Positions 1 through 64,000 of a DNA stretch of 64,000 bases are shown piece after piece. A program made the translations under genes and the position numbers. Below the pieces are notes generated by a model. It saw only the letters and a list, made by a program, of their open reading frames with translations, did no database searches and had not been told where the DNA came from. The stretch is from the NCBI GenBank assembly GCA_963806905.1, contig CAWEAA010000008.1, positions 462,395 to 526,394 on the forward strand, in the 5' to 3' direction. Source of the DNA: an uncultured Verrucomicrobiae bacterium. GTDB lineage: Bacteria; Verrucomicrobiota; Verrucomicrobiia; Limisphaerales; UBA11358. How positions within the stretch are numbered: position 1 is the first letter of the stretch; each line of letters opens with the position of its first letter.

Positions 1-820
1 GAATCAAACCATTGCACGCATCATGATTGAGGCGGGGAAACAGGCGCTCGCGAAATTTCCCGAACACGCGATTCAGGTCGTGCCCGTGGCCGATCGCGAG
101 GCGATTCCCATTTTGCTTTCGCTCACGCAATATATTGACCTTTGCATGCCCCGCGGCGGCGAAGGATTGATTCGCGCCGTGGCCGAGTGCTCGAAGGTGC
201 CGGTCATCAAACATTACAAAGGTGTCTGCCACGTTTTTGTGGACGCTCAAGCCGACTTGAAAATGGCCGGGGACATCGCGATGAACGCCAAAGTCCAGCG
301 TCCCGCGGTTTGCAACGCGATGGAAACGCTGCTCGTGGACAAGGCGGTCGCGGAAACATTTCTGCCTATCGTCGGAACGCGGCTCGGTGAGAAAAGGGTC
401 GAGTTACGCTGTGATGAACAGGCCCGTGCCATTCTTCAATCCGCAATCCGCAATCCGCAATCCACAATCCGGCCGGTGGCCGAACAGGATTTTTACACCG
501 AATACAACGATTACATCCTGAACATACGGGTCGTGGACGGGGTGCAGGCGGCGATTGATCACATTAATCAATACGGCTCGGCGCATTCGGACAGCATCGT
601 CACGAAGAACGAGGCGCACGCGAGGCAATTCCTCGCCGAGGTGGATTCCGCAACGGTTTATTGGAACGCCTCGACGCGGTTTACGGATGGCGGCGAGTTC
701 GGCATGGGCGCGGAAATCGGCATCAGCACCGACAAAATCGGCGCGCGCGGCCCGATGGGGCTGGAGGAATTGACCAGCTACAAGTGGATCGGCATCGGCA
801 CCGGACAGGTGCGGACCTGA
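1..820 (+). CDS. proA: Gamma-glutamyl phosphate reductase (5'-truncated by window edge)
   Basis: Motifs PRGGEGLI, VCNAMETLLV, NASTRFTDGGEFGMGAEIGIST, ARGPMGLEELT. Frame is open to the window start. Confidence 0.97.
   Translation, partial: NQTIARIMIEAGKQALAKFPEHAIQVVPVADREAIPILLSLTQYIDLCMPRGGEGLIRAVAECSKVPVIKHYKGVCHVFVDAQADLKMAGDIAMNAKVQRPAVCNAMETLLVDKAVAETFLPIVGTRLGEKRVELRCDEQARAILQSAIRNPQSTIRPVAEQDFYTEYNDYILNIRVVDGVQAAIDHINQYGSAHSDSIVTKNEAHARQFLAEVDSATVYWNASTRFTDGGEFGMGAEIGISTDKIGARGPMGLEELTSYKWIGIGTGQVRT
437..471 (+). repeat. Heptamer tandem repeat (CAATCCG)x5 inside proA
   Basis: caatccg caatccg caatccg caatcca caatccg, read as QSAIRNPQSTIR. Confidence 0.9.
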
Positions 821-954
821 TTTATCGAATGCAAAAGGTCCGCGGGTATTTGGTTTTGAATCAAGTCGCCAGCCGCATAACCGGATTGGTGTCCTCTTTA
901 TTGGTTACACCTGAAAATGTGCGCTGGCATGATTTGTGATGTAATATTTCAAGA

Positions 955-3321
955 ATGTTCATGAAAACCCATATTTCGAGATGCCGGGTACGTTGCCGAT
1001 GGTCGTGCTGGCTGCTGGCGGCTTTGACCCTCCACTTGACGGCGCGGGCTGACCAGATCATTTACGATGATGCGCTTGAAAACGGGTGGCAGAATTGGGG
1101 CTGGGCGACGATCAATTACGCGAACACCTCGCCGGTTCATTCCGGCAGCGATTCCATCAGTGTCACGATTGTCAACGGTTGGGATGGGATTCAAATCTGG
1201 CATAACGACATGGATTCCACGCCTTATGCGAGCATCAGCTTCTGGCTGAACGGCGGCACCAGCGGCGGGCAAAAACTTCAGATGTATGGCTTGGTGGACC
1301 TTAACGGCACAAATAATTGGGCCCAAAGCCCCCGGTACTCGATCGGCACACAGGCGGCCAATACCTGGCAGCAATTCATCGTGCCGCTTTCGGGGTTGGG
1401 AGTCGCCAGTTCGAACAACTTTACGGGTTTCGTGATCCAGGATTCGCAGGGTACGGCCGAGCCGACGTTTTACTTGGACGACATTTCACTGGTTGCCAAC
1501 GTTGTCGTGTCGGGCACCAATGCGCCGGTTTCCATCACGGTTAATGCGCAGGCAAACCGGAATCCTATCAGCCCTTTGATTTACGGCGTGGCGTTCGCGA
1601 CCTCGAATCAACTGGCGGATTTGAATTTCACCATGAACCGTTCCGGGGGCAACGCCGAGACGCGGTACAACTGGCAGCTCAACGCGCATAATCACGCGGC
1701 CGACTGGTATTTCGAAAGCATCGATGATGGGAACGCCACGCCCGGCGCGACGGCGGACGCCTTTGTCGCCAACAGCAAGTACGGCGGGGCGCAGCCGATG
1801 ATCACGATTCCCATGATCGGCTGGTCGCCCAAGCTGGGAACGGGCCGCAGCAAACTCTGGAGTTATTCCATTGCCAAATATGGCCCGCAAACCGACAGTG
1901 ACATCCACAACGCGCCATACAATAATCCGGATGCTGGCAACGGTATCAGCGTCACCAACGATACCCCGATTACCTGGAACAATCCCAATGACGCCAATTT
2001 TACAACCAATGTTGTTTTTCAACAAGGCTACGTCCAACACCTCCTCAATCAGTGGGGTTCCTCCACCAATGGCGGCGTGGGTTATTACTTCATGGACAAC
2101 GAGCACAGTATCTGGTTTGGGACGCATCAGGACATCCATCCGGTCGGCCCGACGATGCAGGAAATCTGGACCGATATGCTCACCTACGCCAGCATGGTAA
2201 AATCCAACGATCCCAACGCACTGGTTTGCGGGCCGGAGGAATGGGGCTGGAACGGTTACCTTTACAGCGGTTACGATCAACAATGGGCCGGTCAACATGG
2301 ATATCCAAGCGTGAGCACCTACCCCGACCGCACGGCCAACGGAGGATGGGATTATATGCCGTGGCTCCTGAACCATTTTCAACAGTACAATACCACCAAC
2401 CACCAGCGTCTCCTGGACTATTTCACCCTTCATTGTTATCCGCAGGAAGGCAGCGTCAGCGGAAACGCGGTTGACTCCGCGACGGAGTTGTTGCGGAACC
2501 AATCAACACGCCAGTTCTGGGACACCAATTACACCGATCCCAGTTGGATTGATGCCAAAATTGCGCTCATTCCCCGGATGCGAAGTTGGGTTACGACCAA
2601 TTATCCCGGTACCAAGATCGGCATCACGGAATACAACTGGGGAGCCGAACCTTACATCAACGGAGCGACCGCCCAGGCTGATATTCTTGGCATCTTTGGA
2701 AGTCAGGGTCTTGACCTGGCCACGCGCTGGACCACGCCTGACCCCAGCACCCCTACTTATCTGGCGATGAAGCTGTATCGCAACTACGACGGCAACAAAT
2801 CCACCTTCGGTGACACGAGCATTCTGACCGTGGTGCCCGACCCGGATGATCTCTCGGCCTTCGGCGCTGTGCGAACCAGTGACGGTGCGATGACGCTCAT
2901 GGTCATCAACAAAGACCTCAACAATGCAACGCCCATAACCGCAAGCATCACCAACTTCAACGCCACTGGAACGGTCCAGCGTTGGCAACTGACCTCCGCC
3001 AACGTCATTAGCCAGCTTGCGAACATCACACTCACGAATGGAGTTCTCAGCGATGTGGTTCCGTCTCAAAGCATCACGCTTTATGTTTTGCCTGCCCTGA
3101 ACGCTTTCAATTTACAAGCCGGCGCCAGGAACCCGACCAATCAACTGGCGCTTTGGCTCAATGGCCAAGCAGGGCTGGCTTATATTCTTCAATCTTCCAC
3201 GGACCTCGTTCACTGGGTTGGCGTCAGCACCAACACGCTTTCCAGCAATTCTTTCAGTTTTCTGGTCGGCACGACCAACCCGGCAAAAATGTTTTATCGC
3301 GGTCTTTTTAACTCACCGTAA
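955..3321 (+). CDS. Secreted glycoside hydrolase family 44 with N-terminal CBM-like domain
   Basis: Signal peptide. GH44-type motifs ISPLIYG, RSGGNAETRYNW, MDNEHSIW, GITEYNWG. C-terminal YILQSSTDLVHW...FYR domain. Confidence 0.88.
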   Translation: MFMKTHISRCRVRCRWSCWLLAALTLHLTARADQIIYDDALENGWQNWGWATINYANTSPVHSGSDSISVTIVNGWDGIQIWHNDMDSTPYASISFWLNGGTSGGQKLQMYGLVDLNGTNNWAQSPRYSIGTQAANTWQQFIVPLSGLGVASSNNFTGFVIQDSQGTAEPTFYLDDISLVANVVVSGTNAPVSITVNAQANRNPISPLIYGVAFATSNQLADLNFTMNRSGGNAETRYNWQLNAHNHAADWYFESIDDGNATPGATADAFVANSKYGGAQPMITIPMIGWSPKLGTGRSKLWSYSIAKYGPQTDSDIHNAPYNNPDAGNGISVTNDTPITWNNPNDANFTTNVVFQQGYVQHLLNQWGSSTNGGVGYYFMDNEHSIWFGTHQDIHPVGPTMQEIWTDMLTYASMVKSNDPNALVCGPEEWGWNGYLYSGYDQQWAGQHGYPSVSTYPDRTANGGWDYMPWLLNHFQQYNTTNHQRLLDYFTLHCYPQEGSVSGNAVDSATELLRNQSTRQFWDTNYTDPSWIDAKIALIPRMRSWVTTNYPGTKIGITEYNWGAEPYINGATAQADILGIFGSQGLDLATRWTTPDPSTPTYLAMKLYRNYDGNKSTFGDTSILTVVPDPDDLSAFGAVRTSDGAMTLMVINKDLNNATPITASITNFNATGTVQRWQLTSANVISQLANITLTNGVLSDVVPSQSITLYVLPALNAFNLQAGARNPTNQLALWLNGQAGLAYILQSSTDLVHWVGVSTNTLSSNSFSFLVGTTNPAKMFYRGLFNSP

Positions 3322-3444
3322 CAAAAATCATCTCCCGGAATCCCGGCTCCGGTTCCTTTGACGGGCCGGCTGGGACGTTCCATCGTCTGAACGCGCACGC
3401 GCGGACTCGATCAGCCGCCCGCGAAACGCCGGTTCATCACAGTG

Positions 3445-4758
3445 TCAGGGATACATCAGGCGGAAGAACAGGTTGCCCAACGGCGACGCGAGGGTGAGGC
3501 TCTTGTTGGTCCCGTTGTCGGTAATGCCACCGCTGGCCGACCAGTTCGTCGTCGCAGGATTTGAATTCTGCTGCAAGGTCCATCCCCACCAAGACGACGG
3601 CCAGGACACGATGACATTGCTGGCCGAATGATTGATGATAAGCTTGGGCGGCGGGAAAGTCGAAGTGTTGATCACCACCGAAAGCGTGTTCGAACCGGAG
3701 TTGGCGCTGATTAAATCCGGTTTGCCATCCCCGTTCACATCCGCCGCTGTGACTGAATAAGGTCCCCCACCCACGGGATAGGTGCCGCCGGTCGCGAAGT
3801 TGCCATTCCCGACGTTGATCAACACCGAAAGCGTGTTGTCATCGTAATTGGCGCAGATCAAATCCGGCCGGCCATCGCCATTGACATCTGCAGACGTAAC
3901 TGAATGAGGCCCGATGCCCACGCCCGGCGAGGAGGCGAGTGCGAAGCCGCCGCTCCCATCGTTCGTCAATACCGAAAGTGTGTCAACCATCAGATTCGCG
4001 CAGATCAAATCCGCCTTGCCATCGCCGTTCACATCCGCCGTGGTGACTGAAAAAGGAATGCCGCTCACGGCATAATTGGTGGCAGTCCCAAAGCCACCGC
4101 TCCCATCGTTCGTCAGCACTGAAAGCGTACTGGCACCGGAGTTCGCGCAGATCAAATCCGCCTTGCCATCCCCATTCACATCCGCCGCCACAACGGATAT
4201 GGGCGCAGCGCCCACGGCGTAGGTGCCGGCGGTCACGAAGGCGCCATTCCCTTTGTTCGTCAGCACCGTGAGTGTATTGGCACCATAGTTCGCGCAGATC
4301 AAATCCACCTTGCCATCCCCGTTCACGTCTGCCGCCGTGACCGACCTGGGGTGGAGGCCGACGGGATAGGTGCCGGCGGTCACAAAGCGGCTGCTCCGGT
4401 TATTGGTCAAAACCGAAAGTGTGTTGGAACCATAGTTCGCGCAGATCAAGTCCATCCTGCCATCGCCATTCACGTCAGCCGCCGTGACGGATATCGGATT
4501 GCCGCCCACGACATAAGTGCCGGAGTTCGTGAAGCCGCCACTCCCGTTGTTGGTTAACACCGAGAGCGTGTTGGAGCTGTAGTTCGCGCAGATCAAATCC
4601 ACCTTGCCATCCCGGTTGATATCTGCGGCCGTGACCGACACCGGAAAACCGCCCACTGCCGGCGAGGAGGCGAGGGTGAAAGAGACTTGGGCATGGAGGT
4701 GAAGGTGAAGAAAAATCAAAGCCAACCCTGCGACCGGCAGCTTGAGTGACGCTTTCAC
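3445..4758 (-). CDS. Secreted FG-GAP/VCBS repeat beta-propeller protein
   Basis: Seven repeats of SVTAADVNGDGKxDLICAN...NTLSVLTN. Signal peptide. C-terminal WTLQQNSN..TNWS...FFRL domain. Confidence 0.92.
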   Translation of the reverse strand: MKASLKLPVAGLALIFLHLHLHAQVSFTLASSPAVGGFPVSVTAADINRDGKVDLICANYSSNTLSVLTNNGSGGFTNSGTYVVGGNPISVTAADVNGDGRMDLICANYGSNTLSVLTNNRSSRFVTAGTYPVGLHPRSVTAADVNGDGKVDLICANYGANTLTVLTNKGNGAFVTAGTYAVGAAPISVVAADVNGDGKADLICANSGASTLSVLTNDGSGGFGTATNYAVSGIPFSVTTADVNGDGKADLICANLMVDTLSVLTNDGSGGFALASSPGVGIGPHSVTSADVNGDGRPDLICANYDDNTLSVLINVGNGNFATGGTYPVGGGPYSVTAADVNGDGKPDLISANSGSNTLSVVINTSTFPPPKLIINHSASNVIVSWPSSWWGWTLQQNSNPATTNWSASGGITDNGTNKSLTLASPLGNLFFRLMYP

Positions 4759-5087
4759 AATGAATTTTCTGGTCGGTCAACTATCTCGCAGGAAAATCCT
4801 CGCGGCTTTTCATGGCTTCCTTAACCGTGCGCGCGATCCGGAACGATTTGAAATTCCACGCGGTTGCCGACACTGATATCATGATAGTTTAGAGGATATT
4901 CATTTCTTTTCAAGCAAATTAGCCCGCAACCTGAAATCTCCGCTATCGCGCCGGGCTGGTCGTCGGCAATGACCACGCCCCACATTTCAAGGACGGGTGC
5001 TAACCGGGACTAACCTTCTAATCCATAGCAGCGCGCTTGTCAGCCGCCGGTTTAATTGAGAACTTCTTTGGCCGTGGTTAAATATTT

Positions 5088-6458
5088 GTGAACGCTGCCG
5101 ATCAAGCCAAATTCATCCGTGACTCGCTCCCGCCCGGGGGTTTGTTCGCCGGACTTGACTGGCGGATTTCGCCGGAACCGTTTTCGCTCAGCGCGGAACT
5201 GGCCGGGGAAATCGAATCGCTGGGCCGGGTGTTGCTGCAATTTTACCGTGCGGTCAATCTGCTTTACCGCAAAAGCGCCGAGGGCAAACAGGCGGAATGG
5301 GTCGCGCGCTGGCTCGATCTTGGCAAGCCGGCGGAACTCATCGCGCTCCAGCGATCGCCTGCGTTCAAAAACGACGTGCCGCGTGTCATCCGTCCCGACA
5401 TTTTGCTGACGGAGACCGGCATCAGCATCACCGAACTCGACAGCGTGCCCGGCGGCATCGGGCTGACAGCGTGGCTCAATAAAACTTATTGCGGAATGCG
5501 GAATGCGGAATGCGGAGCGACTGGCTCACAGAATCAATCCGAACGACGAACTGCGAACTCCGAACTCATTGGCGGCCCCGACGGAATGATTCGCGGCTTT
5601 GAAAGCATATTCGGCGATGCCAAACAAGTTCACATTGTCGTCTCGGAGGAATCGGCGACTTACCGGCCGGAAATGGATTGGCTCTCAAAGCAGATGCGAA
5701 GTGCGAAGTGCGAGGTGCGAAGTGCCGGGTTCACGGATTTTGCCGGGGGCGACGCGGTGTATCGTTTTTTCGAGTTGTTCGATCTGGCAAACGTGCCGAA
5801 TTCAAAAAAGATTTTTGAACTGGCGGCTGAAAAGCGGATTCGTCTCACGCCGCCTCCGAAGCCGGTGTTTGAGGAAAAAATGCTTTTCGCATTGCTATGG
5901 AACCGGAACCTGCAAGGTTTCTGGCGGCAGGAACTCGGCGAAGGTTTTTTTGTCCGGCTGAAAAAATTGGTCCCTTACACATGGATCATTGACCCGACGC
6001 CGTTACCGCCGCAGGCGGCGATTCCCGAATTGAACCTGACAGACTGGCAGCAGCTCAAAACGCTGTCGCAGCGCGAGCGCGACTTGATTCTGAAAGTGTC
6101 CGGGTTTTCCGAACACGCGTGGGGTGCGCGCGGGGTTTTTCTCGGCAGCGATTTGCCGCAGGCGGACTGGGCGAAGGCGGTGGACGACGCCATTCAACAT
6201 TTCAACCGGTCGCCGCGCGTTCTCCAGCGTTATCACAAACCCGCGCTCGTCGAGGCACAGTGGTTTGTTTTTGAGAAAAACTCCGTTGAGACGATGAAGG
6301 GGCGGGTGCGGCTGTGTCCGTATTATTTTGTTTCCGGCGAAGGCGACGCGGCACGTCCGCAACTGGGCGGGGTGCTGGCAACGGTGAATCCCGCGGACAA
6401 GAAAATCATTCACGGCATGATGGACGCGATTCTGGCGCCGTGCGCGCTTTCAAGCTGA
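5088..6458 (+). CDS. Putative ATP-grasp-fold ligase (circularly permuted/glutathionylspermidine-synthase-like)
   Basis: RPDILL..ITELDSVPGGIG, LILKVSGFSEHAWGARGV, VLQRY, RVRLCPYYF motifs. Confidence 0.65.
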   Translation: MNAADQAKFIRDSLPPGGLFAGLDWRISPEPFSLSAELAGEIESLGRVLLQFYRAVNLLYRKSAEGKQAEWVARWLDLGKPAELIALQRSPAFKNDVPRVIRPDILLTETGISITELDSVPGGIGLTAWLNKTYCGMRNAECGATGSQNQSERRTANSELIGGPDGMIRGFESIFGDAKQVHIVVSEESATYRPEMDWLSKQMRSAKCEVRSAGFTDFAGGDAVYRFFELFDLANVPNSKKIFELAAEKRIRLTPPPKPVFEEKMLFALLWNRNLQGFWRQELGEGFFVRLKKLVPYTWIIDPTPLPPQAAIPELNLTDWQQLKTLSQRERDLILKVSGFSEHAWGARGVFLGSDLPQADWAKAVDDAIQHFNRSPRVLQRYHKPALVEAQWFVFEKNSVETMKGRVRLCPYYFVSGEGDAARPQLGGVLATVNPADKKIIHGMMDAILAPCALSS

Positions 6459-6480
6459 AGCTGCAACCTCGAACAACGGC

Positions 6481-7389
6481 TTATTTGCCCCGGTTAAAAT
6501 CATCAACAACCTGACGGATGGCGTAGGTGTGTTCGGGCGTGCTGCCACAGCAGGAGCCGATGATGTTGGCGCCAACGGCCAGCAGTTCCGGCACGCCGGC
6601 CGCCATTTCAGCCGGGGTCTGTTTATAAACCGCCTTTCCTCTTTCCAGCACGGGTAGGCCGGCATTGGGCTGCGCCATCGCGGGCAATGTGCAATTCTCG
6701 CGATAAAGCCGGACAACCTTTGTCGCGCCCGCCATGTCCATCCCGGTGCCGCAATTCAACGCCACAATGTGTGCGCCTCTTTCTTCCACAAACTGGGCGG
6801 CCTGGTCGGGCAACACCCCCATCATCGTCACGAAAAATGTCTTGTCCGCGGACAAATCATAAGCGAGCGAGCCGATGATGCATGGCGCACCGGCGGTTCT
6901 GGCGGCGTCGATGGCCAGACCGAGTTCATCGAGCGATGTTTGCGTCTCGATGATGATCGCGTCCACACCCGCTTCAACGAGGGCGTGCGCCTGTTCTTCG
7001 AGCGCGACACGCGCGGCGGTCTGCGAAAGGTCGCCGTAGGGTTCCAGAATCGCGCCGAGCGGGCCGATGTCGCCCAGCACGTATCCCGGGCGATTGCCAA
7101 ACGCCTCGCGCGCGATGCGCGCGCCGGCCTGGTTGATTTCCCGGACTTTGCCGGCGACGCCATGCCGCTTCAGGACAGTGCGGCTGCCGCCAAACGTATT
7201 GGTGATGAGACAATCGGTGCCGGCTTCCACGTAACGGCGCTGGATCGCAAGGACGCGGTCGGGGTTTGTCAGATTCCAGAGTTCGCCGCAGGCGCCGCTT
7301 TCGAGGCCGGCAAGCATAAGTTGCGTGCCCATCGCGCCGTCGCAGACGAGGCGGCGTTCGAACGCGGCTTCTTGAAGCAGTTTTTTCAT
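6481..7389 (-). CDS. Homocysteine S-methyltransferase family protein (MetH N-terminal-domain-like)
   Basis: DGAMGTQL, ITNTFGG, ALNCG, PNAGLP, IGSCCGSTPEH zinc-binding motifs. Confidence 0.92.
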   Translation of the reverse strand: MKKLLQEAAFERRLVCDGAMGTQLMLAGLESGACGELWNLTNPDRVLAIQRRYVEAGTDCLITNTFGGSRTVLKRHGVAGKVREINQAGARIAREAFGNRPGYVLGDIGPLGAILEPYGDLSQTAARVALEEQAHALVEAGVDAIIIETQTSLDELGLAIDAARTAGAPCIIGSLAYDLSADKTFFVTMMGVLPDQAAQFVEERGAHIVALNCGTGMDMAGATKVVRLYRENCTLPAMAQPNAGLPVLERGKAVYKQTPAEMAAGVPELLAVGANIIGSCCGSTPEHTYAIRQVVDDFNRGK

Positions 7390-7664
7390 AGTCCGGCTTT
7401 CAGAGTCCACTAAGCGACGGCCATTTCAAGCCATTTCGACGACGGCCGAAGCGGACTGCGCCAGGCCTGAACCGCCCGTTGCCCGCGGCCAATAACGCTG
7501 AGGCCCCTGGCACGGACAATCATGGCGAATTAACTTGCCATACAATCGGCCCTTTTCAAAATAGTTGCTATCGGGTTTATGATGTCCGAAATTGAGGCAC
7601 GGGGTTTTGGCTTGGTTGGAAGTTTGCCAAGCCTTGGAGTAAGTCGTCGATTTTCAACTTCAAG

Positions 7665-7739
7665 GCCAGCTTAGCTCAGCGGTAGAGCAACGGTTTTGTA
7701 AACCGTGGGTCGTCGGTTCGATCCCGACAGCTGGCTCCA
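7665..7739 (+). tRNA. tRNA-Thr(TGT), 75 nt with encoded CCA, contains attL
   Basis: Acceptor GCCAGCT/AGCTGGC, D-arm GCTC..GAGC, anticodon stem ACGGT/ACCGT with loop TTTGTAA, T-arm GTCGG-TTCGATC-CCGAC. Confidence 0.98.
7687..7739 (+). repeat. attL core (53 bp, 3' part of tRNA-Thr)
   Basis: 50/53 identical to 22900-22952. Confidence 0.96.
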
Positions 7740-7756
7740 GTTAACATTGGAGCATT

Positions 7757-8020
7757 ATGAAAAATGTCACGAACGATGCAAGACAAATTTTAATTAGGAT
7801 TTTGTTGGCACAAAAAGTGAATCAGCCAGACGGTTTTGATCCGTTAGGTTGCAACCTGATCAACATCGTCCTCGACGTGCTCGGGGCTCCTCCGGACTCG
7901 ATCAGATGTTGGAACAGAGAGCGTTTTTTTGTGGAGTGGGAAAAAGTCGAGGCTGATGAAGTTAGCATCGAAAAGTTCCTGGATCAGGTCGCTCAGGACC
8001 TCGATCCGGTACGCAACTGA
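7757..8020 (+). CDS. Prophage hypothetical protein (87 aa)
   Basis: ATG preceded by GGAG, first ORF inside attL. Confidence 0.65.
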   Translation: MKNVTNDARQILIRILLAQKVNQPDGFDPLGCNLINIVLDVLGAPPDSIRCWNRERFFVEWEKVEADEVSIEKFLDQVAQDLDPVRN

Positions 8021-8030
8021 TCAATGAGCT

Positions 8031-8330
8031 ATGCGGAAAATTAACCCCAAGACTTTCGAGGCCAGGACGTTCAGGGAATCCGAGAGAATGGACATGGTAC
8101 TAGCGCTGCCCGAAGAACTGCTTCACGAATTTTTGCTTTACCAGCGGGAGGAATGGCCGGAAGGAGCCGATTTGCGGCCGGCAGCGGAAGCGCAGTTGCA
8201 GCGTCTGGCTTCAGCGAGCACCAAGAAGGTTATCAAACAAAATCGAAAATTGAGTCTATCAGCCGTTGCCATCGCCCTTTTGTCTCTAGCCGTTGCCATC
8301 GCTTCTTTCGTCCTTTCTCTTCTTCGATGA
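8031..8330 (+). CDS. Prophage hypothetical protein with C-terminal TM helix (99 aa)
   Basis: Hydrophobic tail LSLSAVAIALLSLAVAIASFVLSLL, 10 bp after previous ORF. Confidence 0.65.
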   Translation: MRKINPKTFEARTFRESERMDMVLALPEELLHEFLLYQREEWPEGADLRPAAEAQLQRLASASTKKVIKQNRKLSLSAVAIALLSLAVAIASFVLSLLR

Positions 8331-8568
8331 GCATCATGCCGCACTCGCAAAAACCGATTCGCCGAACGCCAGTATGCACGTTCGAGACTAGAGCAACTTC
8401 ACACTCGACGATCTCAGCGCAACGTGGGCAATGATAGTGAACAGCATACATCCACGTCGGCCATTTGACTGACTGGGGTGTTTCAATTTTGGTGCTCGCT
8501 TCGGTTTTCATGATGGCCATCAAAGCACAGGGCTTGCCACTTGACCCGGCGTTTACGCTGCCGCGGGT

Positions 8569-9366
8569 ATGACTCTCAAAAATTCTCTCACCACATGGGC
8601 TGCGTTGCGTGCTCCGGTCGTGAAGCCGCGGACGCGGGACTATCATCAGGAACTTATCGGCTGCATTTTCCGGAACTGGCCCGGCATGGAGGACGTGGAC
8701 GTGCTGGCGATCGCGGAGCCGGCCGTCCTGGAGTTCATCGAGCGCATCGAGCATTTGAGTGCGACGCGATACAATGGAATCCTCACGATGCTTAAAGCGG
8801 TCCTGCCGGCCGCAAAAAATCTTCGACGCCGGCGGATCCGGATGAAGGACCGGCCGTTGCTCTCACAACTGGAATTTTCTCGACTCCTGCAGGAGCTCGA
8901 CGGCCGGCCGAAGAGTCACGCGGGCCTGGTGATCCGTTTTCTATCGCACACGGGTTTGCGAATCGCGGAGGCCCGGGCCATCCGATGGCCCGACGTCCAC
9001 GAAGATTTTATCCTGGTGCCTGGCACCGTCAGTAAGAGCGGCCGGCCGCGTGTGATCCCGTTTGTGAACGGCGTTGCCGACGCACTGCAGGGCTTGAGAG
9101 GCCTCGCCGGCGATTCGGGGGCGGTGATTCCCCAGGGAGAGTGCAAACGGTCGCTGCAAACGTCCTGCGAGCTTGCAGGCCTGCCGCGATTGTCGCATCA
9201 CAGTTTCCGTCACTTGTTCGCCACGCGCTGCATTGAGAGCGGCGTAGATCTGCCGACGGTTGCGCGTTGGCTCGGCCATCAGGACGGAGGAGCGTTGCTA
9301 TCCCGGACCTACTTCCACCTGGTGGACGAGCACAGCCGGCGAATGGCTGCAAAGGTCCGGATCTAA
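8569..9366 (+). CDS. int: Tyrosine recombinase/integrase (265 aa)
   Basis: Complete catalytic set: TGLRIAE (R), SKSG (K), HSFRH, WLGH, RTYFH (Y). Confidence 0.95.
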   Translation: MTLKNSLTTWAALRAPVVKPRTRDYHQELIGCIFRNWPGMEDVDVLAIAEPAVLEFIERIEHLSATRYNGILTMLKAVLPAAKNLRRRRIRMKDRPLLSQLEFSRLLQELDGRPKSHAGLVIRFLSHTGLRIAEARAIRWPDVHEDFILVPGTVSKSGRPRVIPFVNGVADALQGLRGLAGDSGAVIPQGECKRSLQTSCELAGLPRLSHHSFRHLFATRCIESGVDLPTVARWLGHQDGGALLSRTYFHLVDEHSRRMAAKVRI

Positions 9367-9515
9367 CTTGCAAACGGATTGAACGCGTAGGTGAAGAAGA
9401 GCGACGGGGCAGTCGCCTGGGGAGTGAGCGGGGCATTTTTGATGGCCCGGTACAAGGCGATCGCCAGGTAAATTCCGCCACCGATCAACAGCCAGAGTTT
9501 CCAATGTTTTTTCAT
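9363..9515 (-). CDS. Small prophage membrane protein (50 aa, below ORF-track cutoff)
   Basis: MKKHWKLWLLIGGGIYLAIALYRAIKNAPLTPQATAPSLFFTYAFNPFAS. Last gene of the tightly packed minus-strand operon, stop overlaps the integrase stop. Confidence 0.75.
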   Translation of the reverse strand: MKKHWKLWLLIGGGIYLAIALYRAIKNAPLTPQATAPSLFFTYAFNPFAS

Positions 9516-9519
9516 AAAG

Positions 9520-9684
9520 TCAGGAGGAAGCCGGTTTGGATCCGAACAGCGAGAGAACTGTCCCCAGCGTGCTGTTGGAACTCAGCGTAGAGGACAACTG
9601 GCTCTTGACGATGAGGGTCCAGACGATCAGCGCGATGAACACGCCGAGCGTCACGGCCAAAAGCATCGAAAAGAAATCTTTCAC
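9520..9684 (-). CDS. Small prophage membrane protein (54 aa, below ORF-track cutoff)
   Basis: MKDFFSMLLAVTLGVFIALIVWTLIVKSQLSS..., GTGA overlap with upstream stop. Confidence 0.78.
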   Translation of the reverse strand: MKDFFSMLLAVTLGVFIALIVWTLIVKSQLSSTLSSNSTLGTVLSLFGSKPASS

Positions 9685-10112
9685 GATCCGGGTTTATAAT
9701 TTGCATCCACCGCGCCGTTCAAAGCGGCCGAAGGAGCCGCGGCCGCGGCGGGTGCAGGCGTGGCACTGGCAAGCGGCGTAGCGCCCGGGGGAGGCGGAAC
9801 CGGTGTTGAGAGCGCAACGACATTTGCCGGCGCCGGAGCGGCTGCCCGAACGGCCGCGATTGAAGGTAGTGCAGACGCCGGCACGTAATCCGCATAACTC
9901 TTGGCGAGCACCTTGGCCCGGAGCGCTTCCCAATCGGCCGGCGTTGGATCCGGATTGTTGAAGATGAGTTTGAGATCATCGATCACGCCAGGCGTGACGG
10001 CGATGGCTTCTTCCACCAGGGAAAGAATCAAAGCGAGCATTGCGGGTGTCATAATGTTGTTTTTGGTGAACAGTTTGGTCAGTGCGTTGATGGTGGCGTC
10101 GAGTTCGGTCAT
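9681..10112 (-). CDS. Prophage hypothetical protein with Ala/Pro-rich tail (lysis region)
   Basis: ATGA overlap with upstream gene. Confidence 0.75.
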   Translation of the reverse strand: MTELDATINALTKLFTKNNIMTPAMLALILSLVEEAIAVTPGVIDDLKLIFNNPDPTPADWEALRAKVLAKSYADYVPASALPSIAAVRAAAPAPANVVALSTPVPPPPGATPLASATPAPAAAAAPSAALNGAVDANYKPGS

Positions 10113-10738
10113 TGCAATTTAACGCCAAGCGAGGTGATCAGATTTTCGAGGTCAGTCAGGTCCTGGCCTGCGGTGGACGTTGCCTGCTGCAGCGCTAGGC
10201 TCATTTGAGCGGCCGTCGTGGAGTTGGTGACACTGGCGGCCGCGTAAGCGGCGCCGGCGTCGCAGGCCACGGCCACCGCGGCCTGGTATTTTTCGTAAGC
10301 GTTCTCCACCTGGAGCTCCACGTTGGTGGACGGATGACTTGCGGCGACGTAGGCGCCCCACAGATTCATGGCGGTATCGACGCTGACAACGGCCGTGCCG
10401 GCCGATTGATAGGCGATGGTCTGTGGCGTGGACTGGCAACCGATGATGGCCACCATCGCCAGGCATGCAAAGGCGAGCATCATCAATGGAATTTTCGGCG
10501 CTGAACTTGCGGCCGCTGCAGTTGCCGGAGCCGTATCGCTTGCCGGCGGATCATCCGGACCCTTGGCGACGCCGGCGCGCAGGAAGGCGACGGCCGCGGC
10601 CATCAGGGCCAGATAGACTTCACTGGGGATCTGCCACCAATGTTGCCAGTTGCCGAACAGCAGGACGCCGGTGGCGAGTGCGGTGAGATAGGTTTTTTTA
10701 CCCGATAGGAGTTGGAGCAATGTGCTGAGTGTGTTCAT
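10109..10738 (-). CDS. Holin-like two-TM domain fused to a lipobox-bearing helical domain
   Basis: LSGKKTYL..two TM helices..AFLRAGV, then a linker, then KIPLMMLAFACLAMVAIIG-C. Confidence 0.6.
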   Translation of the reverse strand: MNTLSTLLQLLSGKKTYLTALATGVLLFGNWQHWWQIPSEVYLALMAAAVAFLRAGVAKGPDDPPASDTAPATAAAASSAPKIPLMMLAFACLAMVAIIGCQSTPQTIAYQSAGTAVVSVDTAMNLWGAYVAASHPSTNVELQVENAYEKYQAAVAVACDAGAAYAAASVTNSTTAAQMSLALQQATSTAGQDLTDLENLITSLGVKLQ

Positions 10739-10932
10739 AGGTCAGATTTGAGGAAGTGTTCGGTTTCGTGTTCGCTGGGAATTTTAAAGCCGCGATCGCG
10801 GAGCATGATGATGATGGTGGCGGTTTTTTTTTCGTTGCTGCGGATGTGTTTCCATATGGCGCGTTGCGAGCGCAGCCAGGCTGTGAGAGCGACAGCCAGG
10901 CAGGCGGCGACGATTTCAACTGGAATGTTCAT
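10735..10932 (-). CDS. Small prophage membrane protein (65 aa)
   Basis: MNIPVEIVAACLAVALTAWLRS..., ATGA overlaps at both ends. Confidence 0.75.
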   Translation of the reverse strand: MNIPVEIVAACLAVALTAWLRSQRAIWKHIRSNEKKTATIIIMLRDRGFKIPSEHETEHFLKSDL

Positions 10933-11066
10933 TTCGTGGTGGGGGCAAAGCCCCAGATGTAACCAAGCGCAGCCAGCACGGGGAGTGCCAGCAGTTCGCC
11001 GATGGCGGGGATGAAAAGCATCCCCACCAGGATCACGGTCAAAAAAAGTTTGGTGCCAGTGCTCAT
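10929..11066 (-). CDS. Small prophage membrane protein (45 aa, below ORF-track cutoff)
   Basis: MSTGTKLFLTVILVGMLFIPAIGELLALPVLAALGYIWGFAPTTK, ATGA overlaps at both ends. Confidence 0.78.
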   Translation of the reverse strand: MSTGTKLFLTVILVGMLFIPAIGELLALPVLAALGYIWGFAPTTK

Positions 11067-11533
11067 GAGAACCAGGTCGTGGGATTCCAGGGAGAGGTGG
11101 ACCAGCTCGAGTCCGCCGCGGCCTGGGCGGATTCAGTGGCCGCGTTGTTGGATGCGGCCGTGGCAGCCGCGTTGGCGGCGGCGGTGCCTTGGGTGGATGC
11201 AATCGTTTGGTACATGGCGCCGCCTGGCTGATACGAGCCGGCCACCACGTCCTGCGCGGCCGCGTTTTGCTGTTCGGTGGCCGTCAGCAAAGGAAGCTGG
11301 GTGAGCGCAACGGCGCCCTGGTAGGGAGTTGAACTGACAACTGCACTTTTGACGGCTGAAGCCGCGGTCACGAGCGTGTTCCACGGAGCCAGAAGGACAT
11401 CCATGAAAGTCTTCGTGCCGGCGGCGATATCGGCCTTGAAATTTTGATACGCCTTGTACATCTCGATGGCCACGTAAACCCCGACACCGAGCGTGAGGAT
11501 GATCATGATGTGTTTCCAGGGGATTTTTTTCAT
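11063..11533 (-). CDS. Prophage membrane protein, N-terminal TM and Ala/Thr-rich tail (156 aa)
   Basis: HIMIILTLGVGVYVAI TM segment, ATGA overlaps. Confidence 0.8.
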   Translation of the reverse strand: MKKIPWKHIMIILTLGVGVYVAIEMYKAYQNFKADIAAGTKTFMDVLLAPWNTLVTAASAVKSAVVSSTPYQGAVALTQLPLLTATEQQNAAAQDVVAGSYQPGGAMYQTIASTQGTAAANAAATAASNNAATESAQAAADSSWSTSPWNPTTWFS

Positions 11534-13368
11534 TGGTTGAGGATGGCTTGCCAGTAGATGGTGTCCGCGGAAGGGAAGTTACCGGTGTCGGAAATATAAA
11601 AGCCCGCCGTGGTCATGTTGGTGATCACAAAAACAGTTGCACCACTTGGGGACGAGCACGCCAGGCTGACTGAATAATTGGTTGAAGGCAGAGGCGATGA
11701 AAAGAGAACGTTGGTGTGCGATAAGGTGCCTGCTGAAATGTACAACAACCCGGCCCGATACCAGGGTGGCAAGCCAGTGAGGCTGGCTGCAGGTGTGTTT
11801 GAGGTTGATGAAGCATCTCCCGCCAAGAAAGCGGCAGTGAGCGTTGCATCGACTTTTGTGTTGCCGTTAACTTCTAATGGTTGCGATGCTGCATTCGTCC
11901 CTATGCCGATGTTCCCTTTGTTGAATGAGAGGACGTTGGTGTAGAGCACTGTGTTGTTCATTTGGTGCCAGACCCAGGCCACGTTGCCGCCAGTAACGAA
12001 TTCCTGGCATATCAGGTAGTAGCCCGAACTGTACTCCAACTCTTGGATATAACCCGGGCCGTCCTCCTGATTGAAAACTGTGAAAGTTGCGAGATTGTTT
12101 GTCGTTCCGACACTGAGGCTGGAAGGAAAAATTACGCCATCCGGTGACAACCACAGATTTTGACCCTGGCTGTCGTCCACCGGCGTGTCCGGCCCGTCGT
12201 AAAAATTTCCAGTGGCCGTGCTCATGAAATGCACTGGCGTTACGTAAAACGATGCGAAGTCCCAGATGCTGTTGCCGCTGATTTTGTTGTAGGTAGTGTT
12301 CGCCAGGCGCATGGCGTTGGTGTAACTCCCGGCCTCAATCGTGTTGTTAGCAATTATATTTCCACCACTGCCAAAGCTGCCACCGTCAATTTCAATCGCG
12401 CAGTCCCCGCCGCATCCCAACCAGATGATGTTGTTCTCAAAGGGCACGGCATTCGCCCAGGTGCGGAAATAAATCACCCGGCGCAACCGATCAAACTGCC
12501 CATCCGCGATGACTGTGCCGTAGCCCTGAAAAGCATTGGTCACGTCCAAGCCCGACACCGCGTTGGTCCCGCCCAAAATAATGCCGTCCTGTTGCGGGTA
12601 GATCCCGCCACCCGGGTGAGCAGCCGTCTTGCCGCACAAAAGGAAATTATGCATGTAAAGCGTCGTGCAGGTATCAAGGATGAACGGCGAAGTGCCATCC
12701 CTGGCATCGTACAGCGAAAGGTGATCAATTTCCAGTGTCCCACGGCCGATGGTCTGAATTTTCGCTATGGCATTGGTTGCGTCCAACAGAAGGATCGTGC
12801 CGTTGGTGGGGGCAAGCTGCAGGTTGCCGCTGAAATCGTTGCCGACCCCCGTTAATCGGATCGTGGGTTGCCAGAAATTAGATCCGCCGTCCCAACTGTC
12901 ATAGTAAGCGATGGGGCCGTGAGGAATGAAAATCACGCGGGGAAGAAAATAAGCTGACCCGGGAAAAAAGACGATGCCTCCGCCGGCATTATAGGCTGCC
13001 TGGATCGTGTTTGAGACGGCAATCGAGTCATCCGTCACTCCGTCCCCGACCGCTCCCCAAAATTTCACGTTGAACACGGGCAGATTGTTGCTGGCGGAGT
13101 CACACACCCCATGTATCAGGCCGTAGAAAGTGCCGTTGCTATAAACGCCGCCCACGTTGGTCGGGTTAGTTGAAACGGGGTTGACCAGATTTGCGTTCGT
13201 GATCGGCCAGTTGTTGGTTGCCAGGACGCCGAGCTTGGCCAGCGCTGCCGTCGCATTCTGAGACTGCAATAGTCCCCGGGAGAAAGGCGTCGTCTGCACG
13301 ACCGGGCCGTCAGCCGCGGCGTGCCAGGCTGCAAGCGCAAAACAGAATGTCAGGATTTTTTTAAACAT
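11530..13368 (-). CDS. Beta-helix (pectate-lyase-3-like) spike/depolymerase with N-terminal signal peptide (612 aa)
   Basis: Start MFKKILTFCFALAAWHAAA-DG overlaps the upstream stop. FNVKFWGAVGDGVTDDS...GGGIVFFP motif, GNIGIGT linker, tail-fibre-like C-terminal beta domain. Confidence 0.8.
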   Translation of the reverse strand: MFKKILTFCFALAAWHAAADGPVVQTTPFSRGLLQSQNATAALAKLGVLATNNWPITNANLVNPVSTNPTNVGGVYSNGTFYGLIHGVCDSASNNLPVFNVKFWGAVGDGVTDDSIAVSNTIQAAYNAGGGIVFFPGSAYFLPRVIFIPHGPIAYYDSWDGGSNFWQPTIRLTGVGNDFSGNLQLAPTNGTILLLDATNAIAKIQTIGRGTLEIDHLSLYDARDGTSPFILDTCTTLYMHNFLLCGKTAAHPGGGIYPQQDGIILGGTNAVSGLDVTNAFQGYGTVIADGQFDRLRRVIYFRTWANAVPFENNIIWLGCGGDCAIEIDGGSFGSGGNIIANNTIEAGSYTNAMRLANTTYNKISGNSIWDFASFYVTPVHFMSTATGNFYDGPDTPVDDSQGQNLWLSPDGVIFPSSLSVGTTNNLATFTVFNQEDGPGYIQELEYSSGYYLICQEFVTGGNVAWVWHQMNNTVLYTNVLSFNKGNIGIGTNAASQPLEVNGNTKVDATLTAAFLAGDASSTSNTPAASLTGLPPWYRAGLLYISAGTLSHTNVLFSSPLPSTNYSVSLACSSPSGATVFVITNMTTAGFYISDTGNFPSADTIYWQAILNQ

Positions 13369-13992
13369 AGATGACTGAGATGCCGTCCCCACCGTTGGCT
13401 GCGGACACGTACCAGGATCCGAAGTCGCGCTTCCCACCAGGGTCCGCTTCGATTTCGTATTGATCACCCGGGTTAAGCTGGATCGGCTGATGCGCTCCAG
13501 AATTGCCGATGTAAACCGCGCCGGCGTTGGCTGCGCGATCGAGGCTTTGCTGTGCGATGATGATTGCCCGTCGGAAATAGGATCCCGCGGCCGCAAAGGC
13601 GATGGCCGCGCCACCGCCCACAGTATTTTTCTGGAATTGGCCTTCAGCTTCGAGGGCGCAACCGGCGAGCGTGTTGGAGATGGGCGCCTGATTTACATTG
13701 ACGTTGCTGGTGACGCTGACGTCGCCGTTTTGATCGGCGAATTGCTGACGTAGAAGGTGATCGTCACCGGCACGCCCGAGTCGTTGTAAAAAGTCAGCTT
13801 GCCGAACTGGGGAGAGGCATCGTCGCCGAAGCCCGAGCCGGTTTCGCTGAAATCATATTCGTCGCCGGTGCTGGTGATGACACGGAAGGCCCCGTTGGTT
13901 GCTGTCAGCAAAAAGTATTTCCCCGTGATGCACATGGCGAAGACGCCTGACGCATTGCCGGCTATGGGAATTGTGAGCGTGATCGGTTTCAT
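13361..13992 (-). pseudogene. Penton/spike-base-like all-beta protein (~210 aa) split by a 1-bp deletion near 13724
   Basis: The 99-aa and 86-aa ORFs join through an open -1 frame (..PIKT / DVSVTSNVNVNQAPISNT..). Span is 632 bp = 3n+2. Second domain RRAIII..AVYIG..LNPGDQYEI recalls PM2 P1. Confidence 0.7.
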
Positions 13993-14496
13993 GATTTGTG
14001 TTTGAACAGGGCGATCAAGGCCACCAGGGCCCCCACGCCGGCCAGAATCAGGCCCAGAGTCTTGTAGGTGATCGAGCCGCCAGTCCCTGGCACAGGCTGG
14101 TTTAAAGCGTTGCTGGCGGTCTGCAGGCCGTTGGCTGCGGAAGCTGAGACCCCCTGGACCGCATTCGAGAATTGATCAGCCAGCTGACTGATCAGCGCGT
14201 CCGCGTTCGGATCGCCCACCGTGATCGTTGAGCCAGTGCCGGCATCGATCGTTCCCACTTGGCCGCCCACTTTTGATGCTCCGCTTAGATCCACTGCTCC
14301 GGCTTCCTGGTATTTGCCTTGGGCGCCCACCGCGATCGAACCGGTCGTGGCCGCGGTGCCCGTGTCCGTCACGTTCGGCGAGGCCGCTCCGCTCGTGGTC
14401 AACGTCTTTTGCGAGGCTCTGCTGTGAACTGCTCGAGGCGCTCCAGCCAACCAACGGCAAGAAAAAAGGCAGATGATAGATGAGGTGAAGTATCAT
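13989..14496 (-). pseudogene. Gly/Ser/Thr-rich virion membrane protein with C-terminal TM (~168 aa) split by a 1-bp insertion near 14416
   Basis: ATG 14496 overlaps upstream TGA. MILHLIYHLPFFLPLVGWSASSSSQQ continues in another frame as SQKTLTTSG...LILAGVGALVALIALFKHKS. Span is 508 bp = 3n+1. Confidence 0.75.
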
Positions 14497-14930
14497 ACCG
14501 TCTTGCACATGATCAGTCCCAGCGGCTTGTAACCCTGGCTCGCGCCGAAGCGATACAAACTGGCCAGGCGCGTCACCCACATGATTGTTGGAGCGGAGAA
14601 ATGTCTGGCTAGCGCGTCGCCCGCATCGAAAACGAATTTGAAGGAGGTTTTCCCCAGGGCTGCAACGCCTTCGATGATCAGCCAGCCCAACGCGTTGCGC
14701 GAGTGGATCATCACGAAAGCCGGTTTGTCGTCCACCTGGACGGTTGAGGCCTGGAAGGCACCGGCCTTGACCAGGCGCGTGAACATCCCCGGTTCATAGA
14801 TGCCATCCAGAATCTTGCCGGCGATCGCCCCGAGCTCGGCTTCCGCCTGCTGCAGCTCGCCTTCGCTGCTCTCCAGGATGGAAAACAGCTGCGTCTCGGT
14901 TATCAGCAGGCGTTTTTTATCGGCGTGCAT
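14493..14930 (-). CDS. Prophage protein, possible GNAT-like fold (145 aa)
   Basis: LIIEGVAALG..DALARHFSAPTIMWVTR..LYRF..QGYKP resembles the GNAT C-terminal pattern. Confidence 0.55.
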   Translation of the reverse strand: MHADKKRLLITETQLFSILESSEGELQQAEAELGAIAGKILDGIYEPGMFTRLVKAGAFQASTVQVDDKPAFVMIHSRNALGWLIIEGVAALGKTSFKFVFDAGDALARHFSAPTIMWVTRLASLYRFGASQGYKPLGLIMCKTV

Positions 14931-15105
14931 ACAACAAACCAAAGGTGAGGAGGATCGCCAGAAAACCGCCCGCGATGACCATGATCGTGGTAGTGCTCAG
15001 CGGGCCACCGCTGTTGTTGACGGTGACGGGGCCGACGCCGCCCGTCGAAGCTCCCGACGATGCGCTGGCGCTCAAACCGCCTCCGCCTCCACCTAACAAG
15101 CTCAT
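14917..15105 (-). CDS. Small Gly/Ser-rich virion membrane protein (62 aa)
   Basis: C-terminal TM followed by basic residues, ATGA overlap. Confidence 0.8.
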   Translation of the reverse strand: MSLLGGGGGGLSASASSGASTGGVGPVTVNNSGGPLSTTTIMVIAGGFLAILLTFGLLYARR

Positions 15106-15239
15106 TTTTTCTTTCTAAGGAGCACCAACACCAGCAGCCCGAAAAGAACCGCCACGGCGATCCAGGGGACCGTGCTGGTGACTGCCTGCACTCGCTGGGT
15201 CTGGTTTCCCTGGCTCAGCAACAGTTGGGCTGTGTCCAT
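15102..15239 (-). CDS. Small virion membrane protein (45 aa, below ORF-track cutoff)
   Basis: MDTAQLLLSQGNQTQRVQAVTSTVPWIAVAVLFGLLVLVLLRKKK, abuts both neighbours. Confidence 0.8.
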   Translation of the reverse strand: MDTAQLLLSQGNQTQRVQAVTSTVPWIAVAVLFGLLVLVLLRKKK

Positions 15240-15590
15240 TTATTTTTTGCGGAACAACAACAGGATCGCCACGAGCACGCCGCCGCAGATCAGGATCCAC
15301 GGCAGATACTGGGTGAGCGTCGAAGTCGTGGTGGCGGGTTTGGCCGCGGTCGTGCTGGGTGAAACGCTGAAAAGTTTGTAAGCGTTGGCAGCCGTGGTCC
15401 CCAACCCCGACAAACCGCTCACCAGGGAAGAAAAGAAGTTGCCGCTGGTGTTGGTGTTGCCGCCGCTGCTGTCAACCGGGGTTGATAGAAACAGCGGGCT
15501 GCTGTTGGGGGCCGTGGAACCGTTAAGGTTCAGACCCAAGCTGCTTGAATCCGAGCCGAGCCCTAAAAGGTCTAAAGTTGGATCGTCCAT
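15240..15590 (-). CDS. Virion membrane protein with C-terminal TM (116 aa), positional equivalent of PM2 P3
   Basis: Immediately downstream of MCP, ends LPWILICGGVLVAILLLFRKK. Confidence 0.78.
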   Translation of the reverse strand: MDDPTLDLLGLGSDSSSLGLNLNGSTAPNSSPLFLSTPVDSSGGNTNTSGNFFSSLVSGLSGLGTTAANAYKLFSVSPSTTAAKPATTTSTLTQYLPWILICGGVLVAILLLFRKK

Positions 15591-15653
15591 ATTTAAAAAA
15601 AGGCGCAGGCTGTTGACCCGCGCCGTCCAGAATTTTAAAAACGCGGGTCCGGA

Positions 15654-16559
15654 CTAGCCGAGTGTCGGAAGACCAAGCCGCTGCGTAATGCGGCGCAAGG
15701 TGCCGTTGGAAGCGGCCGCCAGCGTCAGATTAAGCTGCGTCGAAGCAACCGAACTCACGGCGCGCAATGACTCGAACAGATCGTCGTGATCGAACATCAG
15801 GGGGAACAAACCCGCTTGCGGATTCATGTCGTAGTTGGTCAGCAACTGCGCGTTTTCGTTCGCGGTGATGTCGTCATAAATGACGTTGGCGCCCGCGAGC
15901 AGCCGCGCCTGAATGATGCCCTTGCTGCCCGCGACGCTGTCGGAGGGATCGAAGATGTCCACCTCGGAGATCAGGTCCGTGCCGGGCATGCCCTGGAAGA
16001 TGTTCGCCAGCGGCACCAGAGCGGAGCTCGTCTGCGAATCATCCGCCTGCCACTTGATGATCGGCGTGGCTGCGCCGATGCCGAAATCGTCCACGCAAGC
16101 TGTGGCCGCGAGGACAGGAGTCGTCCCGATCAACGGGATCTTCACCTGGAACGTGTCGTTGGTGCCGAGCCAGTCGGTCGTGCAGGCCAACCCGTTCTGG
16201 TAATCTGCGCGTTTGCGCCACGGCTCCTCAAAAAAGATCGAGAGCAAGGTGCGGCCGCTGCCGGCGCCGGTGCCGGCGTAACCGATTGAGGCATATTTCG
16301 AGCCGTTGAGCTGATTGATCGTGTCAATCTGCACGGCCGTCGCGCGCCGGATTTGTTTCGACGCCAGAAGAATCTGGATGTCGCCACTCGTGACTGCAGA
16401 GAGTGCGGGTGCGTTGGCGTTGCCGGCGCCGGCATCGCCAAGGATGAGCTGGATGCTCTTATACCGGGGCCCCTTGGGGCAATTGATGGTTGCGACGGTC
16501 CCCGTGGCCACGCCGGTGATGTCTTGAAGTTGGATTTTACGATTGGGAGCAAAAGGCAT
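15654..16559 (-). CDS. Double jelly-roll major capsid protein, PM2 P2-like (301 aa)
   Basis: N-terminus LQDITGVATGTVATINCPKGPRYKSIQL and C-terminal DDITANENAQLLTNY..LFPLMFDHDD match the pattern of PM2 P2 as I recall it. Size, beta-rich composition and flanking TM genes agree. Confidence 0.85.
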   Translation of the reverse strand: MPFAPNRKIQLQDITGVATGTVATINCPKGPRYKSIQLILGDAGAGNANAPALSAVTSGDIQILLASKQIRRATAVQIDTINQLNGSKYASIGYAGTGAGSGRTLLSIFFEEPWRKRADYQNGLACTTDWLGTNDTFQVKIPLIGTTPVLAATACVDDFGIGAATPIIKWQADDSQTSSALVPLANIFQGMPGTDLISEVDIFDPSDSVAGSKGIIQARLLAGANVIYDDITANENAQLLTNYDMNPQAGLFPLMFDHDDLFESLRAVSSVASTQLNLTLAAASNGTLRRITQRLGLPTLG

Positions 16560-16610
16560 AACGAAAAAGGTTAGAAGTTGATGATGTTGATTCCGTGACC
16601 TCGATTGAGA

Positions 16611-16766
16611 TTACGAGGCGGTGGCCGGCGACGCGGTCGTGACCGTGGAAGCTTTCTTGGGCAGGAACTTCCGGACCAATGGCACGATGACCACGATCGC
16701 CGTGGCACAAGCGAGCGTGACCAGGACGAAGGTCACGATGTTTTCGCGAGAGAAGATTTTTTTCAT
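16611..16766 (-). CDS. Small membrane protein upstream of MCP (51 aa), positional equivalent of PM2 P7
   Basis: MKKIFSRENIVTFVLVTLACATAIVVIVPLVRKFLPKK... Confidence 0.75.
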   Translation of the reverse strand: MKKIFSRENIVTFVLVTLACATAIVVIVPLVRKFLPKKASTVTTASPATAS

Positions 16767-16997
16767 AACAGGAGGGGGACTGTCCCGAGGGACGTTGTCG
16801 AACTGTCGGCTTCGTGTGGCGTCGTCAGCGCGATCAACCGGAGACACCGGTCCGAACCGCGGTTCAGAACGCCGAAGCGTTAAGTGAGGGAAATTTCGCA
16901 CGGCGATGTGGACGCGCGAGGCGCATTTTGCCTCATCCCCCTTTTTGGCTCCGGCACTGCTGCCAGGCAGGGGTCAATGCAATTGAAAATTGAATCC

Positions 16998-17325
16998 ATG
17001 ATGACAAAAATCCTTCTCGATCCGCTCCCAGGCACTGGCGGTGGAACGGCTACCCCGAGTTCATCCTCTGAACCGCATAATGCAGAAACGCCGCCGCCTG
17101 CTCCGCCGCCAGCGGCCACTACGGTCCTCCAGGGGACCAAATCCGAGCGCGAACTGCAGCTTGAAGAAGAGAATCAACGCCTGGCCAAGGAAAAAAAGGA
17201 CCGGGAGATAAAGATCGCCGAGGCTCGAGGATGAAAATCATCGGCTGAAATCGCCGCCGTCCGATCCGCAGCCGGCCCCAACCGGCCAGGAAGAAGAGTA
17301 CCGTTGGCGCCCCTTCAAGCTTTAA
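16998..17325 (+). pseudogene. Pro-rich coiled-coil protein (~108 aa) split by an extra G at 17222/17223
   Basis: Removing one G continues the heptad pattern KIAE-LEDENHRLK...RWRPFKL* and ends 6 bp before the next ATG. Span is 328 bp = 3n+1. Confidence 0.7.
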
Positions 17326-17331
17326 AATGTC

Positions 17332-18078
17332 ATGGCTGCGAAAACCGAGTCCACAGCAGCAAAAGGAAACGGAGCTCCTCCGCCAGTGGCGCCGCGGCCG
17401 CCTGCAGGATCGTCTGGAAAACCTCCCGCTGGAATTCCTGCTGCGCCATCAACTCCACCGCCTCCGGGAAAAACAGGAGGACGTCCTCGCAAAGACGGGT
17501 TGCCTCCCGGCTCGCCGCAGGCTCAGGCGGCTGATAAGAAATACGATTCGGAGCGCCACAAGCTGGCTCGTGAAACGGCCGTTCAATTGGCTGAGCCGCC
17601 GGCGCTCCCTTCAGCCCTTGCGCCGAACGCTGGTCCAGGCCCAGCGCCGAAGCCTGGTCTTCTTGGCGAGCTTGCTGGTGAGGAAGCTCCGCCAGTCCCC
17701 TGGCAGCCAGAGACACTGACCGGCCTGGTTGACGATCTCATCGAGGCCGCGGAGGAGAATCGAGTCGGCGGTTTTATCGCCAAGTGCGCTGAAGCGGGTA
17801 TCACCGGAAAACTCTGCAAAGAGATCGAGGCCGATGCGCACTTCCCCAAAACCGCCAAGGCCCTGCTCAAGCACAGCATCCCGCGCCTGGCGGCAAAGTG
17901 GTTGAACCGCGCCGGCATCTCCGCTGAGTGGCAGGAGGAAATTTCCGTCCTCACGGCCGTCATCCTGATCATCAAACAGAATGCCAAACTGAACGCCAGG
18001 TTCGAGGAAATCGTCCACGCCAACAAACAACCGGCGCCGGCGCCGGTAAAGAAAGGTCCGGAGGTGATCAAGGTATGA
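17332..18078 (+). CDS. Prophage protein with Pro-rich N-terminus and AT-hook-like GGRPRK motif (248 aa)
   Basis: Long ORF, ATGA overlap with next gene. Confidence 0.75.
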   Translation: MAAKTESTAAKGNGAPPPVAPRPPAGSSGKPPAGIPAAPSTPPPPGKTGGRPRKDGLPPGSPQAQAADKKYDSERHKLARETAVQLAEPPALPSALAPNAGPGPAPKPGLLGELAGEEAPPVPWQPETLTGLVDDLIEAAEENRVGGFIAKCAEAGITGKLCKEIEADAHFPKTAKALLKHSIPRLAAKWLNRAGISAEWQEEISVLTAVILIIKQNAKLNARFEEIVHANKQPAPAPVKKGPEVIKV

Positions 18079-18227
18079 ACAAAAAATTCAAACAACCGCG
18101 GATCGAGGTTCCAAGATTGAAGCGCGCCTTGCGGAACTTCCACCATGCGCTGGGCAAGCGCAAGACTCTGACGGGTCCCCAAGCCTTAGCAATTTTCGTT
18201 CGCTCGATGAACGAAGTTAGCTGCTGA
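18075..18227 (+). CDS. Small basic prophage protein (50 aa)
   Basis: MNKKFKQPRIEVPRLKRALRNF..., ATGA and TGATG coupling. Confidence 0.65.
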   Translation: MNKKFKQPRIEVPRLKRALRNFHHALGKRKTLTGPQALAIFVRSMNEVSC

Positions 18228-18436
18228 TGAACTCAACACTCAAACTGACGCCTGCAGCGGCCGGCCGGATGTATCACGGTCCGTGTTTTCATCGATCGCG
18301 CACGCCGGCCGAGAATCGTCGGATCATTCGTCAACAGATCCGCCAGCTCAAAGCCAGCGTCTCGATGGACCTCCGTTACATGGGCTGCATCCTCGAGGCG
18401 ATCGCAAATTTCAAGCCCGCTTCCCAACCCGCATGA
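18227..18436 (+). CDS. Small basic prophage protein (69 aa)
   Basis: Translationally coupled to neighbours. Confidence 0.6.
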   Translation: MNSTLKLTPAAAGRMYHGPCFHRSRTPAENRRIIRQQIRQLKASVSMDLRYMGCILEAIANFKPASQPA

Positions 18437-18607
18437 GAATCCCGATCGCTTTTGCAAGGCCCGCAGAATTCCGGATCCTGATCCGGCCGCATGGCTTTTC
18501 GTTTCTCAGGTTCACCGATGCCACGTTGCCGCTGCCCAGAGTCGAGCCGGGAGGATCCGATTTTCCAGACGCGCTCGCCGCGACTTTTTATTTCTGCTCT
18601 CCCTGCC

Positions 18608-19282
18608 ATGCCCGACTATTCACTCCCCAGTTGCATCACGCTGATCTTCGGCAAGGGCGGTAGTTGCAAAACCACTTTTGCTTTCGCGTACCTGCTCAAC
18701 GTGCTTGCCGCCTGCCGTTTCATCTTCGACGATCGCGGCCAGGCTTCCACCAGATTAAAGCTCAAAGCTTGCACAACGCTCCGTGATCTCGAGCTAGCGC
18801 TTCTCACCCGTTGGGTCTGTTTCAATCCTCACATCATGTTCCCTGGAGCAAGACTCCCGGACGGATTCCTTTGGTTCCTGAACTGGGTGTTTGAAGTCAG
18901 CAAACGTGGACCGGGAAAAAAAATCCTGTTTGTGGATGAGCTCTGGCAATGGTCCAACTCACGCCGGCCGGTCCCGCCCGAATTGGAGAACGTGATCCGG
19001 ACCGGACGCACTGAAGGCCTCGAGCTTCTGTCCGCCACTCATAGCCCGCGGGAATATCACGAGCTCATCCGGAGCCAGGCAACCGAGTTTATCGCGTTCA
19101 ATACGATCGAGCCGGCGCAACTGGAGTCCATCGAGCCGTATTGGTCCGGAGTGGAAGCCGCGGCGAGACTGCAGGCGGGACAATTTCTCGCTTACGATCG
19201 CAACTCAGGCGGGACCGCGGCCGGGATGCTCGAGCCGGGATGGCCACCAGGAAGATTTTTGCCCGTTGAAGTCAGTCCGTAG
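18608..19282 (+). CDS. FtsK/HerA-superfamily genome-packaging ATPase (A32/PM2 P9-like, 224 aa)
   Basis: Walker A GKGGSCKT near the N-terminus, FIFD, Walker B ILFVDE, arginine-finger RTGRTEG, SATHSP, IRSQAT. No TM segment. Confidence 0.85.
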   Translation: MPDYSLPSCITLIFGKGGSCKTTFAFAYLLNVLAACRFIFDDRGQASTRLKLKACTTLRDLELALLTRWVCFNPHIMFPGARLPDGFLWFLNWVFEVSKRGPGKKILFVDELWQWSNSRRPVPPELENVIRTGRTEGLELLSATHSPREYHELIRSQATEFIAFNTIEPAQLESIEPYWSGVEAAARLQAGQFLAYDRNSGGTAAGMLEPGWPPGRFLPVEVSP

Positions 19283-19604
19283 CTGCCAGGCGGAACACGT
19301 CCCTGATTTTCGCCCGGATCTCGCGCCGGCGTTCGAGGCTGACGTGCCCTTTGCGTCCAAAAATTTTACTGCTGTCCAAAAGATAGATCACCGAGCAGTC
19401 GCAGAAGGTTTCCCAATCGAGCCCGTCCTCACCGTTCAGCAAAACCTCGTGTCCTTTGGGGCCTCGACTCTGACGCTGGCTCGTGCAAAAAAGCGCATTG
19501 ACGACTGAGGCATTGGCGCAGAGCCTAGGATGCGAGACCAGAACGACCGGGTGCTCCCCTTTTTTGTCAAACTTGAACTGCCAAACGTCGAATTGGTCCT
19601 TCAC
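19272..19604 (-). CDS. PemK/MazF-like toxin
   Basis: DVWQFKF..HPVVLVS..CTS..HEVLL...GL...C...G.VS pattern, 110 aa, coupled to upstream small gene. Confidence 0.75.
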   Translation of the reverse strand: MKDQFDVWQFKFDKKGEHPVVLVSHPRLCANASVVNALFCTSQRQSRGPKGHEVLLNGEDGLDWETFCDCSVIYLLDSSKIFGRKGHVSLERRREIRAKIRDVFRLAATD

Positions 19605-19828
19605 TCAGGGACCTCCAGGCTCGAGGCTTTAGCCAGTTCGAGCAGTTCGCGGTTACGCGCCGGCGTAATGCCGAAGTCATAATCCGGCGGGAATGGTTCC
19701 TTCGTCTCTGCCCGGACCACTGTGAGCGTGTAGGACCCATCCCCGTGGTCTTCGTAGGCGAGTTTCTGCCGGGGTTTGGCGGACGGCAGCCGGACTCTCT
19801 GGTAATCGTCAACTGTGAGCGTTTTCAC
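19601..19828 (-). CDS. AbrB/MazE-like antitoxin
   Basis: TVDDYQRVRLP swapped-hairpin pattern, GTGA overlap with toxin. Confidence 0.7.
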   Translation of the reverse strand: MKTLTVDDYQRVRLPSAKPRQKLAYEDHGDGSYTLTVVRAETKEPFPPDYDFGITPARNRELLELAKASSLEVPE

Positions 19829-19863
19829 AGCGGTAATTTACCGCATTGCAGGACCATTTTCAA
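19829..19863 (-). promoter_or_regulatory. Sigma70-like promoter with palindromic operator, leaderless arrangement
   Basis: Minus strand TTGAAA-17 nt-TAAATT-6 nt-GTG. Palindrome GCGGTAA-T-TTACCGC at 19830-19844 covers the -10. Confidence 0.7.
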
Positions 19864-19969
19864 GGGGATAAGCGGATGGGTTAAGCGGACGTTTTGGAGG
19901 GGGTTTTTCCGGGGGGTAAGGCGGACAGATGCTCCGGATCCGGCTCTCCCAAGCTCAAAAAAGGGGGGG

Positions 19970-20251
19970 TTACATGGACGCCGGCCGTGGAAGTTGTCCG
20001 GCTATTTCCGCCGCCTCGAGGTCCTCCAGGCGCCACAAAGGCTGTCCACCTAACCTCACCGGCCGCGGGAAATGGCCGCTGGCAATCTTCCGGTCCAGCG
20101 TGGCCCGGGACCAGCCGTATCGGGCCTGCACGTCCTTCTTGTGCAGCCGGGGAACGTTCAGGATGAGCCGCTGCAGGCGTTGGACGGTCTCCTGGAGGGT
20201 GCGGATACCCCGGGAGAGTTCTTCCGGGCTCATTAACGCTGTAGCAGTCAT
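19970..20251 (-). CDS. AlpA-family HTH (excisionase/regulator)
   Basis: DVQARYGWSRATLDRKIASGHFPRPVRLGG..LWRLEDL. Confidence 0.88.
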   Translation of the reverse strand: MTATALMSPEELSRGIRTLQETVQRLQRLILNVPRLHKKDVQARYGWSRATLDRKIASGHFPRPVRLGGQPLWRLEDLEAAEIAGQLPRPASM

Positions 20252-20508
20252 GGACGGCTGCTTTGCATCGGCTGTGCCAAAAAAGTGGACCGGGCATCGA
20301 CCCGGTCCGTGTCGTCCTGGTATGGGGCTTTCTCCACGGCCTCCTTGAATTCATAACGGAAAGCCGCCGCTTCCACCTCTTCCATCGCGTCCAGTCGAAG
20401 GATCTTCAGCAGCGGCGGCAAAAGCAAACACAACGCCTCACACGTGTCCCGGTCCCGGCATTTCGCCGCTTCAAAATGCAGAAACCGGATGGCGTTTTGT
20501 GTTGTCAT
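20248..20508 (-). CDS. Prophage hypothetical protein (86 aa)
   Basis: ATGA coupling at both ends. Confidence 0.65.
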   Translation of the reverse strand: MTTQNAIRFLHFEAAKCRDRDTCEALCLLLPPLLKILRLDAMEEVEAAAFRYEFKEAVEKAPYQDDTDRVDARSTFLAQPMQSSRP

Positions 20509-20657
20509 TTTTCGGCCAGCCATTGGCAAAAACCGTAAACGGCTTTGCGCACGAGCTCGGCAACAAGAGCCAGGGGAAACAGGCACGTCACCAGGACCAG
20601 ACTGAAAAACGCCCAGCCCAGGGATTCATCCGAGTTGCGGTGGACCTGGATGTTCAC
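20505..20657 (-). CDS. Small prophage membrane protein (50 aa)
   Basis: MNIQVHRNSDESLGWAFFSLVLVTCLFPLALVAELVRK..., GTGA/ATGA coupling. Confidence 0.65.
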   Translation of the reverse strand: MNIQVHRNSDESLGWAFFSLVLVTCLFPLALVAELVRKAVYGFCQWLAEK

Positions 20658-20857
20658 GCCCTCTCCTTTCCCAAAGCGATTGCACTCTCTTGTTCCTCGA
20701 ACAGATCTCTAAACCTGTGCAGCTTCGCCTGGAAGTGGTCCGGAGCATTCTCGGCAATGATGATCCTCCCTCCCTCGCTCCTCGGCACAACCCAACCCTG
20801 GCTGTAGCCGAAGCGGAGCAGGTTGAAAAATTTGTGCAGCCGTTGCTCCCTCGTCAT
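20654..20857 (-). CDS. Prophage hypothetical protein (67 aa)
   Basis: MTREQRLHKFF..., AGGAGG RBS, ATGA overlap. Confidence 0.7.
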   Translation of the reverse strand: MTREQRLHKFFNLLRFGYSQGWVVPRSEGGRIIIAENAPDHFQAKLHRFRDLFEEQESAIALGKERA

Positions 20858-21051
20858 GTGATCCTCCTTTTTAGAGCGTGCGGACGCCTGCTCCCATCGG
20901 AAAGTGGCAACCTGTATTCCCGGCGCGTTTTCGGATCCACACATGCCGAGCAGAGATCTTCCTCTACCCACTGACAGGTTAAGCCGGTCTTTCGATGAAC
21001 GCAGGCGTTGTAGTAACTACAGCCGCATTTGCGGCAACGCTTTTTTTTCAT
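20854..21051 (-). CDS. Small Cys-rich zinc-finger phage protein
   Basis: CRKCGC....AC...C.WV..DLCSAC. Confidence 0.78.
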   Translation of the reverse strand: MKKKRCRKCGCSYYNACVHRKTGLTCQWVEEDLCSACVDPKTRREYRLPLSDGSRRPHALKRRIT

Positions 21052-21350
21052 GGGGCTTCCGGTCGTAGCACCTGATCGACAGGCGGGTTCCAGACGATGT
21101 GATGGCCACGGCAGCGGTCGCAGTGCGCCGGCTGCCCGTTCTCACCCTCGACGCGCTCACACATCGCGTCGCAGTCCGTGCAATACCAGAAGCCCTTCAA
21201 GAGCACCGTCTCGATTTTGCGTTTCAACTGATCGCGGATCAGGTCCACGTCCTCCAGCCGCGCCGGCTGGAGTGGACGCGGCAAAGGCCGCGGCGTTACG
21301 ATTCGATAGTTGCGCAGCGGTAGCTGCGCTTGATATGTTTTCGTTGTCAT
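21048..21350 (-). CDS. Zinc-ribbon phage protein (100 aa)
   Basis: CTDC...CDRC. Confidence 0.72.
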   Translation of the reverse strand: MTTKTYQAQLPLRNYRIVTPRPLPRPLQPARLEDVDLIRDQLKRKIETVLLKGFWYCTDCDAMCERVEGENGQPAHCDRCRGHHIVWNPPVDQVLRPEAP

Positions 21351-21396
21351 TCGGTTTTTTGGTTGTGCCGGGGGCGTGAGTGCCCCCGGCAAATTT

Positions 21397-22551
21397 TCAG
21401 GTTCGCGCCGCAGTCCCCCCCGCGGCTTTTTGTTGGCGTGCGGCCAGCGCCTTGTCTGCCGCCTCGCGCGAGATCGGCGCGCCGCCGAAGATAAACCACA
21501 CTCCTTTTTGCGTAGCGAAAGCCGCCGCGCTAGGGCATCGGATGATTTTGTGTTCCTTTACCATCGAGGAGATTTCATCCAGGGTGGATCGTGCAACGGT
21601 TGGATTCAGGCGATGTGCAAGACGCCAGCAGGCCCCGAACTCGGCCAGTTCCTTTTTGCTCGCGCCCTGGCGCCAATTTTCGATCACAGTACCAACGTCG
21701 AGCAGGAAGAGATTTTCAGCGTTGAGTTTTTTTGCCCCACCAGCCGTCTTAGAGGCGTTAAAATCCGTTGAACGCTTAAAGAATTTCCTCCCTCCTGATG
21801 GTTTTAACGCTGGAGTCTCCCTTATATGGCCGTCAATGGCGGTTCGATCAACCGGAGATTCACTGCCACAGTGACCGCCGTTGACAGTTGGTGTGACCGC
21901 CATTGACGGTTGGTCTGACCCGGAATTAGCCGGTAAAGAGACCGCCGTTGACGGTTCTTCTGCCCGGACGGCACCGTCACTGTAACCGCCGTTGGCGGTT
22001 GGTGTGACCGCCGCTGGCGGTTGGTCTGACCGAGCAGCATGGCCATTTGCACCGGAATTGACGGTTTTCTGTATTTCTTCGTCACCGACCGCCACTGACG
22101 GTTGGCCTCTTGCGCTCGTTTTCGCCATGATGGCCATGTATTCCTGCCCGGCAAAAGGAAGCTCGGGTTGATCACAAGCGCCGCAGATCCCCCAGCAACA
22201 TTTTGGCCAGCGATTTTGACACCAGATCCAACCAGTCTGGATGAGCTTGTCACGCCAGACGGCAATCGTGTCTTCATCGTGACCGTAAAGGCGTCGAAGG
22301 TCCTTGAGAGAGCAATAGACGCGACCCCACCCATCGCCTCCGAATTTGTTCATGAAAGAGTTATCGGTTAAGACAGTGAAAAGCCACTTTGCCCCAACAA
22401 ACTTCTTTAGACGCTGATCCTGCGAGCAATTTCGCCGTAGCTGAGGCATCATGTTGTTGAGCGCCTCTCTTTTGATTTGCTCTGCCGTTTTCGGCTGTGT
22501 GAGCTCGAAGGCTTTCTGATGGCCGTTGCCGTTCCCGTTGAATTCGTTCAT
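21397..22551 (-). CDS. Putative theta-replication initiator (winged-HTH N-domain, iteron-encoded linker, C-domain)
   Basis: YCSLKDLRRLYGHDEDTIAVWRDKLIQTGWI wHTH pattern. Repetitive central linker encoded by DNA repeats. Confidence 0.7.
   Translation of the reverse strand: MNEFNGNGNGHQKAFELTQPKTAEQIKREALNNMMPQLRRNCSQDQRLKKFVGAKWLFTVLTDNSFMNKFGGDGWGRVYCSLKDLRRLYGHDEDTIAVWRDKLIQTGWIWCQNRWPKCCWGICGACDQPELPFAGQEYMAIMAKTSARGQPSVAVGDEEIQKTVNSGANGHAARSDQPPAAVTPTANGGYSDGAVRAEEPSTAVSLPANSGSDQPSMAVTPTVNGGHCGSESPVDRTAIDGHIRETPALKPSGGRKFFKRSTDFNASKTAGGAKKLNAENLFLLDVGTVIENWRQGASKKELAEFGACWRLAHRLNPTVARSTLDEISSMVKEHKIIRCPSAAAFATQKGVWFIFGGAPISREAADKALAARQQKAAGGTAART
21829..22103. repeat. Iteron-like quasi-palindromic repeats ACCGCCRYTGRCGGTT (putative phage origin)
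   Basis: Copies start at 21874, 21896, 21941, 21985, 22007, 22051 and 22088, with a variant at ~21829. Confidence 0.8.
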
Positions 22552-22754
22552 CGCTGGCCTTTCCCGTTGGTGTGTCCCTTGTGGTTGACTGCAAGCTCGA
22601 TGACGAGCCTGCCGATCTTTTCGGCTGGAAGACGCACAGTCCGATGCCCTCTCCGGATCGTGGTGATCCGGTGTCGCTTCAAGAGTCGCCTGACATTTCG
22701 AGGCGAGCAGTGCAGCGCGATCGCTGCAACGTCATAGGTTATTTCTTTTGTCAT
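22548..22754 (-). CDS. Small HTH protein (Cro/Xis-like, 68 aa)
   Basis: ITYDVAAIALHCSPRNVRRLL, AGGA RBS, ATGA overlap with initiator. Confidence 0.75.
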   Translation of the reverse strand: MTKEITYDVAAIALHCSPRNVRRLLKRHRITTIRRGHRTVRLPAEKIGRLVIELAVNHKGHTNGKGQR

Positions 22755-22899
22755 ATTTGTCCTGTGTTGATTGTTCGTCACGTATAGAGGACCGCGCCGG
22801 CGAGCTGACGGCCGTTTGGCCTGGTTAAACCCCGGCACCGGCGCCGGCGAGCTGAAGGATTTTCAAAAGTGACCGTCTTTAGAGGATGAAAATGAAGCC

Positions 22900-22952
22900 G
22901 CAACGGTTTTGTAAACCGTGGGTCGTCAGTTCAATCCTGACAGCTGGCTCCA
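22900..22952 (+). repeat. attR core (53-bp 3' fragment of tRNA-Thr)
   Basis: gcaacggttttgtaaaccgtgggtcgtcagttcaatcctgacagctggctcca, lacking the tRNA 5' part. Confidence 0.96.
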
Positions 22953-23046
22953 TTTAAAATCAAGGGTTTCCGCGGGTGTCCGTGTTATTATATTGATTTT
23001 GTTCTGTCAAAACTCTGACAAATCGAATTTGTGACGGATGCACAAA

Positions 23047-23070
23047 AAAACCTCCAGAGACGGAGGTTTT
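23047..23070. terminator. Rho-independent terminator-like hairpin (bidirectional)
   Basis: AAAACCTCC-agagac-GGAGGTTTT. Confidence 0.65.
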
Positions 23071-23447
23071 GGGGTTTTGAGGGTGGATTACATTTTGGGA
23101 CGTAATCCCCAAAATTTGTCACGGTCGGTCTTTTTCACCTCCCGAACGTAGTATTTTTTACAAACCTCATTACTGTTTTGGTTGGACTTGGTGAGCGGCA
23201 GATTCGGCGGCAAAGCATCGCACCCGTGGCAAATAGATGGCCGCAGGACGGGTTTTTCGAGCCGCTGCACAACATCGCCGCCCCAGCCCTCGCCGGTCAG
23301 GGTTTGCTACGTTTTTAGCCGCCGAGGCCGCCCAGAAAACCATGCTGTCGAACGGGATTATCTGCCCCTGCTCTGCAACCCAGCCTTCATTCGCTTCGGA
23401 TTTCCACTTGCAGATTTTGCCACCGAATACGGCCTCTAGGTTTCATT

Positions 23448-24545
23448 TCACTGTTCTATATGAAGATTTGCAGGTGGAGAAGGAACGTGATAATTCTGAA
23501 ATTGGCTTAAATTTACAGTCTGAATTTGATAATCCGTCCCCAGATTTAAATTGGTGCTGAAATAGTGCATCATGGGGTTTACCACATTCTGGCTATAAAC
23601 ATAATTTTCTTCCGTTTCAGGAAAAAACCAGTGTCCCAGCAAAACCAGATTAGTGTTTATCAAAGCAGTAATCGGACATCCGCTGTCTCCACCAGTAACA
23701 GGTTGAAGCCAGTTTGTACCTAAATAGTTTGGGTCAACAGGGTCTACGGTTGGAATTTCACTGTTTACAATATCCCCCGACAATACTGCGGCTCCCCACC
23801 CTTGGTCTTGGTGCTTAGCTTCTACTGCAAGATTTGTTATTGGATTTACAATGTAATTCGTAACACTAAGGGGCAACTCTTTGTAAGGATGAACCGTATT
23901 AGTGGGAACGTCTGCGTTAAGTACAAGCAATTGCACGTCGGTTCCAACGAAGTTGGTCGTAGCTATTACCTGCCTAACAACTACATTTCCGTTATCATCT
24001 ACGAAAGCAACCCATGTCCCGACTCCTGTGGGAGCATGGTAACATGTTACCGCATAACAGGGGGCGATTAAATTAACATCTTCTTGGTCAGTAACGTTCG
24101 TGGGGGTTGAGGTTCCAGACCACTTCATCACAGAGGAAGCGGTCTTTTCCGGAGCAAAGCTAAACCAAAAATTAGGGTTAATTGTATATTGAAGATTGGT
24201 TCCATTGGGATACTGGATAAAACTAAACATATTCCAAGCTTCTCCCCAAGTAAGGCCGTTGGTAGAGGCAATAGTGTTAGTCAGTATATTGTTAGCTAGG
24301 TCGGGATAAATAGCGGCTGATGAATGATTACAAATGAATAATATGTATAGGGCGCTCCACGAAACACACTTTTTGCGTGCAATCCCATAGCGAGAAAGCA
24401 GAGCCGTTAGCGGAGCAGTCAGTAGCATCGGAATTCCCAATACAAGCAATAAATCCCGCAATGGTTTCATAATCGTCGAGTGTCCTACCAGCAAAAACAA
24501 AGCCAGCCAGCACAGAAAGCCAAGCATATTGCTGGAACCCCTCAA
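23448..24545 (-). CDS. Trypsin-like serine peptidase, low GC, start uncertain
   Basis: LIAPCYAVTCYH (His), GTDVQLLVL (Asp), GGDSGCP (Ser). Confidence 0.7.
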   Translation of the reverse strand: MRGSSNMLGFLCWLALFLLVGHSTIMKPLRDLLLVLGIPMLLTAPLTALLSRYGIARKKCVSWSALYILFICNHSSAAIYPDLANNILTNTIASTNGLTWGEAWNMFSFIQYPNGTNLQYTINPNFWFSFAPEKTASSVMKWSGTSTPTNVTDQEDVNLIAPCYAVTCYHAPTGVGTWVAFVDDNGNVVVRQVIATTNFVGTDVQLLVLNADVPTNTVHPYKELPLSVTNYIVNPITNLAVEAKHQDQGWGAAVLSGDIVNSEIPTVDPVDPNYLGTNWLQPVTGGDSGCPITALINTNLVLLGHWFFPETEENYVYSQNVVNPMMHYFSTNLNLGTDYQIQTVNLSQFQNYHVPSPPANLHIEQ

Positions 24546-24954
24546 TTTCTGATTGCGGTTGGCGGTCTATCAGCGGGGGCAGCGGAAAGCAAGATGTTTC
24601 GGTTCGGACGGGCTGCATTGCGGTGCCCCGCCGCCCCAGCCTCGCCGGGGTTCTGGCAATTAGGTAGTGTCCTAATTTGAAAATTTCCGCCAGATGATAG
24701 ACACAATAACGACGACTAGGAGGCTCAAATACAACCAAGGGTGGTGATGGTAAAAACGGGTTACTCCACTGTTGTTCCCCCAAAATGCCACCGTTGGATG
24801 CCAAAAATGGTCATGGTCATTTTGCGTAGCCGGTTTTGATGTCTTTGACAGCCCGCACTCACACCGCCGCAATCGCTGACTCCACTGGCGGGATTTCTGG
24901 CAAAAATCCTCGCCGGTGGCTGCCCGATTTGTCAGGCTGTTTTCTCTGCATATT

Positions 24955-25419
24955 TCAAACTATGACTTCATGCAACCGTCCGGCAACATCCGCATCGGGC
25001 TTTCTCCATGCCAGCTTGCCCGTCTTGCCAAGGATACCGACTTGAAAATGTTTGGGACTCATTTTGAATGGCGCATCTTCACTGAACCTCCCGAGAAACT
25101 CGTATGACGACGGCTCCTTCGGAGAAATAGGAATCACCAACATCATGCACATGATATGGTCGCCTGTTAAAATTAACAAGGTCTGCTGCCATTTTTGATT
25201 TTCTGGTTTCAAATACTCTTCTGGCCAATCAATGTTTGGCAAAACTGACGTTTTCCAGTTCAAGGTCAATGTCAACTGTCTGGTGGTGTCCCACTCAGGC
25301 TCTAGTCGCCCGAAATAGGTCTCGAAGAACGCATTGACTCTCTGTTTTGCTTTGAGCGGGTCTTTAGGCCGAATGGCATGACCCCAGCAACTGCTTTTGG
25401 GTGGACGATATGAAAACAT
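24955..25419 (-). CDS. Hypothetical protein (154 aa)
   Basis: Low-GC ORF starting just after the attC-like site. Confidence 0.65.
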   Translation of the reverse strand: MFSYRPPKSSCWGHAIRPKDPLKAKQRVNAFFETYFGRLEPEWDTTRQLTLTLNWKTSVLPNIDWPEEYLKPENQKWQQTLLILTGDHIMCMMLVIPISPKEPSSYEFLGRFSEDAPFKMSPKHFQVGILGKTGKLAWRKPDADVAGRLHEVIV

Positions 25420-25432
25420 AGATGCGTGAGCA

Positions 25433-25483
25433 GCCTAACCACCCAAGCTCAGCGATAGTCGCTGGCTGCGCGATTTGTTGGGC
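25433..25483 (-). other. attC-like recombination site (short/degenerate)
   Basis: Minus strand GCCCAAC-AAATC-GCGCAG..AGCGA cta TCGCT-GAGC-TTGGGTG-GTTAGGC between two co-oriented ORFs. Confidence 0.55.
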
Positions 25484-25531
25484 GTGTCGTTCGATTTCAT
25501 TTCTGGATGGTGCAACCATCGACAAAACACT

Positions 25532-25963
25532 TTATTTCGCGCTGGATAAACTCCAAGAAAGAGCAATCGAACAACCAATCAAAACCGACCCAAAAAAGGC
25601 TGGGCCAATGTAGAAAGTAACATCCCAGAAGCGTTTGCGTTTCCAGTGCCCAATGCCACGTAACTTTTTTTCTTGGCCGAATGCTTCTTCTTCAAGATTG
25701 TAGAGGTAATCTTTAAGCCATCCGATGCAGTACCTGAAAACGAAGTAACGGACGGCACAGAAGGAGAGAAGAATTGGTGGGATACACCAGACGTACCAAG
25801 GCAAATTAGTTTGAATATCCGACTTGTGCAACGGAAGCCATGTATAAACAGCCCCTGCTGCAATAATTGCCCACAACCATGTGCGATGCATCTCATGCTG
25901 ATACAGCGTGATTTCGTCGCGCAACGTTTTGTATACGTCAAGGTGAGACAGTTTGGTATCCAT
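25532..25963 (-). CDS. Hypothetical membrane protein (143 aa)
   Basis: Three hydrophobic segments, low GC. Confidence 0.7.
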   Translation of the reverse strand: MDTKLSHLDVYKTLRDEITLYQHEMHRTWLWAIIAAGAVYTWLPLHKSDIQTNLPWYVWCIPPILLSFCAVRYFVFRYCIGWLKDYLYNLEEEAFGQEKKLRGIGHWKRKRFWDVTFYIGPAFFGSVLIGCSIALSWSLSSAK

Positions 25964-26281
25964 AGCAGCGAGCCCAAGTCCGGTTTCATTTGCTGTCCAG
26001 CCATATCAGTGCACGGCTTTTTATTTTCATTTCACCGGAGGCAGAATTTTCCGTTTCAGCAACCGGCTCAACCTAGCTGCGTAAAAAAACCCAATCCACA
26101 ACCTCGCCGCTGGCTGTTTTGAACGACCGGCTTACCGCATTTTTATTGGTTGGCTGGGTCGAGCGGTTTTTAAGTCTAGGAAGCGTCGGAAGTTTGCCGG
26201 GGATATAACCGCAGCAACCGCCTCTCAAACGCCCGCTCTAGTTGAACCGGGTGGTTGTAGCGGCTTGTTAACCGCTATTCA

Positions 26282-27643
26282 CTACGGCACGGAGCGAATG
26301 CGCCAGAAATTGTTGGTAGCCGCGTCCGGCGTGTTGGCGAACACGAGCACTCCGTCCGCACCTGCGGGATTGGTTCCCAGCGGCATCCAGTTGGCCGGTG
26401 ACAGGTTGAACGTGGAGTCCAGCGCGTAATTGGTTCCGGCGATGCCCACAAAGGACAAACTCACATTGCCCCCGCTCAAAAGCTGGATGGAGATTTGATT
26501 GTAGCCCGGAGGACCCGCCACAATCTGTTCGGGAAGGTTGGTTTTGTCGGTAAGGCCCGAAGTGCCGTCACCCAACTGGCCATATTCGCTCCAGCCCATG
26601 GCCCATAGACTGCCGTCGTTCTTGAGAAACAGGCTGTGGCCGCCTCCTGCGGCAATCGCTGTGACGCCGCTGGCTACAACCTGCTCAGGCCGGTTGGTGT
26701 CATTGTAAGTGCCGTCACCCAACTGGCCATTCTGGTTTTCGCCGACGCCCCACAAGCTGCCGTCACTTTTGAGAAGCAAGCTGTGGTAGCCACCTATGGC
26801 AATCGCCGTGACGTTGCTGGCCACAATCTGATCGGGTTGATTCGTGTTGTTGTAAGTGCCGTCGCCCAACTGGCCATAAAACTCGTTATCGCCCATAGCC
26901 CACAGACTGCCGTCACTTTTGAGAAACAGGCTAACGTAGTTTGCTGCGGCAATTGCTGTGACGTTGCTGGCCACAATCTGCTCGGGCCGGTTGGTGGTGT
27001 TGTAAGTGCCGTCGCCTAACTGGCCATAGCCATTGCCGCCCATGGCCCACAGGCTGCCGTCGCTCTTGAGAAACAGGCTGTGCTCGTATCCTGCGGCGAT
27101 GGCCGTGACGTTGCTGGCCAGAATCTGCTCGGGCCGATTCGTGGAAGCAGGAATGCCGCCATAAGTGCCGTCGCCCAACTGACCATACTGGTTCCAGCCC
27201 ATGCCCCATAGACTGCCATCGCTCTTTAGAAAAAGGCTGTGGTAACTTCCTGCGGCAATCGCCGTGACGTTGCTGGCCACAATCTGCTCGGGCCGGTTGG
27301 TGGTGTTGTAAGTGCCGTCGCCTAACTGGCCATAGTTGTCGTAGCCCATGGCCCATAGACTGCCGTCGTTCTTGAGAAACAGGCTGTGAGCGGCTCCTGC
27401 GGCAATCGCTATGACATTGCTGACCGAAATCTGCTCAGGACGATTGGTGTTATTGTAAGTGCCGTCACCCAACTGGCCATTCTGGTTATAGCCCATGGCC
27501 CACAGGCTGCCGTCGCTCTTGAGAAACAGGCTGTGTTCAAATCCTCCGGCAACCTTGGTCACGGGTTGCGCTCCGCTGCTGACCGCTTGCAGCATCGCCG
27601 CACACAGCAGCAAGATTTGAATCAGATTTCGTTTGGTTTTCAT
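26282..27643 (-). CDS. Secreted RCC1-repeat beta-propeller protein
   Basis: Seven repeats of IAAG.HSLFLKSDGSLWAMG.N..GQLGDGT, signal peptide, C-terminal YAL..NL...NW...FWRI domain. Confidence 0.93.
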   Translation of the reverse strand: MKTKRNLIQILLLCAAMLQAVSSGAQPVTKVAGGFEHSLFLKSDGSLWAMGYNQNGQLGDGTYNNTNRPEQISVSNVIAIAAGAAHSLFLKNDGSLWAMGYDNYGQLGDGTYNTTNRPEQIVASNVTAIAAGSYHSLFLKSDGSLWGMGWNQYGQLGDGTYGGIPASTNRPEQILASNVTAIAAGYEHSLFLKSDGSLWAMGGNGYGQLGDGTYNTTNRPEQIVASNVTAIAAANYVSLFLKSDGSLWAMGDNEFYGQLGDGTYNNTNQPDQIVASNVTAIAIGGYHSLLLKSDGSLWGVGENQNGQLGDGTYNDTNRPEQVVASGVTAIAAGGGHSLFLKNDGSLWAMGWSEYGQLGDGTSGLTDKTNLPEQIVAGPPGYNQISIQLLSGGNVSLSFVGIAGTNYALDSTFNLSPANWMPLGTNPAGADGVLVFANTPDAATNNFWRIRSVP

Positions 27644-27938
27644 GGGTTTCAAGTTTGTGCGTCGGTGAAAGCCCAGAACACCTTGTTCACGTGTATGCGG
27701 GGATTTTATACGATGTGTCCTCCATATGTCAAGAGTTAGTTAGCATGATTAGGTGACAACAACATTGACGGGTAACTCTCTTGCGTCGGCATCGGAGTTA
27801 ATTCTTCCACACCCACACTAACAGCAGAACAGGCCGGTCTGGCGGGCTACCGCAACCGTAGTGAGGGGGTTGGCTCAGGTTTGTTGTTGTTGGGCGTCTG
27901 TCAAAAACCTCGCCGGTGGGTGTTGTTACGCTCTGGTA

Positions 27939-28190
27939 TTAGCTAGTCCTATTTGGAATGTCCGTAGGCACTCGGGGGGCTTGCGGCTGGTCCGCCTTCA
28001 CTTTCTCACGGATGTTTATCGCTATTTTCACAGCCTTCTTGAGGTCGGCAATCGGAATGGGTGGCACGGCGGTTTTAATTTCGTAAAGTTGAATGACGGC
28101 GTCCATTTCCGCGACCAGACTTTTGAGTTTTCTGACAAGGGCTTTGGTCTGCTCAGTGTGATTCGGTTTGGGGTTATAATTTATTTCCAT
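27939..28190 (-). CDS. Hypothetical protein (83 aa)
   Basis: Amphipathic helical ORF from ATG 28190. Confidence 0.5.
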   Translation of the reverse strand: MEINYNPKPNHTEQTKALVRKLKSLVAEMDAVIQLYEIKTAVPPIPIADLKKAVKIAINIREKVKADQPQAPRVPTDIPNRTS

Positions 28191-28852
28191 AAAGTCTTGC
28201 GATACCAACAAAATCAGGACTCGGCACCCGCAGCGAATCGGGCTGGCACAAAACAAGCCGCACCGGAGAGTAGTAATAATCCGATGCGACTGTTTTACAA
28301 CTGGAGCCGTGATTGGTGGCTCCAAGACGTAGCATAACAGAATTGAATCATGCAATCAAGCAAATGTTATTCACCAAGCATCCTGAAAAAAAGCCGCACC
28401 GGCTTCTGACACCCGTTATACTTTTCAGCCACCGTTTATAATCGGAAAAGGGAACACCAAATCGGAAGGGATACAAACATTTCGGTTTCGTTACCATCCG
28501 TTATCCCAGTGCTTTTTGTGTCACCAGGCTCCCAAGAAAGGGCGGGAGGGCCATCATCAACGACAGATTCCGTATTCTTCTTCGGTTCATTAGAATTCAT
28601 GTCGGCAGCATCACCCCGGCAGAGTTATCGAACAAATTGATAAATTCAATAGTTTCACCATTTGAATCAATGTCGGTTTGCCAAAAACCAGATGTGCCCG
28701 AAACGCTGACCGGCAGCATGATTTGTCTTCGAGCATGAACCTTTTCATAAAGTAAAAGGCGCGATTCTTGTTTGAGATTTCACGGTTGAATGTCCGCGAA
28801 TAAACCGGGTGATACGGTTTTGAGTCCCATAATGGTTTTTCATAATCATCTT

Positions 28853-29671
28853 CTACGGTGAAGACTTTGGATCAGTTTTTAGTCGTTCAATTGCCGATTT
28901 TACTTTGGCGCACTCTGCAACGGTAACTGGAAGAAACTGATTTCCATTTTGACCTTTCTCAATCATATGCCTTAAGGCCGATTTGTATCGGGTTAAGGCT
29001 TGTTCCCCGCGTCCTTCCTTTTCCAACAAGGCCGCAAGCGCAGCTAACGCAGTCGCATCGTTGGCGTCATCACCGAGCGCTTTATTTACCCATTTACGGA
29101 CTTCTTGATCAGGTGAATTTGATAACGCGATAATAGCCAGCCGCGCACAGGTATAAGCAGAGGGGTTCGCAAGGTAGATTTTTTTTGCACCCGCAATATC
29201 ACCAGCCGTTTCGAGATAGAAACCGCTAGTGACATTGACAATGTTGGACCATCCACTCGCGGTTGAGAATCCGTCATAGCAATTTGACCAGATGTTAGAA
29301 AACTTTTCTGCCTCTGCTATTGTTTTTAACGCTCCGTTGGTGTCATCCATCATTGTTTGGATTTGAGCTTTAGCGCATAAATGGTACCCAACTAAAACAA
29401 CCTCGAGCGGTTGCCAGCCCCGGAGAGGAGTGTTTGGCTTAAGATTGGCCGTCTGTGCTTTGTAATAGTCAACGCAAGCCTGGCTCGCTGCCAGTGCATT
29501 TGTGACGTTCCCGTCAATTAATTGTTTGAGCGGTTCATGCGAATCGGGAGGATTTTCTGAAGACCGTACCGATGAGACTGTCATTAAAATAACGACCGAC
29601 AACAAAACCCGCCTGAATTTACGCAAAAGAAAATGCTGTGTAATTGATCCTGAAACAAATTCCTTTGTCAT
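28853..29671 (-). CDS. TPR-like secreted protein, low GC
   Basis: ALAALAALLEKEGRGEQALTRYKSAL TPR pattern, hydrophobic N-terminal segment. Confidence 0.65.
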   Translation of the reverse strand: MTKEFVSGSITQHFLLRKFRRVLLSVVILMTVSSVRSSENPPDSHEPLKQLIDGNVTNALAASQACVDYYKAQTANLKPNTPLRGWQPLEVVLVGYHLCAKAQIQTMMDDTNGALKTIAEAEKFSNIWSNCYDGFSTASGWSNIVNVTSGFYLETAGDIAGAKKIYLANPSAYTCARLAIIALSNSPDQEVRKWVNKALGDDANDATALAALAALLEKEGRGEQALTRYKSALRHMIEKGQNGNQFLPVTVAECAKVKSAIERLKTDPKSSP

Positions 29672-29703
29672 GCTTTGACACTAGACAAAGGGTACATCCA
29701 GTG

Positions 29704-29955
29704 TCAACGAATTTGGAAGGTGATGCCCGCGCCCTTGCGCAGGATGCGGCGGTTCTCGGACGACGGCTTGAACTTCGCCAGGTCCACGTGCACCTGCCGG
29801 CAGAGGTAAAAGCGGTCGAGATCGCGCGACGACGGCAGGAAACCCGCATTGAAGATGGCCGATGGCGTTTCGCCTGCCTCCGGCACCGCCCGGATGGCGC
29901 AGGGAAACTGGTAATGCTCGCAATCGGAATTTTGTTCGGAGAAAAGCAGCTTCAT
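29704..29955 (-). pseudogene. 5' remnant of an arginyl/leucyl-tRNA-protein transferase-like gene
   Basis: GFLPSS...FYLCRQVHVDLAKFKPSSENRRILRK resembles the ATE N-domain. Stops after 83 aa where GC drops. Confidence 0.55.
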
Positions 29956-29988
29956 GCGAGAGACACGGATTTCACGGATTTGCACTGA

Positions 29989-31170
29989 TTAAGTCCGGGT
30001 TAATCTGTGCAATCTGCGTCTGACTTTGTCTCCGCCGTTCACCAATTTTCTTCGCAAGCGCAACCGCCAGTTCGTCAGCACGTCGTAACTCACCGAGTTT
30101 TTCAATTTCGCGATGTCATGCGCGGTGATTTCCTCGTCGCCTTGTTTGCCCATCAGCACGGCCTCGTCCCACATTTGCGCCTCGGGAACATCCGTGATGT
30201 CCACCATGAGCGCGTCCATGGCAACGCCACCGATGAGCGGGGCGCGCCGGCCGTGGATGAGCGCGGCGCCTTGGTTGCGCACGCGCGGGAAACCGTCCCC
30301 GTAACCGATGGGCAACACCGCAATCCGCCGCCCGGACGGCGCCGTGTAACGCATGCCGTAACCGATAACTTCGCCCGGCTTCAGTTTTTGAATCGCCGCA
30401 ATTCGCGCCTTGACGGACATCACCGGTTTGATGCCCGGAATCCGGCGGCAAACCGACGACGGAAAAACGCCATACATCAAAATGCCGACGCGGACCATGT
30501 CGAGGTGCGCGTGCGGCAAGTCAAGAAAGCCACCGCTGTTGCAAGTGTGACGCAGTTTCACGGAAATTTTCCGCTGCTCCATTGCGCGCAAAACTTCGCT
30601 AAACCGCGCGAACTGAAGATTCGCAAAAGTTTTATCCGTTTCATCCGATTGTGCGAAGTGCGTCATCACGCCTTCGAGCAACAGCAATTTTTCGGCGAGG
30701 ATTTGTTCGATGAGCGGCAGCGCTTCGTCCCAGCGCACGCCGAAGCGGCTCATGCCCGTGTGGATTTTCAGATGCACCGGCACGCGTTTGTCATGCGCAG
30801 CCGCAATGCGCGCGAGCGGGCGGACGGTGTGGAGCCCGTTAATGCAGACGGTCAGGTCATGCTCCACGCACAACGGCAGTTCGGCCTCCTGCCGTTCACC
30901 CAGCAGCAGCAGGGGCGCGGTGATGCCCGCCTTGCGCAGGGTCATCGCCTCTTCGAGCGTGCTCAGGCCAAGGCCCCACGCGCCTTCTTCAAGCGCGATG
31001 CGCGCCGCGTCGAGTGCGCCATGTCCGTAAGCCTCGTCCTTCACCACGGCCAGCAACCGCACGTGCCGCGCCAGGTCGCGGCGGATGAGACGCAGGTTGT
31101 TTCTCAACCGCGCGAGGTCAATTTCAACCCACGCCGGCCGCAGCGGAAAAAGGGTCGAATCAAAATCCAT
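29989..31170 (-). CDS. alr: Alanine racemase
   Basis: WVEIDL, AVVKDEAYGHG, VHLKIHTGMSRFG, IGYG, PIGYGDG, VAMD. Confidence 0.95.
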   Translation of the reverse strand: MDFDSTLFPLRPAWVEIDLARLRNNLRLIRRDLARHVRLLAVVKDEAYGHGALDAARIALEEGAWGLGLSTLEEAMTLRKAGITAPLLLLGERQEAELPLCVEHDLTVCINGLHTVRPLARIAAAHDKRVPVHLKIHTGMSRFGVRWDEALPLIEQILAEKLLLLEGVMTHFAQSDETDKTFANLQFARFSEVLRAMEQRKISVKLRHTCNSGGFLDLPHAHLDMVRVGILMYGVFPSSVCRRIPGIKPVMSVKARIAAIQKLKPGEVIGYGMRYTAPSGRRIAVLPIGYGDGFPRVRNQGAALIHGRRAPLIGGVAMDALMVDITDVPEAQMWDEAVLMGKQGDEEITAHDIAKLKNSVSYDVLTNWRLRLRRKLVNGGDKVRRRLHRLTRT

Positions 31171-31316
31171 AAAACGTCGGAATTGTTTAACCATGAATCC
31201 ACCCGAAAGACACGAAAAATCCGGAGCGCCGGCCGGGTCGGGAACCGGCGATTGGTTTGCGGACTTGCGTCGTTCTGAAATTGATTTAGGCTCGCGCCCG
31301 ATTGAGGTTTCTCGAA

Positions 31317-33032
31317 ATGACCAGGCCGACAAACTTGCCAAACGATTCATTCAAGCATTTTATCGCATGGTTGGTGGCGTTGTTTTTGGTCGTGGTGGGC
31401 GCACAATTGTGGGTGGTGCAACTTTATGGGTCGCCACTGCCGATGTGGGATCAGTGGTTTGAGGCCGATTTGTTCTTCCGGCCGTGGGTGGAAGGTCATC
31501 TGACCTGGGAACACTTTGTTGCGCCCTTTAATGAGCATCGCATTCTCTTCACGCGCCTGCTCGATCTGGGTCTCATCCGGCTGAACGGGCGATGGGAGCC
31601 GATGCTGCAAATGACGGTCAACGCGTTCATTCACGCGGCCTTTGTTTGCGGGCTGGCCTTTTGCCTGTGGGATTTTCTGGGGCGAAAAAAAGGATGGCTC
31701 GTCTGTTTTCTCCTGGCGCCATTTTTCGCGCTGCCCTATGCCGCCGAAAACGCCCTTTGGCCGATGAATTCTCAACAATATTTCATGAGCCTCTGCTGGT
31801 TGGCGACCCTGGCCGGACTCGGGTTTGGAAAACCGGGCGGCCGGCGATGGTGGTTCGGATTGACGGCGGCAATCCTGGGTTTGTTTACCATGGCTTCGGG
31901 GTTGCTTGCGCCCGTGACCGTTGGCGGACTTACGATTTTGCGCACCATCAAACATCGGCGGATGGAAAAGGGAAGCTTGATCACACTCGTTTCCTGCCTG
32001 GTGGTCATTGGGTTGGGTTTGGCTCTCCGCGTTACGATGGAAGCGGACCGTCCGTTGCGGGCGCATACGCTGATGGAATTCACCTCCGCCCTGGTGCGCA
32101 ACCTGACCTGGCCGTTTTTCCGCGCTCCGGAAATGGTGTGCCTGATGCCCTTGCCCCTCGCATTCCTGGTGGCCCTGTATTTCCGGCCAAACTTTCCGGA
32201 GCCGCGGGCGGCCGAGTTTCTGCTGGCATTGGGACTGTGGAGCGGTCTGCAATCAGCCGGGCTTGCCTATGGCCGCGCGAATTACGGGGACATTATTCCG
32301 GCCAGCCGGTACATGGACGTGTTGAATATCTTTGTCATTGCCAGCCTTTTTGCAACGGTTTTGCTCCCGCAGTTATGGTCGCACGGCCAGTTTCCGAGGT
32401 GGGCGGGAATGCTGTTGCCGCTGGTTTTTGCCGGCGTCATTTTTTTCGGCCTTTGCCGGATTTCACAAATCGTGGTGGACAATCTTCTGATTCCCACCCG
32501 CACAATGACCTTGGTGGAGGAAGAACGCGTGGAAACCCTTTGGGCGACCGGTGACGAACACAGTTTTCTGGAACCGCCCACGGTGCGTCCGAAGCCGGAA
32601 ATGGCTCTGCGGTTGCTGCGCGACACGAAACTGCAGTCCATCCTGCCGGCGGCGTGTCTGCCGCCGGCTTCTCCGCCCCTCACCGGCCGGTTTACCGCCA
32701 TTTCACAATGGCTGCTGCAAAATTCCGTGATGATATTGGCCGGCGGATTGCTTTTATTTGCCGGTCTTGGCGGATACGAACTGGCACGCGGGACCTTCGG
32801 TTTGGCGCCGGCAAATCCGGCGGGAATCATCGCCTTGCTGGCCGGTTTGGCGGCGCTTGGCTTTGTTTGGTCGAAACGTTCACTCCAGCGCGAGTCCGTT
32901 GAATACGGACTGCAACGCGAACTGGCGGCGTATTTTAGGTCGGCCAACAAGCTTGAGCGTGCAGCGTTCCATGAACACAAGGCGGATGCGTTACAGGATC
33001 GAAAAAATTCTGATGGTTCCCGGCGGCCATAA
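31317..33032 (+). CDS. Polytopic membrane protein, GT-C-like
   Basis: PMWDQW..FNEHRILF early loop, >10 TM helices, SRY motif. Confidence 0.65.
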   Translation: MTRPTNLPNDSFKHFIAWLVALFLVVVGAQLWVVQLYGSPLPMWDQWFEADLFFRPWVEGHLTWEHFVAPFNEHRILFTRLLDLGLIRLNGRWEPMLQMTVNAFIHAAFVCGLAFCLWDFLGRKKGWLVCFLLAPFFALPYAAENALWPMNSQQYFMSLCWLATLAGLGFGKPGGRRWWFGLTAAILGLFTMASGLLAPVTVGGLTILRTIKHRRMEKGSLITLVSCLVVIGLGLALRVTMEADRPLRAHTLMEFTSALVRNLTWPFFRAPEMVCLMPLPLAFLVALYFRPNFPEPRAAEFLLALGLWSGLQSAGLAYGRANYGDIIPASRYMDVLNIFVIASLFATVLLPQLWSHGQFPRWAGMLLPLVFAGVIFFGLCRISQIVVDNLLIPTRTMTLVEEERVETLWATGDEHSFLEPPTVRPKPEMALRLLRDTKLQSILPAACLPPASPPLTGRFTAISQWLLQNSVMILAGGLLLFAGLGGYELARGTFGLAPANPAGIIALLAGLAALGFVWSKRSLQRESVEYGLQRELAAYFRSANKLERAAFHEHKADALQDRKNSDGSRRP

Positions 33033-33271
33033 ACTCTGGCCAACGTCCGTCCGGACGCAGCTGCCAACAACCCGGATTCTGCGGATGTTGGCGCAGGCCT
33101 TCGCCATCGTCGCATCGGGTTGCGGCGCGAGCGCAATTTACCCGTTTGCATGTTTCTGCCGCCTGAACACGGCGTTCCGGGCGTATCAGGAACGCCGCCT
33201 TCAAGCGGCCGAAGGTCAAATGCCATTTCACGCGCCTCGACTTTGCCCGTCAATTTGTTAACTTGTGTTTT

Positions 33272-34474
33272 GTGAGCTTTGTCTCGGAATTCAATTCGTT
33301 GCCGGCGCAGTCGCTGGCACAAAGGTCGCTGGCGGCCGGCGCGGCGGCGGTGCGGGAAAGTCTGGCGAAACCCAGACCGTCGCTCGCGGATTTTGCGAAC
33401 CTGATTTCGCCGGCGGCGGCTGAATTGCTGGAGCACATGGGCCGGCGCTCGCACACGATGACGCAGCAGCGGTTCGGCAAGGTCATCCGGCTGTTCGCGC
33501 CGCTTTACCTTTCCAACGAGTGCATCAACAATTGCCAATACTGCGGTTTTTCGCGGGACAACCCGATTCTGCGCGTGACGTTGTCGCTCGACGAAGTGAA
33601 ACGCGAGGCGGCGGAACTCAAATCGCAGGGATTCCGCAATCTCCTGCTGGTCGCGGGCGAACATCCGAAGTTCGTTTCCAGCCATTATGTTCGGGAATGC
33701 ATTGCGGCGTTGCACACCGACTGGCCGGGCATCTCGCTCGAAGTCGGGCCGATGGACACGGAGGATTACCGTCCGTTGGTTGCGGCGGGCGCGGACGGGC
33801 TGGTGGTTTATCAGGAAACCTACGACCGGAAAGTTTACGCGGACATGCACACCGCCGGGCCGAAACGGAATTTTGACTGGCGGCTCGAAACGCCGGAACG
33901 CGCCTACGCGGCGGGCTTTCGCCGGCTGGGCATCAGCCCGCTTTACGGTCTGGCCGACTGGCGCTACGAGGCGATTTGCGCGGCGGCGCACGCGGATTAT
34001 CTGCTGCGCAATTGCTGGAAGGCGCAGTTGACGATTTCGCTGCCCCGGCTGCGTCCGTGCGCGGGTGAATTCCAGCCGCTCACGCACATCAGCGACCGCG
34101 AACTGGCGCAACTGGTCTGCGCGTTTCGTCTGATGTTTCCCGATGTCGGGCTGGTGCTTTCGACGCGCGAACCGGCGAAACTCCGCGATGGGCTGCTTCC
34201 GCTGGGCATCACGATGATGAGCGCGGGCAGCCACACCGAGCCGGGTGGTTACACTGGCGCAGGCAAAGAAAAATTGCATCAAACCGTGCGCGGCCGGGTG
34301 GTGGAACTGGCGTCCGGCGCCAGCGAATGGGCTTCCGTACCGAATCGCGCGACGAACGCCACCGGACAATTTCAAATTGCCGACGAACGCTCGTCGCAGG
34401 AAGTGGCGGACCTGATCCGGCGGCTGGGCTACGAACCGGTCTGGAAGGATTGGGACGCGGCGCTGACGGCTTGA
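33272..34474 (+). CDS. thiH: 2-iminoacetate synthase (radical SAM)
   Basis: LFAPLYLSNECINNCQYCGF, YQETYD, ISLPRLRP, LSTRE, SAGSHTEPGGY, VWKDWD. Confidence 0.95.
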   Translation: MSFVSEFNSLPAQSLAQRSLAAGAAAVRESLAKPRPSLADFANLISPAAAELLEHMGRRSHTMTQQRFGKVIRLFAPLYLSNECINNCQYCGFSRDNPILRVTLSLDEVKREAAELKSQGFRNLLLVAGEHPKFVSSHYVRECIAALHTDWPGISLEVGPMDTEDYRPLVAAGADGLVVYQETYDRKVYADMHTAGPKRNFDWRLETPERAYAAGFRRLGISPLYGLADWRYEAICAAAHADYLLRNCWKAQLTISLPRLRPCAGEFQPLTHISDRELAQLVCAFRLMFPDVGLVLSTREPAKLRDGLLPLGITMMSAGSHTEPGGYTGAGKEKLHQTVRGRVVELASGASEWASVPNRATNATGQFQIADERSSQEVADLIRRLGYEPVWKDWDAALTA

Positions 34475-34492
34475 TTTATTTTAGGAGTTATC

Positions 34493-34936
34493 ATGGGTAA
34501 ATCTCAAACGCGAGTGAGAGCCGGCTTCATGCTGGGTTTGGCAGTGGTGGGCTTTGCATTTGTGGGTTGGTTAGTTACCGGCGGAGTTCCGACGGAAAAA
34601 GAAAAGACGAAGGCCAAAGTTTTGGAAACTTACGTCGAAGAGCGTTCGATGGCTGAATTGCTGGAGGGAAAAGCTTTGGAAAGCGGCGGCCTGACAAACG
34701 TCCCGAACGAATTCATTTTGAACCCATTCCTCACCACCAATAAATACAGCGGAATCTCATTTACCAGTCGCACCAACGCCTCGGGGGAATTGATTGATAT
34801 TTGGCAAATGCCTTTTCAAATCACCTTCGTAGAGCAGACAAATTTTATCGTTCGCTCCGCTGGCCCGAACCGACAATTTGGCGACGCAGACGACATTGTT
34901 TTTAACAGCATCTCAAACGATTTTGTGAAGCCATGA
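34493..34936 (+). CDS. Membrane-anchored protein with GspG-like C-terminal motif
   Basis: N-terminal TM, DIWQMPF...VRSAGPNRQFGDADDI. Confidence 0.65.
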   Translation: MGKSQTRVRAGFMLGLAVVGFAFVGWLVTGGVPTEKEKTKAKVLETYVEERSMAELLEGKALESGGLTNVPNEFILNPFLTTNKYSGISFTSRTNASGELIDIWQMPFQITFVEQTNFIVRSAGPNRQFGDADDIVFNSISNDFVKP

Positions 34937-35139
34937 ATTCGCTTGTCACCGCCAACGGAAAGCCAATCGAGGCGAAACTGCCGTGCTCGCTGGAGGAATT
35001 TCTGGTCGCGCAAAAGCTTTTGCCGCGCAGCGTGGTCGTCGAACACAACGGCGAAGCAGTCGCACCTTCCGAATTTTCCCAACGGCAGCTCAACACGGGC
35101 GACCGGCTGGAAATCGTAAAAATCGTCGCGGGCGGATGA
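34933..35139 (+). CDS. thiS: Sulfur carrier protein ThiS
   Basis: 68 aa, VVVEHNGE, GDRLEIV, C-terminal GG. Confidence 0.95.
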   Translation: MNSLVTANGKPIEAKLPCSLEEFLVAQKLLPRSVVVEHNGEAVAPSEFSQRQLNTGDRLEIVKIVAGG

Positions 35140-35215
35140 ATTGGAAGATGGGAGATGGAAGTTGAGGATAATTTGTCTCCAAATCCAGGAGGCGGGCGCT
35201 TAAGCTGTGGCCATT

Positions 35216-35632
35216 ATGGATTGGCTGACCCATCTCGTCTGGCAAGACCTCATCTGGCACAATGACAAATTATTCGGCATTGACTGGAGCGTCTGGAAGG
35301 CCATCGGCTGGCTGGGCAACGCGATATTCTCGTCCCGGTTTCTGGTGCAATGGTATGCGACGGAAAAAAAGAAGCGGGTTGTAGTGCCGCAGGCGTTCTG
35401 GTGGTTGAGCCTCATCGGCTCGCTGACATTTCTTTGTTACTCAATCCACCAGCGGGATTCGGTTTTTATTTTTGCCTACGCCTTCACTTGGATTCCCTAC
35501 ACGCGAAATTTAATCATTCACTACCGCCATAAAAAGGCACACACGAATTGTCCGGGTTGCGGCCGGAGTTGTCCGCCACAGTCAAATTTTTGCCCGAACT
35601 GCGGTGCGAAATTGGCGGCGCCTACTTCTTAG
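35216..35632 (+). CDS. Lipid-A-disaccharide synthase N-terminal (LAB_N) domain protein with zinc ribbon
   Basis: IGWLGNAIFSSRFLVQWYATEK..VVPQAFWWLSLIG, CPGC..CPNC. Confidence 0.88.
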   Translation: MDWLTHLVWQDLIWHNDKLFGIDWSVWKAIGWLGNAIFSSRFLVQWYATEKKKRVVVPQAFWWLSLIGSLTFLCYSIHQRDSVFIFAYAFTWIPYTRNLIIHYRHKKAHTNCPGCGRSCPPQSNFCPNCGAKLAAPTS

Positions 35633-35954
35633 GCGCGGTCGCCGCCGGATTGATGCCGTATTTTTGGAGGATGGGACGGAAATCAGGGTGCGCCTGGCCG
35701 TAGGCGACGAGCTGGTTCACGAACGTTTCCATGTTGGGCAGGTTTTGTTTATACACCTGCATGAGTTGTTGCGCCTGCGGTTTGATGGTGGCGATGTCCT
35801 TGCCCGTGAGACTGGCCTGCCGATACAAAAAAACGGTCAGCGTGCCGCTGACGACAATGAGTGCCAGCAACAACGTGAAAACCTGACGTTGCAAGGCGGC
35901 CAGTTGCTCGCTCAGGTCGGCGGGCGCGGGAGAATTCATTTCGGGTTCGTTCAT
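35622..35954 (-). CDS. Single-TM hypothetical protein (110 aa)
   Basis: TM followed by helical domain. Confidence 0.75.
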
Positions 35955-35959
35955 GGCAA

Positions 35960-36217
35960 TTAGCGGGTGGCGGGTTTGGCTTGGGCGGATTGAAGAATGC
36001 GGGCGAGTTCCTGGCTCGGATTCTTTTGGTTGTATGCCTGCGCATCGTTGGCCAGGGACTTAACCCGCATGAGGGCATTGTTGGCCTGGGCGGCTTGCAC
36101 GGTCATCGAGCGATACTCCCGCGTGCGGAAAATGGTTTGCAGCGCGAAGATCACGCCCAACAGCGCGAGCACGCCGAGTATGTAGGTCAAAACGGTGTTC
36201 GTAGTTTCACATTTCAT
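35960..36217 (-). CDS. Single-TM hypothetical protein (85 aa)
   Basis: [26 protein letters not shown]..., 5 bp from next gene. Confidence 0.72.
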
Positions 36218-36328
36218 AATGAACGTTTGGATTCTAACGGGTCGGCGGCAAATGTCCAATGCCTTTTTCAGCAGGAAAAGAGGTTGATTTTGGGCGGAAC
36301 GATTGGCATTACTTGCCGGCCCATAGAC

Positions 36329-36547
36329 ATGCCCAAAGAAGAACCGATCGAATTGACCGGCAACGTCAAGCAAGTGCTGCCGGGGACGATGTTTCGCGTC
36401 GCGCTGCCGAACGGGCATGAAGTGCTCGCGCATATCTCCGGCAAGATGCGGAAAAATTTCATCCGCATCAGCGTCGGCGACAAGGTCAACGTCGAGATGT
36501 CACCCTACGATTTGAACAAGGCGCGCATCACCTACCGGCATAGTTAA
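36329..36547 (+). CDS. infA: Translation initiation factor IF-1
   Basis: [38 protein letters not shown]. Confidence 0.98.
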
Positions 36548-36637
36548 TCCATTTTCAATTTATGATTTACGATTTACGGGCCTGCTCGAAATCTAAAGTC
36601 CACGCGTAAATCGCAAATCGCAAATCGTAAATTCAAA

Positions 36638-38032
36638 ATGAAAATCCATTTCTTCGGCGCGACGCGCACCACCACCGGCTCGATGTATCTGTTCGAGGTC
36701 AACGGCCGCCGATTGTTGCTCGAATGCGGCTTGTTTCAAGGCCGCCGCGAGGAATCCATCCAGCGCAACTGCTGTTTTCCCTTCGACCCGAGGCAGATTG
36801 ACGCCGTGGTGTTGAGCCACGCGCACATTGATCACGCGGGCAATCTGCCGAACCTGTGCAAGCAGGGTTACACCGGCAACATTTACTGCACCTTCGCCAC
36901 GCGCGACCTGTCCGGCATCATGCTCGTGGACTCTGCGCAAATCCAGAAGGATGACGCGGCGTTCGTCTCCAAAAAACGCGCGAAGCAAAAACTCCCGCCG
37001 GTTGAACCGCTTTACTCCGAAGCCGACGCCGAGAAGGCGCTCCAGCAATTCGTCGCCTTCAATTACGACCGCCCCTTTCCGGTGCTCGACGGCGTGACGG
37101 TCACGTTTCGCGACGCCGGACACATTCTCGGCTCGGCGCAGGTGGTTCTGGACATTCGGGAAGGTGGACGCCAGTTCCGTTATTTGTTCAGCGGCGACGT
37201 TGGCCGCGGCAATGACGAAATTCTCCGCGATCCGGCGCCGGTCGAAAACGTGGATTATCTCCAGATCGAATCCACCTACGGCGGGCGCGAACATTCCATC
37301 CGTACGGACGCTGACGAAACCGTGGGCCGGCTGGTGCTGGAAACCTTGAAACAGAACGGCAAGGTCATCATTCCGGCGTTTTCAGTGGGGCGCACGCAGC
37401 AGATTGTCTATGTGCTCCACCAGCTCACGCTGGCCGGGAAACTGCCGCGCGTGCCGATTTTCGTGGACAGCCCGTTGAGCGTGAACGCCACGGAGATTTA
37501 CCGCCTGCACCCGGAATGTTTCAATGACACCATCAACCAATTCCTGCACGAGAAGGAAAATCCGTTCGGGATGGAAAATCTCACTTATATTCGCGAAGCG
37601 GCGAACTCGCGGAAACTGAACGATTTGAAGGAACCCGCCATCATCATCAGCGCGTCGGGCATGTGCGAAGCCGGGCGCATCCGGCATCATCTCAAAAACC
37701 ACATCGGCAACCCGGGCAATCTGATTCTGTTCATCGGCTACTGTGCGGAACACACGCTGGGCGCGCAGATCGTGGCGGGACAAAATCCGGTCAACATCTT
37801 TGGCGAACCGCAGGCGGTGCGCGCCAAAATCGTTTCGCTGGACACCTACTCCGGCCACGCGGACAAAAATGAGTTGAAACAATACGTCGAAAAAATTTCC
37901 GGCGACCTCAAAAAAATCGTTTGCATCCACGGTGAAGAATCGCAGTGCCTGGCCCATGCCGAAACCTTGCGCGCCATGAAGCCGAAGGCCGAGGTGCTCG
38001 TCCCGGAATACAAACAGGTGGTGGAAATTTGA
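36638..38032 (+). CDS. MBL-fold beta-CASP nuclease
   Basis: SHAHIDHAG, AGHILGSA, FSGD, ESTYG, SGHAD, HGE. Confidence 0.93.
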   Translation: MKIHFFGATRTTTGSMYLFEVNGRRLLLECGLFQGRREESIQRNCCFPFDPRQIDAVVLSHAHIDHAGNLPNLCKQGYTGNIYCTFATRDLSGIMLVDSAQIQKDDAAFVSKKRAKQKLPPVEPLYSEADAEKALQQFVAFNYDRPFPVLDGVTVTFRDAGHILGSAQVVLDIREGGRQFRYLFSGDVGRGNDEILRDPAPVENVDYLQIESTYGGREHSIRTDADETVGRLVLETLKQNGKVIIPAFSVGRTQQIVYVLHQLTLAGKLPRVPIFVDSPLSVNATEIYRLHPECFNDTINQFLHEKENPFGMENLTYIREAANSRKLNDLKEPAIIISASGMCEAGRIRHHLKNHIGNPGNLILFIGYCAEHTLGAQIVAGQNPVNIFGEPQAVRAKIVSLDTYSGHADKNELKQYVEKISGDLKKIVCIHGEESQCLAHAETLRAMKPKAEVLVPEYKQVVEI

Positions 38033-38094
38033 TTTGGTGCCTACGGCGCTGAAAATATAACGGCAAAACGACGGTGACGAAAATGCCGAGGCTG

Positions 38095-39042
38095 TCAATC
38101 ATCAGTCATCCGTGCTTCATCCGGCAAGGTGGCTCTGATGGTGGCTTTGAGTTCTTCAGCTGCATCTTGTGGTGAAGCTTTATCCCACTTAACCGTCAAA
38201 TGGTGATTTGTATCAAAGTGAGTCTTCTTTTCCTCAAATTTTGTCTTCTCACAAATGAAGATAACCGGCTTGTTCAAGCCTTCAGCGAAACCTGCCTCCC
38301 AGTATGCACCTTCATTATCGTCTGTTAAGTCGGCAATTACGAACCGCGCGTTTCTGATTTCCACCCTGAGACGATCATCAATGAGACCTGCTCGTGGTTT
38401 TTCATCCAGCCTTCGCAAATCAAAACCTGTTTGGGAAACGGCGGGCTTGAAGACATCTTTGACAAGCCGATCTAAATCCTGATTGTCATATTGCATCACC
38501 ATAAACGCGACACGGCTGCGCGGATTATTTCGGCGAAACTTTTCGTAATAAACCCATCCATCCACTGACAAAGTCGTATGCGATTCAAATAGGCCGTTTT
38601 TTGCCATGTCAATTAGTTCAATGAGGCCTTGTTTTGCAAGATGAGTTATGACTTGGCCGAAGGCACTTCTGTTTACTGCGCCCAATACTGCCCGATGTGT
38701 TTGCGGAGTTATCCAGACCCTATGGCCTACGAAGCTTAAATTACTGCCAAGCCAAAGAATCAAATTGTCACATTGTTCAGAAGCCGTTGGCAATGGTTTC
38801 TCGATGATTTTCTTGAAGATGCTTTCAGTCAACAAAGGCGTGCCGTTCACCTGCATTTTTCGTAAGGCATGACTTAATACAGCACGCTTAATCTCGTCCC
38901 GCCCAAGGACTGTAATCAGTTGGGCTGCTAAGTTAGCGGTATCGAATGTGCCACAATTTGCACAGACAAAACGCACATTGCTGCTGTTAGACAGCTCTCT
39001 GGATTCACCATTAAGCTCCTCTTCGCAAACAGGACATTTCAT
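38095..39042 (-). CDS. Zn-ribbon/wHTH protein with C-terminal nucleoside 2-deoxyribosyltransferase-like (TIR-related) domain
   Basis: CPVC..CANC, FVIADLTDDNEGAYWEAGFAEGLNKPVI, lower GC than neighbours. Confidence 0.75.
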   Translation of the reverse strand: MKCPVCEEELNGESRELSNSSNVRFVCANCGTFDTANLAAQLITVLGRDEIKRAVLSHALRKMQVNGTPLLTESIFKKIIEKPLPTASEQCDNLILWLGSNLSFVGHRVWITPQTHRAVLGAVNRSAFGQVITHLAKQGLIELIDMAKNGLFESHTTLSVDGWVYYEKFRRNNPRSRVAFMVMQYDNQDLDRLVKDVFKPAVSQTGFDLRRLDEKPRAGLIDDRLRVEIRNARFVIADLTDDNEGAYWEAGFAEGLNKPVIFICEKTKFEEKKTHFDTNHHLTVKWDKASPQDAAEELKATIRATLPDEARMTDD

Positions 39043-39048
39043 ATTATT

Positions 39049-39534
39049 TCACTCCCTGAAATTCACAAACTGCACCGGGACGGGAAAATCCTGCGCGCGC
39101 ACGGCGCCGATGACGGCCTGTAGTTCGTCCCGGCTTTTGCCGGTCACGCGGATGGCGTCGCCCTGAATCTGCGTCGTCACCTTGAATTTGCCGTCGCGGA
39201 TGAAGCCGGTGATTTGCCTGGCGATGGAGGATTCGATGCCCTGCTTGATTTTGATGACCTGCCGCGCGTGGCCGAGCGGCGAGACGTCCGGTTCGGCCTT
39301 TTCCACGCTCTTCAAGCTGATATTGCGCTTGGCGAGCCGGCCCATGACGATTTCCGTGAGGGCGTTGATTTTGAACTGATCCGCGGCGGCGAGCTTGATT
39401 TCGTTTTTTTCGAGGACGATCTCCGCCTTGGTGCCCTTGAAATCGAAGCGGTTGGCCAGTTCCTTGTTGGCCTGGTTGACGGCATTCTCGATTTCCATCG
39501 AGTTGACCTGGGAAACAATGTCGAATGAAGGCAT
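39049..39534 (-). CDS. yajQ: YajQ family nucleotide-binding protein
   Basis: MPSFDIVS, RFDFKG, QIQGD..RVTGKSRDELQ, QFVNFRE. Confidence 0.97.
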   Translation of the reverse strand: MPSFDIVSQVNSMEIENAVNQANKELANRFDFKGTKAEIVLEKNEIKLAAADQFKINALTEIVMGRLAKRNISLKSVEKAEPDVSPLGHARQVIKIKQGIESSIARQITGFIRDGKFKVTTQIQGDAIRVTGKSRDELQAVIGAVRAQDFPVPVQFVNFRE

Positions 39535-39814
39535 GATTCAATTTATGATTTGCGATTTACGATTTACGATTTTGTGCGCGGGCGCAAATCTTAAATCGTC
39601 CGAACCAATTTGGTAGTGTCTTAATTTGAAGGAGCGCGGTTTGTCTCAAACCGCAGCGCTTTTGTAAGCAAAGCCAGCCGCCCGTGATTTCAATGGTTCT
39701 TCTCGTAAGAACCTGCTGCGAGTTGGGACAACTCGCGCTCCGATTTTCAAGTTAAGACACTCCTACCAATTTGATTGATTTCAAAACCGGCGCAGCATAG
39801 AAATCGCCAGCCAA

Positions 39815-41710
39815 ATGCCGACTGTCGTGCTCCTTTGGGTCTGGTTTTGCGCGTATCTCAATTGCGCGGGCTGGGCGCTGTCCGCGATTCACGAACTGAA
39901 CGCCCGCGGTTACGCCGTCGCGCTGCTGATTTGGTTCATCGCCCTGTGCGTCTGGCGGAAAAGAACTTCCACGCAGATGCTGCCTCATGTGCGCTGGCAA
40001 AAAATCCGCCGCCGTTTCCGGCGCCCGTTTCCGCTCGCGTTTTTAATTGTCGGATCACTCGCGATTCTCGGCGGTGTGATTTATGCCCCGAATAATTATG
40101 ACGCGCTGGCGTACCGGACGCCGCGCGTCTTGTATTGGCTGGCCGAGGGACGCTGGTACTGGATCCACACCGATTTCCAACGGCTCAACGTGCGCGGATG
40201 CGGAATTGAATGGGTGACGGCGCCGATCATCGCGCTGGCCCACACGGACCGTTTCCTGTTTGTCATCAACGCCATTTGCTTTGCGTTGTTGCCCGGGCGC
40301 GTGTTCAGCCTGCTGATTCGCCTCGGCGTGCGAGGTCGCGTGGCGTGGCCGTGGATGTGGTTGTTCCCGACCGGTTATTGCTATCTCCTGCAAGCCGGCA
40401 GCATCGCGAACGATTTGTTCGGCGCGGTAATCGCGATGGCCGCGGTCGAATTTGCCCTGCGCGCGCGGGAGAGCGGCCGCGCCGGGCATTTGTGGGTGGC
40501 AATGCTCGGCGCCGGACTGATGACCGCCAGCAAGGCGTTCAATCTTCTGTTGCTGCTGCCGTGGCTCGCGGTAGCGTGGCCGGCGTGGCGGCTGCTGTTT
40601 CGCCGGCCCATGGTTTCCGCCCTCGTGCTGGCGATGGCGGCGGGCACTTCGTTAATACCAACCGCGCTGTTGAATTTGAAATATTGCGGCGATTGGACGG
40701 GAATGGCCGCAGAACACGCCCAAAGCCTCGCGAATGGCTCGCCGGTGTTTCATTTTTTGGTGAACCCCGTTTTGCTGGTGATGCACAATTTTGTGCCGCC
40801 GATTTTTCCCCTGGCGGGCGCATGGAACCATCTCATGACGCGATTGATTCCTCCAGCGCTGTCGGCGCGTCTTTACCAGAACTTCGAGGAAGCCGGCGCC
40901 AGGCTGGAACTCGGTGAAATGCAACAGGAAGAAGCCGCGGGACTCGGATTCGGACTGAGCATTCTGCTGACGGTGGTTTTCATTTTTAAAATTTTGCGTC
41001 AGCCGCGTCCCTGTTTTTCATGGCCGGGACTTCGGACCCTGTTCAAGCCGGAGTGGCTGGTTCCTTTGGCTGCGTGGGCGGCGACGGGCGTGTTTATGTG
41101 TCAATCCGGCCTGGGTTGTCCGGCCCGATACCTGGCGCCGTTTTACGCACTGCTGCTCGCGCCCATCCTCGCCGGTGGCGCCGGCCAACTGCAACTGGTG
41201 CGCCGCGCGTGGTGGCGGCGGGCCGAGATGCTGGTTTTTCTGCTGGCGGGTTTGCTGATTGTCGTTATTCCTGCCCGGCCACTTTGGCCGGCGGTTTCGA
41301 TTTTGCGCGCCCTGGGAGCCGACCAATCTTCGCATCGCCTGTTGGCGAGGGCTTGGGCGGTTTATTCCGTTTACGGACATCGCGCGGATGCTTTCCGCTC
41401 CGCGCGCGAAATGTTGCCGGCGGAAGCCAATCCGTTGGGGCTGATTACCGGGGACGACCCCGAAGCGTCCCTTTGGCGTCCATTCGGGTCGCGGCGGATT
41501 CTGCATGTTTGCGGGGACGACACGCCGGAGGAAATTCGCCGCCAGGGGATCCAATACGTGCTGGCAAGTTCGCGCACGCTGACGCATAATCAGGGAGTTT
41601 CATTGGACCAATGGTTGACGAAAAACAACGCCGAGCTGGTGCAGCGTATCAGTCTGGACCTGCGCGCCGGCACAGGATCATCGGACTGGTACCTGATTAA
41701 ATTGCGTTGA
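39815..41710 (+). CDS. Polytopic GT-C-like glycosyltransferase (paralog 1)
   Basis: PNNYDALAYRTPRV, SIANDL, many TM helices. Confidence 0.75.
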   Translation: MPTVVLLWVWFCAYLNCAGWALSAIHELNARGYAVALLIWFIALCVWRKRTSTQMLPHVRWQKIRRRFRRPFPLAFLIVGSLAILGGVIYAPNNYDALAYRTPRVLYWLAEGRWYWIHTDFQRLNVRGCGIEWVTAPIIALAHTDRFLFVINAICFALLPGRVFSLLIRLGVRGRVAWPWMWLFPTGYCYLLQAGSIANDLFGAVIAMAAVEFALRARESGRAGHLWVAMLGAGLMTASKAFNLLLLLPWLAVAWPAWRLLFRRPMVSALVLAMAAGTSLIPTALLNLKYCGDWTGMAAEHAQSLANGSPVFHFLVNPVLLVMHNFVPPIFPLAGAWNHLMTRLIPPALSARLYQNFEEAGARLELGEMQQEEAAGLGFGLSILLTVVFIFKILRQPRPCFSWPGLRTLFKPEWLVPLAAWAATGVFMCQSGLGCPARYLAPFYALLLAPILAGGAGQLQLVRRAWWRRAEMLVFLLAGLLIVVIPARPLWPAVSILRALGADQSSHRLLARAWAVYSVYGHRADAFRSAREMLPAEANPLGLITGDDPEASLWRPFGSRRILHVCGDDTPEEIRRQGIQYVLASSRTLTHNQGVSLDQWLTKNNAELVQRISLDLRAGTGSSDWYLIKLR

Positions 41711-41729
41711 AACCGCTGCGACAGAAATC

Positions 41730-42698
41730 ATGAGCCTCACCGAGGAATTGCAACGGAAAAAATTGACGGTGGCCGTCGTCATTCCCTGCTATCAGGAGGA
41801 GTTGACGATTGCCAAAGTCATTCAGGATTTCAAACAGGCGCTGCCCGGCGCGCAAATTCTGGTTTTCGACAACAACTGCACGGACGCCACGGCGGCCGTG
41901 GCCCGCCGGGCCGGCGCGGAAGTGCGCCGGGAAAAGCGGCAGGGAAAAGGCTTCGTCGTGGCCAGCATGTTCGAGGACGTGGGCGCGGACATTCTGGTGA
42001 TGGTGGATGGTGACGACACTTACGAGGCGTCGGCCGTCGGCGCGTTGCTGGAACCGATTCTCAACGGTGATGCCGACATGACGGTGGCCACGCGGCAGCA
42101 CACTTACGGGAAAAAATCCTTCCGGCGATTTCATTTGTTGGGAAATAAACTGGTCTGCGCCGCGATCAATTGGATGTTCCGGACACACATCACCGATATT
42201 TTTTCGGGTTACCGCGCTCTCACGCGGGAGGCGGCGTCGCAGATTCCGATCACGGCGCGGGGGTTTGACGTGGAAACGGAACTCACCTTGCAGGCGCTTT
42301 ATCGCGGGTTGGTCATCAAAGAAATTTCCGCTCCGTATCGGGCGAGGCCGCAAGGAAGTTTTTCCAAGTTGAGCACCCTGTCCGATGGCTTGCGGGTGGT
42401 CCTGAAGCTCTTCCTGATTTTGAAATCGTACAAGCCGCTCACGTTTTTTGGCATCTGCAGCATCGTGCTTTTTATCCTGGGATGCGCGGCAGGTGCCCGA
42501 CCGATTTACGAATACGTGACCGAACGATACGTCCACGCAGTTCCCAGCGCCATCCTCGCGGCTTCATTGGTCTTGCTGGCATTTTTGACATTGGGCCTGG
42601 GGTTGATTCTCAACAGCACCAACCTGCGTCTGCTGGAACTGGAGAGGCTGATTTGCAAGCGACTTTCCCGGCACAACCGTTCCCAACACCCGTCATGA
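41730..42698 (+). CDS. GT2 polyprenol-phosphate glycosyltransferase
   Basis: IPCYQEE, DNNCTD, VDGDDTY, TDIFSGYRA, two C-terminal TMs. Confidence 0.92.
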   Translation: MSLTEELQRKKLTVAVVIPCYQEELTIAKVIQDFKQALPGAQILVFDNNCTDATAAVARRAGAEVRREKRQGKGFVVASMFEDVGADILVMVDGDDTYEASAVGALLEPILNGDADMTVATRQHTYGKKSFRRFHLLGNKLVCAAINWMFRTHITDIFSGYRALTREAASQIPITARGFDVETELTLQALYRGLVIKEISAPYRARPQGSFSKLSTLSDGLRVVLKLFLILKSYKPLTFFGICSIVLFILGCAAGARPIYEYVTERYVHAVPSAILAASLVLLAFLTLGLGLILNSTNLRLLELERLICKRLSRHNRSQHPS

Positions 42699-42731
42699 CC
42701 GGCGCGAAATCGAAAATCGCGAACTGAAAAA

Positions 42732-43523
42732 ATGCTGGCCTGGCTCAAAGAACCGTTGTTGGAAGGACTGCCGCCGGGAACACCGGCATACTTTGCGGCC
42801 CAGAAGTCGCTCCTCCTCAACCGGCCTTTGATCAAGCGTTGTTATGACGATTGGTACGAGCGGCTGCTGCGCGACACCCGGTCAGCTCCGGCCCGGGGTG
42901 CCATCCTTGAACTGGGCAGCGGCGGCAGCTACTTGAAAGATCTGGAGCCGTCCATCATCACGTCCGATGTCGTGGAGCATATCGCAGACCGCGTCATTGA
43001 CGCGCGCCGTCTGCCTTTCGGAAACGAATCGGTCCGGGCCATCCTGCTGACCCACACCTTGCACCATATCCCGGACGTGGACGCGTTCTTCGCCGAAGCG
43101 CAGCGCGTGTTAATCCCGGGCGGCGTGATTGCGATGATCGAAATAACGCATACCCCGTTTGCGCGATTTTTCTTCACGCATTGCCACCGCGAACCCTACC
43201 GCGACGACTATCGGGAATGGTCGTTCGCCCAGGCGGATTCCATGCTCGATTCGAACCAGGCGCTGGCCTGGATCGTTTTCGTCCGCGACCGTTCCCGGTT
43301 CGAGCAGCGCTACCCGACGTTGAAGCTCGAAACGCTGGCGCCGCTGCCCTGGTTCACCTACTTCGTTTCCGGTGGTGTGACGGCCCGTTACCTGGTTCCA
43401 AACTTCATGAATGGTTTGCTGGTCGGCTTGGAGCGGTTGCTCGAACCGTTTGCTTCGCTGTTCGCGCTCCACTGGCACATTTGTGTCCGGAAGGAACCGA
43501 GCAAACCCGGATTGCGGAGTTGA
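42732..43523 (+). CDS. Class I SAM methyltransferase
   Basis: LELGSGG, DARRLPF, LHHIPD. Confidence 0.9.
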   Translation: MLAWLKEPLLEGLPPGTPAYFAAQKSLLLNRPLIKRCYDDWYERLLRDTRSAPARGAILELGSGGSYLKDLEPSIITSDVVEHIADRVIDARRLPFGNESVRAILLTHTLHHIPDVDAFFAEAQRVLIPGGVIAMIEITHTPFARFFFTHCHREPYRDDYREWSFAQADSMLDSNQALAWIVFVRDRSRFEQRYPTLKLETLAPLPWFTYFVSGGVTARYLVPNFMNGLLVGLERLLEPFASLFALHWHICVRKEPSKPGLRS

Positions 43524-43703
43524 AATGGCCGCCGACAACGCAAAAAACCATGGCGGGAACACCACGAAATGATGCAGGGATCAACAGCCGGCAGGGCGAT
43601 TAACCGGGCGACAACCCCCCGGTCCTCGCCGATGGTGAGAGCCTGACGGGTTCAAATGAACAAAATCAAACGTAACTTCGATATCGAGTCGCGCCGACTG
43701 GAC

Positions 43704-45590
43704 ATGCCGGGTGCGGTTGGGATCTGGATTTGGATTTGCGCGTATCTCAATGTGGCGGGCTGGACGCTTTCCGCGATGCATCAGTTATCGGCCGCAGGTT
43801 ACGCAGTGACAGTGCTGGTCGGGATGGCTGCTCTGTGCGCCTGGCAGCTCAAAACGTCCGGAACGACTTTTCCCGGGGTTCGGTGGCGGAAGTATCGTCG
43901 CCGATTCCGGCGGCTATTTCCGGCGGCCTTCTTGATTCTGGCGGCGATGGCCTTTCTCGGCGGTGTTTTGTATGCGCCGAGCAATTACGACGCGCTGGCC
44001 TATCGTATTCCGCGTGTGTTGCATTGGCTCGCGGCGGGTCAATGGCACTGGATTCACACGACGTTCACGCGCATCAACACGCGCTCCTGCGGCATCGAAT
44101 GGGTTTCCGCGCCTTGCATCGCGTTGTTTAAAACCGTTCGCCCGCTGTTCCTGATCAACGTGATTTCTTTTCTGCTGTTGCCCGGCCTGGTGTTCAGCGT
44201 GTTCACGCGCCTGGGTGTGCGGCGCCGCGTGGCGTGGCATTGGATGTGGATTGTGCCGACGGGTTACGGCCTTTTGCTGCAAGCCGGGAGCCTTGGCAAC
44301 GATCTGTTCGGCGCAACCTTCGTGCTGGCGGCGGTGGATTTTGCGCTGCGCGCAAAAGTTTCCCGCTCCCCGCGTGACTTTTTTGCCTCGATCCTGGCGG
44401 CGGCGATGATGACCAGCGCAAAGACGGGCAACCTGCCGCTATTGCTGCCGTGGGCGGTGGCGATGCTCCCTTCAATCAAACTGGTCTTCCGCTGGCCGCT
44501 GAAAACTGCCGCGGTTTGCGCGCTCGCCATTTTCGCCTCGGCGCTGCCGACCATGGTTATGAACGCGAAATATTGCGGCGATTGGTCCGGGCTGGCGCCG
44601 GAGACCGTGGGTTTAAAAAATGAACCGGCGTTTCAGGCGGGAGCGAACACCGTGCTGCTGACCATCGAAAATTTCGTGCCGCCGGTTTTCCCGCTGGCCG
44701 GCCAATGGAATCAATTCGTGGACCGGGTGATGCCGGCGGGGTTGGGCGGGCGGCTGCAACAAACCATCGTGGGGCGTGACGAAAAATTGCAACTGCCTGA
44801 AATGCAAATGGAGGAAAACGCGGGACTCGGCTTTGGCGTTTGTGTTTTGCTGCTGGCCAGCATTGTGGCGGCAAGGTTCACGGCGCGAAACCATCCGAGT
44901 GATACACGGCAAAGGGACCGCGGCCTGAAGTGGCAAACGTGCGTACGGCTCGCACCCATGGTTTCGCTGGTGGCGCTGCTGACCCAAACTCATATGGGCG
45001 GCACCAGCCGTCTGGTTATCGCCTATTATGCCTTCCTGTTGCCGCCGCTGCTGGTGTGCGCCGGACACGAAAGAGTGGTGACCTGGCGCTGGTGGAAGAT
45101 TTCGGCGTTTGCCGTTTTCTTTATGGCGGCGGGATTGCTGGTCCTTTCTCCGGCGCGACCGTTGTTTCCGGTCCAAACCATTCTGGGAAAGATTCAACCG
45201 CGCGCCCCCGATTCCAGATTGTTGGCGCGGGTGAATGAGGTTTATCTGGTTTATCGCGAACGCCCCGACGGTTTTGCCCCGGTCCGCGCCATGTTGCCGC
45301 CGGACGCGCGCATTCTCGGAATGGTCACCTGGGACGATCCGGAAACCTCCCTGTGGTGTCCTTTTGGTTCGCGCCGCATCGAACACGTTTGCCCCGAAGA
45401 CACCGCGGCGGATTTGAAGCGGCGGGGCATCGAATATGTTTTGGCCACGGGGGAGATGTTGGGGAAACCGTTTGGCGGTTCGCTGGACGAATGGCTCAAG
45501 CGCATGAACGGGCAGGTTGTCTGGAAAATTCCACTCAACCTGCGCGCTTCGCACGGCCCGCTCGACTGGTATCTGGTCCAGTTGCAGTGA
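43704..45590 (+). CDS. Polytopic GT-C-like glycosyltransferase (paralog 2)
   Basis: PSNYDALAYRIPRV, colinear with 39815-41710. Confidence 0.75.
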   Translation: MPGAVGIWIWICAYLNVAGWTLSAMHQLSAAGYAVTVLVGMAALCAWQLKTSGTTFPGVRWRKYRRRFRRLFPAAFLILAAMAFLGGVLYAPSNYDALAYRIPRVLHWLAAGQWHWIHTTFTRINTRSCGIEWVSAPCIALFKTVRPLFLINVISFLLLPGLVFSVFTRLGVRRRVAWHWMWIVPTGYGLLLQAGSLGNDLFGATFVLAAVDFALRAKVSRSPRDFFASILAAAMMTSAKTGNLPLLLPWAVAMLPSIKLVFRWPLKTAAVCALAIFASALPTMVMNAKYCGDWSGLAPETVGLKNEPAFQAGANTVLLTIENFVPPVFPLAGQWNQFVDRVMPAGLGGRLQQTIVGRDEKLQLPEMQMEENAGLGFGVCVLLLASIVAARFTARNHPSDTRQRDRGLKWQTCVRLAPMVSLVALLTQTHMGGTSRLVIAYYAFLLPPLLVCAGHERVVTWRWWKISAFAVFFMAAGLLVLSPARPLFPVQTILGKIQPRAPDSRLLARVNEVYLVYRERPDGFAPVRAMLPPDARILGMVTWDDPETSLWCPFGSRRIEHVCPEDTAADLKRRGIEYVLATGEMLGKPFGGSLDEWLKRMNGQVVWKIPLNLRASHGPLDWYLVQLQ

Positions 45591-45640
45591 ACCGAAACCC
45601 GCGCTCGCCATGTGCCCGGGTGTCTGGGTAAGTTGCACTC

Positions 45641-46828
45641 ATGAACGAACCGGTTGAACTGAGTATCGTGATGCCGTGCCTGAACGAGGCCGAGACCATC
45701 GCCCGTTGCATCGAAAAGGCACGGCTCGGCATTCAACGCGCCGGCGTGCGCGGCGAAATTATCATCGCCGACAACGGCAGCACTGACGGGTCACAGGCGA
45801 TTGCGGAAAAAATGGACGTGCGCATCGTTCCGGTAAAGGAAAAGGGCTATGGCAGCGCGCTGCGCGGCGGCATCCGCGCCGCTCTCGGGAAATGGATTCT
45901 CATGGGCGATGCGGACGACAGCTACGATTTTTCCGACCTGACCGGCTTCGTCAAAAAATTTCAGGAAGGTTTTGAGCTGGTCATGGGCTGCCGTTTGCCG
46001 GTTGGCGGAGGGACCATTCTGCCCGGCGCCATGCCGTGGAAAAACCGCTGGCTCGGCAACCCGGCGCTGTCGTTCATCGGCCGCTTTTTTTTCAAGTGTC
46101 CGGCGCGCGATTTTCATTGCGGCCTGCGTGGTTTCACCCGGGCGGCGTTTGAAAGACTGGAATTGCAGACGACGGGCATGGAATTCGCCTCCGAAATGGT
46201 CATCAAGGCCACGCTCCGGAAGTTTAAAATTTCCGAGGTGCCCATCACGTTGCACCCGGATGGGCGCTCGCGCCCGCCGCATTTGAAACCGTGGCGCGAT
46301 GGCTGGCGGCATTTGCGATTCATGCTCATTTACTCGCCGCGCTGGCTGTTTCTCGCGCCGGGGCTTTTGCTCTCGGCGCTGGGAATCATTCTTGCCGCCG
46401 CGCTGTCGGTGAATGACATCCAGATCGGCGGCGTCCAATTGAACGTCGGCACGCTGATGATGGCGTGCATGGCAATCATTGTGGGTTTCCAACTCGTCGC
46501 CTTCGCGTTTTTCACCAAGGTTTTTGCCATCGCCGAAGGCCTGCTGCCGGAAGACCCCAAACTCACGCGCGTCTTCAAAATTTTCACGCTGGAACGGGGC
46601 ATTGTCGCCGGCCTGGTCGTGTTGCTGGTGGGAACGATTTTATTTCTGCGCGCGCTGTGGCTTTGGCAACAGGCCGGCTTCGGCCTGCTGCCGTCCACGG
46701 AGGAAAACCTGCGCCGACTGATTCCGGCGGCGACGCTCATGATTCTTGGCATTCAGAGTGTCTTTTCGAGCTTCTTCATGAGTGTGCTCGGCCTGAAAAC
46801 GGTTTCGCGCCGGCCGCCCGGAGCTTAG
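45641..46828 (+). CDS. GT2 polyprenol-phosphate glycosyltransferase (DPM-synthase-like)
   Basis: MPCLNEAE, DNGSTDGS, GDADDSYD, DFHCGLRGF, C-terminal TMs. Confidence 0.92.
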   Translation: MNEPVELSIVMPCLNEAETIARCIEKARLGIQRAGVRGEIIIADNGSTDGSQAIAEKMDVRIVPVKEKGYGSALRGGIRAALGKWILMGDADDSYDFSDLTGFVKKFQEGFELVMGCRLPVGGGTILPGAMPWKNRWLGNPALSFIGRFFFKCPARDFHCGLRGFTRAAFERLELQTTGMEFASEMVIKATLRKFKISEVPITLHPDGRSRPPHLKPWRDGWRHLRFMLIYSPRWLFLAPGLLLSALGIILAAALSVNDIQIGGVQLNVGTLMMACMAIIVGFQLVAFAFFTKVFAIAEGLLPEDPKLTRVFKIFTLERGIVAGLVVLLVGTILFLRALWLWQQAGFGLLPSTEENLRRLIPAATLMILGIQSVFSSFFMSVLGLKTVSRRPPGA

Positions 46829-47688
46829 AACCGTAGTTTCTGAACCTCAAACGGACGGCAAATCAAACCCGCCGCTGCGTTTGGTGAAAAATCCGGTTTC
46901 GGGTCCTGGTGCATCAGGCTCACCACGCTGTCGCTGCGGAAATTCAATCGCAAACCACACGTCTCGGCGCTTTTCAGCCCCGCCCAGACCAGCCACCAGG
47001 GCAGCGGGACGAATTTCACCGGTTTATCCAACCCGCGCGCGATTTCCAAAAGCAATTGTTTGAACTGCCAGGGCTGCTCGTGCGCAGCGGTCAGAATGCG
47101 CGGCGCCCTTTCAATTTTTCCGGCGGCAGATTTCTCGATGAACGCGGCCAAATCCTCGTGGTGAACCAGAAACTGGATCTGCGAACCGTCGCCGACCAGC
47201 GGGATGAGGGAGGATTTCCGGATTTGCGCGACGAGTCTGCCGAACATGCCGGCCGGCTGGCTGCCATAAACCAGCCCCGGCCGGATCACCTGCGCGCCGC
47301 TGTCCAGCGCGATTTTTTCAATCTCCAGTTTGGCCCGGCCGTAAAGCGAACGGCAGCCGTCGTAGGCGCTGATGGAGGAGAGGCAGACGATGCGTCCAAC
47401 GCCCGCCGCGCGCGCGGCTTGAAAAAGTTTTTGCGTGCCGTCCACGTTCACCGCGCGGATTTCCTCCGGGCGCAGCGGTTGGAAGTCGTAGGCGCAATGC
47501 ACGAGCGCGTTCACCCCCGCCAGCGCCGGCGGGGGAATTTCCGCGCCGAGCTGGAACGCCACCGCGCGCGCGCCGGGTCGCGGCCGGCGGGTCAGTTCCA
47601 AAATTTCCCAGCCGCGCGCCGCAAAATAATTTTTGAGGCAGCCACCGATGTAGCCGCCGGTACCGGTGATGGTGCACAGGTTCTTCAT
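46825..47688 (-). CDS. NAD-dependent epimerase/dehydratase
   Basis: ITGTGGYIG, YGRAK. Confidence 0.9.
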   Translation of the reverse strand: MKNLCTITGTGGYIGGCLKNYFAARGWEILELTRRPRPGARAVAFQLGAEIPPPALAGVNALVHCAYDFQPLRPEEIRAVNVDGTQKLFQAARAAGVGRIVCLSSISAYDGCRSLYGRAKLEIEKIALDSGAQVIRPGLVYGSQPAGMFGRLVAQIRKSSLIPLVGDGSQIQFLVHHEDLAAFIEKSAAGKIERAPRILTAAHEQPWQFKQLLLEIARGLDKPVKFVPLPWWLVWAGLKSAETCGLRLNFRSDSVVSLMHQDPKPDFSPNAAAGLICRPFEVQKLRF

Positions 47689-47745
47689 GGATTCATTTTG
47701 AATGATTCAACCACGAAATACCTGGCGCGGCCAGCCGCAACCCAA

Positions 47746-47892
47746 GTAGCGCAGACAGTCTGTCTGCTGTATCGCCCGTCCTCCGTAGCAATACTGCGGA
47801 GGGTGGACGGATTGGTAATCCGCCGGCCCACCCGCTTCGGACGCCCGGCCGACTGCCGGTCGGCGATACGGCAGGTTGCCAACCTGCGCCAC
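47746..47892. repeat. Palindromic REP-like element with a second hairpin element nested inside
   Basis: Arms GTAGCGCAG..CTGCTGTATCGCC / GGCGATACGGCAG..CTGCGCCAC. Inner CTCCGTAGCAATACTGCGGAG element recurs at 49852-49891. Confidence 0.7.
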
Positions 47893-48121
47893 GAGAAAGC
47901 ATTGCGCCGTCTCAAAGTTGCGCAGGCAAACAAAATCTCTCGAGAGAGTAGTACAAAACACACGAAAAGGAAAATGACGAATGGATAAACCATGCCGCTG
48001 AGCGGAATGACTAATTCCCAAACCATAATGACGAAATAAGCCCGAAGTGCGAAAGCGCAACCCGGCCGGCGCGTTGTTTATTGGGCCATTTGGACATTCT
48101 TTAGACATTCGGATTTAGTCA

Positions 48122-49741
48122 TTAGTCATTTTTTAAAGCGGTTTCCCAGCCGATGCGATGGGCGTTGGCCATCACCGAAAACGTGATGGTCGTCGCCGGC
48201 ACGCTCGGGAACACCGAGGCGTCCACGACGTGAACCCGGGTCCAGCCATGCGGACGGCCCAGGCGATCGCTTTCCCAGGGACCCGGTTGTGGTCGCATGG
48301 GTATCGAACCGCCGCTGTGAAAACTGCGACCGGGTTTGGCCAGTTGCAACATCGGCGGCAAAACCATCCCGCCGAGGCGGCGCGATTGCCGGAGCAATTC
48401 GTGCACAACACGTTTGACCGTGCGGCGGGCTTCCGGTTTCGATTGCGGAATCAGGTGCAGGCAATCGCGCCCATTTTCCCCGGCTTGCGTGGCCGCAGCC
48501 GCTTCCTGGCGAAGGCCCTTGCGTCGCAACGTCATTTCAATGGTCGGCGACTCATCCGAGTGCAGAAAGCCCTGCACAATCAGCATCCGCTCGACCAGCG
48601 GTCGCCCCAGGAATTTCAGGGGGCCGAGCGATTTTCGCACCGCCTGTCCAATCAGATCGCTGTAGCTGTAAATTTGCAGATGGACGGTGTGGCGGCTGAT
48701 TCGCGGGTTGCAGATTTCGATAAAGGCCTGACTCAGGGTGTAAAGCGGCTCCGTTTCAACACCGCGCGTGCCGCGCGCCATGAGGAGCGGCAGCAAAAAA
48801 TACTGGCTGTCACGCAGGCGCAACGGTCGATCGTAGGCTGCCGCGGAGCGCAGGAGAATCTGCGCGGTCGGGATGACCCCGGCGGCCAGATAGACCCGGT
48901 CGGCCTCGAAGGCAAGCGGTTCGCCGGTCTGCCGCTGCCGGGCCTCGATGACAACCGTGCCGGAATTTTCACGCAGCCGGGTGACAATGACATCGCGCTG
49001 ATACGAAAAATTTTTATCAGCGCACAATTCCCGCACGGTGTCCGCGCTGTTGTAAATGCAGCCGTAAGGACAGCCATACATGCAGAAGCCGCAGCGGATG
49101 CAACCGATGCCCCGGGCGGTGTCGGTGGCGCGCACGGCGACGCGCGCGCGGCCGAAATGCCAGCCGCGTTCATGAAAATGGGCGCGATGCCGGTCGAGCT
49201 GGCCCAAAAGCAGGTTCGCCTGCCGGCTGGACGGCAGCGGTTGTGCGTCGTCGCCATACAGCGGAAAAAGTTCCGCCAGCGCGTCGGGTTGCGCGGCGAG
49301 GCTGGTTATTTTTGCCACGGCGCGGTAATGCGGCTCCAGATCCGCGATTTTAATGGGCCAACTGGCGATATCCGCGTCGCGATACGGCAGCAGGGCCGCG
49401 CCCCAGGTGTTGCTGAGGCCACCGAGTGCCAGGGAGGGGAGAATATCCACACCCTGGCCTTCCCACGGGATCTGATTTCCGGTTTCGCGGTAGGGAAAAT
49501 CCGAACCGAACGCCAGCTTGAGCGGAACGCCTTTGGCGCTGGCGGCCATGTCGCCTTTCAATCTGGCGAGGTCATCCCTTGGCCAGGCGGAAGGTTTTGC
49601 GCCGGCAAATTGACGGACGATTTGGGCGCGGTCGGACTCCAATTCGAGGCCGGCATCGAGCATCAGCACGGTGGCGCCGCGCGCCAGCAGCGCCTTGGCG
49701 CAAGCGACGCCCGCCGGACCGGAACCGATGACGCAATGCAT
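48122..49741 (-). CDS. GMC-family FAD oxidoreductase
   Basis: VIGSGPAG, GGLSNTWG, CIRCGFCMYGCP, VVDASVFP. Confidence 0.88.
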   Translation of the reverse strand: MHCVIGSGPAGVACAKALLARGATVLMLDAGLELESDRAQIVRQFAGAKPSAWPRDDLARLKGDMAASAKGVPLKLAFGSDFPYRETGNQIPWEGQGVDILPSLALGGLSNTWGAALLPYRDADIASWPIKIADLEPHYRAVAKITSLAAQPDALAELFPLYGDDAQPLPSSRQANLLLGQLDRHRAHFHERGWHFGRARVAVRATDTARGIGCIRCGFCMYGCPYGCIYNSADTVRELCADKNFSYQRDVIVTRLRENSGTVVIEARQRQTGEPLAFEADRVYLAAGVIPTAQILLRSAAAYDRPLRLRDSQYFLLPLLMARGTRGVETEPLYTLSQAFIEICNPRISRHTVHLQIYSYSDLIGQAVRKSLGPLKFLGRPLVERMLIVQGFLHSDESPTIEMTLRRKGLRQEAAAATQAGENGRDCLHLIPQSKPEARRTVKRVVHELLRQSRRLGGMVLPPMLQLAKPGRSFHSGGSIPMRPQPGPWESDRLGRPHGWTRVHVVDASVFPSVPATTITFSVMANAHRIGWETALKND

Positions 49742-49967
49742 ATTATCCCTTCGTCGGAAACGCGACCATGCAATGGAAGCAGAGCGGCGGCGGACTGCAA
49801 GCGCATTTGAGTGGTGGTGCAATGTGCAATTTTCGGCGGGGCGAGCGTCCGCGCCCGTCCTCCGTAGCAGCGCTACTGCGGAGGGTGGACGAGCCGTCGT
49901 CGCTTCGTCTGGCCAGATGGCCAGCATGGCGCTTGCGATTTTCCAGCGGCGCAGTTAAGGTTGGGGT

Positions 49968-50195
49968 ATGAGTGACCGCATTGAGATCAATCCACGCGTT
50001 TGCGGCGGCCAGCCCGTCGTCAAGGGGACGCGGATTTCTGTTTCCGCCATTCTGGAACAACTGGCGGCAGGCGAATCGTGGGATTCGATTCTGCACGGCT
50101 ACCCGGAACTCACGCGCCCGGATATTCAGGCGGTTCTGGATTACGCCCGCCACTCCATCCTGCACACGGAAATTGAGGCTTTTAATCCGGCCTGA
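49968..50195 (+). CDS. DUF433 antitoxin
   Basis: INPRVCGGQPVVKGTRISV...YPELTRPDI. Confidence 0.92.
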   Translation: MSDRIEINPRVCGGQPVVKGTRISVSAILEQLAAGESWDSILHGYPELTRPDIQAVLDYARHSILHTEIEAFNPA

Positions 50196-50201
50196 TTCCC
50201 T

Positions 50202-50567
50202 GTGCGTCTTTATCTCGATCAATGTCTGCGCGCCGGGCTGGCGGAACTTTTGCGCGCACGCGGGCATGAGGTTGTACGAGCCTCTGAAGTCGGCCAGGCT
50301 CGAGCCGATGATGCGCTCATTCTCCAGCGCGCCAGAGAGGAGGAACGGGTATTGGTCACGCTCGATGGACATTTTGGCGACTGGGTGATACTGCCGTTGT
50401 CCGAACATTTCGGCGTTATCCGGGTGAAAGCGCATCCGCCCTCCGTGGAAAATATTACCCGGGTTTTGCTTCCCCTCTTGGCAAACCGGTTGCAATCGGA
50501 TTTTCGCAACCGGCTGGTGATTTTGTCGTCGAACCGTGTACGTTGGATCCGAACGAGCAGCGAATAA
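50202..50567 (+). CDS. DUF5615 PIN-like toxin
   Basis: LYLDQCL..GHEV..DD..I..A..EERVLVTLDGHFG. Confidence 0.9.
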   Translation: MRLYLDQCLRAGLAELLRARGHEVVRASEVGQARADDALILQRAREEERVLVTLDGHFGDWVILPLSEHFGVIRVKAHPPSVENITRVLLPLLANRLQSDFRNRLVILSSNRVRWIRTSSE

Positions 50568-50591
50568 TCGGAGGTTGCAATTTAATTCCGA

Positions 50592-50653
50592 AATTTTGCC
50601 GCCGGCCACGGAGCGCGCGCAGGAGCGGAGAAAAACAAACCGGCTGCCGTGCG
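50592..50653 (+). repeat. 62-bp direct repeat, copy 1
   Basis: 61/62 identical to 51695-51756. Confidence 0.93.
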
Positions 50654-50809
50654 ACCAGTGGTGGTTTGCTTTCCCGGTCCGTCGGCCAGGCGCCGATGGC
50701 CGGAGTATTTTAAGGAAGAGCGGCGAGCCAACGGTCAGTCATAACCGCCACCGAAAATTCCGTCTGCACCCGCGCAAATCAAACCCGCTTGAAAGGAGAA
50801 CTCACCGTC

Positions 50810-51322
50810 TTACGGGTGCGGTGTCAACGCCTCTTGAATCGTTTTTACCGGCAGGAACAATTCAAGTTCGTTCGACGGCAGGGAAACAAAGCCAAATTGC
50901 TCGTAGTAGCGTTTAGCTTCCTGGTCTTTCGCGTCCACGAAAAGCCCAATCCCGCCCGCCCTGTTGAAAATTTCGGTGAATTTTACCATGGCCGCAACCA
51001 GCAAGGTTTTCCCGATGCCTTGCCGCTGATATTCCCGGGCGACCGCCAACCGGCCAAGCCTGACACCGGACACATCCCGCGGCAGTTTCTTCGCTTCTTC
51101 CGCTGACAGGGATTCTGATTTTATCTGACAGAGATTGAGGGAGAAAAATCCCACAACAGGCTTTGGATCGGATGCGCCCTCATCCACCAGAACAAAGGTC
51201 CGTGAAATTCCCCGCGTAGCATGTTGACGCGCGGTTTGCTTCAGAAACAGATTGAGCGGTTCACTCCCGCAATCAAATCCATCCCGGTCGTGAGACTTCG
51301 CCAGCAGTTCGATTTTATGCAC
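50810..51322 (-). CDS. GNAT acetyltransferase toxin (TacT/AtaT-like)
   Basis: FDCGSEPLNLFLK, LGRLAV..YQRQGIGKTLL, VDAKD..A..YY..FGF. Confidence 0.92.
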   Translation of the reverse strand: MHKIELLAKSHDRDGFDCGSEPLNLFLKQTARQHATRGISRTFVLVDEGASDPKPVVGFFSLNLCQIKSESLSAEEAKKLPRDVSGVRLGRLAVAREYQRQGIGKTLLVAAMVKFTEIFNRAGGIGLFVDAKDQEAKRYYEQFGFVSLPSNELELFLPVKTIQEALTPHP

Positions 51323-51599
51323 GCACCGCGCCTTTGAACACTTTTACCGCGTCCTTGAGATGCTTGTTGGGTTTGGGCGGATGGTCGAGCAGGGAAAGCA
51401 CCGTCCGCGCATCTTTCTGCGAAAGGCGAATGACCGATTCCTGCTCGATCACGCGTTGCGCTGCCTGATACGCGGTTTGCACGACGAACTGGTTGACGGT
51501 CGCGCCCAAAAGCTCCGCCGCCTGTTCCAGCGTCACGCGCACTTTGTCGGAAACGCGGGCGGTTATTCTCTTGCGAGGCACTTCGATTACATATCCCAT
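51315..51599 (-). CDS. DUF1778 RHH antitoxin (TacA-like)
   Basis: RITARV...LEQAA.L.G.TVNQFV...I.LS......LDHPPKPN. Confidence 0.92.
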   Translation of the reverse strand: MGYVIEVPRKRITARVSDKVRVTLEQAAELLGATVNQFVVQTAYQAAQRVIEQESVIRLSQKDARTVLSLLDHPPKPNKHLKDAVKVFKGAVRA

Positions 51600-51694
51600 G
51601 ACAACATGGTGCCACTTTGTCACCGGCTTGTCAATCCGTTTTCGGCGCGGTAACTGTCAGTCCGCCTCGGACATTTCCGCTACATCATTGCCGG

Positions 51695-51756
51695 AATTTT
51701 GCCGCCAGCCACGGAGCGCGCGCAGGAGCGGAGAAAAACAAACCGGCTGCCGTGCG
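51695..51756 (+). repeat. 62-bp direct repeat, copy 2
   Basis: 61/62 identical to 50592-50653. Confidence 0.93.
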
Positions 51757-52262
51757 CGGCGGCGGACTGCAAGCGCAATCCAAACAGCATGAAGCAATTG
51801 AGAAGGCATGGTTTTGAACCGCTGCCAATCAAATTCTGTTCGCTGGCGCAAATCTTCGCGGAGCGCGGACAGCCTTGTCCGCGCGTTGGTTTGCAGTGGC
51901 CTCGGACTCGCGGACAAAGCTGTCCGCGCTCCGTTGGTTGCGGCCCCCTCCGTGCCGGGCGTCATGCCGTTTTTGCGGTAATTCGTTCGCCTGATTGAAC
52001 GTCAGGGTTGAAAATCCATCCAATTCCTGCCGGATGCGGCATCCGGGTCCGGTTCAATTTCGACGTGAGCCGGCCGGCGGTGACGGGAAAACAAATTTGA
52101 CGTTTACAGACCAGCCAGCCTCAAAGAGTATTGCCCCGCAGAACCTGCATGGAAACAAGTAAACTTTCAGTTGCAAAGACCGTGCCGGGCACGGACGCAT
52201 CAAGCCTTCTCAACGGAACGGGGGACGGTTTATTTTGCGGCCGTTTTCAGGAAAAGTGAATT

Positions 52263-53825
52263 ATGTCCCGGCTCAAGCGCGCGATTCATGGTGTGGCTTC
52301 AGGCTACGTGATGCTGGCAGTGACTGCGGTTAGCGGACTGGCTTCCGTGCCGGTGGCGCTGCATTACCTCAGCAAAGAGCAATTTGGCCTTTGGGCGTTG
52401 ATGTGGACGCTGCTCAGCTATCTGAACCTCGTTGACCTGGGGATGTCGGGTTCCATCGCGCGTTTGTTGATTGATTTCAAGGATGATCGTGACGGCGGAC
52501 ACTATGGCAGTTTGATCAAGACGGGTTGGCTGGTCTTGGTGACGCAGGGACTGATCGTCTTCGCCACCGGACTGGTTTTCGCGGGTTCATTTACCCAGTT
52601 GATGGCGATACCGGCGGATTTGCAGCCGGAATTCATCCAATTGATAAAACTGCAATGCGGCGTTGTGGCTCTGGGCTATGCGGTGCGCATTTTTGGCCAC
52701 CTGCTCACGGCGCACCAGCGAATGGACCTCGCGAACTACGCCGGAACGCTGGCCCCAATGGTGAACCTGGCGGCGCTGTGGGTTTGCTTTTACTTTGGAT
52801 TCGGTGTGTTCAGCATTGTGTGGGCCACGCTTTGCGCCACGCTGGCCAATGCGGCCGTCCAGGGGATTGCCTGTGAAATGTGGGGCTTCTTCCCGCGGCG
52901 CGGCGGCTGGGGGACCACTTCGTGGACCCGGTTCAAGGAAATTTTCAACTACGGCCGCGACCTCTTTCTGATATCGCTGGGCGTGCAGGTGATTTTGGGC
53001 AGCCAGACGATGATTATCACGCGCCTGCTGGGCCTGGAAAATGCGACGGCGTGGAACGTGGGCACCCGCACTTTCGTCATACTCCGGGAAGCGATGGGGC
53101 GGGTGGTGTACTCCCCGCTGAGCGCGTTTTCCGAGATGATGGTTCGCGGCGAGCGGACGCGGCTCCATGACCGCTACCGCAGCCTGGTGGTTCTCGTCGC
53201 GAGCTTGAGCGTGTTCATGGGCGTGAGTTTTGCCTTGTGCAACGGCGTGTTTGTCACGGTCTTGACTTCCGGGCGCATTGCCTGGCCGCCGCTGAATGAT
53301 TTGCTGTTGGGCATCTGGCTGGTTGTCCTTTCCGTGCAATCCTGTCACAGCAGCCTGATCATGACGACCAAGCAAATCCGTTTCATGCGTTTTGTTTTTT
53401 TCATTGAAGGCGCCATTTACGTCGTCCTTGCCGTCTTCACCGTAACCCGGGGCGGCCTGCCGGCCCTGATTGCCTGTTCGGTCTGCTGCACCACCCTGTT
53501 CAGCGGAATGTATGGTGCCTGGCGGGTCAGCCGTTATTTTGGCTGTCCGCTCAACGAGGTGGTGTTTCGCTGGATGAGGCATGCCGTCATCGTGCTGCTG
53601 GGGTTCGGGTTGCCCGCCGGGTTGTGTTGGTGGATGACCGGCAGTCTGGACGCGTTGCCCCGGCTGGTGATCGCCTGCGCTTTGGCGGCAACGCTGGGTT
53701 TGTTCGTGCTGCTGCGTTTCGGGGTGCCCGCCGATCTGCAGGTGGAATTTCGAAAACGTGCCCCGGCGAAAGTCGGCGGTTTGCTCGCGAAGATTTTCGG
53801 CCGGCTGCCCGTCGCCGAATCGTGA
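52263..53825 (+). CDS. Wzx/MOP-family polysaccharide flippase
   Basis: YLSKEQFGLW..DLG motif, 12-14 TM helices. Confidence 0.85.
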   Translation: MSRLKRAIHGVASGYVMLAVTAVSGLASVPVALHYLSKEQFGLWALMWTLLSYLNLVDLGMSGSIARLLIDFKDDRDGGHYGSLIKTGWLVLVTQGLIVFATGLVFAGSFTQLMAIPADLQPEFIQLIKLQCGVVALGYAVRIFGHLLTAHQRMDLANYAGTLAPMVNLAALWVCFYFGFGVFSIVWATLCATLANAAVQGIACEMWGFFPRRGGWGTTSWTRFKEIFNYGRDLFLISLGVQVILGSQTMIITRLLGLENATAWNVGTRTFVILREAMGRVVYSPLSAFSEMMVRGERTRLHDRYRSLVVLVASLSVFMGVSFALCNGVFVTVLTSGRIAWPPLNDLLLGIWLVVLSVQSCHSSLIMTTKQIRFMRFVFFIEGAIYVVLAVFTVTRGGLPALIACSVCCTTLFSGMYGAWRVSRYFGCPLNEVVFRWMRHAVIVLLGFGLPAGLCWWMTGSLDALPRLVIACALAATLGLFVLLRFGVPADLQVEFRKRAPAKVGGLLAKIFGRLPVAES

Positions 53826-53849
53826 GTTGTGAGTCCCGCCGTTTGGTTA

Positions 53850-54557
53850 TTACACCGGGCGTTGACGCGGGGCGGCGTTCAGTCTGGCTGGAACTCCCCG
53901 CACGTCTTTGATGGCAATCAGACCGAAGGCCCTGTGATAGTTTTTATCGACGCGCAGCAGCCGGGACAGCAAGGCATCACACTTGAGCGCGCCGGGGAAG
54001 TTGTAGCGCGGCTTGGCGGAATAGCCTCGCAGGGCTTTGATGCCCGAGCCATGCACCGTGTATGCCATGCCTTCAAAATCGTGCGCAAACCAACCCGAAA
54101 GATGGCGCTGGAATTCGTTGCCAAACTCCGGCCCTTGTTCCAGAAACCCATTCGGGGTTTGGACCAGGATGTACTTGCACGTCAGCCGCTCGCACTTCTC
54201 CAGTAATTCAAATCCCTGGCGCTTGGGTAAGTGCTCGATGACATCAATAAGTGTGATGAGGTCAAAGCGCCGGCCGCCAAACGGTTCAAGGATCGTTTCG
54301 GGGCTGACCTTTAAAATATCCGCAAGCACATAGTCGTCGTGCTGCCCACGCGCGCGGGCCTCGGCCAGCGCTCCTTCAAACGCGTCCAACCCCACGGTGC
54401 GAATGCCCGGTCGGAACGGACTCAGCTTCGACGCGTTGCCACAGCCAATGTCCAGCGCCGTTTGGCAGTCGCCGCGCTCTATCATTTGTTGTAGGTAGTC
54501 TTCAGCTGCGGGCATGCGGATCAGCCTCTTAACGGCTCGTTTTGCCCAACGGATCAT
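53850..54557 (-). CDS. Class I SAM methyltransferase
   Basis: LDIGCG, DVIEHL, TPNGF. Confidence 0.88.
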   Translation of the reverse strand: MIRWAKRAVKRLIRMPAAEDYLQQMIERGDCQTALDIGCGNASKLSPFRPGIRTVGLDAFEGALAEARARGQHDDYVLADILKVSPETILEPFGGRRFDLITLIDVIEHLPKRQGFELLEKCERLTCKYILVQTPNGFLEQGPEFGNEFQRHLSGWFAHDFEGMAYTVHGSGIKALRGYSAKPRYNFPGALKCDALLSRLLRVDKNYHRAFGLIAIKDVRGVPARLNAAPRQRPV

Positions 54558-55411
54558 AGGTTTGAAGTGTGTATGGGAACTGCCAACCCGGCGCTCGTCC
54601 CCATGAGCGTGCCGGCGGGTTGGTTCGAATCGTACCAGGTTTTCAATTCACGCAATTGCTGCTCCAAGCCGGGGCAGGTCAGCGTCGGGACCAATGTCCG
54701 ATCCACAGCATCTTTGGCTTCCACCGGTCGCACATTCACGGTCAAACCCCAGATTTTCCCCATGAGTTGCAGCATGTCACACTTGGACATCGGCGGCTCA
54801 AAGCCCGGCTGGACGACCGGATCCTCTGTTTTCAGCCGGCCGCTCATCAGTTCCCAACAGATCCTGGCCCATTCCAGAGTCGTGATACCGTTCCACAAAT
54901 GATTGGTGTAACCATTGACCTCGCCGGACTGGCGCAGGAACCAGCCCATTAACCCGTGGCCGCCTCTCAATTCCGGTCCGATGATGGAGGTGCGAATCAC
55001 GACACACCGTCCCGGCCGGGCCACTGCCTCACCGAGGACTTTGGAGAGGCCGTAAATATCCTCGGCATCCCTCTCGCTTTCGATCGAGTAATGCCCTTGC
55101 CTGCCCGAGAAAACGCAGTCGGTGCTTGCATGAACCAAGCGTTGATCGGGGCGCAGCCGGAGGCTGAGATGGAGCGGAAACAAGGAGTTGGCTAAGAACA
55201 GTTCAGCTGGGTTGTCGCTCTTCTGCTTGATGCGACCGATCGCATTGACAATCCAAGTGCATCCTGAATCGCGTACGGTCTCGATCAAGGGATCCCGGGC
55301 TTGCGCGGCATACCGCAAGGGCGAAGTCACGACCTGACAACCTAGTTGCGCAAGGTAGCGCGCAACGACGTGGCCCAGCATCCCCTGCTGACCCAGCACG
55401 AAGACTCTCAT
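54554..55411 (-). CDS. RmlD-like nucleotide-sugar reductase (SDR)
   Basis: LGQQGMLG, HASTDCVFSG, YGLSK, RTSIIG. Confidence 0.88.
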   Translation of the reverse strand: MRVFVLGQQGMLGHVVARYLAQLGCQVVTSPLRYAAQARDPLIETVRDSGCTWIVNAIGRIKQKSDNPAELFLANSLFPLHLSLRLRPDQRLVHASTDCVFSGRQGHYSIESERDAEDIYGLSKVLGEAVARPGRCVVIRTSIIGPELRGGHGLMGWFLRQSGEVNGYTNHLWNGITTLEWARICWELMSGRLKTEDPVVQPGFEPPMSKCDMLQLMGKIWGLTVNVRPVEAKDAVDRTLVPTLTCPGLEQQLRELKTWYDSNQPAGTLMGTSAGLAVPIHTSNL

Positions 55412-56397
55412 ATGTAGGATTCCACCTCGCCCATCGCATCCAAGAGCGCGCCAATTTCCTCTGGTCGCTTAAGTCTCTGTGTGTTGGCAGAAGTGTACTC
55501 CTCCCCCAGCGTCTTTAACGTCAGATGTTTCGACACGCGATATTCAGGATGAATCGTGTAGTAGGAGGGCTCTTCGGTGACACGCTGCATCTCGTACTCG
55601 TTGACCAGGATTTCGTGCAACTTCTCACCGGGACGGATGCCGATGACCTCGATGGGATGGCGTTTGCGCTGCTCGCTGTATTTCAAGCGCATCGTTTCCG
55701 CCAGCGCCCGTACGGTGCAAGCTGGTGCCTTGCGAACAAACACCTCACCGCCTCGCGCTTGCGTCATTGCGTGCAGGACCAGATCCACTGACTGATCCAG
55801 CGTCAACAGAAATCGTGTCATTGTCGGGACCGTCAGGGTCAGCGGTACTCCCTTCCGGATCTGATCACGAAACAAAGGAATGACCGAACCGCGGCTCCCC
55901 ATCACGTTGCCATAGCGCACGCAGCAGAAAACCGTCCGGCTGTCGAATTCGTTTTGGCTGCAGACAATCTTTTCCAGCATCGCCTTGCTGATGCCCATGG
56001 CATTGACGGGTTTGACCGCCTTGTCGGTGCTCAGAGCCACCAGGCACTTCACGCCGTTGTATTTGGCCGCCTGACAGGCGTTTTGCGAGCCGAGGACATT
56101 GGTTTTTACGGCTTCAAAAGGATAAGTTTCGCACGAAGGGACCTGTTTGAGCGCCGCGGCGTGAAACACATAATCCACCCCGCGCATGGCTTCGGACAGC
56201 CGGTCGGCGTCCCGCACATCTCCCACAATGTAACGGAACTGGGGGAATGCCCTTCTCATCTCCCATTGTTTTTTTTCATCGCGGCTGTAAATCCGGATTT
56301 GGGCGGGTTTATACTTCAGCAAGTGGCCGGCCACACGGTTGCCGAACGAACCGGTGCCGCCAGTGACCAGAATCACCGAGCCAGAAAGATTCTTCAT
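55408..56397 (-). CDS. UDP-GlcNAc 4,6-dehydratase/epimerase (FnlA/CapE-like)
   Basis: TGGTGSFG, SRDEKKQ, AAALKQVPSCE, STDKAVKPVNAMGISKA, RYGNVMGSRGSVIP. Confidence 0.92.
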   Translation of the reverse strand: MKNLSGSVILVTGGTGSFGNRVAGHLLKYKPAQIRIYSRDEKKQWEMRRAFPQFRYIVGDVRDADRLSEAMRGVDYVFHAAALKQVPSCETYPFEAVKTNVLGSQNACQAAKYNGVKCLVALSTDKAVKPVNAMGISKAMLEKIVCSQNEFDSRTVFCCVRYGNVMGSRGSVIPLFRDQIRKGVPLTLTVPTMTRFLLTLDQSVDLVLHAMTQARGGEVFVRKAPACTVRALAETMRLKYSEQRKRHPIEVIGIRPGEKLHEILVNEYEMQRVTEEPSYYTIHPEYRVSKHLTLKTLGEEYTSANTQRLKRPEEIGALLDAMGEVESYI

Positions 56398-56559
56398 TTT
56401 ATATCCGGGAATCTTAGCAGGAATGGCCCTAAGGGCAATGATTTCTTGAGCCGGATCCGTTCACGAATACCGCGCCGAGACAATGAGGGAATTTGTGCTC
56501 GACTCTTGGCAACAGTTTCTATTGTGTTTCTTCAAATCAAACCCGATGCAAATTCATTG

Positions 56560-57741
56560 ATGGAAGAAACAATTCGCCCAAGAATCGTTTGTCTGAGCAA
56601 CATTTTTGACCAGCACTACCATGATGTGCGCGGAGAGAAGGTTGAACGGCATCTGACGACAGCATTCCGGCGGGATCTTTTCCGTTGCTTGGAAATGGCT
56701 TCGGGCCGGGAGGTCATTGTGCTCTCCGTCCCACCGAAGGCGGCGGAACGGCGCACGGCCCAATGGCTGCCGGCGGTGGAAACAGAATTCGCGACCCACC
56801 GGCAATCGTTTTGCTGCAACTGGGACGTTCCCAAATTGCGATTTCCGCTTTCGTGGTTTTTTTACGCCCGCCATGTGCTGCGGTCGGTTCGCAATGGCGA
56901 TCTGGTGCTGATTGACAATTACGAGTTTGTTTACGTGGTGGCCGCCCGGTTGGTCCAACTGTTCCGGCAGGTGAAATTCCTGCTCGTCTATCTGGATGGA
57001 AAACATCTGATTGATCGCGGCTGGCTCCGTGTTTTGAGCTGGCTGGCGGAGACACTGGGACGACCGATTTTGAACGGTGCGTTGTTGTCAAACCCCACGC
57101 TCGGGAAACGCCTGGTGGATGCCATCCCTAAGGAACTGGTGCCGGGATTTGTGCCCAATGCGCTGTCGTCGGGAGCGGGTGTGCCGGACAACGAAGTCCG
57201 CTTTTTATACGGTGGCGGGCTTGATCATGCGCATGGCGTTGATTTACTGCTCGAATCACTCGTCCATCTGCCGGATCAGGGCTGGCGCCTGCTCATTGCC
57301 GGACAGGGTCCACTGGCGGAACGGGTCGCCCGTTTTGTGCAGGAACCGCAATGGCGGGGTAGGGTGGCCTATCATCAAGCCCTGCCCACGGAGGCTTACA
57401 ACGCATTGTTGTCCCGGTGCCACGTGGGGCTTAATTGCCAGCGGACATCCGACCCGGCTTCCGGGGTGACTTTTCCCTCAAAGGTGTTCACCTATTTATC
57501 CGCCGGTCTGCTGGTCATCAGCAGCAAAGCCTGCGGCGTGGAGGCGGTTTGCGGGAACGCCTGCTTGTATTTCGAGGAAGAGACGCCACAATCATTGGCT
57601 GCGGCCATGAAGGAAGTGATTGAACATTTTTCCGCCGTCCGCCAAAAACTGGATCGGTCGGCGATTTGCGAGCGCTATTCGCTGGAAGCCACCACGGTGC
57701 GCATGAAGCGCCTGTTGAATGCGATTGGATGGGAACAATGA
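56560..57741 (+). CDS. GT4-like glycosyltransferase
   Basis: FLYGGGL..HGV, FPSKVFTYL. Confidence 0.85.
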   Translation: MEETIRPRIVCLSNIFDQHYHDVRGEKVERHLTTAFRRDLFRCLEMASGREVIVLSVPPKAAERRTAQWLPAVETEFATHRQSFCCNWDVPKLRFPLSWFFYARHVLRSVRNGDLVLIDNYEFVYVVAARLVQLFRQVKFLLVYLDGKHLIDRGWLRVLSWLAETLGRPILNGALLSNPTLGKRLVDAIPKELVPGFVPNALSSGAGVPDNEVRFLYGGGLDHAHGVDLLLESLVHLPDQGWRLLIAGQGPLAERVARFVQEPQWRGRVAYHQALPTEAYNALLSRCHVGLNCQRTSDPASGVTFPSKVFTYLSAGLLVISSKACGVEAVCGNACLYFEEETPQSLAAAMKEVIEHFSAVRQKLDRSAICERYSLEATTVRMKRLLNAIGWEQ

Positions 57742-58910
57742 AAACACCCCAAACTTTGTTGATAACCTGCGGCGCGTGGTGGTTGCCTCACCCCGCCAAG
57801 GCTTTTCAGACCCGGCATGCGCTGGCGGGTCTGTGGATGACCCACAAAAACAGCACCGGTATTGCCCCGAACAAATTCCGGCGCTGCTGGCCGTTTCATC
57901 TGCTCATGAAGCCGTTCTATCATCTGGCCCCGCAGATTTGGACGGAACACGCTTTTTACGCTCTTTTTCCGGTCTGGCGATGGTGGTTGAAACGCCAGCA
58001 CTGGCCGGACTGTAATATCGTCCAAGCCATCATGGGCTATGCGACCGAGCCGTTTGATCGGGCCGAGCGGCATGGCGTGCTCAAGGTGGTGGATTGTCAG
58101 AACAGTCACCCGTTGACTTATTTCGGATTCATGCAACGGGAATGTGATTTGTGGTGTCCGGGCGAAAAGGTGCCCATCCCGCAATGGATGTTTGCGCGGA
58201 TGAATCGGGAGCTGGAACGGGCGGATATGATCATCGTCCAGTCCAAATTTTGCGAGGAGTCCATGATTTGGAACGGCATTCCGGCGGAAAAAGTGATGAT
58301 CAACGCGATGGGCGTGGACCTTTCTATTTTTAAGAAACGGGCAGCGGTGCCGGCCACGCCAAGATTCATTTCGGTCGGCGCCATTTGCCTGCGCAAAGGG
58401 CACCAATATCTGTTCCGGGCCTTTGAACAGGTGAAAGCGAGGTTGCCGGAGGCGGAATTGATTTGTGCGGGTGAATACAAGCGTGATTTTCGCAAGGAGC
58501 GGCCGAAATGGGAAGGCAAATTCACACACATCCCTTACCTGCCGCAAAAGGATCTGGCAAAGCTGTTGCAAACCTGCACCGCCTTTGTGTTTCCTTCGCA
58601 GGAGGAAGGCATCGCCCGTGCACAAATTGAGGCGCTCGCCTGTGGATTGCCAGTGATCGGAACTCACGAAGGCGGAGCCACAACGGTGGTGGAAGATGGG
58701 GTTGAGGGCTTTATTGTTCGTGGCCGCGACCCCAAACACATCGCCGACGCCATGATCAAGATTGCCGGTGATCCCGCGATGAACCAGAAAATGGGCGAAG
58801 CCGCATGGCAAAAGGGCGCGGTGCGCAACAGTTGGCAGGACTACGGCGACCGGTTGCTGGCCGAGTATCAAAAACGGCTGAACGCGCGCACAGCCGTGGC
58901 TGGTCCCTGA
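57738..58910 (+). CDS. GT4 glycosyltransferase
   Basis: RKG, FPSQEEGIARAQIEALACGLPVI. Confidence 0.92.
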   Translation: MKTPQTLLITCGAWWLPHPAKAFQTRHALAGLWMTHKNSTGIAPNKFRRCWPFHLLMKPFYHLAPQIWTEHAFYALFPVWRWWLKRQHWPDCNIVQAIMGYATEPFDRAERHGVLKVVDCQNSHPLTYFGFMQRECDLWCPGEKVPIPQWMFARMNRELERADMIIVQSKFCEESMIWNGIPAEKVMINAMGVDLSIFKKRAAVPATPRFISVGAICLRKGHQYLFRAFEQVKARLPEAELICAGEYKRDFRKERPKWEGKFTHIPYLPQKDLAKLLQTCTAFVFPSQEEGIARAQIEALACGLPVIGTHEGGATTVVEDGVEGFIVRGRDPKHIADAMIKIAGDPAMNQKMGEAAWQKGAVRNSWQDYGDRLLAEYQKRLNARTAVAGP

Positions 58911-58913
58911 TTT

Positions 58914-59693
58914 ATGCAAGACTATCGAGCCAACAAATTAAGAACGGTCTTCCAAATAATGCGCCGCATTCACAACTGGCCGACGGCGGTGGGAATGCGG
59001 CTTTCCCGCCATCGGCGGACCGGGCTTCGCCTGCTGTCGTTCCGGAATGGACTCAACGTGGTGTTGCGCGCCGGCACGCGCGACTGGGATGTCCTTCATG
59101 AAATTGCCTTTGCCGGCGGTTACGCGCGGGCTTTGGAATTCATCTCGCATTTGCCCGCGGGCGCCAGTGTGCTTGATCTGGGCGGGAATATCGGGCTTTT
59201 CGGCCTTGCTTGCGCCCGGCGCGTGCCGGGTGCGCGCATCTTTGCCTACGAACCGGGACCGCCCAACTTCCGGATATATGAAATGAATTGCCTGGCAAAT
59301 CCTGAATTAAGTCCGCGCATTGAACTGCGCCGTGAAGCGGTGGGCGGAACCGCCCGCGAGGACAACTGGTTTTTCGATGAAGAAAATCCCGGCGGGTCAA
59401 GCCTGTTTGGACAACAAGGCAAACCCTGCCGGGTAAAAATCGCGGCCTTTGCCGATGTGATCGCCAGCCTGCCCAAACCGGTCGCGCTCGCAAAAATAGA
59501 CGTGGAAGGAGCGGAATATGAAATCCTGGAGCAGACGCCGCCTGACACGTGGCGCCAGGTGGCGGCCGTTTCACTTGAATTGCACGGTGACCCGCGCGGC
59601 AGAGTGACAAAAAACGCGTTTCTGGATCAAATGCGCGCGCGGGGCTTCAAGGTTGAAGAGGAATCAGTCTGCTCCTTTTTTCTGCATCGTTGA
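58914..59693 (+). CDS. FkbM-family methyltransferase
   Basis: DLGGNIG, YEP, KIDVEGAEY. Confidence 0.92.
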   Translation: MQDYRANKLRTVFQIMRRIHNWPTAVGMRLSRHRRTGLRLLSFRNGLNVVLRAGTRDWDVLHEIAFAGGYARALEFISHLPAGASVLDLGGNIGLFGLACARRVPGARIFAYEPGPPNFRIYEMNCLANPELSPRIELRREAVGGTAREDNWFFDEENPGGSSLFGQQGKPCRVKIAAFADVIASLPKPVALAKIDVEGAEYEILEQTPPDTWRQVAAVSLELHGDPRGRVTKNAFLDQMRARGFKVEEESVCSFFLHR

Positions 59694-59791
59694 CGCGCCT
59701 TAAAATTATCTTGGCGGAACGATGTGGGTTGGTATGGTTGAAAGCGGTGAAGACTCGAAATGCGTGCTTGTTTTGTAAAGAGTTGACTGGC

Positions 59792-60961
59792 ATGAAAATA
59801 GCCCTTCTTACGACAGACAATCGCGAGAATAATCGGACTTATTCCGAAACGACGCCCCACTTCAGCACGAATTCAGATTCGCTAATCGAAGGCTTTCCGT
59901 CCTTACCCGAAGTGGAGGTGCATGTCCTCTCCTGTGTCCAGCGACCGATGCAGTCGCCAGAGAAACTGGCGGATAACATCTGGTTTCACGCTTTGCCTGT
60001 GCCCAAAATCGGCTGGTTGCGCACCGGATATCAGGGTTGCATCCGCGCTGTACGAAAGAAACTGCGGGAGATACAACCCGACATTGTGCATGGTGTGGGC
60101 ACGGAGCGGGATTGCGCCATCAGCGCCGTGTTTTGCGGCTTTCCCAATATTGTGACAATCCAGGGAAACATGGCTGAACTGGCACGCTTGAGCCGGCCAC
60201 GCATCGGGAGTTACGGCTGGCTGTCGGCGCGGTTGGAAAACTTTACGCTTCCGCGCGCTAACGGCGTGATTTGCAATTCGGTTTACACCGAAGGTTTGGT
60301 TCGGCCCCGCGCCAGAAAGACCTGGGTGATCTACGTGGGGTTGCGCAGCGTTTCCCTTGGGCCTTACACACATACCGGTCCGCGTCAGTGTGCGCTGGTC
60401 ATTGCCGGAGTCATTAGTCAGCGGAAACGCCAACTGGAACTGTTGGACGTGGCCGAGGCGCTGCATCGCCGGGGATTGAAATTTGAATTTCGGTTTGTGG
60501 GCTTTATGTTCGATTCCAGCGACCCCTACGCAGGGTCATTTCTGAAGCGAATCAAACCGATGGAGGCCGCCGGATATGCGCGCTATCTGGGGGGGCCTTC
60601 CAACAGCGAAATGGTTCGTTGTTTCGACGCGGCGGCGGGGATGGTCCATTTCCCAACGGAGGAAGCGTTCGGCTGTGTGGTGGCTGAAGGTCTCGCCCGT
60701 GATCTGAAGTTTTTCGGCGCGCGCGTTGGAGGCATTGTGGAGATTACGAACGGAGCGCCCGGCGCGGAACTGTTCGCCAGCGATGATTGGACAGGGCTGA
60801 CAAATGCCATTGCCCGTTGGATTGAAGAGGGTTACCCGCAACCCGTCGGCGCGACCGCCCTCATGCGGAAGCGTTATCATCCCGAAGTTATTGCGCGACA
60901 GCATGTGGAAATCTACCGTGAAGTCCTGTCATCCAACGCCTATGGACGTCCGCCATCATAA
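59792..60961 (+). CDS. GT4 glycosyltransferase
   Basis: RKRQ, EEAFGCVVAE. Confidence 0.9.
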   Translation: MKIALLTTDNRENNRTYSETTPHFSTNSDSLIEGFPSLPEVEVHVLSCVQRPMQSPEKLADNIWFHALPVPKIGWLRTGYQGCIRAVRKKLREIQPDIVHGVGTERDCAISAVFCGFPNIVTIQGNMAELARLSRPRIGSYGWLSARLENFTLPRANGVICNSVYTEGLVRPRARKTWVIYVGLRSVSLGPYTHTGPRQCALVIAGVISQRKRQLELLDVAEALHRRGLKFEFRFVGFMFDSSDPYAGSFLKRIKPMEAAGYARYLGGPSNSEMVRCFDAAAGMVHFPTEEAFGCVVAEGLARDLKFFGARVGGIVEITNGAPGAELFASDDWTGLTNAIARWIEEGYPQPVGATALMRKRYHPEVIARQHVEIYREVLSSNAYGRPPS

Positions 60962-61997
60962 ACCGGCAGCTTCTCCTTACGATAACCTCCGGGACCGGCT
61001 CAAATCCGCGACGCGCACTTGGCTCATCACGGGCGTCGCCGGATTTATCGGCTCCCATCTCCTCGAAACGCTGCTCAAACTCGACCAGCGGGTGCGGGGA
61101 CTGGATGATTTTTCGAGTGGCAAGGAGCAGAACCTCGAGGCCGTGCAGGCGCGGGTGACGCCGTCTCAATGGGCGCGATTTCAGCTCTGCAAGGGAGACG
61201 TTGCCAATCCTGAACTTTGCCGGGAAGCCTGTGCGCGAGTGGAAATCGTTTTGCATCACGCGGCCCTGGTGTCGGTTCCGCTTTCCCTGGAGAAGCCGCT
61301 GCTGTGTCATTCCAGCAACGTGACTGGCTTTTTGAACATGCTCCTGGCCGCGCGCGACGCCGGGAGCAAACGTTTTGTGTACGCTTCCAGCAGCGCGGTT
61401 TACGGCGACGATGCCACGTTACCGAAGGTGGAAGACAAGGTTGGCCGGTCGCTGTCGCCCTACGCGGCGACGAAAGCCATGAACGAAGCTTACGCCGATG
61501 TTTTCGCGCGCCTTTATGGGCTGCCGTCCATTGGCCTGCGCTATTTCAATGTATTTGGTCCACGCCAGGATCCCGCAGGCGGTTATGCCGCAGTCATTCC
61601 AAAATGGATCGCCGCCCTGCTGAAGCGGGAATCGATTTTCATCAACGGCGATGGCGAAACTACGCGTGACTTTTGTTTTGTGGAAGACGTGGTGCAGGCG
61701 AATTTGCTCGCGGGCACGGTCACCGACGCGCCGGCGCTCAACCAGATTTACAACATCGCGCTCAGTAAACAAACAACCCTCAATCAGCTCTTTCAATTGC
61801 TCAGGGACATTCTCCGGCAGAAAACCCCGTCTCTGCCGGACCAGAAACCGGTTTACCGCGATTTTCGTCCCGGTGATGTCCGGCATTCCCTGGCCGATAT
61901 AACCAAGGCAGGGCGTTTGCTTGGTTATGCGCCGGCCTATGAATTCCAGCAAGGTTTGGCATTGGCCATGGAGTGGTACGAGCAGAATATTGCCTGA
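60942..61997 (+). CDS. UDP-GlcNAc(A) C4-epimerase (WbpP/TviC-like)
   Basis: WLITGVAGFIGS, LSPYAATK, LRYFNVFGPRQDP..YAAVIPKW, FRPGDVRHS. Confidence 0.92.
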   Translation: MDVRHHKPAASPYDNLRDRLKSATRTWLITGVAGFIGSHLLETLLKLDQRVRGLDDFSSGKEQNLEAVQARVTPSQWARFQLCKGDVANPELCREACARVEIVLHHAALVSVPLSLEKPLLCHSSNVTGFLNMLLAARDAGSKRFVYASSSAVYGDDATLPKVEDKVGRSLSPYAATKAMNEAYADVFARLYGLPSIGLRYFNVFGPRQDPAGGYAAVIPKWIAALLKRESIFINGDGETTRDFCFVEDVVQANLLAGTVTDAPALNQIYNIALSKQTTLNQLFQLLRDILRQKTPSLPDQKPVYRDFRPGDVRHSLADITKAGRLLGYAPAYEFQQGLALAMEWYEQNIA

Positions 61998-62110
61998 AAC
62001 CTTTTCTCCAGATAATATCAGAATTTCAAAACAGCCCACTGCCTGAAATTCAGCGTTCTGGTTTCACCCACCCATAGCGCGTCAACTCCGCCGGCCATCA
62101 CAGCCGCTGG

Positions 62111-63040
62111 TCAAATTTTCTCCGCCGTTATGCAATGAAAAAAACCAAGCGGATTGCCGGTATAAACAATCGGGTTGGATGAAACCGGCGTCACCCGCCG
62201 GACACGTTGCTCCGGATCGTTAACGCGCGCCACATACTGGCTGGGATGCCAGGCATGGCGTTCACCTGCCAGCAGGATGGCCAGACGGTACAGCCAATTC
62301 AAAGGTGGGAAAGTCGAAGACCCCAGATAATCCGCCGCCGTGATTTCGGTTTGCACATGAATCCGACGCAAGCCGAGTGGTGGCAGCATCTGCGCCAATT
62401 CAGCGCGGGTATAAGCCTTGGTTCCAACACTTTCGTTGAAATGCCAAAGCACCCAGGCCAAACCCTTCCACGGCCGGCCTTTGAGCAAAGCATGTTTGAA
62501 CCATTGATTGAAGGCCCATACGGAATGACGGTTGTAAAGCATCACCTTGATCTCGCCACCTGGTTTGACCACACGAACCAGTTCCCGCAAGGCCCGCACC
62601 GTGTCCGGCGTGTGATGCAGCACGCCAAATGAATATCCCAGATCAAAACTGTCCGAAGAGAACGGCAAATTCTCCGCATCCGCCACCATGATCTTCTCCG
62701 GCGCCGGCAACTGATAAACGTCAATGCGATGGCGAAGGTTGTCCAATGCCTCCGGGGTCAAGTCCACACCCGAAGCGATGGCCCCGGCCCGAAGCCATTG
62801 AATGAAATCCGTACCCGCACCAAATCCCACCTCGATAACCTTTTTTCCGCGGTAACGGGTAAACCGGGCAAAGGCATGAATAAAGGGTTGGTCGAAGTAA
62901 CGAAATGATTCAATCTCCTCAAAATATTCCCGCGAGAACTTTTCAGACCGTGCCACCTGGGTGTCGCAACTTTGCTCATTCCAAAAATTGCGCACGCGTT
63001 CCTTGAGTTCCATATCTTTGCTTTCGTTGACAGGCGCCAT
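62111..63040 (-). CDS. Class I SAM methyltransferase
   Basis: IEVGFGAGTD, DAENLPF, SFGVLHHTPD. Confidence 0.9.
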   Translation of the reverse strand: MAPVNESKDMELKERVRNFWNEQSCDTQVARSEKFSREYFEEIESFRYFDQPFIHAFARFTRYRGKKVIEVGFGAGTDFIQWLRAGAIASGVDLTPEALDNLRHRIDVYQLPAPEKIMVADAENLPFSSDSFDLGYSFGVLHHTPDTVRALRELVRVVKPGGEIKVMLYNRHSVWAFNQWFKHALLKGRPWKGLAWVLWHFNESVGTKAYTRAELAQMLPPLGLRRIHVQTEITAADYLGSSTFPPLNWLYRLAILLAGERHAWHPSQYVARVNDPEQRVRRVTPVSSNPIVYTGNPLGFFHCITAEKI

Positions 63041-63218
63041 AATTGCAGTCAGTTGAAAAAAGTAAACTTCTTTGTCGAAACGCGCAACGGAAAGCGAACC
63101 GGGAAAATCTCCGGCATATTGTTCTGCCGGGTTCCCCTGTTCCTTCGCAATTCCTGCCAGGAAATTGTGAGACCCGCCAAAAACCAATGCGCAAAAAAAG
63201 CCGGGGCAGGGTGGAAAT

Positions 63219-64000
63219 TCATCGCGAAGGGCCTAACACCAGCTGCTCGTAAATGGTTTTGAGCTGCCGGGCTACTTCGACCCAGCTCAACGGCTTGGCC
63301 GGCAGCGGCATGTCCGGTGCGGCATCGTAAAACCGGCGCAGGAACGCCGCGGTGCGCGACGCTGACGTGATGGGACAAAAGGCGGCCCCCCGGTCGAATA
63401 CCGTTCGGGCCCAGGGCAAATCACTCAAGAGCAGCGGACATTCGCACGCGGCGGCTTCCAGCGCTGAAAGACTCAAGCTTTCCATGCTGCTCAAAAGGAC
63501 GAATCCGCGCGCCTCACGGTAAACCCGGGCCAATCGCTCGCGATCCTGGATCGCGCCTTCGTAGCGGATGATTTGGGAATACTGCTTGGCCAGGGCGAAA
63601 AATTTTTGCGCGTAGGGATCGGCTTCGGCGTAGGCTTTGCCGATGACCCAGACCGGAGTTTGTGCGTCGATCGCGGCTTCGGCCAGTTCCAGCACGCGTT
63701 TGCGTTCAGTGATGGTCGCGGTGCATACCAGCCATTTTCCCCGGGCGGACGGAAGTGAGTTAAGAAAAACCTCCTCGACCCCATTGGCGACCACATGCAC
63801 ACGCTCTCTGGGGGCTCCAAAGAGATAAGTCATCAAGTGCGCTTCCCAAGGTGTCAGTGCAATGTTGGCGTCGGCAAGGTGACATGACTCCCAGTTGAAG
63901 GCGGCCACGAAATTGCGTGGAGCGACGCGTTCCACCGTGCGGCTGATGATTTTTTGGAATCGCAATTGAGACCGGGAGCGGGAACCCTGGGCGGTGAGCA
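63219..64000 (-). CDS. GT4 glycosyltransferase (5'-truncated by window edge)
   Basis: RKR, ESLSLSALEAAAC. Confidence 0.88.
   Translation of the reverse strand, partial: LTAQGSRSRSQLRFQKIISRTVERVAPRNFVAAFNWESCHLADANIALTPWEAHLMTYLFGAPRERVHVVANGVEEVFLNSLPSARGKWLVCTATITERKRVLELAEAAIDAQTPVWVIGKAYAEADPYAQKFFALAKQYSQIIRYEGAIQDRERLARVYREARGFVLLSSMESLSLSALEAAACECPLLLSDLPWARTVFDRGAAFCPITSASRTAAFLRRFYDAAPDMPLPAKPLSWVEVARQLKTIYEQLVLGPSR

Follow-up and report, generated by a model that had tools for sequence, protein, structure and literature searches.

The 15.2-kb element described here is, with good confidence, a prophage integrated in tRNA-Thr(TGT) that encodes a predicted PM2 P2-like capsid protein and a P9-like ATPase, and its predicted virions are likely to be tailless, membrane-containing and icosahedral. 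It lies within a window of 64,000 nucleotides (the whole stretch of DNA analysed, from whose first letter all positions are counted; Table 1). The host is a Limisphaerales-type verrucomicrobium; a preliminary description of the same DNA had guessed a verrucomicrobium.

Table 1. Features of the element and of its tRNA target
Feature	Position	Strand	Basis or remark
tRNA-Thr(TGT)	7665..7739	+	ARAGORN; restored upon integration; sole tRNA-Thr(TGT) of the genome
attL, 3' 53 bp of tRNA-Thr(TGT)	7687-7739	+	phage-type T-arm allele by allele comparison
Pair of short ORFs (87 aa, 99 aa)	7757..8330	+	lie between attL and integrase
Tyrosine integrase, 265 aa	8569..9366	+	PF00589 E 2.6e-18; phrog_1 E 6.5e-34
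50-aa membrane protein	9363..9515	-	end of late operon; hydropathy
Conserved protein after holin-lipoprotein gene	9681..10112	-	likely lysis accessory, from position
Holin-like N-terminus fused to lipobox-bearing helical domain	10109..10738	-	predicted holin/spanin-type lysis protein
Three coupled membrane-protein genes	10735-10932, 10929-11066, 11063-11533	-	hydropathy, relatives
Fibre/spike-like protein, 612 aa	11530..13368	-	signal-peptide-like N-terminus; pectate-lyase-like segment, PF12708 E 1.5e-6
Penton-position gene	13361..13992	-	length in relatives about 214 aa; assembly shows a one-base frameshift near 13722
P10-position membrane protein	13989..14496	-	one surplus base at 14415 in assembly
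GNAT-position protein	14493..14942	-	conserved in clade; best matches ELP3 acetyltransferases, at E about 1 only
Three short membrane proteins with C-terminal anchors, P3/P8 positions	14917..15590	-	hydropathy, relatives
Capsid protein, 301 aa	15654..16559	-	PF18628 27.8 bits (cut-off 25); model; 2vvf_A best structural match
51-aa membrane protein, P7 position	16611..16766	-	hydropathy, relatives
248-aa conserved protein, ORF-h position	17332..18078	+	inverted together with ATPase
FtsK/HerA-type packaging ATPase (putative), 224 aa	18608..19282	+	strand opposite capsid gene; profile and PDB matches
PemK/MazF-type toxin	19272-19604	-	PF02452 E 6.6e-8
Likely antitoxin	19601-19828	-	from position
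AlpA-like HTH, likely excisionase	19970..20251	-	phrog_66 E 1.8e-6; PF05930 under cut-off
Small early genes, 112, 105 and 114 aa	20248..21392	-	conserved in relatives
Winged-helix replication-initiator-like gene	21397..22551	-	PF13730 and phrog_270 weak
Small HTH protein	22548..22838	-	TIGR01764 E 7e-4, under cut-off
attR, the host's own tRNA-Thr 3' half, displaced	22900..22952	+	repeat, allele comparison

Borders, integrase and early region

The 53-bp att pair announced in the preliminary description was recovered in tRNA-Thr, with 50 of 53 positions identical and starts 15,213 bp apart (E 4.6e-17 in a search of the genome). The element has the organization of a tRNA-integrating temperate element: repeats of a tRNA 3' end form its borders, the tRNA is restored, and the integrase adjoins one att site. 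The 5' half in the window joined to the attR copy gives the tRNA-Thr(TGT) of 10 of the 29 best-matching same-genus genes, the present attL version being found in none of them (0/29), and by this comparison the attR copy is the original tRNA allele of the host. One of these ten genes, in genome G030, has the same upstream gene as the window (92.6% identity) and a different downstream flank, with no phage match in the 20 kb around it. The alleles indicate that the element arrived as a circle with its own tRNA-Thr 3' half and recombined in the anticodon arm; the tRNA was rebuilt with the phage T-arm allele and the host half was moved to attR, the adjacent tyrosine integrase being the presumed catalyst. 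The catalytic residues of this enzyme, R-K-H-R-H-Y, are all present in the alignment and, together with the PF00589 match, bear out the earlier claim of an intact enzyme. Excision would depend on the integrase and the AlpA-like protein, which would restore the circle, a joined form seen in a relative only; the attP or attB joint of the window element itself, which had been proposed as a check, did not appear in contigs of four low-depth runs (X1-X4). The two ORFs next to attL match no Pfam or PHROG family over cut-off, and the 99-aa one is also present in a circular relative (L004).

At the opposite end of the element, repeats of 22-bp period inside the rep gene (21829-22108) form the predicted origin. 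Repeats of 22-23-bp period occur in all six rep genes (6/6), with a different sequence in each. The winged-helix initiator would bind these iterons in its own gene, and the origin would be of the theta type, replacing the rolling-circle P12 of PM2. The MazF-type pair is likely to stabilise the element. No repressor was identified in the element, and a scan for promoters and terminators stayed at chance level.

Capsid, packaging ATPase and other late genes

The preliminary description had made its reading depend on a fold of two tandem jelly rolls, as in PM2 P2, for a 301-aa beta-rich protein. The model of this protein is all-beta (pLDDT 92.6), and PM2 P2 ranks first among its structural matches (Foldseek E 2.4e-19; Z 29.8 versus 20.2 for the runner-up; rmsd 1.9 Å over 258 residues), with cellular DJR-fold enzymes further down the list at Z about 11. 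The capsid protein is 18% identical to P2 and the ATPase 21% identical to PM2 P9; a narrow capsid alignment compared with P2 in hhalign reaches 23% probability, a broader HMM retrieves P2 with E 4e-19, and phmmer against PDB sequences returned nothing useful. PM2 is the single reference in the capsid tree. Close capsid homologs already bear the NCBI name "major capsid protein P2".

The profile of the ATPase matches PM2 P9 at 98.9% over 179 columns, and its best PDB match is STIV B204. It would have counted against a virus if this protein had fallen with VirB4/TraD or Zot proteins; it groups instead with viral packaging ATPases, so that its own putative activity is DNA packaging, Zot and TrwB profile matches being weak and confined to a few relatives. 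The enclosing ORF (18491-19282) has no hydrophobic segment at KD>1.6, which fits the TM-less ATPase reported earlier. The protein also matches phrog_2666 (E 6.5e-15), whose label reads "terminase large subunit"; this does not make it a terminase, because 224 aa are too short for a nuclease domain and the protein aligns with PM2 P9. Its Walker A sequence, GKGGSCKT, and the change of the sensor Gln to His are both common to relatives L003 and L004. The ATPase module is inverted in 16 of 37 loci by an orientation tally. The ORF-h-position protein is conserved and stands where Vinavirales have an ORF-h-like assembly factor, upstream of the ATPase, but in a profile comparison it did not match gp h of PM2, the one sequence used; detection of the ORF-h family required custom profiles in Yutin et al. 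2022 (PMC9502842).

A tailed phage (Caudoviricetes) was rejected, since Pfam and PHROG searches of the 30 window ORFs found no portal, HK97 capsid or terminase with a nuclease domain. The absence of terminase, portal and tail genes claimed before is upheld with two caveats, the phrog_2666 label on the P9-like ATPase and the tail-spike PHROG matches of the fibre. Among genomes of the genus, the terminase profile PF03237 occurs in 43 of 162 and PF04466 in none. Eleven small or membrane-type ORFs contain a 19-aa segment with KD>1.6 and several are joined by overlapping stop and start codons, close to the ten or so coupled TM genes first described; those at the P7, P3, P8 and P10 positions are assigned by place, the likeness being positional. 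The penton-position gene is a single ORF in L004 and L010, and the frameshift that splits it in the window had been overlooked in the preliminary description. A P1-like spike of Vinavirales has a penton domain with a single jelly roll. The L004 model has two predicted jelly-roll domains, with Z 7.6 to the PR772 spike base and 6.9 to PM2 P1, both under the noise level of Z 8; Foldseek gave no clear match, and no profile match to PM2 P1 was found. By analogy with PM2, capsid trimers would coat a vesicle shaped by the small membrane proteins, with the two-jelly-roll protein at the vertices and the ATPase packaging the DNA.

Fibre, exit and mobility

The fibre gene starts at 13368, not at 13614 as given previously, and its product matches tail-spike PHROGs over residues 179-231 only. 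A signal-peptide-like start is found in 22 of 23 post-penton fibre-like proteins and, among the capsid, ATPase, integrase and penton proteins taken as controls, in 6 of 92; the rule applied is home-made and also flags 550 of the 1742 long ORFs of the host. Tailed prophages in the same genus carry similar segments, so the signal is a trait of the host lineage; on this control we rejected the notion that fibre export is peculiar to DJR viruses and a sign of budding. In the lysis region, the lipobox-position Cys of the holin-lipoprotein is invariant (9/9 aligned), PF23987 (holin) passes its cut-off in two relatives, L010 and L018, and stays under it in the window protein, and the ESM Atlas returned unnamed clusters only, mostly viral. 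No endolysin or cell-wall hydrolase family was found among the 30 window ORFs and 103 selected proteins of relatives, an unrecognised fold being possible. In the main reading the holin-lipoprotein fusion, with the protein encoded next to it, would open the membranes with no recognisable endolysin, and the fibre, exported by Sec, would join the vertex only once the particle has left the cytoplasm; exit is the weakest step of this reading. We tentatively propose, with more doubt than conviction, that Limisphaerales carry common, active, tRNA-integrating tailless viruses whose virions are completed outside the cytoplasm: Sec would export the fibre that binds the receptor, and the fibre would reach the penton while the particle leaves by an endolysin-free, holin-lipoprotein exit, or later. 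Tailed phages of these hosts may share this way of export. If fibre addition outside the cytoplasm and exit without an endolysin are true, DJR viruses would have a way of assembling and leaving the cell for which we found no earlier description.

It is plausible, if short of probable, that the virus is active but the fibre-like protein is instead a secreted cargo that binds or degrades glycans at the cell surface, the two-domain penton alone binding the receptor; lysogenic conversion, capsule removal at exit or a block of superinfection would be its candidate roles. The export signal itself and its counterparts in same-genus tailed prophages would suit such a cargo, as would the glycosidase or lectin domains, which differ among relatives (pectate-lyase-like, alpha-galactosidase, LamG), and signal-peptide genes of Porphyromonas prophages are interpreted as host-surface modifiers in the part of PMC10367356 considered here. 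On the other hand, the fibre gene is always the next one behind the penton-position gene within the late operon, and the signal is followed by conserved motifs, of which one type bears a weak resemblance to the crAss001 tail fibre gp22 (E 0.04). The penton C-domain and the fibre N-motif also tend to co-occur whatever the capsid similarity, in small numbers and among kin that are not independent. A complex prediction for the two (penton C-domain with fibre N-terminus) scored 0.00 and is not taken as evidence either way.

It is improbable that the element is a defective PM2-like prophage, integrated once and no longer producing particles, as proposed for the verrucomicrobial ones by Yutin et al. 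Two frameshifts in structural genes of the assembly, the missing endolysin and repressor, the deviant Walker A sequence and a decayed remnant at tRNA-Thr with stops in its ATPase (G015) would fit decay. However, short-read contigs of near-identical strains contradict the frameshifts at 13722 and 14415, which are both likely to be assembly errors, the correction at 13722 coming from one contig (X3) that bridges the site in frame. Both att copies and the integrase catalytic residues are intact, and the Walker A variant and the lack of an endolysin are shared with L004. The assembly of this relative is circular and contains a joined attP: its ends overlap by 126 bp, its genes are in permuted order, and a tRNA 3' half stands alone between the integrase and rep sides; L021 has a similar lone half. 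The family is common in the host genus, its ATPase occurring in 21 of 162 genomes. Wherever both att copies are present, the element is bounded by tRNA 3' repeats (11/11) and carries an integrase (11/11), the targets seen in the lineage being tRNAs for Thr, Leu, Arg, Ala, Val and Pro. Because att pairs are intact and a relative is circular, the window element and its relatives are likely still mobile.

The lineage is easily missed, since tblastn with capsid and ATPase matched none of 50,697 GenBank phage records. Pattern-limited scans of IMG/VR (with the capsid, the capsid alignment and the ATPase alignment) and of genome contigs (with the capsid alignment) returned no relative, and a search across the phylum (E<=1e-20) found the ATPase in none of 400 further genomes, with only seven candidates scored per genome and hence no proof of absence. 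A non-viral integrative element or satellite, with a cellular DJR homolog and a conjugative or Zot-type ATPase, would accord with the few TrwB and Zot matches and the DJR-fold enzymes lower in the fold list, but is largely refuted by the PM2 P2 fold and P9 profile matches, and also runs against the PM2-like gene order and the short ATPase lacking a membrane segment, which makes it extremely improbable.

Relation to known systems

The novelty first assigned to the element was overstated: PM2-like (Vinavirales) prophages of Verrucomicrobia were catalogued by Yutin et al. in 2022 (PMC9502842), and int-type DJR prophages are known in Vibrio (Ma and Zhang 2025, PMC12715192). The latter resemble the window element in site-specific integration by a tyrosine integrase and in size (about 14 kb) but target dusA and five other loci, encode a repressor and have gammaproteobacterial hosts; tRNA is mentioned once in the main text of that paper, for dusA. 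Tailed prophages of Porphyromonas gingivalis likewise combine Sec signal-peptide genes with tRNA integration, although their signal-peptide proteins are of unknown function and, in the part of PMC10367356 considered, include no fixed post-penton fibre-like gene. The chronic release reported for Lentisphaerae concerns filamentous phages, as far as the portion of PMC11361711 drawn on here goes.

PM2 itself (a Pseudoalteromonas phage; Corticoviridae, Vinavirales) shares the capsid fold, the ATPase and the gene order from the P7 to the spike position, whereas it is 10 kb long with a rolling-circle P12, a P5 lysin and no annotated integrase, against 15.2 kb, an integrase and another initiator in the window. 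The predicted capsid fold and the P9-homologous FtsK/HerA-type ATPase are as expected of Vinavirales; membership in Corticoviridae, which have clade B capsids and gammaproteobacterial hosts, was rejected given the low capsid identity, the different initiator, the missing lysin and the verrucomicrobial host.

The closest counterparts are the verrucomicrobial Vinavirales of MCP clade A (PMC9502842), which share with the window element the phylum, a PM2-type capsid with packaging ATPase, small membrane genes, a spike-position gene and the lack of a recognised endolysin, a core gene of Vinavirales that is absent from verrucomicrobial members. Those with an assigned host come from Opitutae and not Limisphaerales, and the five maps of that source considered here show co-oriented ATPase and capsid genes and other rep types, whereas the ATPase module of the window is inverted. 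The tyrosine integrase with tRNA att sites, the iteron-bearing winged-helix initiator and the circular relative further set the window lineage apart. Yutin et al. termed the verrucomicrobial prophages possibly degenerate and other integration mechanisms unclear, their supplement S3 listing one integrase for 54 genomes and HGV-2 having a DDE transposase (PMC9502842). That work left open by what means most Vinavirales prophages integrate and if those of Verrucomicrobia are still alive; for the window lineage, integration appears to rely on tyrosine integrases acting at tRNA genes.

Capsid protein and packaging ATPase

The element is real at the coordinates given for it, and we judge it to be a PM2-like temperate virus that is probably intact. 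The double-jelly-roll (DJR) capsid that the preliminary description had proposed is borne out by the predicted fold, because the AlphaFold2 model of the 301-residue protein (42-row alignment, pLDDT 92.6) has PM2 P2 as its top match (2vvf_A; Foldseek E 2.4e-19; Z 29.8, rmsd 1.9 Å over 258 residues) and the STIV capsid as its second (Z 20.2). The protein also matches PF18628 (P2_N) at 27.8 bits, above the cut-off of 25, and has 41 close homologs (41-92% identity), three of which carry the NCBI name "major capsid protein P2", and 180 homolog representatives at E<=0.001. No second capsid gene is present in the genome. The assignment of the 224-residue protein to the viral packaging ATPases likewise held: its best PDB matches are the STIV B204 packaging ATPases (E 5.5e-7 with the single sequence; E 2.9e-12, full length, with a 14-row profile), and profile alignment with PM2 P9 gives 98.9% probability over 179 columns. 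Some matches speak against this assignment: a Zot-like PHROG is matched weakly by 3 of the 14 aligned ATPases, TrwB weakly by those of two relatives, and a PHROG labeled terminase large subunit by all 14, a label that we infer to reflect the ATPase domain. Walker A reads GKGGSCKT and the sensor Gln is replaced by His in the ATPases of the window and of two related loci, L003 and L004.

Features of the prophage and its surroundings in the window
Feature	Coordinates	Strand
Whole element	7687-22952	
Left att copy (attL)	7687-7739	
Integrase	8569-9366	+
Holin-lipoprotein gene	10109-10738	-
Fibre-like gene	11530-13368	-
Penton-position gene	13361-13992	-
Capsid protein	15654-16559	-
Packaging ATPase	18608-19282	+
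Slot beside ATPase	19272-19828	
Putative replication (rep) gene	21397-22551	-
Right att copy (attR)	22900-22952	
Low-G+C stretch	23000-26000	

Integration at tRNA-Thr and state of the element

The 53-bp att repeats, described earlier as lying 15,213 bp apart in tRNA-Thr, were found with that spacing and are identical at 50 of 53 positions, and the integrase is intact as claimed (PF00589, E 2.6e-18; catalytic positions retained in the alignment). Of the genome's 76 predicted tRNA genes, only one is a tRNA-Thr(TGT), and attL supplies its 3' part. The G+C content of the insert (57.8%) is close to that of the contigs (55.5-57.3%), and the element is therefore not marked by composition. To the right of attR lies a stretch in which G+C drops to 46-49% and the ORFs are unannotated; it may represent an older island using the same tRNA. 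Elsewhere in the genome, a related integrase (38% identity) adjoins tRNA-Thr(CGT) at a contig end (G000:C5:281848-283101), and further integrases lie on contigs C14, C3, and C7.

Of the three att mismatches, two form a compensated pair in the T-stem and the third is a base of the T-loop. Matches to tRNA-Thr(TGT) occurred in 57 of 59 other same-genus genomes; among the best 29 compared, 10 have the allele made up of the window's 5' half and the attR copy, and none has the present attL version. One such genome, G030, carries this allele beside a shared upstream gene (92.6% identity), with no capsid, ATPase, or integrase match within 20 kb; its downstream flank has no match to that of the window. 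The lone tRNA half of L004 has the same T-arm allele as the tRNA now in the window. These allele comparisons identify attR as the host's displaced tRNA half and place the crossover upstream of the T-arm.

L004, a metagenome contig of 15,908 bp, repeats its bases 1-126 at 15777-15902, with an unmatched 6-base tail; its gene order is circularly permuted relative to the window, and a single tRNA-Thr 3' half without the 5' half, also seen in L021, lies between the integrase and rep sides. This is the pattern expected of an excised circle, although a collapse of the att repeats during assembly could also yield the circle-like form. For the element in the window, the attP and attB junctions that the preliminary description proposed to seek were absent from the contigs of four public runs of near-identical strains (X1-X4; depth about 1-6). 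Two breaks within the element are both likely assembly errors. ORF 13693-13992 and the stretch before the fibre-like gene, broken near 13722, correspond to one gene of 214-216 residues in L004 and L010; one X3 contig, otherwise identical over 453 bp, spans 13722 with an extra base, and an X1 contig stops at the break. At 14415, one base is absent in X1, X2, and X4 contigs; once it is removed, the start of the following gene is coupled to the neighboring gene. Intergenic one-base differences at 17222 and 18541 occur in a single contig each, and one low-depth joint in X1 involves 16278/14999.

Relatives, host, replication, and exit

Among 401 genomes in the order, 14, including that of the window, were matched by a narrow capsid profile; among 162 in the genus, 21 were matched by an ATPase profile, at 24 places of which five were fragments. 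Sequences were fetched for 13 of 14 capsid places outside the window, 17 ATPase places, and 3 tRNA regions. The capsid gene adjoins the ATPase gene at 13 of these 17 places, the remaining four lying near contig ends, and the two genes are oppositely oriented at 16 of 37 loci (probable duplicates excluded). Both att copies are present in 11 elements (window, G341, G372, G305, G216, G353, G282, L116, L119, L159, and L161) of 13.4-18.4 kb, bounded by tRNA 3' repeats (Thr, Leu, Arg, Ala, Val, or Pro; in G282 and L159 no complete tRNA was called within the stretch analyzed). All 11 encode a tyrosine integrase; the profile seed included several of them, and confirmation came from Pfam or from the scores of non-seed members. 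Capsid proteins are 18-58% identical to that of the window. The capsid tree conflicts with the ATPase tree (both FastTree, PM2 as only reference) for some elements, e.g. L109, which points to an exchange of modules between elements. Toxin-antitoxin pairs in the slot beside the ATPase are exchangeable: the window, G372, and L021 have PemK there, and G305 and G424 have PIN. One element contains a tRNA-Met just upstream of the ATPase (L159:9919-9993), and another a tRNA-Val between the capsid and penton genes (L112:14682-14758). At tRNA-Thr(TGT), L123 (G015:C67:6382-8567) is a decayed remnant in which both the integrase and the ATPase are broken, and L124 (G455:C43), cut by a contig end, has another integrase and holin-lipoprotein gene.

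The verrucomicrobial host deemed probable at the outset is supported by the named GTDB collection, where all 8 ATPase matches belong to Verrucomicrobiota; the titles of five name Limisphaerales or subdivision 3. Because host genes flanking L159, the closest ATPase match and a Limisphaerales record, are 77-91% identical to genes of the window's genome, the host would be a Limisphaerales-type verrucomicrobium.

The 384-residue rep product weakly matches HTH_36 and replication initiators, and its gene contains repeats with a 22-bp period. Repeats of 22-23-bp period, differing in sequence, occur in all six rep genes examined; the period is not divisible by three and thus points to selection on DNA. 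In analogy to lambda O, the repeats are predicted to form an iteron origin. Primase/helicase-type genes replace the rep gene in G372 and L018; in the G372 element (L040:9998-19551), a DnaB/AAA_25 protein takes the place of the HTH initiator.

Neither the 30 window ORFs searched nor 103 proteins selected from relatives matched an endolysin family. The 209-residue holin-lipoprotein product joins a holin-like N terminus to a domain with a Cys at the lipobox position, invariant in 9 of 9, and its L010 and L018 homologs match the Pam3 gp28 holin family above cut-off. The penton-position gene is followed by a large gene that begins with a signal-like start (basic, hydrophobic, small-residue) in 22 of 23 elements, G372 being the exception, and none of the 23 proteins has a later membrane anchor. 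By the same rule, such a start was called in 6 of 92 control ORFs (capsid, ATPase, integrase, and penton) and in 550 of 1742 long ORFs of the host. For an active virus, extracytoplasmic decoration of the virion by this fibre-like protein would rank slightly ahead of its being secreted cargo. The trait is not confined to DJR viruses, as tailed prophages of the genus show. When 10 of its terminase regions were examined as a control, two, in G481 (L158:1-8767) and G517 (L146:2242-13120), were the only ones to continue through head and tail-like genes; in both, several genes of the structural block have signal-like starts, the last one in tail position among them. These ORFs have no PHROG match, and their role is therefore assigned by position only. 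The late operon ends with FN3-like proteins in G372 and G305 (L041:1424-1834; L042:18107-18466); a signal-like start is present in one or more of these.

Comparison with known DJR prophages

The preliminary description had claimed a PM2-like temperate virus with a novel combination of modules; the virus stands, but its kind is already known (PMC9502842, in the parts available). What we did not find in print is the host order together with this set of integration, replication, and exit modules. Our literature search, which left most subscription papers outside its reach, turned up no paper describing DJR prophages from Limisphaerales or DJR viruses with exported fibres. In the available parts of PMC9502842, HGV-2 is assigned a transposase and other integration mechanisms are called unclear; the first genome maps of its supplement appear to be the verrucomicrobial ones, and integrases may be present in the remaining maps and in further rows of S5. 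Signal-peptide genes are described for Porphyromonas prophages in the accessible portion of PMC10367356. The verrucomicrobial clade A prophages, possibly degenerate according to the sections seen of PMC9502842, are likewise described without an endolysin. The present elements combine tRNA att sites with a tyrosine integrase; in bearing an integrase they resemble the int-type DJR prophages of Vibrio described in PMC12715192.

Follow-up and report, generated by a model that had tools for sequence, protein, structure and literature searches.

Phages PM2 and PRD1 are internal-membrane, double jelly-roll virions with receptor-binding proteins at their vertices (P1 in PM2; P31, P5 and P2 in PRD1), and their spikes are leaderless and assembled in the cytoplasm. 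To our knowledge, icosahedral bacterial phages in general are taken to be completed in that compartment.

NO16-like vibriophages are the closest cultured matches to the major capsid protein (MCP) of one relative of the prophage analyzed here. According to the text available of PMC13552765, NO16 GP13 is a trimeric, carbohydrate-active spike whose residues 3–20 are anchored in the two-domain penton GP14; the main text of that paper does not use the term 'signal peptide'. Yutin et al. 2022 (PMC9502842) describe clade A Vinavirales, which are associated with Verrucomicrobia, and in the available portions of that study the 'P1_spike' pentons measure 187–264 aa in most of the rows shown. The word 'signal' does not occur in its main text, and the 11 matches to 'signal peptide' in the available supplement belong to the P5 lysin, to host genes and to one unnamed cluster (cls_545).

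A Vinavirales prophage with a single spike candidate

The window, a 64-kb stretch of DNA from an uncultured Verrucomicrobiae bacterium, contains a prophage of about 15.2 kb that is integrated at a tRNA-Thr gene and flanked by 61-bp repeats. The host genome carries TIGR04138, a Planctomycetes/Verrucomicrobia marker, in line with a Verrucomicrobiota host. The first att repeat (7687–7747, + strand) carries the 3′ part of the tRNA-Thr gene (7665–7739), and the second (22900–22960, +) is 92% identical to it. The prophage encodes a tyrosine integrase (8569–9366, +), a replication-initiator-like protein and a double jelly-roll MCP (15654–16559, −; Pfam P2_N, E = 2e-6); the MCP profile of the family matches 9t9v_A (E = 4.5e-8) and PM2 P2 (E = 0.034). 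A candidate packaging ATPase (18491–19282, +; phrog_2666, E = 6e-15) is syntenic beside the MCP gene in relatives. By synteny with PMC9502842, a block at 13989–15590 (−) combines small tail-anchored membrane proteins, in the P3/P8/P10-like slot, with a gene of 149 aa that takes the GNAT position. With an MCP related to PM2 P2, a candidate packaging ATPase near the MCP gene and encoded tail-anchored proteins, the prophage is by gene content a PM2/NO16-like member of the Vinavirales, for which an icosahedral, tailless particle with an internal membrane would be expected.

The penton-like vertex gene (13361–13992, −) is leaderless and has two predicted jelly-roll domains. Its slot and size fit a P1-like protein, and these, together with profile matches to a PG21 homologue (1.5e-5) and, weakly, to NO16 GP14 (E = 0.02) and an Atlas feature score of 0.94 for the PF08948 cluster, make it a candidate penton; a search of the PDB returned no sequence match. 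The gene is broken by a frameshift near 13722, which is read through by one contig of run X4 (depth 5.1) and is missing from the intact pentons of two relatives (L011 and L064). Since neither an independent contig nor the relatives have it, the frameshift probably arose as an error of assembly. Three runs also lack a second indel, located at 14415.

The gene that follows (11530–13368, −) encodes a 612-aa spike or fibre precursor. The preliminary description had placed this gene directly after a penton-like gene, where a receptor-binding spike is expected, and the comparison agrees: the slot is that of NO16 GP13, and the ORFs of the 64-kb window offer no other spike candidate. NO16 is also alike in gene order, which runs from the MCP through the small membrane proteins to the penton and then the spike. 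The MCPs are homologous, and the pentons are close in size and linked by the weak profile match. The two systems differ in that GP13 is leaderless and consists of two beta-sandwiches, whereas the window fibre is a leader-bearing beta-helix, and many relatives of the window prophage carry a separate acidic adaptor. Clade A Vinavirales resemble the window prophage in their MCP and ATPase, in a P1-like penton to which the window gene is a candidate counterpart, and in lacking a recognisable lysin, but the two fibre rows shown in the available part of PMC9502842 are leaderless.

The spike gene begins with a predicted Sec-type leader

The spike ORF (13368–11530, −) starts with MFKKILTFCFALAAWHAAA, followed by DGPVVQTTP. 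By sequence and by a fixed rule, residues 1–19 (13312–13368, −) form a Sec/SPase I-type leader with n-, h- and c-regions and an A-x-A motif, and cleavage is predicted between AAA and DG. The fixed rule calls for a K or R, an uncharged 8-mer with KD of at least 2.3 and small residues at −1 and −3; it is rule-based and is not SignalP. It passes the window spike and 23 of 26 fibre genes, and none of 21 MCPs or 17 pentons, against a background of 6 in 926 internal windows and 544 in 2328 host ORFs. A looser rule flagged an N-terminal piece of the penton and missed one host glycosidase. An 8-nt overlap joins the ATG of the spike gene to the TAA of the penton gene. The coupled start and Sec-type leader of the preliminary description stand, as does its remark that the MCP has no signal peptide. 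The leader-bearing fibres of this family differ from the spikes of PM2 and PRD1, which are leaderless.

The spike frame stays open for 108 codons upstream, a stretch that holds no ATG, and the start given in the ORF list is a GTG inside the penton gene. This open frame would suit a leader that is a non-functional relic, captured from a host secreted enzyme, on a spike that is translated from a different start codon and stays in the cytoplasm to fold. Seven relatives (L011, L014a, L015a, L035, L037, L066 and L067a), however, have an in-frame stop 0–3 codons before the leader ATG, and the leader is therefore the true N-terminus in those seven. The leader also persists across 19 loci whose fibre bodies are unrelated, and the gain of Thr-Asn pairs described below is lineage-specific; a relic is thus scarcely credible. 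The same stops answer the earlier concern that the true start might lie elsewhere. At the penton/spike junction, the contigs of two other studies show no difference from the window (X1, 13148–13511; X4, 13321–13624). The leader on the spike is genuine, and it extends across the family.

The leader is conserved across divergent fibres

Searches with the MCP detected family members in 16 of the 162 genus genomes, in 13 of 401 genomes from the order and in 4 of 401 from a sample of the phylum (host included); one weak match (G078) was left out of the locus set. The order loci number 28, the window included, and 20 of them are readable for the penton and the genes that follow it. The eight dropped loci are cut by contig ends (L012, L033 and L043), are remnants (L016, L041 and L065) or have no visible penton or fibre (L038); the eighth is L044. 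As the preliminary description had suggested checking, the leader is kept in homologous prophages: the post-penton fibre gene or genes start with a Sec-type leader in 18 of 19 readable relatives, or 19 of 20 loci with the window. These leader-bearing loci come from 18 genomes, and their MCPs share 15–87% identity (median 22%). One of their fibres (L042b) fails the rule at the chosen ATG, although an upstream GTG looks leader-like by eye, and its locus was counted through the neighbouring gene L042a.

The exception, L039, belongs to the same order and has leaderless fibres, even though its host carries TMEM260-like genes (see below); export is therefore not obligatory. By eye, post-penton genes are also leaderless in three prophages that belong to the same class but to different orders, in NO16 and in PG21. 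The tree requires two changes of leader label and, being unrooted, says little about the origin of the leader. IMG/VR scans with the MCP and with two beta-helix or module homologues (P0105 and P0014) returned no matches, a search with spike residues 1–62 returned none either, and the single match of a GTDB pattern scan was rejected as spurious.

Fibre bodies are largely unrelated across the family and include beta-helices, GH27 and GDSL esterase domains and LamG. Next to the penton gene, most loci have one of two arrangements. Layout A, found in the window, L011, L064 and the more divergent L066, has the fibre immediately behind the penton, and this fibre begins with a TTP(F/Y)xRxLL-type module, which P0014 also carries on a GH27/LamG body. 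In layout B (11 clear loci; L061 is uncertain), a small, leaderless acidic adaptor lies between penton and fibre, usually coupled through a stop/start overlap. The adaptor is mostly 48–63 aa long, although that of L010 reaches 125 aa. It opens with a sequence like N-I-Q-x-x-P-T-P and contains acidic L-x-D-E-x-G repeats, two or three in number. Three loci (L037, L042 and L062) show neither layout. By eye, the V-Q-T-T-P of the window spike resembles the adaptor start.

The mature spike is a predicted tailspike-like beta-helix

Behind the leader lies a conserved module, DGPVVQTTPFSRGLL..LG (residues 20–47; 13228–13311, −), which the window shares with P0014 (E = 2e-14), L064 (9e-7) and L011 (4e-4), while the downstream parts of those proteins are unlike the window beta-helix. 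Conservation of the N-terminal module on differing bodies is a receptor-binding protein shuffling pattern, and the module is likely a vertex anchor or a trimerisation segment.

Residues ~97–425 (12094–13080, −) are predicted to form a right-handed beta-helix with the fold of tailspikes and polysaccharide enzymes, as indicated by Pfam, AlphaFold2 (AF2) and structure searches. PF12708 matches residues 99–146, and the AF2 model built on a 109-sequence alignment has pLDDT mostly above 90 over residues ~91–415 (a single-sequence run reached only 31); confidence was low for the N- and C-terminal parts. Its best structural match is GVE2 ORF18 (VIA Z = 27.1, rmsd 2.9 Å over 267 residues), and the other top matches are alginate epimerases and tailspikes. 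The model shows the right-handed parallel beta-helix and capping helix that characterize tailspikes, which upholds the pectate-lyase-3-like beta-helix of the preliminary description. Beta-helical tailspikes (GVE2 ORF18, 7chu; phiAB6; Kp32 gp38; Pam1) share the fold at Z of 23–27 but belong to tailed phages, whereas the window virus would be tailless. The GNIGIGT motif reported after the beta-helix is located at residues 485–491 (11896–11916, −). The C-terminal domain (11533–11811, −) is modelled with pLDDT below 55 and has Atlas scores of 0.86–0.93 (H_lectin 0.87, PTL_trimer 0.86); a fibre tip or lectin-like domain is a lead only.

Several observations concern the beta-helix homologues. Two leads to a putative glycan cleavage activity are an Asp that does not vary (P0001 residue 261) and the motif FQGYG, which is conserved. 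The homologue P0105 has a phage tail-protein N-domain immediately behind its leader. The leader-bearing homologue P0003 carries an S74 chaperone domain and sits beside head-tail connector-like genes in a tailed-phage-like IMG/VR contig (L068; genes assigned by eye). Disulphide bonding finds no support as a rationale for export: C319 is the one conserved cysteine (72 of 108), and cysteine content is alike in leader-bearing and leaderless homologues.

A Thr-Asn excess marks the fibres and host exported proteins

The preliminary description had noted many N-x-S/T sequons in the spike, but their number is what chance provides (8 observed against 8.5 ± 2.5 in shuffles), and across 24 fibres 141 were observed against 159 expected. 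STT3 (PF02516) was not found in the host genome, which is 92% complete. We therefore reject canonical N-glycosylation at these sequons by PglB/STT3, and the modification that the sequons had implied falls with it.

A different composition sets the fibres apart. The window spike contains 15 Thr-Asn pairs where 5 are expected, and the 24 fibres together contain 224 against 88. The same pairs in the host are enriched 2.05-fold in leader-only proteins versus 1.33-fold in the set without a hydrophobic segment, so that the latter set is also above 1. The excess is absent from MCPs (22 against 32), from pentons (20 against 20) and from 61 tail-anchored N-domains (25 against 29). Because it is confined to fibres, only the fibres appear to share a compartment with host exported proteins. 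It is not seen in every fibre: L015a has 2 pairs against 4.2 expected, and L015b, L063a and L067a are near expectation.

An artefact of the beta-helix fold was ruled out as the source of the excess. In 159 beta-helix homologues, with or without a leader, there is almost none (378 against 343 and 396 against 373), and none of the 15 window sites is shared by more than 9 of the aligned homologues.

The host encodes SPase I (PF10502) and three TMEM260-like proteins. TMEM260-like genes occur in every one of the 17 other genomes that harbour leader-bearing loci, as well as in the host of L039, and they were not found in the three out-of-order hosts, whose fibres are leaderless; this correlation is confounded by host phylogeny. 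The literature searched, whose coverage leaves out most subscription papers, listed nothing on a Thr-Asn motif.

A modelled adaptor-fibre complex in a relative

We modelled the adaptor of L040, a layout B relative, with three copies of the 60 residues that follow its fibre leader. The complex scored 0.83 and the best of three controls 0.00. This puts it past a mark attained by 116 of 157 solved complexes, and by 2 of 215 mismatches, counts that hold only roughly for this job. Runs agreed in at least 97% of contacts, with partner pLDDT of at least 72. In the model, adaptor residues 25–48 contact mature fibre residues 1–6, 8, 23 and 29–32 of all three copies, and each of the three acidic adaptor repeats touches one protomer. 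The model thus supports binding of the L040 adaptor to a trimer of the fibre N-domain. The fibre N-domain weakly resembles the crAss001 tail fibre gp22 (7qoj, E = 0.32), and the high score may therefore stem partly from structures already familiar to the predictor. If a leaderless adaptor binds an exported trimer, the partners must meet after their compartments have mixed. The model concerns a relative with an adaptor and the window has none, so docking of the window spike itself is inferred.

The interface also bears on how the leader is used. Cleavage is only predicted, and the leader could instead remain as a signal-anchor or tether that exposes the protein on the cell, a form of lysogenic conversion, or holds it in the membrane of the virion. 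We consider this very unlikely: 23 genes have short h-regions with A-x-A or small −1/−3 residues, conserved modules start right behind the site, and mature residues 1–6 lie in the modelled interface.

Is the putatively exported protein part of the virion?

The second alternative of the preliminary description was a secreted, non-virion depolymerase that loosens the capsule for release or removes receptors for superinfection exclusion. The beta-helix is common among secreted polysaccharide enzymes (AlgE, RbmB and PfbA), relatives carry GH27 and GDSL bodies, and the leader and export signature are like those of host secreted proteins. Leaders occur on 62 of the 159 beta-helix homologues, most with their genome context unseen; the fold therefore travels with leaders elsewhere, and some of these proteins may be ordinary secreted enzymes. 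Set against this, the window gene is translationally coupled inside the virion operon, and the virus would be left spikeless without it. Conserved N-terminal modules, paired adaptors and the L040 model point the same way, as does a weak scan that found no promoter-like site before the gene (2 found, 3.0 expected); promoter and terminator scans as a whole were at chance level. We judge the depolymerase disfavoured and improbable.

PM2 and PRD1 vesicles form by invagination of the inner membrane. If the vesicle of this virus arose in that way, periplasmic proteins could be enclosed in its lumen, which is topologically periplasmic, and the exported protein could be cargo that is released at entry. 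The tailspike fold, the vertex slot, the pairing of fibres with leaderless adaptors and the lack of any other external spike in the genome make this reading more improbable still than a retained signal-anchor.

The remaining evidence favours the first alternative of the preliminary description, an exported spike that becomes part of the particle either in the periplasm or upon release: the leader is conserved, the export signature is found in fibres only, the gene occupies the spike slot and a relative's adaptor is modelled on its fibre.

Release from the cell

The window prophage has a candidate holin/lysis gene (10109–10738, −) with an internal lipobox-like segment, and the C-terminal half of its product is 55% identical to the product of the PF23987 holin-domain gene in L064. 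PF23987 holin domains are present in 6 of 14 loci scanned, and the 48 downstream genes of these 14 loci contain no Pfam lysin. The available part of PMC9502842 likewise reports no cell-wall hydrolase in Verrucomicrobia-infecting Vinavirales. Exit could then be endolysin-free, with an exported, virion-bound spike met as the particle crosses or buds through the inner membrane, and no classic lysis. Yet the holin domains argue for lysis, and PM2 too was long thought to rely on a host lytic enzyme, according to the same portion of PMC9502842. The MCP, the penton and the tail-anchored ectodomains have neither leader nor export signature, which argues against capsid assembly outside the cytoplasm; non-lytic exit is accordingly unlikely in our estimate.

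DISCUSSION

The explanation that we favour, and hold to be probable with some reserve, is that the gene encodes a trimeric spike of tailspike-like fold which is exported, probably modified by the host, and joined to the vertex when the cell lyses. The spike would be exported by the host and then cleaved by host SPase I, and it would probably be folded and modified in the periplasm, possibly at Thr-Asn by a host TMEM260-like enzyme. The capsid vertex would be built in the cytoplasm, and the spike would dock only once the inner membrane has been opened, the two meeting at holin-triggered lysis. In the L040 model, the trimer would dock through its freed mature N-terminus onto the leaderless acidic adaptor. 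In the adaptor-less layout of the window, docking would go directly onto the distal domain of the penton, by comparison with NO16.

A wider reading is tentative and, on balance, doubtful: a two-compartment family in which naked capsids and a leaderless acidic adaptor assemble in the cytoplasm, while the spikes, secreted, cleaved and decorated at Thr-Asn by the host in the periplasm, snap on at exit, perhaps endolysin-free.

No paper on an exported spike in tailless membrane phages was found in the literature searched, and the cultured relatives, in contrast, have leaderless spikes. That literature, which leaves most subscription papers outside its coverage, listed nothing on exported spikes of double jelly-roll phages, and the available portions of PMC9502842, PMC13552765, PMC10589892, PMC12715192, PMC8812541, PMC10172136 and PMC5723332 report none.

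If the spike must first be exported, release would include an extra maturation step. Export would keep a glycan-cutting or sticky protein off the assembly site, and it would let the virus draw on host folding and modification in the periplasm. Such a requirement would further explain why these spikes might fail under cytoplasmic expression, and the 50-aa adaptor with its 60-aa trimer offers a small, testable system. Were the two-compartment reading true, the virion would bear glycans of the host's type and would need the host export machinery in order to mature.

Elements in and beside the prophage

Two single-base indels fall in and beside the penton gene, one at window position 13722, relative to the contig of one run, and another at 14415, relative to three runs. 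Both are probably assembly errors; together they break the penton gene and alter the gene at 13989-14450. In the product of a candidate lysis gene (10109-10738, minus strand), a holin-like N-terminus of two helices is fused to a helical domain and to a lipobox-like segment, LAMVAIIGC, that lies internally; this protein possibly combines inner- and outer-membrane lysis functions. This domain layout is found repeatedly across the prophage family, with PF23987 present in six relatives.

The prophage also carries a PemK/MazF-like toxin gene with a small partner upstream (19272-19828, minus strand), which likely form a toxin-antitoxin pair. Six copies of a 22-nt repeat (21861-22108), located within a replication-initiator-like gene, are possible iterons or an origin. 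Immediately beyond the right att site, the minus-strand gene at 23448-24545 encodes a low-GC, Thr-Asn-rich protein with a hydrophobic N-terminus and no match in Pfam, PHROG or NCBIfam. Across the whole host genome, Thr-Asn occurs in leader-bearing proteins at about twice its expected frequency; the same genome contains three TMEM260-like genes, and STT3 was not found in it.

Leaders, adaptors and fibres in relatives

Among homologues of the spike's beta-helix, P0105, P0003 (2358-4457 of IMG/VR contig L068), P0006 and P0051 have a leader immediately preceding fibre-type N-terminal domains, and at least one of them is located in a tailed-phage-like contig. Leaderless fibre genes, alike by eye, occur in one prophage within the host order (L039, 8780-10551) and in two outside it (L075, 9512-10657; L076, 8861-10452). 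In L039 and L076, an adaptor-like Q-x-R-P-T-P motif opens the first gene.

Additional small leader-bearing genes, fibronectin-III-like or Thr-Asn-rich, are located downstream of the lysis genes in prophages L036 (12035-12466), L039 (12388-12834) and L042 (11535-11876). In prophage L014, a tandem pair of acidic adaptors (12760-13118) is followed by two fibre genes with leaders; L015, L063 and L067 each contain a single adaptor and two fibres. These adaptor and fibre gene numbers suggest that the four prophages have branched spikes.
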